A model generated the notes under the pieces. The model worked only from the letters and a program-made list of their open reading frames with translations. It was not told the origin of the DNA and did not search any database. Positions 1 to 64,000 of a DNA stretch of 64,000 nucleotides are shown here, in pieces. The DNA is from Anthoceros angustus (lineage: Eukaryota > Plantae > Anthocerotophyta), in NCBI GenBank assembly GCA_010909165.1, contig MU008149.1, forward strand, positions 62,001-126,000. The letters are read 5' to 3'. How positions within the stretch are numbered: the first letter of the stretch is position 1; every line of letters begins with the position of its first letter. A program made the position numbers and the translations under genes.

Positions 1-1
1 T

Positions 2-1690
2 ATCATCAAATACATGACTGATGGTATGCTGCTGAGGGAGATTCTACTAGATGAGAGCCTTAGTAATTACTCGGTTATTATGCTTGATGAGGCCCATGAG
101 AGGACAATACACACAGACGTCTTATTTGGCCTTCTTAAGGGCCTGGTGAAGCGGAGACCTGCTATGCGCCTTATAGTGACATCGGCTACACTTGATGCAG
201 AGAAGTTTTCTGGATACTTCTTCAATTGCCCAATTTTCACCATACCAGGCAGGACGTTTCCTGTGGAGATTTTGTACACAAAGCAACCCGAAAGTGACTA
301 TCTGGATGCAGCGCTGATCACAGTCATGCAGATCCATCTCACTGAGCCAGAAGGGGATGTCCTCCTGTTTCTGACTGGGCAAGAGGAAATTGACACAGCT
401 TGTCAGATTCTCTATGAGCGGATGAAGGGATTGGGCCCAAGTGTGCCTGAGCTCATCATTCTTCCTGTCTATAGTGCCCTGCCTAGTGAAATGCAGACGA
501 GAATCTTTGAGCCTCCTCCGCTGGGTACTAGGAAAGTTGTGGTTGCTACAAATATTGCAGAAGCTTCACTCACAATTGATGGCATATACTATGTTGTGGA
601 TCCTGGTTTTTCCAAGCAGAATGTGTACAACCCAAAACTTGGTTTGGAGTCTCTGGTTATCACACCCATCTCACAGGCATCAGCTAGGCAGCGCGCTGGT
701 AGGGCCGGTCGAACAGGGCCTGGAAAATGCTACAGACTGTATACGGAGAGTGCTTATCGGAATGAGATGTTGCCAACGACAGTGCCAGAGATACAGAGGA
801 TCAATCTGGGTCTCACAACCCTGACCATGAAGGCCATGGGTATCAATGACCTGCTTTCATTTGATTTTATGGATCCCCCTCCACCTCAGGCTCTTATTTC
901 TGCAATGGAGCAGCTCTACAGCCTAGGTGCACTTGATGAGGAGGGATTGCTGACGAAGTTGGGAAGGAAGATGGCAGAATTTCCTTTGGACCCACCTCTG
1001 TCAAAAATGCTTCTTGCAAGCGTTGATCTTGGCTGCAGTGATGAGATTCTTACAATCATCTCCATGGTGCAAGCCCAAAACATTTTCTATCGCCCTCGCG
1101 AGAAGCAGGCCCAAGCTGACCAAAAGAGAGCAAAATTCTTCCAACCAGAGGGAGACCATCTTACACTTTTGGCTGTGTACGAGGCCTGGAAAGCAAAGAA
1201 TTTCTCAGGCCCATGGTGTTTTGAGAATTTTGTGCAGAGTCGCTCCCTGAGAAGAGCACAGGATGTCAGGAAGCAGCTTCTGGCCATAATGGACAGGTAT
1301 AAATTGGATGTGGTCAGTGCAGGTAAAAATTTCACCCGCATTAGGAAAGCAATATGTGCAGGTTTTTTTTTCCATGCAGCTCGCAAGGATCCTCAAGAAG
1401 GCTATCGCACCTTAGTTGAGAACCAGCCTGTCTACATCCATCCTAGCAGTGCTCTCTTCCAGAGGCAACCTGATTGGGTCATCTATCATGAGCTTGTCAT
1501 GACAACAAAGGAGTATATGCGGGAAGTGACTCTAGTGGACCCCAAGTGGTTGGTGGAATTGGCACCAAGGTTCTTCAAAGTGGCAGATCCAACAAAACTC
1601 AGTAAACGGAAACGGCAGGAGAGGATTGAACCTCTCTACGATCGGTACCATGAACCCAACTCTTGGCGTCTGAGCAAGAGGCGTGGATGA
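2..1690 (+). CDS. PRP22: Pre-mRNA splicing factor ATP-dependent RNA helicase PRP22/DHX8 (DEAH5-like), 3' part; gene starts upstream of the window
   Basis: The frame is open from the window edge ([13 protein letters not shown]). It has DEAH motif II (MLDEAHERT), SAT motif [21 protein letters not shown] motif VI, HA2/OB-fold regions and the PRP22-typical C-terminus [19 protein letters not shown]. No intron in this 1.7 kb. Confidence 0.96.
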
Positions 1691-2049
1691 GTAGATTCTT
1701 CAGTTCCATACAGCGTCAGCGATGGGGAGTGAGTTTATGCGCCACCGAAATTAGTTTGAGGTTCTGGGAGCAGCCCCTATTTCCCTGAACCAACTTTCAC
1801 AGCTGGAACCAGCTGTTAGCCTCATGGTACACTGTGTGAGTTGCAGAAAGTAAGTTTTGAATCCCTGTGGTTGTCCGTTCTGTTATGTGGTTAGTCTAAT
1901 GTGGTTAAGAGACGAGAACGCGGTTGTATCTTGTTGTTCAAATCATGATTGATCTTCTTGTTATTTTCATATTGATGCCATCTCAGGGTTTTTGTGCCAC
2001 AGGTACTGTTGGGTTTTGGAGACCTTTCTACTGACGGACCCATTGTTAA

Positions 2050-2450
2050 ACATCAGAATGGCAGAGGTCGATCGTCGCAGGGAATGGTCGCAAGGTGGAC
2101 CATCCCGACAATGTCATTGGGGTAAAATATGCATTAATTCTCTAGCCTCCCGCATACTCTGCTGTGTTAAAAACCGCAGTTGTGGATCCGCAATCTCATT
2201 TTATCATGTGCTCGTAGTTGACGCATTCTACACCTCTGCAAGGGATTCGGATCTGCCCACACCCCTTCTCTGTCGGCATGGAAATTGTCGACCAGTGTAT
2301 CCATTATACAAGCTATTAAGATGCAAGCCCTTGTCCTGCGTGGGCGCATTCACGAGACTCTCCTTCGATGAAAGCGGTCATGTTCTCCCAAATCACCTTC
2401 AGGGTTGGACAACTCCTGTGTGTTTACCCTCAATTGCTCTTAGCCCGGGT
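2050..2450 (-). mobile_element. Degenerate L1-type LINE fragment (post-RT region)
   Basis: Minus-strand translation gives ...FIEGESRE...WIHWSTISMPTEKGCGQIR, resembling the L1 'W..I..PK.KGGLGIR' motif. It has several stops and approximate boundaries. Confidence 0.35.
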
Positions 2451-2794
2451 GGACTCTCTAGTGGCTCCCTGAAATGATATGTTAAAGCCTAAATTCTAAA
2501 CCATTGTCGGTCCCTGTAGGTTTTATGTTGTTGGGTCGAAATCGGCTCGGGATAGTTCTGTGTTCTTTGGTCCATAATGGGCTGAGGATACCGAGGATAC
2601 GAAAGGGCACGTGCGCTTTTGCTTGGTGGTTTCACTCCCATGCCTTCTCCACCCCTACCAAAATCACAAGGTCCATTAGCAATTTCTAAAGCATGACAAA
2701 TATTGGACACTCGAGCAACCCAGCATACCCATTCTTGTCATTCTTTTCTCAATGTTGAGATAGCATTGTATCTTGCCTTCGGTTGCCAAACTTC

Positions 2795-2920
2795 ACTTCA
2801 ATTGTGACAAGCTTGGGTTCTTCACATTATACACAACTTCAATTGTGACAAGCTTGGGTTCTTCACGTTATACACAACTTCAATTGTGACAAGCTTGGGT
2901 TCTTCACATTATACACAACT
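2795..2920. repeat. Tandem repeat, 3 x 41 bp
   Basis: ACTTCAATTGTGACAAGCTTGGGTTCTTCAC(A/G)TTATACACA occurs three times head to tail with no spacers. Confidence 0.95.
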
Positions 2921-3358
2921 GGTCCCTTATACAAGACTGATGAAGTAACAAAGTCACATGCCCAAGATCTTTGATCTCCCTTGAAACAGGCTTAGGGAAT
3001 TGGAAATGGTGTTGAACACCATTTTCAATTCCACAGGTCATCGAGATCTCCATTTCCACCTCCAACATCACATTCCTTTCGAAGATCTGTACTGAGAGAT
3101 TCAAAGCCCACAGCGGCAGCATGTAATGCTAAAACCTTGCAGCACGCTTGTCAGAAGCTCCTTTACGCATAAATTAAAACCAAAGAGACTATTGTAACAG
3201 ATTTTAGCCATAAGCTTTATCCTTGAGCCACTCTAAACAGTCTGCTCACAAAGCCCGTTACCCTAATATGAGCATGTGCATTCGGCAACCCGTTTGCAAA
3301 ACATGAAGGTACAACAAATCACCCTTAACACACCACGCAGCACACAGTCATAGCCCCA

Positions 3359-3528
3359 TGTTTGGCCTCATCTAAGCCTTCTGACCCTTGCTGGTATTTA
3401 GATAGTGGAGCTACTTCCCACATTTGTTACAATAAAAATTCTTTTGAGTCTTATTCCTCAACTACAGGACACAAGTCTGTCCTCTTGGGTGATAACCACA
3501 ACCTTCCCATAGCTGGAGTAGGTCACGT
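3359..3528 (+). mobile_element. Copia protease fragment (sibling of the copy at 5403-5495)
   Basis: ASSKPSDPCWYLDSGATSHIC...VLLGDNHNLPIAGVGHV. The DNA is near-identical to 5403-5492 and is cut off by the LTR at 3529. Confidence 0.85.
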
Positions 3529-3825
3529 TGTTTTCAGATATCTTAAGAGCACCATGCATACGGGACTCATGTATAGGTATACACTTGGCATACAGAAACT
3601 TACCTTGAGCAAGCTATGATTCTCATCATGATATCAGAGCATCTTGCTCTTGATTCTTGTATATATTATTTGCTACTTGCATAGACATAAATCTCTTTAT
3701 GCATAATCTATTTTGAATTATCTAGCTACATGTATTGAGATGATGTTGCCTTCGGCAACATTCAAATTATATTTAATTGCATAAATATATGATGCACAAT
3801 TCGTGCATCCAATTTTTGCTAATTC

Positions 3826-4155
3826 ATGATGGATCGTTTAAATCCTGGTAGGCACATTCATTGGAGAGCTATCAAAGCTGCAAAGCAGAAGAAATCTTAA
3901 AAGGACCACCAAATCAAGTGCTTGAAGAAGGCAAATTCACACATTGACAAAATTGAAGAACTTTCTAAACAAGTCTATAATTTCATTGGTTCCATCTTGA
4001 TTAATTCAAATAATCAAGGACATTAAATCAAATTGGTCAAACGTAGATTACTTACGTATTTGACCACAGCTCAAGTTAAGTCTATTGAATTAGCATTACA
4101 ACATATTCCGATTTTAAGTGCTGGTCGTTCTACTCCTTGTTCTAACACCCTGTAG
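3826..4155 (+). pseudogene. Extra ORF between PBS and gag of Copia 1 (109 codons, two in-frame TAA stops)
   Basis: MMDRLNPGRHIHWRAIKAAKQKKS*...QGH*IKLVKRRLLTYLTTAQVKSIELALQHIPILSAG. Both stops are TAA, revertible to CAA. It shares a motif with the ORF at 40710-41354. Confidence 0.55.
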
Positions 4156-5690
4156 CCAATTATCACTTCAATCAGATCAGATATGAAACAACTATAATCT
4201 TTTGCTAAAGATAGATTAGGCTTACTAACAAGTGAAATCTGTGACCTTTGCAATTGTATTGACCAGTTGAATCTCCGAGTATCTGTTTCATTTTCCACAC
4301 GCGTACGACTTGGTCATGCTCTCTAGATTCACCTGCCATGGCTGGATAGGACGACGATGAGGATTAGCTTGATGAATAAATCAATCAAAACAAAGATAAG
4401 GAGAAAGAGAAGGACTCTCGAGAGTCAAAGCCAACTATATTTCAAAGCTATGGAGAACGTCAAAGAAAACGATAGATTCAATGGCAAGGACTATGACGTC
4501 TGGCGCCTTCGAATGAGAGGAGTTTTACGTAATAGAGTGTGTGGGATATTGTCAGTGGTACTGAAGAACGCCCAGTTTGGGGTATTGAAGGTAAACGTAC
4601 TAGGACACCAAGGACGAAAAGGCTCAAGACATCCTGATAAGTGGCCTCTCTCTAAATACGGTGAGGCAAATTAGCAAAGCAAACTCCTCCAAAGAAATGT
4701 GGGATCATCTTGCCCAACTGTATTCCTCTAACGATGTTATGAGTTTGATAACAGCACCTCGCAACTTCCATAATTTGAAAATGAAGGAATCAGACATCAT
4801 TGAATACCATTATAAATGTTTTCCGCTTGACAATATCTCAATTAGAAGCTGCATCCGGCAATAAACTCACTAAATTGAACTGTTTTGTTGCTCTCTTATC
4901 CTCCTTACCATCCTTCTATAGATGCTTTGTAACAACACAAAACGCTTTGTTAAGGACCGCTCAGAAAAATATGGGCAAATACGACTTCGACGGAATTGAC
5001 ATTAGTATCACCAAATTGATTGGAGCATTAATTCATGAGGACTCCAGTCGCCGACAAGATCCTCAATCCAGCAGACAACAGGTGATGTATACAGGCAGAG
5101 GTAGAGGGAGAGGTCGAAGCCGAGGCCGAGGTCGCGGTAGAGGATTCACTCTACGCTCTACCAATCCAACAAGAGAGTCTGCACCAAGTACAAATAATGC
5201 CACCCTTCTTATTACCTCTTTCACACATGCAAGAGGTAACAAGAAGGGTGGCATTATTTGTAATTGGTGCAGAATATCAAATCACATGGAAAAGGACTAC
5301 AGAAAGATTGAAGAAAAATGGGGAGCCTAGGAAAGAGGCTCCACCTGGAGTGCATGTTGTTGTCAAGAGACAATCTTCAGCAACACCATCGCTCTCACTG
5401 TATGTTTGGCCTCATCTAAGCCTTCTGACCCTTGCATGTATTTAGACAGTGTAGCTACCTCCCACATCTGTTACAACAAAAACTCTTTTGAGTTTAGTAG
5501 TACATACTCCCCAGAAAATGGTGTAGCAAAGAATAAAAATCTACGCCTTAAAGAGATCACTGGCTGCTTATTATCCCAAGCACATTTACCAAAAATTTAT
5601 TGGGTAGAAAGCTTTCCATTGATCATCTTCGATTTTTTCGATCTCCTGCTTATGTTTTCATACCTAAAGTACAATGTAAGATGTCAAATC

Positions 5691-6818
5691 CTAAGGCAGC
5701 CAAGTATACTTAGCTGCCTTAGGATCGAGGTAAGGTGCATACTGGACCTTGTGAAATCTGTCCTCCTCATCCTCATTGTCGTCCTCTTGCCGCTCTGATT
5801 CCTGAACACAAGCTGAAGCCAAGACCTCACCATCCCCCATTTGTGTTTGTCCCTTGGCGGATTTGGTTACGGGCCCTTGAGACTCCTGAACAAGATCTCC
5901 TCTGCCGCGCTTGGGTCCATCTCTCCCACCTCGTGTTGGCCTCGCCAAGCCATATGCGCCAGCACCAGAAAGTGCCAGGCGATTGCCTTGAAGTTTGTTC
6001 GCCTTAACCTGGCCACCGCGCTTAGCCCGTCCTCGATTCCCCCCCTTCCCTCCACCAGTACCTTGCAAACTACGGAATCCTCCATTTGCCCACTCATCCT
6101 TGTCACCATTGTCCTCTTGGACTTATACTTGCGTCCTAGACTTCTTCACCTTCACCCACTTACCTTTTAAGTTTTGATTTCGGCCCTAAGATCAAAGCAG
6201 CATGCTCCAAGTTCTTGTTTTTCACAACCATCACTAGGTGCGACAAAGCATTCCCTCCCAGTGTGGCCTCGACGGCTGCATCCCCGATGCAAAAAGGCTG
6301 CCGTTGCCAATGGCCTTGTCTCAATGTCCTTCTCGGTATGGCATTCTATCTTCTTGGCTTTTGGCATCTGCACCTATTCAATGGGTGCAGATTGCTAGTT
6401 GTGAAAAACAGGAGCTCTATAGCGAACAACATGAGCAAACAACAATACAGTCTCAAGAATGTAAAAGCCTCAGAGAAAGAACAATGCTCTCAGGCTGACA
6501 AACCCTTGACCTAGAACTAGCCTCTACCACGCCTGCTGAGGTGTCCTTCTTGCCTACATTATTTGTGCTCTTTGAATTGCAGTAGTGACCTAGTAGACCA
6601 GCGGCCACAAAGAGAGCCATATGCGGATAGAGTTGAAAGATGACGCGGTAGTCTCTCGCTTCGTGACGCAGTGCGCTGGCGGGGACGGAGATGAACTTGC
6701 GGGGCCCCTTCCAGTGCTTTTGCAGCCGCCTTGAGGCCCACATGTGTTTCCCGCGCATTCTCTCCAAGCAGACTCCCCGTTCTCCGCAGTACAGTATGAA
6801 CGCCTTATTTTGCTCCAT
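5691..6818 (-). pseudogene. Antisense accessory coding region in the 3' part of Copia 1, unknown function
   Basis: Consecutive minus-strand ORFs: 6818-6453 (MEQNKAFILYCGERG...), 6373-6167, and about 6160-5691 (G/R-rich, then acidic EDDNEDEED). An AT-rich stretch at 6820-6910 lies upstream. Confidence 0.45.
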
Positions 6819-6964
6819 TTTATTTTGTCTTGAATATTTACCGCATTTATAGCCTGCTCCTTGGGTTTCGATATTTGAATATTTAACCTAACTATAGTTA
6901 CAAAAAACCACAAGTTGTGAAACCCAAGGACAATTGGAAATGATCTGCTTGGAGTTCCGAATTC

Positions 6965-7123
6965 TCACTTTTATAAGCGGAAGCATACAAATGATTGTAA
7001 ATTCAACTAAAGAAAATAAACACAAAATTTTCTCATAAATGTTCATGGTGACTGTTCACCGATAACCCTAAGTTAATAAATAAATAATAACTGGTAGGTT
7101 AAACTACACTCTAATCTTTAACA
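6965..7123 (-). repeat. 3' LTR of Copia 2
   Basis: Direct repeat of 41412-41570. It begins TGTTAAAG on the minus strand and is adjacent to the PPT. Confidence 0.93.
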
Positions 7124-7423
7124 CTCCCACTTAACCTAAGCAGGTTATTAAAGAAATTACCAGTTTAATATAGGTAACTAGAGGTAGAACTATATCAAGT
7201 AGGTAGTAATAAATAGACGAAAAAACGGTTATGTACCGATGGGCATGCGGAAAGCCATGCCCATGTGGGGTTAGATGGGGAGGGGGTAGGGAGAGTGGGG
7301 AGGTGGGGAGGGTAGATGGCCACAAGGCCACACCTGTGCCCCCGCCTCACCAACCCCTTTCTCCTCTCTCCCCCTCTCTCCCTCGCCCGCTCCCCTTATC
7401 GCTTAAAAACCGGTGAACGGGCG

Positions 7424-8412
7424 ATGGAGGCTCAGCGCAAGCGACGACGGCCGAAACCATCAGCAAGGCGCGGAGGGGCAACTTACAGTAATGACAACAG
7501 TATATGTATAGTCGGGATCATGCTGATGAGTGTAGGAGGAAGAGCGCCTAGGGGAGCCTTATCTGAACATATCATAGACCTGGACACCGAGGCCAGCTCC
7601 GTGCAAGGAGGCGCCCCGAGAAATCTAGGCGCGACTTCATCTAGGCAGGGTGCTCTCCTCAATCCAGCGTTGCAGCCCGCCCAATCTGTGACAAGCCCTC
7701 ATCCTCGTGTGCGCGCTGAGGCAGAGGAGATCCCTGCGCCAAGAATTGCTGGTGTGTGCAAGGGCATGCCTGAGATGTTGCTCATCTGTTCTTCAATTAA
7801 TCTGCAGTTACAAAATTGGTGAGATTGAGCTGAAGGCGAAGATTTGAGCTTGGGCATGATCCTCTATCAGTTACCAGCTTAACATCCTCATGCTTGCCGT
7901 CCATGCCTTATTGCAGATACCAACAAGAGAGGCAATGGTTCCTTAGCTCCAACACCAACGGTTCCTCGACCTGTATGCTACCTTCCAAATTATCCTCCTA
8001 GATCACCCCCGACAATTGGACCACATACACTCTTCGTAGAGGTCCTATGCGTTTTGACCCTAGACGTGACCCATATGTGAGGTACAAGCAAAGACACTTT
8101 GAGGAGGACAGGGAGAAGATTCAAGGAGTCATAAGGAGGCGTATTGCCCGCTTAGAACAAGACATCCAGGACCTTCACACTTTGGACGATCAGTGGGAAG
8201 AGTGGGTGGTGCCACAAACACAAGAAGAATCATCTGAAGGTAAAAAAGCAAATCTGATTCCTAAAAACTACCTGATTAGTTTTTGCACTAGCTTTTAGTT
8301 TCTATCACTAAGACTAGAAGTTGTCAGTTCACGCTTAGATTATGAACATGATGCTTCATCCACTGAGCTGAGGTTTTGTGCAGAAACGATGACCAGAAAA
8401 ACTCTGTACTAA
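7424..8412 (+). CDS. Putative 3-exon antisense gene inside the Copia 2 3' region (exons about 7424-7751, 7917-8239, 8384-8412; one frameshift near 8045)
   Basis: MEAQRKRRRPKP... with G|GTGTG...TTGCAG| and GAAG|GTAAAA...TTTTGTGCAG| phase-1 introns that keep the frame. It has a Pro-rich middle and a coiled-coil-like EEDREKIQGVIRRRIARLEQDIQDL, and ends ETMTRKTLY*. Confidence 0.5.
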
Positions 8413-8616
8413 CCATAGGTGCCTTAAAATGTGTTAACAGACTCAGGAGAAGGCAGCTAGCAGGCTAAGAAGTTAACGGCTAGTATGTCTTCAGTCTGAA
8501 ATCTATAAACTAAGAGGCCACACTGATGGCTGTAGTACCAGGCTGCTAGTTAAAAATGGAACTCCCTAAGGCCTAGTGCCTCTAGGTACGTAAAATGCTT
8601 AATCTTAGGAAGAGCC

Positions 8617-10271
8617 TTAGTTAAAATATCGACTCATGGAGCACCCGACGAGCTTTTCCTCCACTCTGGGGAATATAAGTCGAGCCTCATCCAGGTGAAA
8701 GCGTTTTAGAATCTCTTTGATATATTTGGTTTGATGGAGGATAATATGACCAGCAGCTCTATGGCGCAAAATCTGTATGCCCAAACAGAACTGAAGATCA
8801 CCTTGATCCGTTATCTTAAATTCGGCACGAAGCATAGTCTTCACCTTCTCAAGTTGGACAGTACTTCTGCTAAGAAGCACACAGTCTTCCACATACAAAG
8901 CCAGAATCACAAAGGGACTACCCTGGAGGAGGTAAAAAACATTGCTATCTGCTGGGGATTGGAGAAATCCTAACTTTTTAAGATATTTTACAATGTTTTT
9001 AACGCTTATACCAGGCCCTGGGGCTCTGCTTTAAGCCGTATAGTCTCTTGAGAAGCTTACACACTTTCTTAGCAAATTTTCTGTTGATAAAGCCCTATGG
9101 CTGCTACATGTACAGAACCTCCTCTAACTCTACATGCAGGAAAGCTGTACAAACATCCATCTGATGGACTTCAAGGTCATATTAGTGACCATGGCTAGCG
9201 ACATGTCTGAACCTCCTCTAACTCTACATGCAGGAAAGCTGTACAAACATCCATCTGATGGACTTCAAGGTCATATTCAGCAGCCATGGCTAGCAGCATA
9301 CGTACAGACGAGGGCTTAACTACTGGAGAAAAAGTATCCCCATAGTCTATGCCAGGTATTTGACTAAACCCCCTAGCAACTAGCCTTGATTTGTATCTGG
9401 CCACAGTCCCATCAGCCTTCAGCTTAGTCTTAAACACCCATTTATAGCTGATTGGCTTTCTTCCAAGTGGAAGGTCAACTAGCTCCCAGGTGTGATTCTT
9501 CAGGAGAGAGTTGTACTCATCGTCAATAGAAGCCCGCCAATGGTGTCCATTTCGTCCATTTATAACTTCACCATAGGACTGAGAATCAGGCCTAACATTA
9601 GGTACATGTCGACTGGGGCATGGTGAATCTGAAATCAGCGATTGGTGGGTGGCTCAACCCTTGTTCACGGGCGGCGTACATGGGATACCTTGGCACAGGC
9701 TCCTCATGGCGTGGTGAAGGGAGTCCATCACCAGCAAATGAAAAATCTGGAAAATCCCCAACATTGTCATGGTCAGAATCAGCTGGTGGCTCCACACGGT
9801 GAGCCATGTCTTCCTGTATGTCCATCAAGTCTGGATTGTCCTTATCTCCTTGCTGAGAACTCGCTGCAGACTCTAATCTTCCAGATTCACCATCAGAAGG
9901 TGGATACTCGGCAAGATCGAGGTCGGTATGGTAGCGTCCGCCTACACTTGATATCTCATTGACAAGCCAGACCAAGAAAGCATGCTTCTAGTCATCCCCA
10001 TCAAGGTCTGATTTTCCTCTCAGCCACTCCATTTTGCTGAGGTGTGTTGGGAACTTTGAGTTGCCCACTAATCCCAGTTTGTTGAAATAGATCGTCGTAT
10101 TTATGCCCTAGAAATTCCCCTCCATTATCAGTCCTAAGACATTTGACCAGCTTGCCTGTTTGTCGTTGGACCAGGGGAATCCAAGCAGTAATCTTATCAA
10201 AAGCTTTACTTTTCGACCTCAAAGGGAAAGTCCAGGTGCATCAAAAGAAGTCATCTGTAAGGGTCAGATAA
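8617..10271 (-). pseudogene. Copia 2 integrase core and reverse transcriptase (degenerate; RNase H missing)
   Basis: Integrase motifs LTLTDDF, KCLRTDNGGEF and PQQNGVAER. RT motifs RYKSRLVARGFSQIPGIDY, HQMDVCTAFL, LYGLKQSPRAW and LALYVED. A direct duplication of about 90 bp lies at 9116-9292. Confidence 0.9.
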
Positions 10272-10668
10272 CCCTACTAGAAAGAGCAGCCTATTTTACA
10301 GTCATTGTTGCAATTTTATGTTACACTTCCATATTGCAACATCCTTTGGAGGCTTGGTATAAAGTTGGTCACTTTCTTTCCCATGTGGTGCCACCATCTT
10401 AACACGAACCTGGCTCTCTCTCCTACCACCTCACCTTCATAATTACACCCCCTCTGTCACAAGCATTGTTTATGATTTCCCACATGCAATTCCAACATGA
10501 TTGTAATAAGGAGCCCCCTCTCTCTCCCCTATCATCCTCCCCTCTTTATTACACCCCCTTTGGAGAACTATTTGTTTATGTTTCACCTTGCCCTCTTCAT
10601 TACACCCTCTCTTGAAACAATTTGTTTATGTCGCCCACACCAAAACATCATTGTAACATGGACTAGCG

Positions 10669-10917
10669 ACTCTCACATTTTTCACCCACCTCATAACTTC
10701 ACCATTGCTTTATCAATGTTTTTACTTGACCATAGCTATTCATGGGTTGAAGACTATTTTTTTTTGTTTCAACAAGTCCTACAATGATAATAGACTCTCA
10801 CATTTTTCACCCACCTCATAACTTCACCATTGCTTTATCAATGTTTTTACTTGACCATAGCTATTCATGCGTTGAAGACTATTTTTTTTTGTTTCAACAA
10901 GTCCTACAGTGATAATA
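10669..10917. repeat. Tandem duplication, 2 x about 125 bp, within element A
   Basis: GACTCTCACATTTTTCACCCACC...CAAGTCCTACA(A/G)TGATAATA occurs twice. Confidence 0.9.
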
Positions 10918-13900
10918 AATGTGCACCCTTACACTGTGCACTTATATCCATGAATATTAATATAATAGATATAATTATATAAATATATTGATTATTTTAT
11001 TTTATATTAAGGTACACATTACTTATTCATTCATGGATGATTTATTGAGGTGAAAGAACGATGGAAAGAGACCATCTAGGAGGGGAAAACAAATGGGGAC
11101 CGGGGTCGGAGTGAAGAGGAGCAACCCAGCTCCCTACCTAAAGTGACCATTGCACCCACAATGTCAGTGCGAGTGAGAATAATGACTTGCAAACCACGGA
11201 GGAAGAGGAAAAGGCATCACCACCGTCGGTACATGCCTTGGAGAATCGCCGTTGAGCGCCCGTTGAAGAGCAATAGAAACCAGCCGGAAGTATCGCGGGA
11301 AATCTGAGAGGGACAGCCACACTATGCTCAGCGCATGGTAAGCTTTGGCACAAGACTTGGCAATTTGTCAAAGTCCTCAACCATTGCCCCATACGTTTCT
11401 AGAGCAAGCGGGATAAAGAGGTGGCCGCTTGCATCCAGCTATACTTGCGGACCTTGAGAGTCACTTTGCTGCAGGAAGCAGCACAGATGGTTGGTGATGA
11501 CAGGCGGAGGTGGCGTCGCGTCTGAGAGGTCAAGATAACCTACATCCGCCACCACACACAGTCGCCACGGACAAGCCCTACTAGAAAAGGCAGCCTATTT
11601 TATCATTGTTGCAATTTCATGTTACACTTCCATATTGCAACATGCTTTTAGGCTTGGTATTAAGATTGACACTATTTTCTTCTCTCATGTCACCATCTTA
11701 ACATGGACATGGCTCTCTCTCTCATCACCTCGTCCTCCTAAGTACAACCTCCCTCTCGCTAGCATTGTTTATGATTTGAAACATATACAATGAAAACTTA
11801 CTTGTGTTATAGTCCTTGTTGCAATTTCATGTAACACTTTCCATGTGGAACACTCAAAAAGTTAGGTGGCTTGGTGTTAAGTTTGTGATTCTCTCCTCCA
11901 CATTCTCTCACCATCTTAACAACATGCAAGTGGTCTCGACCTTACACCGCCATTAAGAGCTTATCATGAAGTTTGTTGGTTTGGTGTTAAGTTTGTGACC
12001 TTCTTCTCCACTTTCTCTTACCATCTTAACAACATGCTCTGGTCTCTCCTTTCACATCACACTCTAGTTAATGCTCGATGACACCCATTTCTTTATTGTT
12101 TCCCTCTTTGTGTTGCAATATGTTTGTGACAATGAGCTCCCCTCCCACCAGATTTTATTCTTCCCTCTTGCTTCTCATATATGGCATGTCATTCTCTTTC
12201 CATCTTACCTCCTTTGCATAGCCATGCATTTATGGTTAATGTACCTTCCCTCTTCAATGCACCCTTGTGTCCACACCTGGTTTTGTTTTCAAGCCCCATG
12301 TACAGTGAAACCCTTGCTATAACCTAACCATGTATAGTAGGATTCTACATTATTTATATGTCTATCTATATATACGGTTGGCAGGACTTGTTATGTGTAA
12401 TCCTATATATGTGGTAAATATATATATATGTATATAATGAATACATACTCTTTATGTATAGGTACAAATTCATAGATATCTACCCATGGCATAGTTATAA
12501 GTATACACCTCCTACATTAATTTGTACCTCATCATATTTACCACCAAATGCGACACATGCATTCGTTTCTTCAAACGCCCCTTTGTGCGTTTTCCCAATC
12601 TAGACTTCCCAATCCGGACTTCGCTTCTTTTTACGAACATGTGCGCAGACATATGCCATATTTTCGAGTTTCATTCCACACCTTGCTAAACTTATCGAAT
12701 GAGTAACGCTACGGAAATATGGAATGGACGATTGTGCCGGTGCTGCAAATCTCCTTCCTCATTCGTGACCACCGCCCGTCCTCGACAAAATAGCGAGCGT
12801 ACAAGTTCTGTTCGACCACAAGCACTCCACCTCCACCAACCACGTACTGCGATGGCGGTTTGGATGCCCCTTGATGCGCTTGCCCGTGCGTGTTGCGTTT
12901 GCTCCAAGCTGCACACCGGAAGGTAGGGCGCATCAATATCTACGGCGTCCACAACTCAATCCAGCTTATTGCGGACATGGACTTGCACATACCACGATGG
13001 CGGCGGCAACCTCTGACTCTTGGCGTCATCGAGTCGACTCCTCCTGCATCTTCAACGCGTCGTTTGCGGACCCTTTTGGCCTAGCACCTCCCGCCGTTTT
13101 CCGCTAGTGTACCCTGTGCGGCGGCATTCGAGCCACTGACCTCCACGCTCAAGCCTTGCACTCCGGCCCCATAGGCTGCATAACCACCGTGCACTATGTT
13201 ACGTTAGGCAAAAGGACCGCATTTAATTCATCCAAGTCATTGCCACCAAACTCACACTTTTGAGAGATCTTGTGATTCTTCTTGTGGGTGGGCACTCACA
13301 CCTCCACCTTCCACACCATCCCCACGCCTCCGACATCACTTGAGTGTGATGCCCTCCTCGTTCCACCTTCCCTTCCCTTCCCCTCGGGACATGCTATGGT
13401 TCCTTCCATCTTTTCGTGCCCTTCACCGCACATTATTCCTTCTCCTTGACACCTGCCATGCACACGCATCGATTCTGTTCACGCCTTCATGTCCTACATG
13501 CGCACTTTTGTCCCCATTGCAATTCCACCAAGGCCCCGATCTATCGCCACCACTCCGGTAGTTGCATGCTCTCCAATCCATGTTTCGCAGCCCATTTCAA
13601 CTCTCTCATTGCTCCTCCCCACCGTTGAACATACCTTCTCTCGAACTCTTTTGCTCCCATGGGACCAAATGGATTGGTCCCATGCTCGTGCTTTGCAAGT
13701 CGAGTGAGTTCTTGTTGTGGGGTTGGCCACACACCGTGCTTGTGCGTCACCACCGCTTGCTCCACAGCCGTCTCCATGCCTCTTGGCGTTCGGAGGGTGG
13801 AGCCATTTCGCATCTTTCCCTTCTCCTCCAAATAAGCGCACTTGTCGCACCTTCTTGCCAACGCGTTGTGGTTTCTTGTCCATGAAGCCCCGCAAACCTA

Positions 13901-16900
13901 CACGATATCCTCGCGCTCTACACTAGGAACTCATACTCCACCTTCCTCACCAATCATCCCTCAAAGTCTCGTCGTGGCTCGACCATGGCATAGTTATAAG
14001 TATACACCTCCTACATTAATACCTCATCATATTTACCACCAAATCGACACATGCGCATTCGTTTCTTCAAACGCCCCTTTGTGCGTTTTCCCAATCTAGA
14101 CTTCCCAATCCGGACTTCGCTACGAACATGCGCGCGGCACATATGCCATATTTTCGAGTTTCATTCCACAGCTAAACATATCGAATGCCAAACGCTACAC
14201 GGAAATATGGAATGCCGCTCTGTGTGCGGTGCCGTCATCTCTCCTCTCGGCCGACCCGCCCGTCCTCGACTCAAGCGTGCGTTCATTCGCACCACAAGCA
14301 CTCCACCTCCACCAACCACGCGTACTGCGATGGCGGTTTGAATGCCCCTTGATGCGGCGTGCGTGTTTCATTTGCCGCTTGCTCCAAGCTCGCACTGGAA
14401 GGAAGGCATCAATATCTACGGCGTCCACTCAACTCAATCCAGCTTATTGCGGACATGGACTTGCACATACCACGGTGGCGGCTTCTGACTCTTACGTCAT
14501 TCAGTCTCCTCTCCGTTCGTCGTTTGCGACCCTTTTGGCCTACCTCCTGCCGTTTCTCCGCTCATGTCGACCCTTTGCGGCGGCATTCGAGCCACTAACC
14601 TCCACGCTCGGGCCTTGCACTCCGGCCCCATAGGCTGCATAACCGTGCACTATGTTACGTTAGGCAAAAGGACCGCATTCAATTCATCGCCGCCATTGCC
14701 ACCAAACTCACACTTTTGAGAGATCTTGTGATTCTTGTGGGTGGCAACGCACTCACCTCCACCTTCCACACCATCCCCACGCCTCCGACATCACTTGAGT
14801 GTGATGCCCTCCTCGTTCCACCTTCCCTTCCCTTCCCCTCGGGACATGCTATGGTTCCTTCCATCTTTTCGTGCCCTTCACCCCACATTATTTTCCTTCT
14901 CCTTCGACTGCAGCCATGCACATGCACACACACATTCACGCCTTCATGTCCTACATGCTTTTTGACCACAGCTTGCAATTCCACCAAGGCCCCGATCTAT
15001 CGCCATACCACTCCAGAGTTCATGCTCTCCAATCCATGTTTCGCAGCCCATTTCAACTCTTGTTCGCTCCTCCCCACCGCTGAACATACCTTCTCTCGAA
15101 CTCTTTTGCTCCCATGGGACCAAATGGATTGGTCCCATGCTCGTGCTTTGCAAGTCGAGTGAGTTCTTGTTGTGGGGTTGGCCACACCACCGTGCTTGTG
15201 CAACGTCACCACCGCTTGCTCCACGTCTCCATGCCGCCCGTCTTGGTTCGGAGGGTGGAGCCATTTCGCATCTTTCCCTTCTCCTCCAAATAAGCAACAT
15301 CGCACCTTCTTGCCAACGCGTTGTGGTTTCTTGTCCATGAAGCCCCGCAAACACGATATCCTCGCGCTCTACACTAGGAACTCATACTCCACCTTCCTCA
15401 CCAATCTGTCCCTCAAAGTCTCGTCGTGGCTCGACCATGGGAGCATCAAGCGCATCTTCGCACACTAGCTCCAACACGCTGCTGGAAGGCCTTCCGGACC
15501 GATCCCTCCTCGTGGGCTCTTCCTCCTCATCTTCATTCTCCACCCACCCTCCATCACACAGTGCTCACGCCCATGTAAACCCCCACGACCATGCACTGCA
15601 CAACACGGCAATAATGTCGTCAAGTGGCTTACCGCCAACTTTTACGTGAGCTCCCCTATCTCTCCTGCATCAATGTTGTCGGAGGTCCTCCTCCACCTCT
15701 TCTTCACCATTTCCACTCCCGCCTCCCTCCGCTTTCACCATCCTCGGTGCCCGTGGTGTCCTCGTCCAGACGGTGCCTCTCTGACTCAGGAGCAGGCGTT
15801 TCGTGGCCTCCATCCTCTTCCTTAGCCTCGCCTGTAGCAACGTCGGCTCCAAAGGCAGCACTTTGCTGCCCTTCAGACTGACCCTCCTGCACACTCCTAC
15901 GGAGGTCCCCATTGCCGTCAAACAAAAGCTCTTCCAGGAGAGCCCAATTCTCCATCCCCCCATCCAGAAGCTGCGCGTCCTCGGGAACACCACCATCATC
16001 CTCCACAAGCCCACGGTCCTCGCGCACCTCGTCCAATTTCGTTTTCAGGTGTGGAGGCCCTTTCATACTCATCTGCGTGTGCCGTCCCTGCACAAGCTCC
16101 ACCGTTAGCTCCCACATATTGGAGCAGTCGTGGAATGAGGATTTGTTGCCTCCTCCTCCTCATCACCAACACCTTCCACGCTGTTGGTGCTCCTCCCTCC
16201 CCAGGCATCCATGCCTCCATCCGGCTCCACGGAAGGACCCTCCCGGCATCCACTCCGCCTCGACTCAGGCGCAGATCGCCCACATCGCGCCGCGCGCCCT
16301 CGGTTTGGCCCCGTATCGTCGCCGTTGAGCAATTCCACTAGCATGCCAAAGCGGCTCGCCATCCTCCTCGCCATTTCCAAACCTCCGTGCCCATCGGCGA
16401 TGGCGCAAACAAATGATGCCGGCCCTCCTCCTCCGTTTCTTGCGTCAATCACTTTACGCCGCATCCAAGTCACGGGCAATGGGAGGGTTGAAGGCTTAAT
16501 CGAACCGCCTCGGCCAAATCTTGAAGTCCGTCCCAAACCATAGCAACCACATCGCGCCTGGATAGCCCTAACCGCGACAAGACAAAGCGCAAATGCGGTA
16601 GCGATGCGCGTAACCTTGTGGATGGGGAGGGGAGAGGAGGAGGGTGGCGGGGGCGTAAGTGAAATGGCATGCCACGCCTTGCCATGCCATGCACGGTTTC
16701 CTCAGTCCGTTACTCCCGATTGCCTATTTGTTCAAATATGGCATGCTTGGCATATATAGCCGCGCTTTTCACACGTGTTCGTGACCCAAGGACGATTTTG
16801 ACTGGTTTCAATTGACGACCATGGGCCAAGATGCTATGAACCCAATGCATCGCCCCAAACAACAATCCATAACAAGGACAATTTGAATGGTAGAAAACAA

Positions 16901-19900
16901 TGTTGATTTACCTTCTACATATGTTGCGAGACCTAAGGTTGAACACCTACCTCAGACATTGCATCGGCGTCCCTCGCGCCCTTTAGTTGTTTCTCTGCTT
17001 CTCTTCAAGTTCTAATATGGCATGTCACCATCGTCCACATATATAGGAGGCCGATTTCCCTAGTGTTCGTGACCCAAGGGCGATTTACATGCATGCAATT
17101 GAATGACCATGGGTCATGCACGTTGTCTGTTCTTTCTAATGACATGGCCGCCTTGACATGCCATGTCACAAGGGCGAATGGTAGGAAACAATGTTGTTTT
17201 ACCTTCTACATATGTTGTGCGAGACCTAAGGTTGAACACCTACCTCCAGACATTGCCTCGCCGTCCCTTGCGCGCGCCCTTTTGTTGTTTCTCCTGCTTC
17301 TCTTCAAGTTCTGATATGGCATGTCACCATTGTCCACATATATAGGAGGCGGATTTTCCTAGTGTTTCGTGACCCAAGGACGATTTCTGTGCATGCAATT
17401 GAATGACCATGGGTCATGCACGTTGTCTGTTCTTTCTAATGACATGGCCCGCCTTCGACATGCCATGTCACAAGGGCAGATGGTCATCCGCTGGTTTTCT
17501 TCTATATCGGTTGTGCGAGTCCTTCTTGTTGCCCGCCTCGGACATAGCCATGCCGTCCTTTTTGCGCCCGCTTCCATTGGTACTCCCCTCCATATCTGGT
17601 ATGGCATGTCACCGTGATCCACATATATAGGGGCGGTTATGCCTAATGTTTCGTGACCCAAGGACGGTTTTTGTGAATGTAATTGGATGACCATGGGCCA
17701 AGGATGTTTGTCCTAGGTCCTTGACCACAAGCAACATGCCAAGACACAAGGACAAACTTGAATGCCATTAACGTTGTTTTTAAGGCCCTCCATATATATG
17801 TTGTGGGTGTCCTCATGTTGCCACCTTCCATCATTGCCACAACGTCCTTCATGCGGACATGGTTTCTCATACTTATGTATTTGTTCAGATGTGGCATGTT
17901 ACCATGCTTCGCATTTATAGGCGGTTTTCACAAGTGTTTGAGGCTCAAGGGCGTTTTTGGTGCGATGAGAATTACCAGGCCAAGGATGTGTCAGCCATTC
18001 CAACATAGTACCCGCAAACAACATGCCATGACACAAGGACAATTGGAAGGTTTGGAACCGGTGTTTTTTCGCTATATTGCGAGTCATGGTGTGTGTCCTG
18101 CCAGCCCTTGCCATGGCATCGCTTTCATGGTCCACGTGTTCATCCGATGCGCTTCTAAGTTTGGCCATCACGTGTTTCTATGTGCATTCCTTCGTGTCCC
18201 ACCGTAACACGTGGTTGCACTTGAATGGCATGTCCGGATGCATCGCATATGTGCTCGGACATTGTTTAATACATGCGTCCCAGCGTTGTTTAATACTACT
18301 TGTCAAATGCCGTCCGGTGACGGGGGGAGGAGGAGGAGGAGGAGGAGGAGGGCGTGTCGAGTGGGATGAATCCACAGTACGCCTCCATCTTTCCTCATTT
18401 CCCGTTTAGGACGGACATAACCACAATGGCAATGAGCATGGTCCTTTCATCTACTATGAACCTTGGAAGGCCATAATCCGCTTTTAATAATGCATGACTC
18501 AAGGGCAATGGAAGCAGTATTTCCCTTGACTTCAATCGCCTTCATCCGTGAAGATAATGTCCAACTCATTGCCAATAAGTGATGGTGAGCAGTTGCGTAT
18601 GGCGGGTATGGCCCGTGATGTAAGGAAGACCGTGATAATCATTTCCTGCCACACCGAGATGCAAGAGATGCGGTGAACCAACCCGTGACATGTTGGCCCT
18701 TTGCCGCATCTGCGTGGCGGTCGCGAGAACATAATGTCGGTCGAGCAGTGCTCCGCCATCATCCGGGAGTCAAGGCGGTGGAAACAAGTCTCGCATTGGA
18801 AATAATGAAATGATGACAACGCATGGCTCGACAAGTCGGACGTATGTTGGCCTTATCCTTCAGCACGCGCTTTGGCATTGTAATCCCGCTCTTATGCCGC
18901 GCCACGCGCGCCGTCACTCATTGCAATTTGCAAAGTCATTCATGGAAATCGATAGTCGGAAAGCGCCATGCTGCGGGTTTCACTTTATTGAGCAGTCGAC
19001 ATAAAGATTCCTTCGACCGGCCATTCGCCTCGGCACAAGTGGATGTCTCTGGCGGACCTCTCACGGAAATCCTTTTAAATGACCTTCGCTAGCCACACTC
19101 TTCATGGTAGCGGCTCGTAGTCCTTCCGCGGTGCGGCGCAAATGTGGAATAGTCGGCGCACCACTCCCTACCCTTGCCCTCTCCTCTTATCTTGTTTCCT
19201 CTGGAATTGCCATGGTCGTGTGGCGAAAGCATGGACGTGGAGCCACCGGTGCAGTGGAAGGAGAACCGAATCGTTTGATGTTCTCTCCTCCCCGGTGCAC
19301 ACCGCCCTCTCGCCGATGGCCATCAAGGACCCCAGCGTCGCTGAGGCGTGAACTCGCCTTCTCGGTGTGGGCGTGTCATCCGTCATGCAATTGGTGGACC
19401 AGTTGCGTATGGCGGGTATGGCCCGTGATGTAAGGAAGACCGTGATAATCATTTCCTGCCACACCGAGATGCAAGAGATGCGGTGAACCAGCCGTAGACA
19501 GATGAAATGTTCGCCCCTGCTGCCATGCTCTGCGTGGCCAGGTCGGCAGAACATAATGTCGGTCTGAGCACCGGGCCAGGCTGTTCCGCCGGCCATCATC
19601 TGGGAGTCAGGGCAGGTGGAGGAAACAAGTCTCGCATTCTGAAATAAGGAAATGATGACAGCCCGCATGGCTCTGACAAGTCGGACGTATGTTGACGTTT
19701 CGTATCCTTCCAGAGGCACGCGCTTTGGCATTGTAATCCCGCTCCTCCGTGCCCGCGCCACGCGACCGCGTCACTCATTGCAATTTGCAAGCTTGGTCGT
19801 CCATGGAAATCGAGAGTCGGGAAAGCCTGCCATGCCTGCGGGTTTCACTTTATTTGAACGGTCGACAATAAAGATTCCTTCGACCACAGCCCGATGCCGC

Positions 19901-22900
19901 CTGCGGCACAAGTGGATGTCTCTGGCGGACCTCTCCTGGAAATCCTTTTTAAATGACCTTCCCTAGCCACACTCTTCATGGTAGCAGCTATCTGGTAGTC
20001 CTTCCGCGATGCGGGCGCAAATGTGGAATAGGTGACCGGGACGCACCACTCCCTACCCTTGCCCTCTCCTCTATCTTGTTTCCTCCGAATTGCCATGGTC
20101 GTGTGGCGAAAGCATGGACGTGGAGCCACCGGTGCAGTGGAAGGAGAACCGAATCGTTTGATGTTCTCTCCTCCCCGGTGCACACCGCCCTCTCGCCGAT
20201 GGCCATCAAGGACCCCAGCGTCGCTGCGGGCGTGAACTCGCCTTCTCGGTGTGGGCGTGTCATCCGTCATGCAATTGGTGGACCAGTTGCGTATGGCGGG
20301 TATGGCCCGTGATGTAAGGAAGACCGTGATAATCATTTCACGCCACCAGATGCAAGAGATGCGGTGAACCGGCCGTGAACATGTTGGCCCTAACGCCATG
20401 CTCTGCGTGGCGGTCGGCGAACATAATGTCGGTCGAGCACCGGGCCGGTATTCCGCCGGCCATCATCGAGTCAGGCGGTGGAGGAAACAAGTCGCGTCGG
20501 AATAATGAAATGATGACAGCCCGCATGGCTCGACAAGTCGGACGTTTGTTGACGTTTCGTATCCTTCCAGAGACACGCGCTTTGGCATTGTAATCCCGCT
20601 CTTCCGTGCCGCCCGCCTCACTCATTGCAATTTGCAAGCTTGGTAGTCCATGGAAATCGAGTCGGGAAAGCACCGCCATGCTGCGGGTTTCACTTTATTT
20701 GAGCGACAATAAAGATTCCTTCGACCACGACCCTGCGGCACAAGTGGATGTCTCTGGCGGACCTCTCACGGAAATCCTTTTAAATGACCTTCCTAGCCAC
20801 ACTCTTCATGGTAGCGGCTACACGGTAGTCCTTCGCGGATGCGGCGCAAATGTGGAATAGGCGGCCGGGCACCCCTCCTACCCTTGCCCTCTCCTCTATC
20901 TTGTTTCCTCTGGAATTGCCATGGTCGGTGTGGCGAAAGCATGGACCGTGAAGCCACCTTGGGTGCAGTGGAAGGAGAACCCGAATCGTTTGATGTTCTC
21001 TCCTCCCCGGTGCACACCCGCCCTGGTCGATGGCCATCAAGGACCCCAGCGTCGCTGCGGGTGGTGCTTCTTCGGTGTGGACGTGTCATCCGTGTCTATG
21101 CAATTGGTGGACCCGGTTGCGGTTGCAATGCGAAGTCTATGCATGGTCACGGATGTGGCCGTATCAATTCGGGTGGGATGGAGGGTTTGCGGCAGAGATC
21201 GCGATCAGCAACCCTCGTTTCACAAGCCGTGACACATCCTCTTCACCTCGTATGTGTTTGGATTCCGCTTAATTGGATGGCTGAAACATTCAGTTCCTCA
21301 CCTCCCATATTCTTGAGACATTGCGGTGTCGTGGGTGTATGGGACACACCGGCCGACGATGGCCATCAAGGATGAGGGCTGCAGTTCCCTGTTCCTGGCG
21401 ATGGCCATCGACAGCGATGGACGGGAGGTTGCTCTCCCGGCACTGGCCATCAAGGACATGGTAGGTATGGCCGCCGGCCCCTGGCTTTTGCCGTCTCTTG
21501 GGCACGACACTCCTCGTTTCGAGACGACGGTTTATACCTCACAGGGGTGTACGCTCACCATTCTTTAAGGCGGCAATGCAAATGTGCTTACTCACTTTGT
21601 ACCACATGTTCTTGTCATCACGTCGTGCAATAAAAGTCGATGACTGTCATGTGCTTGCGGAATGGATGGATACGGCTTGGTGCCCATCAATACCGCGGAG
21701 CAAACATGACATGTCACCGCCACCACGTCACTTATGTTTGGCGTGTGTCCAAATAGCGTGCCGGTGGATGTCATGGATTCACAAACTTTGGGATCCTTTG
21801 CCATCGGTGTTCCTCCGGGACAGTGCGGTCCTCACTCGACAATTATGCGCCTCCAAGCGTCATGGAGCCAAGAGGGCATGAAGGCGGTGACTTTGCAAGC
21901 TTGGTAGTCCATGGAAATCGAGTCGGGAAAGCACCGCCATGCTGCGGGTTTCACTTTATTTGAGCGACAATAAAGATTCCTTCGACCACGACCCTGCGGC
22001 ACAAGTGGATGTCTCTGGCGGACCTCTCACGGAAATCCTTTTAAATGACCTTCCCTAGCCACACTCTTCATGGTAGCAGCTATCTGGTAGTCCTTCTCGC
22101 AGATGCGGGCGCAAATGTGGAATAGGCGACCGGGATGCACCACTCCTACCCTTGCCCTCTCCTGTTATCTTGTTTCCTCTGGAATTGCCATGGTCAGGTG
22201 TAGCGAAAGCAGGGACCGGCGGAAGCCACCTTGGGTGCGGAGTGGAACGGAGAACCCGAATGCGTTTGATGTTCTCTCCTCCCCCCGGTGCACACCCGCC
22301 CCTGCTGTCGATGGCCACCAAGGACCCCCCGCGTCGCCTGCAGGGGCGGTGAACTCGCCCTTCTCGGTGTGGACGTGTCATCCGTGTCTATGCAATTGTG
22401 TGGACCCGCGGTTGCGGTGGCAATGCGGAAGTCTATGCATGGTCCTGGATGCCGACGTCGTCATCAATTCCGGGTGGGATGGAGGGTTTGCGGCACAGAT
22501 CGCGATCAGCAACCCTCGTTTCACAAGCCAGGTGACCTGTGTATTCCCTTCACCCTCGTATGTGTTTGGATTCCGCTTAATTGGATGGCTGAAACATTCA
22601 GTTCCTCACCTCCCATATTGCCGAGACCGTTGCAGGCGTACGTGGGTTGAGACAGTAACCGGCTGCGAACTGACGATGGCCATCAAGGATGAGGGCTGCA
22701 GTTCCCTGTTCCTGGCGATGGCCATCGGCGATGATGAGGAGGTTGCTCTCCGGCCGCCATCAAGGACACAGGTATGGCCGCCCCAGCTTTTCTCTTGGGC
22801 GACACTCCTCGTTTGCGGCGTTATATACCTCAAACCGGGTGTCGCTCACCATTCTTAAAGCGGCAATGCAAATGTGCTCACTTTGTACCACATGTTCTTG

Positions 22901-24089
22901 TCATCACGTCGTGCAATAAAAGTCGATGACCTGTCATGTGTGCTTCGCGGAATGGATGGATACGGCTTGGTGCCCATCAATACCGCGAACAAACATGACA
23001 TGTCACCGCCGTCCACGTCACTCGTGTTTGACGTGTGTCCAAATAGCAGCGGTCGCCGGTGGTTGTAATCAGGATTCACAAACTTTGGGATCCTTTGCCA
23101 TCGGTGTTCCTCCGGACCGGCAGCTGCGATCCTCACTCGACAATTATATATACGTCATGGAGCCAAGAGGGCATGAAGGCGGTGACTTCGCAAGCCTCGA
23201 AAGTCAAAGCGAAAGGGAGGCGAGGGAAGGTGAAGGCGCAGACCACACACCTTCACGGACCTGCGATGCAAGGTAAGAGGAAGGCGGTGGAGGAATCACT
23301 TGGTGTTGCGGCGTCGGATCCGATTCTGCAGCGCACTGCAGCAACAATTTCCCAATGGGAAGAAGAGGCCAACCGCATTGAGCTACACTTTTGCATAGGC
23401 CACGATCCGAAGGAGGATTTCTGCGAGTTTGAGTCGATTGTTTGGATAGAACACGCCGTGGGGCTTCACATGAAGCGCCACTATGGTGGCTACACACTCA
23501 CAGAATGGGCTTGGGATGCGGCGACGGCATGGAACACCTTGTGCGCATGCCCTTTCACCGCAATGGCGCACGCAACATGGGAGTTGTATAGAGACTTTGA
23601 GAGCATGAGCTCTACACTATCCCTCTATGGACGAAGTGCAAATCAAGGAGGTGGACTACACCAAGGATGGGCGCGTCGTCGACAATCTTAGATTGCCTTT
23701 CAATTCAAGCTTCACGCCAATTGCCATTGTCAATCTTTGAAGAAGTTGACCGGTTTGTTTTAGCTCACAACACGCATTCACAATTGCGGCGGCGATGGCC
23801 ATCGGCGATGGCCGCCCGCTATGTCGGTGCACATGTCCTCCCTTTCAATAGCCGCCGTCACCTATCCGATCGGTTCTCGAGGAGAGTTTGTGTAGGCCAC
23901 GCATCACACCAAGGTTGCCTCACGCTGCTTGCTCTCCGGGATGAACAACATCGAATCCCAGCGCCCTCTCGTGCCATCGACGCCGACTCATCGTCCTACA
24001 TGTTGGAGGAGTCTCGTTTGGAGGTTCTGGTGCGCATGATACTGCACACATACATGTAGGCTTCACAAGTTCTCGTTGCGAATGGGTGA

Positions 24090-27000
24090 TGAAATAACGG
24101 TGGGAGGCTGCGGTGGCGGTGGCGTCGCTCTCCCTGTCGTTTGATTCTACTTCCGTCGCGACTCAAGGTGGGACCACGTGCACGATGCCGATTTGCAAAT
24201 GAGGTTTACATGTATTGTCCATGCCGTCGGTGTGTGGAGACCTCTTCGGATTCAGCACACATCTCAAGGTCTGCTTATTTGCAGCACACGGGCCGGCGCT
24301 AAGGTCTGTGCCTTTCCGCACCAACATTCCACTTCCATATTTGCACTAATGTCGGTTTCGCGTGGCGCAAGTTGGTCATGGCGATGGCGGTGGCCTTGAG
24401 GCGTCTCGCACCCCGGACGGAATCGAGCTCGGTGGGTATGAAAGGGGGCGATGGCAATGGGGACCGACCATAGTGGCGGCTCGGATGGCGGCATAGAGGG
24501 GCGGAGCGGGTTGTGAAGACGAACCCGACATGCACTCCACGGCGACTTGCTAGAAGCAACGGATCATGCCCTCGGCGGACGCAGAAGAACCGTGCGCCGG
24601 GCGACGCCTTTATACCACTTTGAGGAAGGACTAAAAGCGAAAGAGAGGCTAAGCGCCACTCTATTGTTGTCGTGGCAAACCATGTATGACATGGCGTAAC
24701 GTGTGACCCTCTTAAAGCTCTTAAGTGTGGATTTTTGCCGATTCGAGCAACGAGAAGGACATGTACGAGGCCAAGTCATCTGCACCTATTTGGCCCCGGA
24801 TATGAGAAAATCCATGCTTGTGAGAAAATGCGTTACTGTTCGGTACGGGGCAACCATTGCCCAAAGTGTGGGGCCGCAGTTCGATGGGTTTGATGAGCGG
24901 GCGGGATTCCTCGGAAGGTCCTCGCATTTTCCCTTGAAACGCGCGCATGTTTGAATGGCGAAATAGCTCGATTGATGACTTGGTATGTCGGGAGGCAAAG
25001 CGAGAATGGGGACATGTCCATGATGGCGGATACCCGGCATGGAGGCACTAGATGCGATTGATGGTTTCGGCGATGAACCGAGGAACTTGAGGTTAGCATT
25101 ATCCACAGGCGGGTTCAACCCGTTTGGTACAGTCTGCAAACACGTCCATATGGCGGTTTTGGTATTTGTGCACAACATGCCACCAGGCGGCACAAGGACG
25201 CATGTCATCATGCCTCGATTGTGCGGGCGGGGATGGTTAAAAATTTCGATGTCTACATGGCACCGGTAGATGAACTCGAAGAGTTATGGAGGTGGACATG
25301 GAAGATTTCTCAATGCCGATAAACCATCCTAAGAGGCATTTCAGTTCTGTGATTACATCATTGCCGATTACCGGTTGGGGACCCTCACGGATTGCAAGTG
25401 AGAGGGGCCGCGGCGTGTGTCGATTCTTGGCGGACCTTGATTCTCGCTATTCCGAGATTTGAAAAGCCCGTTTATGTCGGATCGCGTCGGTGGCTACCGG
25501 CCAATGATGACGGTGGGAGGCTGCGGTGGCGGTGGCGTCGCTCTCCCTGTCTGTCGATTCCTACTTTTCGACTCGAGTGGGACGACGATGCCACGTTTTG
25601 CAAATGAGGTGTACATGTATTGTCCATGCCGTCGGTGTGTGGAGACCTCTTCGGATTCGGCACACATCTCAAGGCACCTTTGCGGCCTACGAACACGCGT
25701 GGCGGTAAGGTCTGTGCCTTTACAACATTCCACTTCCATATTTGCACTAATGTCGGATTTTCGCGTGGCGGCAAGTTCGGTCATGGACGATAGCGGTGGC
25801 CTTGAGGCGTTTGCAGACGGACGGAATCGAGCTCGGTGGGTGCGAAAGGGGAGCGGCGATGGCAATGGGGACCGACCATAGTGGCGGCTCGGAGGATGAC
25901 AAAGCATAGAGGGGCGGAGCGGGTTGTGAAGACGAACCCGACATGCACTCCTGGACGACTTGCTAGAAGCAACGGATCATGCCCTCGGCGGAGGAACGAA
26001 GAGAGCCGTGCTGCCGGCGCCTTTATACCACTTTCAGGAAGGACTAAAAGCGAAAGAGAGCAGGCTAAGCGCCACACTATTGTTGCTGTCGTGGCAAACC
26101 ATGTATGACATCAGTGACGTCGTATTAACAGCCTTCTTAAAGCTCTTAAGTGTGGATTTTTGCCGATTCGAGCGAGCTAGAAGGACATGTACGAGGCCAA
26201 GTCCTTACCTATTTGGCCCCGGATATGAGAAAATCCATGCTTGTGAGAAAATGCGTTACATTGTACGGGGCAACCATTGCCCAAAGTGTGGGACTTGGCA
26301 GTTCGAGGATGGGTTTGATGAGCAGGGGATTCCTCGGAAGGTCCTCGCATTTTCCCTTGAAACCACAACGCATGTTTGAATGGCGGAAATAGCTGATTGA
26401 TGACTTGGTATGTCGGGAGGCAAAGCGAGAATGGGGACATGTCCATGATGGCGGATACCCGGCATGGAGGCACTAGATGCGATTGATGGTTTCGGCGATG
26501 AACCGAGGAACTTGAGGTTAGCATTATCCACAGGCGGGTTCAACCCGTTTGGTACAGTCTGCAAACACGTCCATATGGCGGTTTTGGTATTTGTGCACAA
26601 CATGCCACCAGGCGGCACAAGGACGCATGTCATCATGCCTCGATTGTGCGGGCGGGGATGGTTAAAAATTTCGATGTCTACATGGCACCCCTGGTAGATG
26701 AACTCGAAGAGTTATGGAGGGGGGTGGACATGGAAGATTTCTCAATGCCGATAAACCATCCTAAGAGGCATTTCAGTTCTGTGTGATTACATCATTGCCG
26801 ATTACCCAGGGTTGGGGACCCTGACTGGATTGCAAGTGAGAGGGACGCGAGCGTGTGTCGATTGCTGGCTGGACCTTGATTCTCGCTATTCCAGAGATTT
26901 GAAAAAGCCCGTTTATGTCGGATCGCGTCGGTGGCTACCAGCTAATGACAGTGGACGGTGGGAGGATGCGGATTGGTTTGATGGACTGGCGGACCTCCGA

Positions 27001-30000
27001 TCCAAACCGAGGCCGCCAACGTTCGATGATATTGTGACGGATATGGCACGCAGAGAAGCTGCGACACTGCGACGTCCGTCGGTAGGCAACTTTGGAACCA
27101 GAGAATGTCGTCCTTGTTGAGTCACGCCATATTGGCGTCACATGCTTGTGTGGGCGCCAAAGGATGTGATGCACGTGGAAAAACAATGCGAGGCCATATG
27201 GCACACGACGGGAGGCGAGATGACATCGCGCATGGACATGGAAGCAAGCGGAGGAAAAGATGGTTGTGGCTGTAGGGTCGATGGCCAATACCCCAGCACG
27301 TCGTTTGTCCAAATCAGACTTGAAGACCGTGATTGAGGGCATTAAACGCATCAAGCTGCCCACAGGCTATGGGTCCAACATAGCAGCTAAGGTGGAAAGC
27401 GGGAAAGTTGGCAGCCTGAAGTGCCATGACTGGCACATTATGTTGGAAATCATATTCCCCATCGTCCTCCGGGGTGCATAGAGCCAGAGGTGTACAAGGC
27501 GGTTGTAAAGCTAGGACGCCTTTACCGGTGGATTTGCCGGGACGATCTGTCGGGACATCCAAGCACAGTGAAGAGGCGATGAGGGTAATGTGCTCTCGAA
27601 AGCAATTTCCCCTAAGATGTTTGATATATCAACCCACCTCATACTACACTTAGTGGACGAGGTGGCGCTTTGGGCCAGTTCACACTAGGTGGATGTACCC
27701 GTGGAGAGATATTTAGGATCCGAGGAAGCGGGCGACGGTAGCAGACCCGAGTCGAGATAGCGGTGGGGTACATGCGTGAGGAGAGTTTGCATTTCGGCAT
27801 GACATTTCTCCGCGTTATTACGCTCACGTGGGAGAAGCATGGGATGAGCGAGCGATGGGGAGAAGGTCTTTGGTGTCGGCCGTGCGTACATTATGGATGC
27901 CGTGGAGGCGAGCATACATATGTGCTATATCACGGAGGTGATGCGCTTTGGACATGTCTGAGGAAGAAGTGAGGACATACGGTGCAAGGAAGGTCGGCGG
28001 ACTTTCGACGGATATGGCACGGAGAAGCGACACTGCGACGTCCGTCGGTAGGCAACTTTGGAACCGGAGAATGTCGTCCTTGTTGAGTCACGCCATATTG
28101 GCGTCACATGCTTGTGTGGCGCCAAAGGATGTGATGCACGTGGAAAAAAACAATGCAGAGGCCATATGGCACACGACGGGAGAGCGAGATGACATTGCAT
28201 CGCGCATGGACATGGAAGCAAGCGGAGGGAAAAGATGGTTGTGGCCTGTAGGTGACGATGGCCAATACCCGCAGGCGCCATACGTTTTGTCCAAATCAGA
28301 CTTGAAGACCGTGATTGAGGGCATTAAACGCATCAAGCGCCCACGTGCTATGGGTCCAACATAGCTAAGGTGGAAAGCGGGAAAGTTGGCTGGCCATGAT
28401 CGCACATTATGTTGGAAATCATATTCCCCATCGTCTCCGGGGTGCATAGAGCCGAGGTGTACAAGGCGGTTGTAAAGCTAGGGCGCCTTCTGGTGGATTT
28501 GCCGGGACGATACCGAGTCGGGACATCCAAGCACAAGAGGTGAGGGTAATGTGCTCGAAAGCAATTTCCCCTAAGATGTTTGATATATCAACCCACCTCA
28601 TACTACACTTAGTGGACGAGGTGGCCGCTTTGGGCCCGATTCACACTAGGTGGATGTACCCGTGGAGAGATATTTAGGATCCGTGAAGAGCGGACTAAGG
28701 CGAGACCCGAGTCGAGATAGCGGTACATGCGTGAGGAGAGTTTGCATGACATTTCTCCGCCGTTATTACGCTCACGTGGGAGAAGCATGGATGAACGATA
28801 TGGGGAGAAGGTGCTGGGTGTCGGCCGTGCGTACATTATGGATGCCGTGGAGGCACAGCGCATACATATGTGCTATATCACACGGAGGTGATGCACGCTT
28901 GGACATGTACGAGGAAGAAGTGAGGACATACGGTGCAAGGGAAGGTCGGCGGACTTTCAGACACTGGATCCACGCAAGAAGGGCTATGAACGCATGGGAT
29001 GGGCATCCAGGCATGACCCATGAAGTGACCGCAATCATGGATGGCCCTGCGTTGCAAGCAGTGGCACATAGTCACATGTGGAACAAAGGCAGCCACCTCA
29101 GAACAGTGGAGGCAGACAAACGTCGCGGAGTACAAAGGATAGTGCGTGTCAAGTTTATCATGGGGACGGCGGCGACATTGAAGAGGAGCGTTCTACGGGC
29201 ACATAGAACAAATACTCGCTGCGGTTCTCGCAGGAGTATCAATTATTGAAGGTTAGATGGTACAGTGTCGGCCGGGAGGGACAAGGCCATCGATCGAAAG
29301 TCGTGGATTTGCCGGGACGATCGAGTCGGGACATCCAAGCACAGTGAAGAGGCGATGAGGGTAATGTGCTCTCTGGAAAAGCAATTTCCCCTAAGATGTT
29401 TGATATCTCAACCCACCTCATACTACACTTAGTGGACGAGGTGGCGCTTTGGGCCAGTTCACACTAGGTGGATGTACCGGTGGAGATATTTAGGATCCAG
29501 AAGCGATGGCTGACGGTAGCAGAGAGAGTCCGATAGCGGTGGGGTACATGCGTGAGGAGAGTTTGCATTTCGGCATGACATTTCTCCGCGTTACGCTCAC
29601 GTGGGAGAAGCATGGGGACGATGAGCGTATGGGGAGAAGGTCTTTGGTGTCGGCCGTGCACATTATGGATGCCGTGGAGGCGGACAGCGCATACATATGT
29701 GTATATCACACGGAGGTGATGCGTTCTTGGACATGTCTGAGGAAGAAGTGAGGACATACGGTGCAAGGAAGGTCGGCGGACTTTCAGACAGTGGATATAC
29801 GCAAGAAGGGCTATGAACGCATGGGATGGGCATCCTTGCATGACCCATGAAGTGACCGCAATCATGGATGGCCCTGCGTTGCAAGCAGTGGCACATAGCC
29901 ACATGTGGAACAAAGGCAGCCACCTCAGAACAGTGGAGGCGGACAAACGTCGCCGGAGTACAAAGGATAGTGCGTGTCAAGTTTATCATGGGGACGGTGG

Positions 30001-30250
30001 CGGCGACATTGAAGAGGCGCCCGTTCTACGGGCACATAGAGCAAATACTCCGCTGCAGTTCTCGCAGGAGTATCAATTTTGTTGAAGGTTAGATGAGTGC
30101 AGTGTCGGCCGGGAGGGACAAGGCCATCGAGGATTTGACATTGTAAACACGGAGAAAGTTTGCGTCTGGTGCGCTCAATCGATGGTCCGTTTGTGTGGCC
30201 ATCGCGGTGAATCGATGCATCGCATCCGGAGGCGATGGATGGTAACATAG
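24090..30250 (+). pseudogene. CACTA Tnp2/TnpD transposase, fragmented and present as overlapping tandem copies
   Basis: MYCPCRRC, YEKIHAC...CPKCG, IPRKVL, FGDEPRNLRLALSTGGFNPF, PLVDELEEL, VYVGSRRWLP, APYVLSK...IKLPTGYGSNI, LKCHDWHIMLE, RWMYP.ERYL and FYGHIEQI. These are the Transposase_21 and DUF4218/DUF4216-type motifs. Confidence 0.88.
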
Positions 30251-33200
30251 GGTGGCCATCGGTACCACGCCGAGGATGGAGGATGAGGAGGCGGGGAGGG
30301 AGGCATGGCGCGTGGCGGGTGGCCTAGGACGTCGAGGAGGGGCAACCTCCCGAAGTGAGCAAAGTAACCAACGTCTGCGCAAAACAACGTTGTCTTTAGT
30401 GGCGATTCGAGATGAAGGCGATGATTATCGGCATCAAGCATTGATGTGCGCTTCGGACTGCGCCCAATATGGGCAATATACTACATCTTTGTCGATGGCG
30501 TATGTGATTACGGTGGCGAGTGTGAGTGAGGACGTTGATCTCCGTGAAACAATAAATGTGACGGCCTACTTTGCAAACAAAGGCTTTCCATATGAAGAGC
30601 TTTGAATTTTGCGAGGGGCGACCATTGGCTTGGCAACTCGGGGAAGGGGCAAGCCAATGCCTTGACATGGGGCGATGGTGCCCGCGAGCAGGGCAATGGG
30701 CGAGGGCGCGGAACGGAGTTTGGAGACATCGTATACCGCTAGAGCACCACCATCGGCGGGCGTCGGCGCGTCGCCGACGCGCGCCGACGTCCGTGGTGGG
30801 TGGGGAGGATGAGAGGGCAAGCTCGGATCGGGCTATCTCGGTCATCCACCCGCACCCACTCCGATCCGAGGCAGCGCGCGCAAGAGCCACCTCGTCCACA
30901 AAGGGACACGAGAGTTGTGGGGAGAGTGGAAAATGGCAGACCAATGGCGGTTGAGGACATGACGTGGAACATCCGGCCCCGAGGCGGACTTGGAGCATTG
31001 CGTCCGTGGTTCAACGAAGTGGACGATGATGTTTTGCTGTCAAATGAGGTGGGTGGTTCGAGACTAGATTGACAACGTGTTGCCGTAGACACGTTGATGC
31101 AATTTGTTTGCGGACGTTGCGGTGCACCTTGGCATCTTGGTTCATGCAGGAGGACATATGGAGGCAGCCCATGGCAACACGGGAGGTGGTTGGCGACGAG
31201 GCACGGCGAAAGTGGGCGGGCGGCAACCCGTGTGGGGCGGGGGAGCCGGCGCGCCCGCGCCTGGATGAGGAATGGCGGCGATTCGAAGGGGAATGACAAG
31301 GGGAGGAGGCGGTGTGCACCGGCGGATGGATGGAGTGGTTTGTGAGGTGGACAACGATGCACGGTGACGCCTTGATAAAAAGGCATGGCGTGAAATGGTG
31401 AAGGAGGCAATGCAAAAACAAAGGACGAGGAGGAAGGAATCCGATGTTGTTCGGGGTCTCGAGCAAAGAACTGAAAGTGAGGACAAAGGTTGTGAATGAA
31501 CTGGGGTACATGGCAAGATGGCGCGACGTTCCGAGAGGGGAGAAGGCACGGTTAGTGAAATCGGTGTCGGAAGCCTTCCCCGACCTGGTGGTAAAGTCCA
31601 GCATAAGCCGACACTTCTCGCAGATGACTCGCACGCGCAATTCTCGTTGTGTGGAGGCCGCAAAGGCAGCGGCATTAGAGGAAAGGGAGCAGGAGGGGGG
31701 AGGAGCGGGTAAGAAGCCGAGCATGGTGGACGAGGAGAGTGGAAAATGGCGGTACCAATGGCGGTTGAGGACATGGAGCGTGGAACATCCGGCAGGCGGA
31801 CTTGGAGCATTGCGTCCGTGGTTCGAAGTGGATGATGATGTTTCTCAAATGAGGTGGGTGGTTCGAGACTAGATTGAAGAGCGTGTTCGATGTAGACACG
31901 TTGATGCAATTTGTTTCGCGTTGCGGTGCACCTTGGCATGGCGTTGTTCATGCGGGGAGGACATATGGAGGCAGCCCATGGCACGGGAGGTGGTGGCGGC
32001 TGCGAGGCAGCGAAAAGGCGTGGGCGGGCGGCAACCCGTGTGGGGCGGGGCCGGACTGCCGCGCCAAGCTGGATGAGGAATGGCGGCGACAATTCCGGGG
32101 AGGTGTGTGACAAGCGGGAGGCGGTGTGCTGGATCTTGATGGAGTGGTTTGTGAGGTGGACAACGATGCACGGTGGCGACCTTGATAAAAAGGCATGGCG
32201 TGAAATGGTGAAGGAGGCCTTGCAAAAACAAAGGACGAGGAGGAAGGGAATCCGATGTTGTTGGTCTAGGCAAGAAGCAAACTGCTGGAGTGAGGACAAA
32301 GGTTGTGAATGAGCAAGATGGCGCGACGTTAGAGGGAAAAAACGGTTAGTGAAATCGGTGTCGACGCCTTCCCGACCTGGTGGTAAAGTCCAGCATAAGC
32401 CGACACTTCTCGCATGACTCGCACGCGCAATTCTCGATGTGGAAGGCGCAAAGCGGCATTAGAGGAAAGGGACCGGAGGGAGGCGGGGAAGAAGCCGAGC
32501 ATGGTGGACGAGGAAGAGTGGGAAGATGCCTTGCACAGGCGCGGATTGAAGAGAAACGGAAGTTTGAGCCATCAAGTATGAACTTGCTAAGAGGTGGCCA
32601 AAACGGTGGATGGGGCCAAACCCTTGGGGAAAGGGAGGCGTCTGGATGGGTGGTTCGGTTTGAGAAGAAGCATGGTAGGTACCCAAGAGGAGGCAATATG
32701 GAGGCGAGGACGATCTCCATGCAACCTCTGTGGGGCGGTTCGCGATAAGGGCGGTTGTGGGTTCCTACAGGGTAAGACATGGAATACATGAAAACACCCG
32801 AGGTTCGAGGCTATTGCCGGAGAACAAGGGAAATGACTATTTTGTTGAATGACATGGAATTGGAGATGGATCCAGATCGGTGGCATTTAGACGAAGGATG
32901 GAAGGCAGGGCCGCCCGCTGCAGGAGGTGGTGGTGTGGATGTGGAGGGATAAGTAGGAGGACGGAGGAGTAGAATGCATTGGGGAGAGGAGGAGACAAAA
33001 ACAGATGGAAGGGAGGCGGGCTTGGTGAACCATGAAGGTGGGATGGTGCGGGTGGAAACAGTGCAGGCGGGAGGCTATCACGAGCAATGACATCGTGGTG
33101 CCGGCGACACGATCACCCGATGGTGATGGACCATGCATGCACGGTGATAGTGTGAATGAAGAGTGTGAGAAGATGTGTAGGAGAGGCGGCCACGTGCGGA

Positions 33201-35520
33201 CTCGGGTGGGGGTGCCGTCACCATCAAGTTGCCATGGCTAGTGGGAAGGGGAGGTGATGACAAGGGAGAGGAGGCGGTGTGCAGTGGATCGATGGAGTGG
33301 TTTGTGAGGTGGACAACGATGCACGGTGACCTTGATAAAAAGGCATGGCGTGAAATGGTGAAGGAGGCAATGCAAAAACAAAGGGCGAGGAGGAAGGGAA
33401 TCCGATGTTGTTCGGGGTCGAGAAGCTAGGCCTGAAAACTGTGAGGACAAAGGTTGTGAATGACGGGAACATGGCAAGATGGCGCGGCGTTAGAGAGAAG
33501 GCAGTTAGTGAAATCGGTGTCGGCCTTCCCGACACAGTGGTAAAGTCCGGCATAAGCCGACACTTCTCGAGATGACTCGCCGCGCAACTCGTTGTGTGGA
33601 GGCGCAAAGCGGCATTAGAGGAAAGGGAGAGGAGGAGGCGGGGAAGAAGCCGAGCATGGTGGACGAGGAGTGGGAAGATGCCTTGCACAGGCTCGGATGG
33701 ATGAAAGCAGGAAGTTTGAGCCATCAAGTATGAACTTGCTAAGAGGTGGCCAAAAGCGGTGGGATGGGGCCAAACCCTTGGGGAAAGGGAGGCGTGGATG
33801 GGTGCTTCGGTTTGAGAAGAAGCATGGTAGGTACCCAACCGAGGAATATGGGAGGTGAGGGATCTCCATGCAACCTCTGTGGCGGTTCGCGATAAGGGCG
33901 GTCTGCGGAGTTCATACGGGTAAGACATGGAATACATGAAAACACCCGAGGTTCGAGGCTATTAGGAGGACAAGGGAGATGACTATTTTGTTGAATGACA
34001 TGGAATTGGAGATGGATCCGGATCGGTGGCATTTAGGGGCGAAGGATGGAAGGCAGGCGCCACGGTGGGGAGGTGGTGGTGTGGATGGAGGGATAACTAG
34101 GAGGACGGTAGAATGCATTGGGGAGAGGAGAGACACTAGAGAATGGAGGGAGGCGGGCTTGGTGAACCATGAAGGTGGGATGGTGGTGGAAGCAGTGTCG
34201 GGCGGGAGGCTATCACGAGCAATGACATCGTGGTGCGACGACACCACGATCACCGATGGTGATGGACCATGCATGCACGGTGATAGTGTGAATGAAGAGT
34301 GTGAGAAGATGTAGGGAGAGGCGGCCACGTGCGGACACGGGTGGGGGTGCCGTCACCATCAAGTTGCCATGGCCGTGGGAAGAGGAGGACTTGGAATCAC
34401 CGTAGTGGCGGTTCACGAAGGAGGGTGTGTCAAGAGGGCAGCCTGGTAAAGGCGTGTGTTGGGAGGTGCCGTCATCGCCTAGTGACGGCGCACATTGTGG
34501 ACGGAGTTGGGGTCGAGGAGTGACGAGTGAAGACATGAGGGATGGAATTGGAGGCGGATGCTTACGGGAGAGGCAATTGTGTCGTCACCAAGGAACATGC
34601 ATGGGTCAGCGTGGGCTGCGAACAAATGGGGTGGGAGAGGGAGGGTGCCGTCATCGCCTAGTGACGGCGCACATTGTGGACGGAGTTGGGGTCGAGGAGG
34701 GAGGCGCGTGGCAGCCATGAGGGATGGAATTGGAGATGGATGCGATGGAAAGGGAGGCGTGTCGTCACCAAGGAACATGCATGGGTCAGCGTGGGCTGCG
34801 AACAAAGCAGGGGTGGGAGTGGGAGGAGGGGGTGCGGATCGAGGAGAGGTCCGCGAAGCCATGGTCGTGGTGGGGGCCAAAAGGCGCGTGGCAGCCATGA
34901 GGGTCGAGGGAGGGAGAAAGAGGCGGCAAAGGGGTACATGATGGCGCGTGCGAAGACAACGATGCGAGATGATGAGGCGGACGACATTGAGGCGTGCCTA
35001 ACCGTGCGGACACATACAGCACTCCGTGAAAGCATGGACCTCCACAGTGGGCCCCATTGGAGGCTCGCCACAGTGACAAAGGTGGAGGCCGAAGAGGAAA
35101 GCGGGGAGGTGCGGTGGAGGCATCGAGGGCCGTGTGACGAGGCGGGCAGCCACGGAAAGAGGAAGCGGGGAGGTGCGGTGGAGGCATCGGCGGGGCCGTG
35201 TGACGAGGCGGGCAGCCACAGTGAAGAGCGAGGATGGAAGGAGGCGGTCTGGGCAAGAGGTACATAAGAAACGGATGCGTCGGGAAGGTAAGCAATTGAA
35301 GGTCGTTGTGCACACCTATATCTGGACATGTCTTGAAGGGCATGCTGCGATGTATGTACCGTGGTGCGTGCGGAGGAAGGGAGATGGATGCGATGGAAAG
35401 GGAAAGGCGGTCGTGAATGACGCAAGAGGAAGGGAGGAAGAAAATCGCAAAGCAGGGGTTGTAGGAGGTTTCCTTCTCATGCATACGATGAGGAGTAGGA
35501 AATTAGAAATGATGAAGGGC
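30250..35520 (+). pseudogene. Second CACTA ORF (TnpA/Ptta-like) remnants, duplicated
   Basis: Lies downstream of Tnp2 on the same strand. It has repeated segments KKAWREMVKEAMQKQR, RLVKSVSEAFPDLVVK and LLRGG...RFEKKHGRYP.EE. The assignment rests mainly on position and the last motif. Confidence 0.5.
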
Positions 35521-38500
35521 CATGTATGGAGCCAAAGAACCCAGCGCATAGCAAAATCATAGTAAGGACAAACTAGTAAATCGATAAGAAGGGTGAGCCA
35601 TGGCAAGAAGCCGATGGGCATGGGGACAAGCCGCACATCGCCCGCTAGAGAAGGTAGGTTCGCGACAGGATACACAAAAATAATAGGCTGGGTGAAATGT
35701 GGGATGTATGTATCCGGGTTTTCGAATGATGAATACAAAGTATAGTATCCTGGACGTGTACAATTTATGTACGTTATCAGTGTGACGTATAATTGTGTTT
35801 TATACAAAATGAAATATAACCGTATGTCACATGAAATTATCGTATGTGGCATATCACCAATACCAGTATTCTACAAAACATGTATGCGTACATGTATTTA
35901 TTTATATGTATTCATACGAGGTAATAAGGGAAACCAAGTATTCCATATGGTAAATGTAGTAAAGGAGGAAGGTAGATGGGGAGGAGGTTCGGTACCAAGC
36001 CTCCAAAAGTGTTACAAGACTTTTCTTGTAACACTTTATATGTTGCAACCTGTTGCAATCTTGAGAGAGGACAAAAGCGCCTCTCACTTCATCTCAACAA
36101 AATTGCAACACACTTGCAACATGGTTGCAACAAACACTCGGTTTGGTTTCCAAGCCAAAGTGTAACAAGCGGCCCAAAAAGTGTTACATGACCCCAAAAT
36201 TGCAACATAAGTGTTACATCCAGGGGTCCAAATCTTAACATAAAGTGTAACATAGGCTGCCTTTTCTAGTAGGGAAGGTATAGGTCCGCCCTGATTGAAC
36301 GACCTATAAGAAGAGTATACTCCCGCTCCCTCCAGGCCATATAGCCACTTTCGCGAGCAATGGCAAACATGACATCAGGGATGGCGTCGTGAGTGGCAAT
36401 GCGATGACCCCGTGGACAGCGAGCAAGGTGGACACGAGGCGTCAAGAGTGCACTCACAAGTGAGGAGGCGAAGAAGCCACTGCAGTGGAGTAGGTGAGAC
36501 GGAATCGCATCGCGATGGTGAAGGTGGTTGGTGCGATGTGAAATCCCCGTATGCATGGGCGGGCCAGTAGCCAAGCACCTGCTCCCTTCCCAGAACAAGA
36601 GCGGAGCCGCGCTCTAGTGGACCTAGAGATGCCTGCAATCCCCTAAAGCCATCAGTGATAAATGTAGAGAAAGGAGGGAAGTCCTTCCAAGCATCTGCTG
36701 ATAACATATCTCTGGCCTGTCTCAAGGACGATTGGAGAGAGAAGGTTCCCTCCTCCACACTTGATACGAGATCCTCGAGAAAGGGCTTGTCATGGAGGAT
36801 GAAACGGGAAGCCAAGGCGAGGCGAGAGAGGGCCCAACTCCCCAAGAAGCCATAGGGAAGAGACCTCCGATGGCGATCCTCGCCTCCAAATTGCTGACGG
36901 GGATATGCCTTTGAAGATGCTGAGGGACACTCAAAAGCCCCAGGCCAGGATGTCCCCAAGAGTATCCATAATCTTCGTATCAAACCCGGGCGGGACAAAG
37001 GGCCGGGAGGCGGAGGCGGAGGCGGAGGCGAAAGCAGAGAAGGAAAGGATTCCAAAGGCCACCCGAGCATCCTCCGGCAAAGGAGGTCCCCAATATGGGA
37101 GAGGTCCTCTACAAGGGCCTTGTCCAGAAGCCCCAATGAAGTCGGGGAACCAAGGGACCCCAAGAATCCATGAGACCAAGGCGGAGGCAATCTCCCTACG
37201 GTAGGCTGAGTGGGGATCACGGGGACTGGGCGGCGACACTTGGACATCTTGACCTTCAAGCCCACCAACAAAAGCTCGGAGAATATCTCAAAGGCCTCCT
37301 TGACTTTGTCCCAGGGCAGGGGATGTGGGATAATGCCTATCGAAGGGAAGACTGTTCAGCATGGAGGCGGCCTAGATAGGGCCCTATGGTGAGCAATAGC
37401 GAAGAGACTAGCCAGCGGAGCCTTACCGGTACTGTGGGTTCAAGGCGGAGGCGAAACTGAGAAGAGACGTTCTTGTCTTGGTAGTAGAGGTTGGAGGACC
37501 TCCATAGAAACCTGGGACAAAGGGTATAAGACTCCCAGGGCCTTGACATCCCTAAGCTCCTCAAGATGGCCGCTCAAGGAAATTGAAGGCGTTCTCGACA
37601 TCCACACAGCAAGACTACCCAATCCGGGTGGGTATCAAGGCAAGCTTTCACCCCTAGCACCTGGGACTCGCGGTCCGGGTGGCAATGCCAAATTGAAGGG
37701 GTTGAAGTCTTCTTTGGAGAAGGAAGCCTTTGAGGCGATAGTCGGTGAGTGGCGCTAACTCATCCAGGGATCGGCGCAGGCGATCTAGGGGAAGGCGAAA
37801 TGCCGACGGGCATCATCGTGAAGGTCTTGGGGAAGCCTGCGGAAGATCTTGGCGGACATGGAAAGCGGGTTTCGAACATCCCAAGGATGTGATCCAGCTG
37901 ACTCCGCAACCATTCCCAGGAAGAAAGAGGCACCACAAGGAGAAAGCTATTGTGCGCCGGAGCCGGGACAGCGGACGTGGAGGAGGAGCTTATTCATTTT
38001 AGCCACCAGCATAACTTCTAGTCCTTGTCTTACCCAAGCACTCCAATGCAACTTCTATCCCTTGCCCCTAACCAAGTACTCCTATTTGCATTCCATAATA
38101 TTATGTTAGACTATATAATATCACATTTTATGCCATAATATTATGTTATATTTTATAATTTTTAGTATTAATTACATATGATATTAAGGTATAAATTACT
38201 TTATCAATCGGGCCATCAATGCCGAACGTTAAATTCAATATTCGAGTAGATCGAGATCAAACCCTAAACTTCCTAGTTCTAAGAAATATGCCTTGACCAA
38301 TCCACTATATTCTATTTTAGTTGGAGCATTAAGATCTCGGGATTTATTTGTAAGAAATACCTAGATGTATTATTATTTGCCTATGTCTAGGTTCTGGGTG
38401 CCGGCCTCACTCTCCGTTCGGAGGACAGATTTTCCCTCCTTCCCTGCAGCCCGCACGACGGTGGGCACTCCCGGTAATCAGAACTAGTTCTCGTGGGCGC

Positions 38501-38612
38501 AAACACGAGAAGAGCGGCGATGGCGAGGGCCATGGTTGGCGGGAGCGAAGCGGCAAACTGCCTCGCTTCCCTCCCGCTCACTCTTAAGGCAGACGGGGCA
38601 AGACAAACCATA

Positions 38613-40355
38613 TAATACCAGGCGCCACCCAAGAAAGCCACTTGCAGCTTGCCAGCAATATTAGCATGTATAAGCTCAAGTACCTCAGTGGCCCTAGTAG
38701 CATCTTTGTTCTTGAATGGTAATTCCTTCTACTTGGACAGAATGCAGGATTTGCAAGCAGGAAGGTCCTTAAATTGTGCTGGAAGTTTCTCTTTATAATA
38801 GTCTAGGGAAGACATCATGCTGAGCTTTGCCTTGTTAATATGTCCAAGGCGTGCATGCCAAAGTTCAGCAACTGATTTTGCAGATGTAGCTAATGTAACT
38901 TGCTGATTATTGGACAGCACTTGTAGTTGGTACAGCTCATTGACAAGCACTCCCCTTGCTATGCACAGATCAAGGCTGGACATCCTATACGAGCAGCAAC
39001 TGTCTGACTCAAATCTGAATCCAAACAAGGCTGATTGTGTAAGGGCTCTAATAGAGAGCAAGTTCTTAGACATTCCAGGAACATAAAGGACATCCAGCAA
39101 CTGTAACTGAGCCCCATCAGCAAGAGGTATGTTCACTGTTCCACTCCCCTTGACTCCAACTCCACGAGAATCCCCCACATAAACCTCTTGTTTCTCCCTT
39201 TGATTTTTGAAGGTTGTGAACAAGTGCCTATTGTTACAGGCATGGGCTGTTGCCCTAGAGTCTATGAACCAGAGTGGTGAGATCTCCCTAAATGAAGTAA
39301 AGCAGACTATGAGAACAGAAGAACCACTCTTGTATACGGGTTGAGAAGAGGATGATCCCTTAGAGGCGACGTTCGCAATAGGTTTGGAATCCTTCCTTGG
39401 TTCTCCAACCTTCTTCTTGCGACAATCCCACTCCCAGTGACCAGGGATCTGACACCAATTGAAGGTACCATCGCGTTTGGTAGCATCTAGAGCAGCCGAA
39501 GATGGATTTCTCTTCTTCTTCCCCTCCTCTTTCCCCTGCCCAAATGTTTTTCCCTTTGTTGCAAGCAGAACTTTATCAGTACGCACCCTTGCGGTGCCAC
39601 CAGATCTTGTTCGACTTTGCTCCTCTTGATGGAGAGCTCCAATGAGCTCTTTGAGGTTAAAGGTTGGTGTTTTCCCAGACTTCACTGCTGAAACAAATAC
39701 TCGTAACGAAGAATTTTGACTTGAAATGAATTGCTGATAGGAGTAAGGTGAGCAACGACGTCAATTTCATCCAGCTTGCTACCAAGCATAGTAATTCTTG
39801 CCTTCAAACAGCAAACTTGCTTATATGTGCTCCAATGTTGTCCCCTTCTCTCATTCTCAGCCCATAGTATTCATTTCGAGCGACAACCAATGTTAGTATA
39901 TTCTGAACTTGATATGTGTCCTTCAACTGTGTCCAAATGTCCGTCGCTGTAGGGAGGAATTCCACCTCCGTCACGGTGGCTTCATCTAGTCCGAACAGCA
40001 AGATGGTGAAGGCAATTTTATTGCCTTTATTGAATTTGGCAATCTCATTAGGTAAGGCTCCTGGGCCTGGTTTAGAAATTGAGCCATCCAAAAATTCCCA
40101 GACGTCCCTAGCATCTAGAAAAGCTTTCATTCTTGCTCTCCAACTCTCATACCTAGCTGATTTACCATCAAACCTGTCTTTTTCCTTGAATTCTCCACCA
40201 TTGCTGCCACCAGCAGATGTAGCCATGCTGACCTGTACTTGTGGAACAGGAGGAGTGTAAGAAGGAAATTGCATGGCTAGGGAAGACAGAAAATCAGCCT
40301 CAGTATCCTCGTCCTCGTCAATATCAGTATTTTGTCTCCACCAGAAGGCAGACAT
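38613..40355 (-). pseudogene. Copia 2 gag-protease-pre-integrase region
   Basis: gag EKDRFDGKSARYESWRARMKAFL; knuckle FNWCQIPGHWEWDC; protease WFIDSRATAH; LWHARLGH...CKSCILSK; ELIHANIAG. Confidence 0.92.
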
Positions 40356-40709
40356 GAGATTGATGCCAAACTAAGAGGTAACCTAAGAAGGGTATGAAGG
40401 ACTGCTAGGAGAGGAACTGAAGGCTAGTTGGATGCGAAGGGGCACTAACAAGTGAGCTATGAAAAGGTACTAACTAACACCGTTTCATATTTTATTTTTA
40501 GGGTTTCCAGGAAAAGAGAACTTGAAGGTTGTGAGAAAGGCCAACTGGCAAAGGCTATTAGGGCACCTTTCCAGGTGGCTCTCCTCATCAACCGCCACAA
40601 GATCCCGTGATGCCTCTGGGTAGCCAGCAGCAAGTGACTGCAGAATCAGGTAAAATTATGCATCCAAACGCTGAAATTCTGGCTGGAGGCTCTACTATCC
40701 TAGTAGAAA

Positions 40710-41252
40710 TCACAGCACTACACCCTTGAGCGCCTTACTTTGTCTTAGTTTGAGGGTGGGGCAATAGAGTGCAGCATTTGGGTCTCTTGCAGAGAAAACA
40801 GAAGATCCTGAAATGTTCAGTTGTTCTAGGGAGACAGCCAATTCATCAACGGTGGCCTTGATTCCTTGGAGTCTTCTCAGCACTAGGGTAATTTTTCCAG
40901 CCAATTGCGTGGAGACTGACATTAGCAGATTTTCTGTGGATTGAAGGCGAGAATTTAAGAGCTGTCCAGCACGTGCATGCTTGAAAAACTCCAGATTCAG
41001 GTCTTCTCCTCTCTGCTGATTGTGAACTCTTGAACGATGGATGCAGGGATGCGGACGAGGAGACACACCACGAGAGTCCCTTGACTGAGATTTTTGAACT
41101 GGTGATCTCCTTTTGTGCCTGGAGCTCGGCACTTGCTTTAGTGTCCGATGCCTGAGGAATTTTCTGTCCAATTCTGCTTGAGCTTTGAGATGGTCAGCAG
41201 CATCAGCAACATAAAGCAGATCCTCACTTCGATGCCTTGACCTCCATGTCAT
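40710..41252 (-). CDS. Extra ORF between PBS and gag of Copia 2 (about 180 aa from MTWRSRHRS; basic N-terminus, coiled-coil-like C-terminus)
   Basis: Uninterrupted frame 41354-40710. It has an R/K/S-rich N-half and a heptad-like LAGKITLVLRRLQGIKATVDELAVSLEQLNI, in the same position as the 3826-4155 ORF in Copia 1. Confidence 0.6.
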   Translation of the reverse strand: MTWRSRHRSEDLLYVADAADHLKAQAELDRKFLRHRTLKQVPSSRHKRRSPVQKSQSRDSRGVSPRPHPCIHRSRVHNQQRGEDLNLEFFKHARAGQLLNSRLQSTENLLMSVSTQLAGKITLVLRRLQGIKATVDELAVSLEQLNISGSSVFSARDPNAALYCPTLKLRQSKALKGVVL

Positions 41253-41411
41253 TGTTGTTCTGCTTGTCACATTTCGATTAGAGCAAGCAAAAATATTGTA
41301 GTGGTAGAGACCATGAGGTCCTAGGATCCATTTAATTCTGGAGTGTAGATACAATCATATTGATCTAGCACAAGACACATAAATTAGGCACCTAAGTGCT
41401 TTGATACCATA

Positions 41412-41570
41412 TCACTTTTATAAGCGGAAGCATACAAATGATTGTAAATTCAACTAAATAAAATAAACAAAAAATTGTCTTATAAATGTTCATGGTGACA
41501 GTTCACCGATAACCCTTAGTTAATAAATAAATAATAACTGGTAGGTTAAACTACACTCTAATCTTTAACA
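41412..41570 (-). repeat. 5' LTR of Copia 2
   Basis: Direct repeat of 6965-7123, with the PBS 2 nt downstream on the minus strand. Confidence 0.93.
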
Positions 41571-42599
41571 AAATTGTCATTGGGTTTGGTGTCTGATTTC
41601 CGACATTGGCCACGAATTCTTCTAGGTTTTTGGGACTGTCGGATTCAAAATGTTGGGCTTGGGGTTTCCCCGTCGTCCTTCGGTTAAAGTCAAATACATT
41701 TTCCCTTGGTCATGAACTTCGTCAAGGCTTCCTATTGACCACTCAAGTTAATATCCAGTTTATGGGGACTTGTCATTTTTGAGACTTGGCTTCCAGACCA
41801 TGTATTATAGCACGCCGACCCTTGAACTTGAGTGTTCAAGACACGTGGTGGCCTCCCATTTGCCCCAGTTGGCAATGAAAAGGATGCACTGCCTCCAAGG
41901 CACTCCATTAGTTAATTTGGCTTTACCTCCAAGAACATTGCATATACTGCTTGCGCTCTGATCTACAGTCAGGAGATCGTGCCCAATCTTGCTTGCTTCG
42001 CGATTGAGGTATGCGCGCGTTGCTTTCGCCTGAACGTTGGTAGCTAATTTGTATTGTTGTAGATGTCGCGCATCTTGGGCAAAGTTGCTGGCTTTGGTTT
42101 CCTGGTTATGTGCTTTGTTTTTTATGCTGCAATTCTCGTCCTTGATCATGCATATACACGGTTTTTGTTGTAGGCTTCTAGCTCTGGTTGTGGAAAATGG
42201 GAAGCGGCTAAGATATGGCTTTGAGCACTGGTCATGGGACCCCGATTTTCGAGGACGACTAGAAAGAGCTCACTATCCTTATCGACAAGCTCGGCTCCCT
42301 TTCTCACAAGTATTTGTGGCATTTGATGCGACTAGTGCACAAGCACATTGACAAGCTAGAGCGTGTGCATGCAAAGGTGCAGAGGTTTGCCAATTGGACG
42401 GATGTTTCAGAAGGGGAGGTCGGTGCCTGGAAGCCCGAGGATTTCCACGGCTACAATTTTCTTGTGGTGGAATTGAAGAAGGTGGTGGACATTGAGCAGA
42501 CTGGAATTCAGCGTGAGGTGGCGGAACTGGGAGAGGTGCACGCCGCAGGTGGGGACCTGGCTGTGTCCGCATCCGCTTGTAGGGTCAGATGTGCCTGGT

Positions 42600-44443
42600 T
42601 ATGTTGTGTTGGTATTGGCCAGCGATGTGGTTTTGGTGACCGACCCATAATTTTGGCCAGAGAATGTCTCTCAATAAAGCGCTCATCTTTCATTCCCCTT
42701 GCTTGTAACCCTCACTCAAACCCTAAACCATATGCACATGAATTGTCCCATACACTTAAGCCCCATGTAAATCACCGTCCCCCTTAGTAAACGGCATGTC
42801 ATTGTAAGGTATGGGTCCAAGCTCGGTTAGATAGACCACATTATGTCGGGACGGATGCAACGCGTAAATATGTCCACATGTGGACATATTTACCTTGCAA
42901 AAACTCTTCTTGCTAAAATAATGATCGAAGTGATTCAAATTTTTTTCCCATAACTAAGAGCAAGGCAACAAGTCCATAGTAAAATGCCCATAGTTAAAGG
43001 ATATGATTTGTGCATTTGGTATTTAATTGTTTGATCGTGGATGGACAAGTGCTTTGGATACAAAAAGTGAGTACAAGACACACAACCCAAGCTCATTTGA
43101 ATTTCAAACCATCTCGTCAAGTGAACACGGAACACTAAAAGTGAGTCTTTGTCGCACTCAAGTTGGAACTGTTCAAATTTCAAAGTTTGGAATAAGCGGG
43201 AATTTCAAAGTTGTACCATGGCGCGAATTTCAAGAGCAACGTCAAGTGAACACGGAACACTGAAAGTGAAGCATGGTCACAAACAAGTGTAAACTTGTTT
43301 GTATTTCAAAGTTTTGTCTAAGCGGGATTTTCAAAAGATGGTAAGTACCCAAGTTGGTGCAGCACATCTCCAATGAGAGCATAACCTGCCATCTTCATGT
43401 CTGCGAGCCCTTTCACCAGCCTGCTTTGCGCTTAAGGCGCTCGATGCTCGTGTGTGAACCATGTGCCTTGTACTGTGAGCTGCGAGAGGGAGGAGAGGCA
43501 GGAAGGGGAGCCCCATCCAGATCAGGCTAGGGAATTGAATGGCTCCAGCAACGCCTCCCTCTCCGGGTGCACTTAGGAGAGCAAAACACACTGCCTGGAA
43601 GCGTCGGTGGAGGGAAAAGCAAATTCGAGTTGCATCTTTGCGTGTGGAAGATGGAGCATCTTTGTGCGTAGAGGATGTTAGGCAAGAGGCAGGAGTAGTT
43701 CTCCGCGTGGGGAGGATTGTCACGGTGATAATCACCCGCCAGATGGTGGGTGTGAGACGAATTCACCAGGATCTGAAGAACCCTTGCAGAGTGAGGAGGG
43801 AACTAGTCTATGAGGGCAAACAACACCTCTTTCATCCACAGAGCGGTCAAGGCGGTTCCGTGCACGGCAAGGGGGGGCGGGATCTCACCCAGGTCAGCCA
43901 TGGGGCCGTTGTGATGCACAATGTGTGCGTATTGCTCGAGAACTTGGCCACGTTTTAAGATGTAGAACTGCCCACTTCAATTCTGATAGCAAGGCTAAGG
44001 TGCTATATGCATACATACATGTATGTCTGTTTTGTAAAAGCCCCCATTGTAGAACCTGACACCGCACTGTAAACCACTCACCATTGTAACTAGACCGTGA
44101 TCCGTTGTAAAAGGAATCATTGTAAACCCTAGCCTAGCGGGTTTACTATGGGCATCGTTATAAATAGAACATACATTGTAGTAAATTCTGTACTAAAAAC
44201 TTGGCGTGTTGTAACCCACAAGAGCCCTTGTAGTAAAGGAGCTTTCCTTATGCCACGTCATCAGAATAACTTGTGGTAAAATACACCCCATAGTAAAACT
44301 CCAGAACTCATGTAGTAACACGAATGGCTATACTAGAAAATAATATATGAACCATGAACCCCTATTATAAAATGAAACGAGCCTGAGATCTCTTCTCTCT
44401 CTACAAAACAACCTCTAGTAAAAGGCATGTTTTCCTAGTAGTA
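42600..44443. mobile_element. Right end of a different CACTA family (left end not found)
   Basis: The terminus reads TACTACTAGGAAAACATGCC on the minus strand (CACTA with C>T). Many TAGTAAA subterminal motifs occur at 42785, 42977 and 44180-44422. The left boundary is approximate. Confidence 0.55.
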
Positions 44444-44768
44444 TTTATTCAACGAGTGTTGGTGCTCACAATTTGCAGCAGTTTGGTCTGCGTGAAATGA
44501 GGATGGAACTTTTGTAGCTAGTGACACGACTTTAACTGCTGTAGTTGAACCATAAGGGGGGGAGGCAGGGATGGGGACGGGCGAGGGGGCGAGGGGGGCT
44601 GATTGCAATTACCTTATCCTGAGTAGTCAGTTTGTATATCTTGGGCTGTAAACATCATAGACTAGTAGTTTCGCATATCTTTTTCTTACTTACTCTAGCG
44701 GGATACGAGGTAGATATTAGACTTGGAGGTGGACCATCTACAGAACATGTTTCTCCAGGATGAACAGT

Positions 44769-46337
44769 CCCTACTAGAAAAGGCAGCCTATGTTACAGTC
44801 GTAGTTGCAATTTTATGTTACACTTCCAAATTGCAACATGCTATGTAGGCTTGGTGTTAAGTTTGACACCATTCCCTTCTCATGCTGTCAAGTGCCATCT
44901 TAACACAAACCTGGCTCTCTCTCATCACCTCACCCTCCTAGTACACCCTCTCTCTCACAAGCATTGTCTGTGATTTCAAACATATACTATGAAATCTTGC
45001 TTATGTTACAGTCCTTTGTTACAATTTCATGTAACACTTTCTATTTGCAACACGCATTAAGTTAGTTGGCTTGGTATTAAGTTTGTGATTTTCTTCTCCA
45101 CCTTCTCTCACCATCTTAACAACATGCAAGTGGTCTCTCGACCTTTCACCTCACCATTAAGAACTTAGCATTAAGTTAGTTGGCTTGGTGTTAAGTTTGT
45201 GATTTTCTTCTCCACCTTCTCTCACCATCTCAACAACCTGCCTTTGGTCTCTCTTTTTACCTCACACTCCTAGTTAATGCTCCAGTATGACACCCATTTT
45301 ATAATTTTTCCCTCTTTGTGTTGCAACATGACTGTGACAATGAGCTCCCCTCTCACACTACTATTTTATTCTTCCCCTCTTTCTTTTCTTACATGACAGT
45401 AACCAGGAACTCTATTTCTCTCCCTGTGGTTGTCATTCTCTTTCCATTTTGCCTCCTTTGCATAGCTATACATTTATAATCTACCTTCCCTCTTCAATGC
45501 ACCCTTGTGTCCACATCTAGTTTTGTTTTTAAGCTCCACATACACAATTGAAAACTCTTGTTTTTACCCAATTATGCATAGTAGGATTCTAGATTATTTA
45601 TATTTCTATCTATATATACGGTTTGCAGGCGCGTAACGGACATGAGGCAGTTGTCTAGGGGGAGAGAGAAGGACGGAGGACTTGGAGCCAAAGAACCCCA
45701 CGCCGGTGCATAGCAAACATGGGTCCGCGTAGCACAAACTCGTAGGCACAAAAGGCACTGAGTGCTCAAGGACAAACTGGTAAACGTATCGTGGACGTGC
45801 ACAAAGTATGCACGTTATCCGTGTGACATATATGCTTATTTTATACAAAATGGAATATGATCGTATATCACAAGAAATTACCGTATAGTATATGTCGCCA
45901 TAAACAATATGCATATTTTACGAAGAATATATTCGTACATGTATTTATGTATATGTGTATTCATACGAGTATTAGTGGGAACTACTAAGTAAACTAGGTA
46001 TTCCATAGGGCAATGGTAGTAAAAGGAGGAAGGTAGATGAGGAGGAGGTTCGGTACCAAGCCTCCAAAAGTGTTACACGACTTTTCTTGTAACACTTTAT
46101 ATATTGCAATCTTGTTGCAATCTTCAGAGAGGACAAAAGCATCTCTCACTTCATCTCAACATAATTGCAACACCATTGCAACATGGTTGCAACAAACACT
46201 CCGGTTTGGTTTCCAAGCCAAAGTGTAACAAGAGGCCCAAAAAGTGTTACATGACCCCAAAATTGCAACTTAAGTGTTACATCCAGCGGTCCAAATCTTA
46301 ACATAAAGTATAACATGGGCTGCCATTTCTAGTAGGG
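44769..46337 (+). mobile_element. Non-autonomous CCCTA-type CACTA deletion derivative (element C, 1569 bp)
   Basis: TIRs CCCTACTAGAAAAGGCAGCC...GGCTGCCATTTCTAGTAGGG with 3-bp TSD AGT. The left about 860 bp is homologous to 11576-12390 and the right about 650 bp to 35530-36274. Confidence 0.93.
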
Positions 46338-47645
46338 AGTAGTATCTCACACTTTCCAGAGCGGCCGTGGGAGGACAAATGGTGGACTCCATTAGTTCGC
46401 AAGTATTAGTCGGGCAAGTCTGAGCATCTCGAAACTTTTCTGGAGCTGCAAGCGTTTCTATTATATGTGGTGTGGAACGCAAAAGTTTGGGCAACCAGCC
46501 TAAATGGGTCGGTTGTGGAACAAATCTGATTTTTTTTTTTGCTAGAATCGATTGGGAGGAAACATGCCGAAACTTTTTCGATTCTTTTGGAGCTGGAGTT
46601 GCTAGATAACGTTGGGCAGGTGAAGAGGATGCTTAGGGAGGAAGAAACAAGTCAAAACGACCTTTTGGCGAAGCAGGTAGGTAGCCCGAAGGCGCGGTAG
46701 GCTGGCAGACTACCGCCATAGGCTGCCAACCTACGCCGGTGAGGCGAGGCGTGGGCGGGAGCTCTCCACGCACGGGTTGCTGGGAAAAGTGGTGAAGGGC
46801 AGGAGCCACGAGGAGGAGGTCAGGCGCCTCAAGGAGAAGGAAAGGAAGTCGCGACTCACCGCGGTACAAAGACGTCTCGAATGAAAAAGCGAATTTAGGA
46901 TAAGGGCATATTCACTATATATGCCCACCAATAGGGAAATAGATAAATAGGCTAAATAGGGGGTTTGCGATTAGATTAGTTAGGAGCTAAAATTGGATAA
47001 GGAAATAGGTAATCTAGGGTTGAGAGCCTCCAGGTGGCAACCATCCAAGGGGGGCAAAGTCCAGTTTAGGCAGCGCCAACTCTCCTTCCGAACTGAAGCA
47101 TCTTCACTTCGCGAAGGACTGGAGCTGGAGCGTGAGAGGAAGAAAGAAGAGAAGGAAAGGAAGTCGCCATCGCTACGAGCGAGCTACAAGGAGGAGGAGG
47201 CTGTGCGCGCCTCAAGGAGAAGGGACCAAGACCCCTAGATTCGAAACGCCAGCAAGCGGTGGAAGGAGAAAGGAAGGAAAAGGGCGCGAAGATTCGTGGA
47301 CCGAGGGGAGCTCTCCACGCACCGCGGGTTGCTGGGAAAAGTGGTGAAGGGCAGGAGCCACGAGGACGGAACCCTTGGAGCATCGTGACTGCGGAATTGA
47401 GGGCACAGAGGAGCACCGAGATTGACTGCTGGCGGCGCCTTGCCCTAGAGAAAGACAGCGAGGAAGAAATTTGCAGCAGTAGGGAAGCGCCGACCAAAAC
47501 TAACATTGCCATTGTGTCTCAGCTGGAGTTTTTCTGCCAGTCGCGAGGAGGAGAAGCGTTTGAGAGCGAAGCCTTGAGGTTGCCAGTGTCTGGAATTGGG
47601 AAGTAATTTCCTTCCTTGGAAGCACTTGGAGAGTGAGAAGGCGCC

Positions 47646-50250
47646 ATGACTCGAGCAGCGAAAGGCAAGGGGAAGGTGGCGGCCGCCAAGGGCTCGTCTT
47701 CAGGAGGAGGAAGAGACAAGAAGCCAGCAGCTGGAGCTGCGCTGCCAGGAGGAGGTGATTTTGAGATGCCATAATTTTCTTGTTTTGCAGGGCAACTCAA
47801 TCCCAGGGATTTGGTAGATTTTAGGCAGTGGGCGCAAGAGGAGAACATCTAATTGGGATGGGTGTATGGCCGCCAATGGGCCTACACCAATTTGGAGCTG
47901 ATTGAGGAGTGTTTCATCAACATCCATCAATCAGAGGCAGCCCTTGCCATGCTGCCAAAGAGGAATGAATGGGGGGAAGAGGATTTCCACTGCGAAAATC
48001 CCACAGAAGTCTTGGATTTGATGGATGGGGGGATGAAGGCCCACACCAAGAATGGCTGGAAGATCGATAGCATCAAGGAGTTGAAATGGAGGCTCTTTGC
48101 CAAGATTGTCTCGGGATTGGTCAATTATCAACGCACCTCTTACTTCAGCACCAATTTCCTACAATTCTTGTGGAAGATCGCTCGAAGAGCCAAGCCGGAT
48201 CGGGGGACCATTATGTATGAGGCCTACATCCATCATAGGGAGAAGCTTCTTAAGCCCAACATAGTGGATGAAGGAGGAGCAAGGCCATGCTACCTCAACA
48301 CCTACTTGGTGCACTTGTGGGAGACGGAGAGGCTCTTGACCAGTAAGGAGCTTGAGGATGCTTGGCATCCTTTTGAAATCATCCATCTTAGGCCGAGCTT
48401 GGAAAGGCCTTTGCCCTTTGCCTTGAGGAAGACCATGGGAGGGCAAACTTCTTCAAGCGCGCCAAGGCCGAGAATTGAGGAGGTGGAGACGGCGCCGGTG
48501 GGATTGCCAAAGCTGGGGGATCTTCCCTCTTATGAGGAACAAGGAGGAGGACGCGAGGATCAGGCCATAGAGGGCCAAGTGGTAGTGTATGAGGGCACAC
48601 CTACCACGGTAGGGGGGCAACCTACCGCGGTAGGGGAAGCAGCCCCAAGGGTGGGAGGAATTGCCACCATTTCATGGGTGCGGAAGGAGGCACCCTACCA
48701 CGGTGGTATCCACCCTACCACGGTGGGGGGCAACCTACGGTGGGGACTCAACCTACCGCGGTAGGTAGGCCATGGAGGAAGAATTGCGGAGAACCCGGTT
48801 CAGCTTGGAGGAGAAACGCACGTAGTTAACCGCTCAAGACCTCCAAGTGCAAGCGTTGGAGCACGAGAAGGTTGCTTGGCAGGAGGAGAGGGAGAGACTT
48901 GCCAAGAAAATGGCCGAGCTGGAACAAAGGAGGTTCCAGGAGGAAGAGCACCACAAGAAGATGGTGCACAGGATGCTGGTAGTTAGGAAGAGACGGTTTT
49001 GGGCGGATTATGCCCTTCAAGCGAAGCTGACCAGCCAGCTCAAGTAAGCCAGGGAGGAGAATGTTACCCTCCATGTGAAGGTGGGTGAATTGACCACGGC
49101 AAGGGACGCCTACAAAGCTAAGAGTGAAGATGGAGAATGGCCCAGCGAGCTTGATGACCTCCAGATGCAGTACCACAGCTTGGGAGCCCATCTCCACAAT
49201 AGAATATTGAAGGCCAACAACGAGGTGTTGCGCCTTGCCAAGAGGAGGACCTTGGGTCCTCATGATGATGATCGGGAAGTGCTGCTACAGGTGCAGCCGG
49301 AGGCCTCGGATTTTGATGAGGCCACAAGTGACATGGACTCCGAGGAGTCCGGGAGACAGGGATGGGGAGGCGCCAAAGGAAGGAGATGGCGCCAAAGCAA
49401 GGTGGGAGGTCACCTACCACGGTGACCACCCTACCACGGTAGGTAACCAGCCTACCACGGTAGGTATCCACCCTACGCCGGTAGGCAGCCAGCCTACCGC
49501 GGTAGGGCAAGAACCTACGGGCGAAGGTTCGGAGAAGGCAGCAGGCCATGGGGGCCTTGCTGAGGATGGAAGGGTAGGGGGATCCAACAACATGCCCCCT
49601 AGGATAGATGATAAGGTGGTTGAGGGAGCAATGCCACCGGAGGAGACCAAAGACGGGGTACGGCCCATCATGATAGGAGAAGCGGTGAGAAATTCCCTCA
49701 CCCCACGAACAAGGGAGGAGCAAGGACCCGGAGAGGAGTCCAGTACGAAGAAGGCCCAGAGGAATCAGCGAGGAGGACATCATCGGTCAGCAAATGGGGA
49801 AGGATCCTTTGAAGAAATGCTCCATGATAGGTATGGACAAATCAAACAACAGGCAGAGGAGCCAAGAAGATCTTAACCCAGGAAGTCTTCACCGATGTGA
49901 AGGAGGAAGGAGAGCAACAGGGGAGAAAAGGACCAACCTACCATGGTAGGTGGGCAACCTACCCCAGTAGACTGCCAGGATACCGCGGTAGGGTGCCCTT
50001 TGAAGAAAGGCGGCCGAGCAGCAGGGGCTAGAAGATGGGCCCTTTGAGTACAAGGAAGGCATTACGGAGGCGAGAGGAATCGTGAGGAGGAGCCAAGAAG
50101 AAGGCAGGCGGTGCCCCACAAGCTAGGAAGAAGACAGAAACTGGGGAGGGGACAGGAGCAAAAAGAGGGCGAGGGAGCCAATCAGCAGGAGACGCATCGC
50201 CACCCCAGCAAGATAAGGACCGAAATTGGTCAATGGCCATAAATGTGCTT
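47646..50250 (+). pseudogene. Degenerate long accessory ORF, probably from a Gypsy (Tat/Athila-like) element
   Basis: MTRAAKGKGK... continues in frame through two TAA stops into the 303-aa ORF (KNGWKIDSIKELKWRLFAKIV...RTSYFS). After frameshifts come a coiled coil (48780-49300) and PT(T/A)VG repeats. No gag/pol motifs were seen, so the family assignment is inference. Confidence 0.5.
48600..49992. repeat. Clusters of 14-bp palindrome CCTACC(G/A)CGGTAGG at about 21-bp period
   Basis: Copies at 48600, 48621, 48694-48766, 49412-49506 and 49938-49992, with degenerate copies at 46676-46742. Confidence 0.88.
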
Positions 50251-51989
50251 TGGAGAATGGGAAGGATAGGTGATGTAGACTGACATTCTTTAAGAATGGC
50301 CATAGGTGAAATTGCTAGAATAGAATTTACGTAGGATCAGACTGTAGACTTAGATGCCATGACTTAAATACTGGCGGTAGGAAATTATAAAATACTTGGA
50401 AAGGTGGCCTGCAGTAGGGTCACCCAAGGGAGGTTGTATGTGGAAGGCCTCCTATAAGAGGAGGAGGATTTCACAAAGTAAAATATCATGTCTTGCGCTT
50501 CCATACTCGCGAGTCCTTTGCCCTTGTAAAGGAATTTCGTGCCGGCTGAAGCCAACGTAGTGTCGGTAGAGAGGAAGTTGCGGTGGTCGGAGTGCTTGGT
50601 AGAGGGCTTGCTTCCTGCGACCGCCTCAACGAGTTGCTCCCCTTGTGAATGGTTGCTGTGAAATTGCTTTGCTTTGGGTGTGTGGCGATGCCCAAGGAAC
50701 TCTTGGCTTAAGGGTAGACTACAAGGAAAGACTCCCTGGAGGTTCTCGCTGTCTGGTGTCAAACTCATAGCAACCGGCCCAAGGAAGAACTTGCTGATGT
50801 GTAGGCGGTTGTGCCGTAAGGGCGAGCCGAGGCCAGTGAGCCCGAATTGAGGTTAGTTTAGGAGGAGGATGAGGAGACGAGTTGAGCGTTGAGGAAGATG
50901 ATGAGTGGATGATGAGTAGAGGATTAGAGTGTAGGTAATAGTGGAAGGCCACAAGCAGAGCCTAAGGGACGAATCCCAAATCTGCAAGTACAAGGGCGCT
51001 CCCTGAGTGGAGGAGAGTGGTCTTAGAAGTCGGGACGAAATTGCGGTGTGGATCAGGGGGTCCCTGGGCGCTCGTGATAGACTCCTTGCTGCTAAGGCAT
51101 GACCTGCAATTGTGTTGTGTCGTTGTAGGTCGAGAATCGGTGATTTTTCGGAGCAATGCAAGAGGTGCAGCTGCTGTAAGGGGGAGAGTAGAGGACGCCT
51201 TGCTTGTTTAGAAGGCTGAGGTGGTGTGTTACTGCAAGTAGCAATTGTTTCCCCAGAACCCGATTGTTCACACAAATTTCATGGGACGAAACCCAACGTA
51301 CGAAACGACAGTGGGATAAGTGTGGCCGCTAGAGGGGAAACCTCGGAAGCCCCGGGGTTTTCCTCCCACATGTGGAATCTCATCATGACACATGAAGCAT
51401 AAAAAACTTTTCATATGATCACAAAGATCTTTTTGAACTTGCAGGATGGGGAATGAACAGGCATAATTTTGTATGGACTAGCTATTGCGAAGGAGCGTTT
51501 TGCAAGCTTGAACATCATCTTTTTATGCATTAGGTGTTTGATCACTGGCTCAAGAAGGGTTTTCAGTCCTACAAGAAGAAGGAAAAACTTGCAGATGTGC
51601 GTAGCTTGAAGGTATGGCTTAGCCACCTGCATTGGGAAAAGGCAGGGCGGTTTGCCATAGGTTATCCTAGGGCCTTTTACATGCTCTTTGCTTGTTTAAG
51701 AACAGGGGTTTTGTAGTGGGATGAGCCCACATCATAGTGCTAATATCTTCTGAATGACAATGTGGGGGAATTTTGAGAGCCCAATGTAATGAAACAATAT
51801 TATGTTGATGGTTTGAATGGGCCCCAGTTGCTCAGAGTTAAGACTGAGCTTGACAATGATGAGAAGGAGGAGCTGTTGCCTTGGCATCGGGCTTAAGAGC
51901 GGGCACAACTAGGCAAAGTGCAAGTTGATGAGTATTTTGACCCAGAAGAACGGCGTGTGGTTGCTCTGTTGGTTGCCAAAGCACGACAA

Positions 51990-53790
51990 GCTATCTGAAC
52001 CTCAGCTAAGAGATAGAAAAGATTGTTTGATGTCTTAGGTCTAGTCGTTAGCAATGTGGAATTACCCTTCAATTGTGTAGATAATTTTACTAAGAACATG
52101 GAAACTCTGTTGTCCTTATCCAATTTATATTTCATAGTGAAATGGAACTCCTGGAAAAATTCTAACCAACGAGCTTGGTTTATGGACAAAAAAGGATGAG
52201 TTTGCAAATATCACGGGGGACTACGATCCGTTTCAAGTTCAAAAGTTGTACCTTCTAGGTAACATCTCCAATGCCTAAGTGCCAGAACTTGACCGAGAGC
52301 TTCTTTCTCGTACGTCTAATATTTAAGCTCGGCTGCTTTTAGCTTTTTGCTGAAATAGGCCATAGGCTGCAACCCTCTTCCTTAGTCCTGCTGCAAGACA
52401 CCTCCTACTGTAAGGTCTGAAGTATCCGTGGCCACAACAAAAGGCAACTCTATATGGGGATGTGCCAACTCAGGGCCTATCTGAATTTATCCTTGAGGTT
52501 GTCAAATGCTTCTTGACATCGCTTATCCCATATCCAAGTCTGTTCCCCCATCAGCAGATTCACATAGGTGAAGTGATATTGGCAAAACCAGATATAAATC
52601 ATCTATAGTAGGAAGCAAGACCCCAAAAAGATTATAACTGAGTGATGGTAAGAGGGTTAGGCTAGCCTTTGATTGCTGGTACTTTCGCTGGGTCCATTTT
52701 CACTCCTTCTAATCCAACAATATGCCCTAGATATTCAACTTGATCCTGGAGAAACTTACATTTATGTATCCGGGTCCATTTTCTCTCCTGGTCCAACAAT
52801 ATGCCCTAGATATTCAACTTGATCCTGGAGAAACTTGCATTTGTGTATCTTGGCGTATGGCTTCTCCTATTGTAGTTGTCGTAACACTTCTGTAAGTAAC
52901 CATGTTCCTCCGGAGTGGCTACATAGATAAGGATGTCATCCATATAAACTATGACCCCTCGATCTATTAAGTTTGCAAAAACTTGGTTCATCAGGGTTTG
53001 AAAGGTAGCAGGAGCATTCCCCATTCCAAAGGGCATCTGCCGCACGAGGTAAGTACTTGCATTCATATGAGCACTTCCTCAACAAAAAACCAAGCAAACA
53101 AATCAAATATGCAAATATAGTTGCAAACTAATAACAATAGGAAGGAGTAGCTAGCACGTCGTGGCACAAACACACTCTCCCCACGAGAATAACATGCAAA
53201 TTCCTCACACATCGCTCTCGGAGTCATAGCTTTGGCCTCCTCACAACAGTCTTGCATTGCATATCTAGAGGACAAGCTATGATCTGAGCTTGTCCTCTGT
53301 GAAAGGACTGTAGGGTCTATATATACTAGCCCTTGGCATCGGCATATTCCTAAAATATCCTATTGGCATCAGCATATGCTAGAAATATCCTAAGAATACA
53401 CTATAATATGCAAGGAATATGCTAAAGCATATTACTTGAGCTTATCCACTTAGCTATTGCTAACCATGTTTAATTAAAATCAACACTTAATCAACATGAG
53501 TGTTCTAGATTAATTAATACTAATTACTTACTTAAAGATAAGTAATTGGATTAATTAATGCTAATCAAACAATAAACCAAGTGCAGAGATTAGTGTCACA
53601 CGGCATGACACATCACTAACCTCTCATAGTGGCCATATCGGTTATTAAAGGCAGTTTTCTCTATGTCTTCAAGAGCTATCCTAATTTGGTGATATCCAAC
53701 TACTAGAGCTAATTTGGAGAAGAAGTTGGCACCAGCCAATTTTTCTAACATCTCATCTATTCTAGAAAGGGGAAAACTATTGCATTTAGT
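51990..53790 (-). pseudogene. Ty3/Gypsy RT and RNase H (degenerate), inverted relative to the rest of the element
   Basis: FPLSRIDEML, GYHQIRI, KTAF, RYGHYE.LVMPFG, NAPATFQ, VYMDDILI, VATDTSD..VGGVL and QARWLEFFQEF. Confidence 0.9.
53038..53610. mobile_element. Solo LTR (573 bp) inserted in Gypsy RT
   Basis: TG...CA ends flanked by CATC (53034-53037, 53611-53614). Removal restores the codons LVMPFG. Confidence 0.8.
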
Positions 53791-53890
53791 CATGTATGTA
53801 GGTATGTATGTGCATGTGCATGTATGCATGTGAGTACATGTGCATGTATGCATGTGAGTACATGTGCATGTATGCATGTGATGTCATGTG
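53791..53890. repeat. Low-complexity TGCA/TGTA minisatellite (24-bp unit)
   Basis: TGCATGTATGCATGTGAGTACATG is repeated, and the complementary form appears at 54763-54800. Confidence 0.85.
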
Positions 53891-54399
53891 TGGTGTGCGA
53901 TCAGAAGTGAGCAGGTTGATAGGCGGCTTTTGAAGTCAACTGCAAATACCGCAGAAGCCGACAAACTCAATTAAGGCGTGGCGGTTCATCAAGAGGAGCG
54001 AGCGACTCTTTAGAAGCAGCAATAGCATAATGAATCCATGGCGACGGCAGCAACTGGCCACCATGACTACAAATGTAAAGAAGTCCGTTGATGTACATCA
54101 ACAGATTGCTGTACATTTGTAGTCGTGGTGCTTTATATTTGTATCAGTATAAGGATAGCCAAACTGATCCCAGGCCTTGTACAAGTTTCTCAAAACAATT
54201 TTGTTGGTGTGCTTGCCCATAAATTGGCAAGTTGTTTTGCCATTCGCGGCTGTAGACAATAGTCTGTAGACATGTGCATTCTAGCATGCCACATGTATGT
54301 GTGTGTGGAAAACTATAAGCTCCCAATTTTGGACAAGTACTTTGAGTTAGCCATGACAGCTATGCAGCTGCAGCGCGACACTGATATGAAACAGAAAGG

Positions 54400-56700
54400 A
54401 ACATGTGGGTTCACCCACTCTGTATAGTCCGTGACGTAACTCACCAAGTTAATAATAAGAATGAAGTTCAGCCCATCTTAGACAAGTTTTCTAATGTCTT
54501 TGTACAAGACCAGCCGGCCGGATTACCTCCTGAACAAGCCATTACTCACAAAGTAGAACTTATACCTGGTGACTACAGGCCTCTAGTAACCAGTCTATAA
54601 ACTTTCTCAGCTAGAATTAGAAGAAGCCCGGTCTCAAATAGAAAATATGGTAAACAAAGGATTCATCAGACCCTCTCAATCCCCTTATGGGGCCCCTATC
54701 TTGTTTGCCAAAAAAAAGGGACAAGGGCTTATGCACGTACTTTGGATACAGAGCGTTGAATAGCACATGCATACATGCACTCATGCAAACACATACACAC
54801 GTCCTTCATGCAGGTCATGCTATCCATGGACATGGCATGCCGCACGTTTGAAATACAAATCCTATTACCTACTTTAGAAACATCACTCCTAGATGCCATG
54901 ATAGTTGTCACAGCTTATACCTGTCCATACACACATACATGTGGCATGCTAGAATGTACATGTCTACGGACTATTATCTGCAGCCGCTAATGGCCCCCCG
55001 CCAAAAGTTGGGGCTCATCTAACAACAAAAGCACATAAGAGCGCCACTTTGGGCACTCATATAGCATAGAACCGACGATGAAACCACTTGGAAGCGCGAC
55101 ATTTAGCAAATAAGGATGCCCAACAGGGATGGGTTTGGAGAGATGGACTGTTATACCATCATGATTTGTTGTTTATTTCGAATTTCCCTATATTCGTCGG
55201 GGATTGCTCAAGAAGAAGAAGAAGAACAATTTTATTTAAGTCCACTAAGGACAGATTTCCGTCATGGGACTTGGTACTTAACAACTTGTACCATGGTGTG
55301 CCTAAGCTACTTGCACCAAGGGCATCCACTCCCTTTAGGCACCCCATCTAAGTACCGATCCAAGCTCAGGATGCTTAATCACGGCGTTCTTATAAATGTG
55401 TGTCCATTTGGCCTAGGCCATTTGGACATCAAGGAAGGCCATGATGCCCCTTCTGCAGGACACCCTGGTAAAATATGTATTGCGGCTGCCTGACGACGAT
55501 TTTTCACTTGGCCAGGTTTCAATTGGGATGTTCGGGATTATGTCAGGTTATGTGATGTTTGACAACGGATCAAATTCAGTACTAGCAAACTTGCAGGCCT
55601 GGCTGAACCTTTGCCAACCCTTGTCACTCCCTCTCCTCCACGTGGATTTTATTATTGGGTTACCTACCTCCTACGCCTGCAGGCAATGATGCCCTTCTAG
55701 TATTCATAGACAGATTTACATGGATGGTGCACCTCGCTCCCACAACTACTACATATGATGCTCCTCAAGCCACCAACCTGTATCTCCAATATGTGTACAG
55801 ACTACATGGATTGCCACGATTTATTATCATGGACTGGGATCCAAGATTCCTCAGCCATTTCTAGGCTGCACTACATAAAGATCTGGGTACCCAACTGCAT
55901 TATTCGTTTGCTTATCATCCTCAGACTGATGGTTTGGCCGAGAAAGCAAACTTGGTGGTGGAGACCACCCTTCGAGCATATGTCCATCAACAGCAGGACA
56001 AATGGGAATAGTTCTTGTATTAATTAGAGTTTGCCACAAATGACAGCCGACAAGGGACCACGGGTCACACATCTTTCTTTCTACATGCTAGAAGACACCC
56101 TCGGTTGATGTTATCCGGAGCTCTCCCCGTTTAGCAGGCTCCTGCTCCCATGGAAATGCTCGACCATCATGGTGCCATCCAGAGACAAGCCAGACAAACT
56201 ATGCTGGCTGCCAAGAATACACATAAACAAATACATGATAGCCGCCATCCACCTCAAAGTTTTACAGTTGGAGATTGGGTCTTACTCAATGATCCCAACC
56301 TGCCTCTCGATCATGGGGTTGTCAAGCTCAGTCATTGCGGGGTGGGACCTTTTGCAGTCACCAAGGTTATCAACCCGGCCGCATACCAGCTAGCTTTTCC
56401 CCCGGCCTGGCAGATCCATAATGTGTTCAATACCTCCTTGCTCAAAAGATACCAAGGATCACCTCCTGAATGTCCTCCTCCTCAACTCTTCTACGACCAT
56501 TCTAAATTTGAAGTCCAAGAAATCCTTGCTCATCGTCGGCGTCCCAACTAACTGCAATTCCTTGTTTTGTAGCGAGGCTACCTTGATTCCGATGCCACTT
56601 GGCCTCGCCATCGTTTGGTCCACTGTCCTCTAATCTTGCAGCTGTATGTACAGTGACATCCAGATTTTCGAGCTGAAGTTCTCCCCCTGGAGGAAAAAGA
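54400..56700 (+). pseudogene. Chromoviral Gypsy pol remnants: RT N-terminus (54400-54762), integrase and chromodomain (55085-56650)
   Basis: GLPPEQAITHKVELIPG, GFIRPSQSPYGAPILF, HDAPSAGHPG, VDFIIGLP, RLHGLP, YHPQTDG, GPF and the chromodomain FEVQEILAHR...ATW. A purine tract GGAGGAAAAAGA ends at 56700. Confidence 0.88.
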
Positions 56701-57045
56701 TGCAATGGATATAGGAATTACTTAATTAGGTGTATTAAGATAAATAGGTTTCTCATGCTTAATTGGGTTTATATATTAGGGTATAATTAGTATGGAGAAG
56801 TGTAAATAGGAACGGATAATATGGGATAACCAGCAGGCTCTAGCATGTCATGCTGAGTCAGGCAACATTGGGCTTCGTCAGGCCGCACGATGGCAAGGAA
56901 AGTGTTTGACAAGGCAAGTGGAGTTAGCCTCCTTAGTGAACTGCCAATTATTGAAAGGATAAACTTTATTGCCTTGTATAAATACTTGCCTTCCGACTGG
57001 AAGGACATGCTTTTTCCAAGCACAATTATCAGAGCCATTTCATAG
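56701..57045 (+). repeat. Probable 3' LTR of the chromovirus
   Basis: Begins TG immediately after the PPT and contains TATAAATA. No second copy is in the window and the right end is uncertain. Confidence 0.5.
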
Positions 57046-57332
57046 ATAAAAGTTTTTTCCCCAAAACTATAATTTTCTTTTCAGAACTCATAAGTTTCTT
57101 TGAGGTTTTCCAGAATTTTTTTAACTATAAATTTCTTTTCAATACTCATAAATTTCTTTGAAATTATTCCCAAAAGCTGTTAACGCCAGATGAACGTCAT
57201 TTTCTAGACTTCTTCACTCTAATTTAAGTTGTAGAATAGCTCCCTAAACACAATCATATACTTGGACACTAAAAAAGAGGTCTCAATCTTTAAAACCAAG
57301 CTAATGAGGCAAACGTTGTCTCGTCATAAAGT

Positions 57333-57715
57333 GAATCGATTGAAAACACAGACGTACGAATCGATTGAAAACACAGACGTATCAATTGAAAACAGAGACG
57401 TACAGCTCAACTATATAATCCTGCAGGGAGAAATAAAAGAAACAAACAGGCAAGAAATATAGTCTCAACTCGGAAAACCTTAAGGGGAGAATTAAAAGAA
57501 ACTAGATAATCCTCAAGGGAGAAATTAAAGAAAAAAATAGGCAAGAAATATCGCATGAACTAGAAAAACCTTAAGGAGAGAAATGAAAGGAACAAAGAGG
57601 CACATAAGCGGGAGAAATGAAAGAAACAAGAAATGAAAGAAACAAAGATGCACCTCCGCAGGAGAAATGAAAGAAACAAAGACCACCTAAGCGGGAGAAA
57701 TGAAAGAAACATGGA
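57333..57715. repeat. Degenerate A-rich tandem repeats
   Basis: GAATCGATTGAAAACACAGACGTA x about 3, then repeated GGAGAAATGAAAGAAACA units. Confidence 0.8.
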
Positions 57716-57742
57716 GGCATCAATGTTTGAGATGGGGTGCGC

Positions 57743-57816
57743 TGTCTAAACCCAGGATCAAATTGAGGACCTCTAGTGAGTGAGAAAAGCATAATAACCA
57801 ACTACACCATCCAGAC
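57743..57816 (-). pseudogene. tRNA-Val(CAC)-derived pseudogene or SINE head
   Basis: The minus strand reads GTCTGGATGGTGTAGTTGGTTATTATGCTTTTCTCACTCACTAGAGGTCCTCAATTTGATCCTGGGTTTAGACA. It is collinear with plant tRNA-Val(CAC), but the B-box and stems are decayed mostly by C>T/G>A changes. Confidence 0.75.
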
Positions 57817-58305
57817 AAAACATATGATCAAGTTATTTGCTTAAACTTATAAAGAGAACAAATGCAAGAACCTATAAATACAAACAAATAGAATGTTACA
57901 GAGTGCACATTCCATAGGATCTGATTTGGAACATACATAGAACATATGCCTCGCAGCGGGTCATACAACCAAACTTTTGGTGAAGCCATTACCTTTATGA
58001 TCACAAAGATAATCACCTGTGGCTATCCATGGATGCATGTTTGGCAGCGATAACAAACCAGGCTCCATGCTCGACAAGAGCAGGGCATTACGCTGGACAA
58101 AAGAACGCATTCAAGGCATTTAAGCTGTTAACTCTAGAGCCTCACTCGGAGACTGGAGGGACCTAAGGGGAGGAGAACATCATGCACTTATAGAAATGAG
58201 AATTCCACGTTGTGACTTAGACTCCCCCTTCGAGTTTCTTCCTTCACACTGACCTGAGTAACATAACAGGCCCTAGCCTTGCACAACACATGCATAGACA
58301 AAGAA

Positions 58306-59811
58306 TCACAAGCCTTTCGGCCCGGACCATCTTAAAACAGTGCAGACAACGAAGGATCCTCCAGCAACAATAGCTAGTTTTGCCCTGGCGAGCGGAGATC
58401 TGTTTTGCTGTACTGGGAGACCTTGCACAACCCCACCATTTCTAAGGCTCGCATCTCTGGGGAGAGACACATCTTGTTCAGCAGGTGTCCGGTCAGCAGT
58501 CACCAATAGAGAGCCACGGGAAGTCTTAAGCCACGTGAAAACTGCAGGAGTAACAAGTCGGCACTTCTTCACCTTAATCTTCACTAGATTCGGACAACCA
58601 CTTGCCAGTGCCTCAATACCAGTATCAGATATTGGACAAGCCTTGATGCATAGCTTCTTCAAGGACACACACTTTGCAGCTATACAAGAGAGTTCAGAAT
58701 CACCAAAGGTCTGGCTGTTACACAAAGCAAGTCTCTCAAGAGAGAGGCAGTTTGTTGCAATAGTGCTTATGCTGGCCACAGTGGCATTGAGGCTGATCAA
58801 GACCAGCTCCTGCAGTTCCTGACACTTCCTGGCTATTGTGATAAGACCCTCATCTCCAACCCGACTAGACTTTGAACCATCAACATGTAGCTTCCGTAAG
58901 CGCCTGCATCCAGAAGCCACTGCTGATAGTCCGAAGTTGGTGCACTCCGGAGCTTTACCCACATGCAGGACTTCAAGGTCCTTCCAGCGAGAAATAGACT
59001 GCAGTCCTTTGTCAGTCAACTGCAATTTGTCGATATGCAGTTCAACCAGGCCAGGGACGTGATCGGTGATGATATCGAGGAGCTCGTCCCAGTTGCCCGT
59101 ATTCTTCGACAGCATCAGCGTGTGTAACTTCCTTGAACCAGCAATCAGAGGTGCGAACAATTGCGCGTTGAAGAGATCTTTCAAGCAAAGTCTCCGTATT
59201 TTCCCGGCTCCAGGTTGAATATACTCCGCAGGAAGATCATGCAGACCTCTCAGTCTCTTCACAGTCAAATCCTCGAGATTGATGCAGTGTTTCAAAATCG
59301 CATTCAGGCCACGAGACCCGAAGCCACACGAACCACACGACAACTTTTTCAAATGAGCGCATAGTTTCGCAAAAGCTTCCACCCCGTCGTTTGTCAGGTC
59401 TTTGCAGCCCTTGAGCTTTAATTTTCGGAGCTGCTTACAGTGCCTGCCCACCAGAACCAGGGCCCGATCATCCATCCCAGGGGTCTTCCTCTCGCACTTC
59501 AGAGCCAGCTTGGAGACATTCTCGAACCTCTGCAGAAGGGCCGGAAGATGCGAAATGATCTCCTTATGTCCCTTCAGAGTCAATCGTTGCCTGTCCTGTC
59601 CATCAACAAAATGCCACCGCTTACACACCAGGGAGCAGCTGTTCCGTTCGTCAGTGTTCAGCTTCTGAAACACCAAAGCAAGACATTCGTCGGGAAAGAG
59701 CTGCGTGAGATCGAAAGTCCCCTTTGCCACCTCCTTCTGCACGGCTTCGTGCTGCTCTTCCTCCTCCTGCTGGCCTGACGCGCAGGCCACCGACGACGTC
59801 CCCTGCCCCAT
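58306..59811 (-). CDS. SKIP2: F-box/LRR protein, VFB/SKIP2 family (intronless, 501 aa)
   Basis: MGQ N-terminus; F-box PDECLALVF...CSLVCKRW; KLALKCER, LKKLSCGSCGFG, LEDLTVKRLRG, LRKLHVDG, LERLALC, LKKLCIK.CPISD.G and GCPNLVKIKVKKCR. The first ATG is at 59811. Confidence 0.93.
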   Translation of the reverse strand: MGQGTSSVACASGQQEEEEQHEAVQKEVAKGTFDLTQLFPDECLALVFQKLNTDERNSCSLVCKRWHFVDGQDRQRLTLKGHKEIISHLPALLQRFENVSKLALKCERKTPGMDDRALVLVGRHCKQLRKLKLKGCKDLTNDGVEAFAKLCAHLKKLSCGSCGFGSRGLNAILKHCINLEDLTVKRLRGLHDLPAEYIQPGAGKIRRLCLKDLFNAQLFAPLIAGSRKLHTLMLSKNTGNWDELLDIITDHVPGLVELHIDKLQLTDKGLQSISRWKDLEVLHVGKAPECTNFGLSAVASGCRRLRKLHVDGSKSSRVGDEGLITIARKCQELQELVLISLNATVASISTIATNCLSLERLALCNSQTFGDSELSCIAAKCVSLKKLCIKACPISDTGIEALASGCPNLVKIKVKKCRLVTPAVFTWLKTSRGSLLVTADRTPAEQDVSLPRDASLRNGGVVQGLPVQQNRSPLARAKLAIVAGGSFVVCTVLRWSGPKGL

Positions 59812-61798
59812 GGATTCACCGCGAAAACATGCGGCCAGAATGGCCACCAGAGAAGCCAGTTGGAACCACCACTACCACACCACCAAAATCCAACCTGGCC
59901 CACACCCTCCACGCATGCAAAACTTCGCCAGTTTCCAGATCACACAACACACCAGGAGTTCAAGACTTTCAAGCGCGATCTCCCCATTTCAAACTTGGGC
60001 TGATCCAGTCCACAAGCTCCACACCCCCCTTCACTTCACACCACAAGCAGAGCTTAGCCGGTCGACCAGCCCTAGGAGGGCGCCCGCCGAAAACCCCCGC
60101 ATAAGAGCGCCACTGTAGGACAACCACTAGCAAACCCTGGCTCAAGGGGGAATGCACTTGGTCTGTGAGACGAGCCCGCCAGCCTTGCGATCCTCGCTTG
60201 CCTTCAGGCTGGCAGCCGACACTCTCGTGAAACACTCCTTCCAGCCAGAGCCGAATGTGCGGAGAGTGCGGCCTGGCAGCGGGGAAGCTGCTGCAGGCAG
60301 TCCAAGGCTGCACCCGCGCACCGAGCATGTGCCAGGCACTGGCTGCGGCAGCTCTGAGAGTAAACGATGGCGACTATCCAAATGGGGCGGATCGGGACCG
60401 GACGACCGACTAAACAAAACAAACAAATATGTTCCAAAATGAGAAACCGAGAAGCGTTCAACCACTCCCTCCCACCCTACCTTTTACAGTAACTTACCCG
60501 GAAAGATTCCGGATGAGAAACATCCCGTTTCATACGGCCGGGCTCGGCAGATCAAGCTGGAAGCCGCAGAGCGGCGTGCTGTGGAGGCTCCATCTGGCGT
60601 CCTGGCTTGTCAGGGCCGTCCCCCGTCCTGGAGCCAGAGCAGTGTTGCTGGATTGTTGCGTCGGGTGAGGCTGTGATTCAAAGAACATGCTTATCCGAGC
60701 AAATCGGGTCTGCGTAGTTTGTTTTGTGTGTGAGGTCTGAGTGCAGGAGGAGACTCTGATCATACAGGCTTAGGGCGGCTGAAGAATCAAGATGAGCCAT
60801 GGGGATCCAAATCCGGATCCCGCTACTTTTCCAGCCCGGAGAGGTGAGGCGGGGGGCGAGGAGAGCACCAAACTGAGGGCCTTTTCGGCATGCGCAGGTT
60901 CCTATCTCTATGGATGTCGACGGTGCCAGAAGGCGCTTGACTAGGCCGACGAATCCTACCGTCCAGGATGTATGTGTAAGAAGAGATGTACGTTTGAGAC
61001 TGAAGCAGCTTGCATGCATTCCATGCCGGCTACCGTCCCGTGTTTTTCCACTTTTATTATCTGTGCGTGATGGGAACATCGTTTTTGTGTTCAGCTCTGG
61101 GGTTGGTGTTTTCCAGGGGATTGGCCACAGCTGAATACTGAAGTACGAACAACCTAACGGCTCTGGTTTTGTGATTTGCAGGTCAGGGTGGAAGGACTAG
61201 CTCGTCCTCTTGTGATGGGGATCTTTCCAACTGCCAGGCCTGGAAGTCGAATGTCCAAACAGCTGAGGAGGTCGAGGACAAACATGAATGAACTATGTAT
61301 ATTTCCCCCGCGAACGTTTGTTGACTCCATATCTGTTGAGAATAATTGTACCCAGCAGCAACAATGACCGGTGCTCTGAACGCACTAACAGCGAGTGCGC
61401 TGCGTCACTAAGTACAGGGTCAGGTTGGCACATGCATCTTCTATGTGTATCTCGCTGATATGATGCTGGACACTCTACGCCAGTTGCAACAGAAATCTAA
61501 GATGCCAAGTTCGATGTCAGTTGGACAGTCAGGGTCAAGATTGGAGAACCATGTGGTTTGAGTGCTGTAGCAGGCAGGACATCTGCTGCACAGCTGCAGG
61601 CAGGGATGACATGTCGTAACATGTCCTGCTTTATATGTCAACGTCTGATATTCACGGGACACCTGGCTTTGAGACAGGACACAGCACCAGAATGCTACAG
61701 ATACGAGTATTACCAGTCTGCTGCGCGTGTCCAATGAAGATATCAGCGGTTCTCTGTGCGAAGCTGAAGATAAACACTGGTCGCCTCATGATAACTTT

Positions 61799-64000
61799 CT
61801 ACCAGGATGCGCTACATATTATGCTGCAACCCCAACCCTGCTAGACTCGCCCTCAATCTGCCTATGCCACCGCCAGTCTCTGCGCTCACCATCATCTAGT
61901 CACAAGTAAGAATAACGTTATCAGAGACGTCCAGCAGTCAATAATTTCTAACATGAGAGATTGTACCAAAAGAAATCATACCATGGGTTGAACCAGGACT
62001 TTGTAGTGTTCGAGAGCCTGCCACCAACAAGCTCAGCATAACCATAGCATGTGGGCCTTGCAAATGTGGTAAGCACCCAGAGAGTGACATGTTACCTCTT
62101 GAATTCGGGTAGCTTGGCGAGCAATATCTATCGGAAAAAGTTGATCCGTCTTCGTTAGCACAATCTGGACGCGCGTTCCAGCACTGTGCAGGGAAAAGCA
62201 AGGAGGGATTCTCAGCTATTGGAGGCAAGACATCTTGGTCAAGGATGAAACATTCAGGATAATACCCCTCCATTAGATCGAGATACTCAATGTCCCTGGA
62301 TTTCAATCCCCACTTCACATCAACAAGCATGCACACTCTCTTCAGCTCCTTCCGTTCAACAAGATACTCTTTCACCTGCAAGTCGATGTCACACAAATCA
62401 AGATAAACGTTCTTTCCAACGAATATCACAATACTTACAGGCCGACATCATTCACAACGCAGCTCAAACAGGTAGACTGTACCAGCTCCTCCCAGGCTGT
62501 CTTTTTCTGCTCCTTGGCATATGCAAAACCGTATCCAGGTAAATCAACGAGGCATAGTTGTGATCTCAATGTGAAAAAGTTGACGGTCTGCCAACACAGA
62601 ACAAAGATAATCCTCAGACACTGTCGACCAAGTCCAGATTCATAAGGCGAGTACACCTCAGACCTGTCACCACTAGCTTTGGAAGTACCAGTTTCCACCT
62701 ACTTGTGTGAGACCTGGTTTATCCGAAGTCCAGGCAACGCCCCATCGTCTTGTCAAAGCATTCAGAAGAGATGATTTCCCAACGTTTGACCTGCCTACAA
62801 GCAGCAGAATCCTGCCTCAGCACGACATGGATCACAAAACTTGAGACCTTGGCGCTATGCGAGGAATCAAAAGAGCTTACCTAGAAATGCCACTTCTGGC
62901 AGGTTCAACTGAGGAAGTGACGATGATTGCTTTGCAGCAGCTGCAAACACCAGTTTATGAGTAAACAGCTGCAACCAAACAGCCATAGAAAAGCTTCAAA
63001 CAATTAAACCATACAAGCTTAAATCCTGAGAAGGTTTAAACAGCTGCAACAGAAGTCGGCTCGACACAAAATCCCAACCTTTGAACCAAACTCCGTATCA
63101 ATTGGTGCCCGCATTGTGAGATCATATCCACTCCTACGCAATTCCGTTGATCTCCGTCGTCCAAGCTTCTGTTACGCCACGATTCCATCTCAGTTGGTGT
63201 TCACTGGGACAACCGACATATGGCAGGTCTAGGACTCTCACTTGCTCCTCAATGAAGTCCAGCAGCTCTTGGTGAGGTTGGATTGCACGAAACTGGGCGT
63301 TTTTTGAGATGGCCACTGCCTCGACTTCTGGCTCCTTCTTTGCTGCAAACAAACCGGTTATGGAGATCAGGTTAAAGCATGAAAAACACTTAGGTCAACA
63401 CGTGGGCCGGACATACCAGTTGTCTGCACAGATAAAGCAGGTTCGATGAAGCGCTTGTTGGAGCTGTCACGGGGGTTGATCCTCATCACCCGTTTAGTGG
63501 ACTTTTTCCTCGGCAAGTGCTGTTCTCTGTATTCATCGCCGAAGGACTGTTGGGAAAAAGTTTCAGGATCATCACCCCAATTTTTCTTCACAAGAGGAAA
63601 CGATCTGAATTTCCTGCTTGCATGCGGTGCACTCCTGCCCTGGTCCACTACTGGGGACTTCCTGCTTGTGCCATCCTTGCCGGAGCGAACAGGCTGTCGT
63701 TTGGAAGCTGGCACGTATGTCTGATACAACCGGGTCTGCAAGCTGGTGTAGTGGGAGAGGCGACTAGACCAAGAATGTGCCAGGCCAGGTAGTTTGCCAA
63801 GCCTGCATTGTGGAACTGCAAAACAGGGCACACAGCGGCCAGGTGAAATCCCTGCACAGCTTCCGCTGTAGTTGATAGTAGGTGAGACACGCTGCAGGGA
63901 CCCATTCTTTAGCACAAGCAACTGACCCATGTGTAACAGTTGGCGAGCTACTAAAGAAGCCCTGCAAAGCAAAGCGTCATCTGGTCTGGAGCCCAGAGCT
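61799..64000 (-). CDS. EngB: EngB/YihA (YsxC)-family ribosome-biogenesis GTPase, multi-exon, probably organelle-targeted; start at 63930 or beyond the window
   Basis: Short GT-AG introns separate G1 (PEVAFL|[14 protein letters not shown]), G2 (SDKPGLTQ|TVNFF), G3 ([10 protein letters not shown]), G4 (IVLTKTD) and G5 ([15 protein letters not shown]). It has a long basic N-terminal extension. Confidence 0.92.

What the first reader, a model, noticed from the sequence alone, without database searches (positions are those of the whole stretch)
3529..41570. Copia lineage with a three-part layout: 5' coiled-coil ORF, gag-pol, and a 3' antisense gene
Seen: two diverged but related short-LTR Copia elements (gag ENDRFNGK vs EKDRFDGK; KLIGALIHEDSSR vs ELIGALHQEEQSR). 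Both have an extra sense ORF between PBS and gag (3826-4155; 41252-40710) sharing the motif G..I.LV.RRL...EL..., and both have antisense coding sequence in the 3' region (5691-6818; 7424-8412). Known: typical Copia elements have only gag-pol. Sirevirus env-like ORFs are 3' and sense, while 5' and antisense extra ORFs are mainly described in Gypsy (Ogre, Retand/Tat). Inference: this is a lineage-wide accessory system, such as anti-silencing, RNP assembly or transmission, rather than random capture.
Basis: partly seen in the sequence, partly recalled or inferred. Interest (0 to 1): 0.8.

Follow-up and report, generated by a model that had tools for sequence, protein, structure and literature searches.

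The report
Dead Copia with two extra genes
One broken plant Copia retrotransposon carries an intact extra reading frame before gag, predicted to form a long helix, and the likely remains of a gene on the opposite strand near its end, a layout mostly described in Gypsy elements; the second element is too damaged to show that this is lineage-wide.

Summary
Partly confirmed. Element B is one Copia on the minus strand (LTRs 41412-41570 and 6965-7123, 96% identical), split in its integrase by a 28-kb nested insert. Between its LTRs lie an open 180-codon ORF before gag (0 of 1000 block shuffles; predicted helix at residues 76-149 after a basic linker) and a decayed antisense coding stretch after pol (168 codons, 9-12 of 1000). 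Element A is a deleted relative (gag 26-28% identical): no LTR pair, no RT core, and its 5' 'ORF' has two stops. Reading A's frame further gives a borderline 48-residue match to B's helix (15 of 1000 ungapped, 214 of 5000 gapped). A's antisense stretch looks coding but does not align with B's and is not shown to belong to A. No relatives of the extra proteins were found, and no genome was available for copy-level tests. Best reading: a Copia family with two accessory genes, resembling Tekay/Ogre 5' ORFs and Retand antisense genes. 'Lineage-wide system' remains untested. New variant of a known kind; interest 0.42.

The parts
41412..41570 (-). B 5' LTR (starts TGTTAAAG; the exact 3' end is uncertain by 1-2 bases and is not the usual CA)
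   Evidence: 159-nt match to 6965-7123, 6 differences, K2P 0.039
41398..41409 (-). B primer-binding site, tRNA-Met type with one mismatch (reference motif recalled)
40710..41252 (-). B 5' extra ORF, 180 aa, intact: N-terminal helix, basic disordered linker (40-75), long predicted helix with heptads (76-149)
38613..40355 (-). B gag (with acidic N-terminal extension), protease and start of integrase; broken by stops and a frame change
   Evidence: Retrotran_gag_2 E 4.8e-15, Pol_BBD E 1.7e-23, gag_pre-integrs E 4.5e-12
10272..38612 (.). Nested insert of 28.3 kb inside B's integrase, flanked by TAA at 10269-10271 and 38613-38615; not part of B
8550..10271 (-). B integrase core, RT (with a 94-nt tandem duplication) and a likely RNase H tail; broken, with most of RNase H likely deleted
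   Evidence: rve E 0.0038, below Pfam's cut-off; RVT_2 E 8.4e-35 and 2.4e-18; RNase H tail by recalled motif DILTKAL
7424..8412 (+). B 3' antisense coding relic: basic N-terminus MEAQRKRRRPK, then a charged helical-looking piece at 8002-8238; stops at 7820, 7826, 7880, 8296 and a frame change near 8000-8080
7124..7132 (-). B polypurine tract AAGTGGGAG
6965..7123 (-). B 3' LTR; flank GAATT (6959-6963) matches AAATT (41571-41575) at 4 of 5
3329..3619 (+).
   Evidence: Pol_BBD E 8.1e-14, residues 22-74; 91% identical over 92 nt to 5402-5493; RT tail by recalled motif RYLK.T...GL.Y, no Pfam hit
3629..3640 (+). A primer-binding-site-like motif TGATATCAGAGC
3826..4326 (+). A 5' frame, 166 codons with 4 internal stops (3898, 4024, 4153, 4195); its last 55 codons are a possible relic of a B-like helix
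4338..5620 (+). A gag, protease start and a short integrase-like remnant; broken and internally deleted
   Evidence: Retrotran_gag_2 E 2.7e-14
5691..6818 (-). Antisense coding relic beside A (TATAAA at 6851, ATG at 6818, hairpin at 5688-5725); membership in A not shown
41571..42900 (+). DNA that continued from 6964 before B inserted; holds a further plus-strand coding-like block (42224-42598)
   Evidence: hairpin across the empty site, -15.3 vs -5.8 +/- 1.7 kcal/mol, 0 of 500 controls; codon z 5.0

Best explanation
Element B is a dead copy of a Copia retrotransposon whose two LTRs enclose an intact extra ORF before gag and a decayed antisense coding stretch after pol, and both are likely inherited accessory genes of its family. 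The 5' protein is predicted to be a basic linker followed by a coiled coil; it would be read from the element's own RNA ahead of gag, self-associate, bind that RNA and help assemble or route the particle. [quoted passage not shown] Element A is a deleted relative that likely keeps a relic of the same 5' gene; the antisense gene beside it is unrelated in sequence and may or may not be its own. Shown: B's anatomy, the open 5' frame, coding bias of both antisense stretches, A-B kinship in gag. Inferred: family-wide presence, expression, oligomer state and all function.
For: LTR pair, primer site, purine tract and a 3-base duplication at the integrase break make B one element. The 5' ORF is longer than all but one unbroken stretch of B's own gag-protease region (214 vs 343 and 138 codons) and beats every null. 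AlphaFold gives one helix at 76-149, pLDDT above 90 for 91-130, after a low-confidence linker with 10 K/R and 1 D/E in 36 residues; heptad score 3 of 1000 shuffles. B's 3' region is 1.4 kb with antisense strand bias and opens with RKRRRPK. B is 6262 nt without the insert, against means of 4752-5313 for Lyco, Ivana, Ale and Bryco. A contig of run X1 matches 41262-41493 (LTR end, primer site, leader to 10 nt before the ATG) with 3 changes and a 4-base gap; it may be an allele of this locus and not a second copy. In A, the best heptad window (131-158, 57 of 1000) falls on the 48-residue diagonal with B, and both gags are preceded by an acidic patch. Precedents: Tekay 5' ORFs are helical, disordered and conserved within a family (PMC11728184); Grande's antisense protein is nuclear and has its own promoter (PMC7264820).
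Against: Only one copy of B was examined; no second copy of either extra ORF was seen. No relative of the 5' protein among 154 word-sharing candidates or 1.84 billion representatives; none for the one antisense piece searched, among longer proteins only. These blanks are weak, since B's own gag-protease found 1 relative among 2486 candidates. The A-B match was found after extending the frame, is borderline (214 of 5000 gapped; best of 9 frame pairs 185 of 500) and could come from heptad pattern alone. A's 5' frame shows no coding bias. B's antisense frames reach only z 2.9 and 2.2 against negative controls near 2, and its GC-rich core ranks 5th of 6 frames. Five upstream ATGs precede the 5' ORF. 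The target-site duplication is imperfect.
Confidence: 0.5

Rival explanations
1. Copy-specific passengers: one or both extra stretches in B are captured host-gene or transposon fragments that ride in this copy or a small subfamily without function, and the block beside A belongs to another mobile element.
For: No homologs. The locus is heavily nested. A's antisense gene is joined, across B's insertion site, to another coding-like block, and contigs of run X1 match parts of that block and run on unlike it. Captured ORFs in few copies are a known category (PMC7264820).
Against: No terminal repeats around either stretch were seen in the self-comparisons. The 5' ORF stayed open while gag-pol decayed. 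Both related elements have a long leader and an antisense coding stretch in the same positions.
Confidence: 0.25
2. One reading: both extra genes are conserved, homologous parts of an old Copia lineage that includes A and B.
For: Same positional layout; similar 5' frame lengths (166 and 180 codons); 48-residue ungapped match, 15 of 1000; shared acidic patch before gag. At 26-28% gag identity fast-evolving accessory proteins would be hard to align; SIRE extra ORFs fall into 19 unalignable groups (PMC6317226).
Against: Antisense stretches unalignable (15 of 200). A lacks LTRs and RT core, so its 3' boundary is unknown. A's 5' frame has no coding signal.
Confidence: 0.18
3. The extra frames are chance products of long non-coding leader and trailer DNA.
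For: True for A's 5' frame as tested. 8 of 154 comparison stretches have an open frame as long as B's antisense one.
Against: B's 5' frame: 0 of 1000 shuffles and 0 of 154 stretches, z 5.0 and heptads. A's antisense cover 2-3 of 1000.
Confidence: 0.07

Closest known systems
5' additional ORFs of Tekay (and Ogre) Ty3/Gypsy elements (PMC11728184 passages; PMC6317226 Additional file 5)
   Same: Sense ORF between primer site and gag; predicted helices with disordered regions; no known domain.
   Different: B has Copia domain order; its ORF is 180 aa against about 400; no sequence similarity shown; family-wide conservation is shown for Tekay (500 of 523) and untested here.
3' antisense ORFs of Retand/Grande/RIRE2 and Ogre (PMC7264820; PMC11963269 passages)
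   Same: Antisense coding stretch between pol and the 3' LTR; basic N-terminus fits a nuclear protein.
   Different: Gypsy elements; pol-to-LTR region 2.9-6.6 kb against 1.4 kb; no Transposase_28 or plant mobile domain hit here.
SIRE (Sirevirus) Copia with env-like 3' ORF (PMC6317226)
   Same: Copia with an extra ORF; tRNA-Met primer site.
   Different: SIRE's ORF is 3' and sense (74%; antisense 1%) and elements average 9.9 kb; B's 3' sense strand has no frame over 71 codons.
Bianca and Ikeros Copia with rare extra ORFs (PMC6317226 Additional file 5)
   Same: Copia lineages where extra ORFs are listed (5 and 2%; 4 and 6%, read as the 5' sense and 5' antisense columns from the table layout).
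   Different: A few percent of elements, 250 codons or more; Bianca uses a half-tRNA-Ile primer site; no 3' antisense gene listed.

Membership tests
Ty1/Copia (element B) | Order gag, protease, integrase, RT | tested here: met
   Pfam hits in that order on the minus strand; RVT_2 is the Copia-type RT model
Ty1/Copia (element B) | LTR pair with primer site and purine tract | tested here: met
Ty1/Copia (element B) | 5-base target-site duplication | tested here: inconclusive
   4 of 5 match, depending on where the LTR ends
Ty1/Copia (element B) | RNase H after RT | tested here: inconclusive
   No Pfam hit; only a recalled tail motif
Full-length Ty1/Copia (element A) | LTR pair | tested here: not met
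   No second copy of 3529-3628 in the window; 3529 lies in a protease-matching frame
Full-length Ty1/Copia (element A) | RT core | tested here: not met
   B's RT pieces match nothing else in the window
SIRE | Sense extra ORF after pol | tested here: not met
   Longest sense frame 71 codons, 977 of 1000 shuffles do as well
SIRE, Lyco, Ale, Ivana or another REXdb Copia lineage | Position in the RT/INT/RH tree | not testable with these tools
   The reference sequence file could not be read; no labelled relatives were found
Lyco, Ale, Ivana, Bryco | Compact size of about 4.7-5.3 kb with no extra ORF of 250 codons or more | tested here: inconclusive
   B is 6262 nt: above the four means and the Lyco and Bryco ranges, inside the Ale and Ivana ranges; its intact ORF is under 250 codons
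Bianca | Half-tRNA-Ile primer site | tested here: not met
   B's site is TGGTATCAAAGC, tRNA-Met type by recalled motif
Retand/Ogre/Tekay (Gypsy) | RT before integrase | tested here: not met
Retand-type antisense gene | Antisense coding stretch between pol and 3' LTR | tested here: met
   (element B; moderate strength)
Retand-type antisense gene | Transposase_28 domain | tested here: inconclusive
   No Pfam hit at E up to 1 on broken pieces
Family-wide accessory ORF | Present and under purifying selection in most copies | not testable with these tools
   No genome held; no loci of close relatives found

The most novel reading that the evidence does not exclude
An undescribed plant Copia clade, old enough that its gag proteins share only about 27% identity, carries a conserved coiled-coil gene in front of gag and an independently promoted antisense gene behind pol, reaching the complex Ogre/Retand-like layout independently of Gypsy and missed by surveys with a 250-codon cut-off.
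Probability: 0.25. Interest if true: 0.7.

Novelty: new variant of a known kind. Interest (0 to 1): 0.42.

Why it matters
Extra genes of plant LTR retrotransposons have no established function, and outside SIRE they are scarce in Copia. A compact Copia with both a 5' and a 3' antisense gene would show that the complex Gypsy layout arose twice, and the intact 180-aa protein is small enough to test directly for localisation, oligomer state and RNA binding. As it stands the evidence is one dead copy plus one wreck, so the result is a lead.

Tried and rejected
Whole genome: none held, so no copy survey or dN/dS. Homolog searches: 5' protein, none; B antisense piece 8002-8238 among proteins of 140-2000 aa, none of 17 candidates; A antisense N-terminal piece in the Atlas, no usable hit, recognition 1920. 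The other antisense pieces went only to Pfam and PHROGs: nothing at E 0.01; A's 5' frame gave four sub-threshold helical hits at E 0.014-0.17. Loci of relatives: viral contigs 0 in three scans, prokaryote genomes 0, metagenomes 1 of 110 candidates, 27% identical and 1068 nt long, too short to show flanks. Folds: 5' protein against viral models, best E 0.53; A antisense piece modelled at mean pLDDT 52, best Z 3.5 and best E 0.94; these blanks exclude nothing. Complex prediction of two copies of residues 76-152: no answer, score 0.02, neither support nor evidence against. Sequencing runs: one holder, X1, DNA by guess, share 0.06; no RNA holder listed. Its contigs do not cover B's 5' ORF, RT or most of B's antisense stretch; a hole proves nothing. 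Introns: a rough splice-site scan (weights from general knowledge) found 2 candidates in B's antisense stretch (20 of 100 shuffles) but also 4-5 in control strands and a strong one inside the helicase exon, so no intron is claimed. PDB sequence search with RT: 0. A 21-residue match between A's 5' frame and the block at 42326-42388 (2 of 200, one of 10 comparisons) was set aside as likely helical bias. Host species not identified.
Full report
Anatomy of B. The only long repeat linking the two ends of the finding is a 159-nt direct repeat at 6965-7123 and 41412-41570, 96.2% identical. On the minus strand the copy at 41570 is followed by a primer site and the copy at 7123 is preceded by a purine tract. 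Gag, protease and the start of integrase lie at 40355-38613; integrase core and RT resume at 10271-8550. The break carries TAA on both sides. B is therefore one Copia of 6262 nt with a 28.3-kb nested insert. Its flanks form one hairpin when brought together (-15.3 against -5.8 +/- 1.7 kcal/mol, 0 of 500 controls), so 41571 onwards continues 6964. The target-site duplication matches at 4 of 5.

B's 5' ORF. 41252-40710 encodes 180 aa without a stop. The 214-codon open stretch is unmatched in 500 dinucleotide shuffles, 1000 block shuffles at each of two block sizes, and 154 overlapping comparison stretches. Codon score z 5.0, where negative controls gave about 2; it ranked 2nd of 6 frames overall and 1st over residues 76-150. 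The single-sequence model has a helix at 76-149, confident at 91-130, behind a basic low-confidence linker; pTM is 0.33. Heptad score 3 of 1000. It is in gag's frame but separated from it by a stretch with many stops, so it is a separate ORF. No homolog, family or fold was found.

B's 3' region. About 1.4 kb separate the end of pol from the purine tract. The antisense strand has a 168-codon open frame (9-12 of 1000) and the sense strand at most 71. Two pieces rank 1st of 6 frames at z 2.9 and 2.2; four smaller pieces, one of them the core of the first, do not. 8 of 154 comparison stretches reach 168 codons. I read this as a decayed gene with moderate support.

Element A. Its gag and protease are related to B's at 26-28% identity (0 of 300 shuffles). 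It is a wreck. The proposed LTR start at 3529 lies in an open frame that Pfam matches to protease up to about 3550 and that continues into a motif I recall as the Copia RT tail; no second copy exists in the window. The proposed 5' ORF has stops at 3898 and 4024 and no coding bias. Extending the frame to 4326, 11 nt before an ATG at 4338, gives 166 codons with 4 stops and a 48-residue ungapped match to B's helix: 15 of 1000 ungapped, 214 of 5000 gapped, 185 of 500 when all nine frame pairs compete. This was found after the fact and is only suggestive. After a short integrase-like remnant (score 28, 40 of 300) comes the antisense stretch 5691-6818, with a TATA box and good coding signal. It does not align with B's (15 of 200), and no 3' LTR of A was found beyond B's insertion site, where another coding-like block follows. 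Whether A owns this gene is open.

Other copies. No genome was held. B's gag-protease found one relative at 39% identity, P0002, without context. Run X1 has a contig matching B's LTR end and leader up to 10 nt before the ATG with 3 changes and a 4-base gap, and contigs matching 3698-3842 and 3889-4149 of A almost exactly; these may be alleles of this locus and are not independent support.

Mechanism. Shown: the layout and the coding signals. Inferred: the 5' ORF would be translated from the element's full-length RNA, with gag reached by reinitiation, an internal start or a second transcript; five upstream ATGs are a difficulty. A basic linker beside a coiled coil suggests an RNA-binding oligomer acting in particle assembly or transport; coiled-coil oligomers are predicted for other accessory transposon proteins (PMC13547354 passages). 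An anti-silencing role is not excluded, and nothing here tests it. The antisense gene would have its own promoter and a nuclear product, by analogy with Grande.

What is known. PMC6317226 (passages, section 10, Additional files 4 and 5; Additional files 1 and 3 could not be read and may list such elements): among Copia, extra ORFs of 250 codons or more mark SIRE and a few percent of Bianca and Ikeros. PMC7264820 (main text, parts 1-2 of 3), PMC11963269 and PMC4093653 (passages) place antisense ORFs in Gypsy lineages. PMC11728184 (passages) describes Tekay 5' ORFs and notes that elements occasionally have both types. PMC9033089, PMC5408684, PMC12786077 and PMC2774666 (passages) added no Copia case. 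Nine searches (listings and abstract starts) showed no Copia with this layout; the library lacks most subscription papers, and Steinbauerova 2011 was not read. Two unchecked earlier notes of this scan report antisense genes in fungal Copia, so that half is probably not unique.

Verdict. Observation partly confirmed; interpretation partly supported. New variant of a known kind. Best explanation 0.5; fully lineage-wide homologous system 0.18; the broader novel case 0.25, worth 0.7 if true. Interest 0.42.

Noticed in passing
window 11576-36274 and 44769-46337; also 10272: Elements with CCCTACTAG...CTAGTAGGG termini and 3-base duplications (AAG; AGT), CACTA-like by recall. The 24.7-kb one switches from C-rich to G-rich along its length, holds 0.3-1.5-kb repeats, and none of its long ORFs that I scanned hit Pfam. 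Unexplained.
   Followed up: partly
window 41870-42790, + strand: Coding-like block (z 5.0) with no Pfam or PHROGs hit, head to head with A's antisense gene once B is removed; contigs of run X1 match parts of it.
   Followed up: partly
window 2996-3032, 5173-5278, 5688-5725, 6366-6392, 42864-42893: Several near-perfect short inverted duplications in and around A; B itself inserted into one.
   Followed up: no
window 4338-4400 (+) and 40355-40270 (-): Both gags are preceded by a short acidic patch (DDDED; DEDED) 35-50 codons before the first gag motif; significance not tested.
   Followed up: partly
window 2-1690, + strand: 3' part of a DEAH helicase gene (PRP22-like by recall) as one 562-codon open frame.
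   Followed up: no
window 58306-59871, - strand: F-box/LRR host gene, 521-codon open frame.
   Followed up: no
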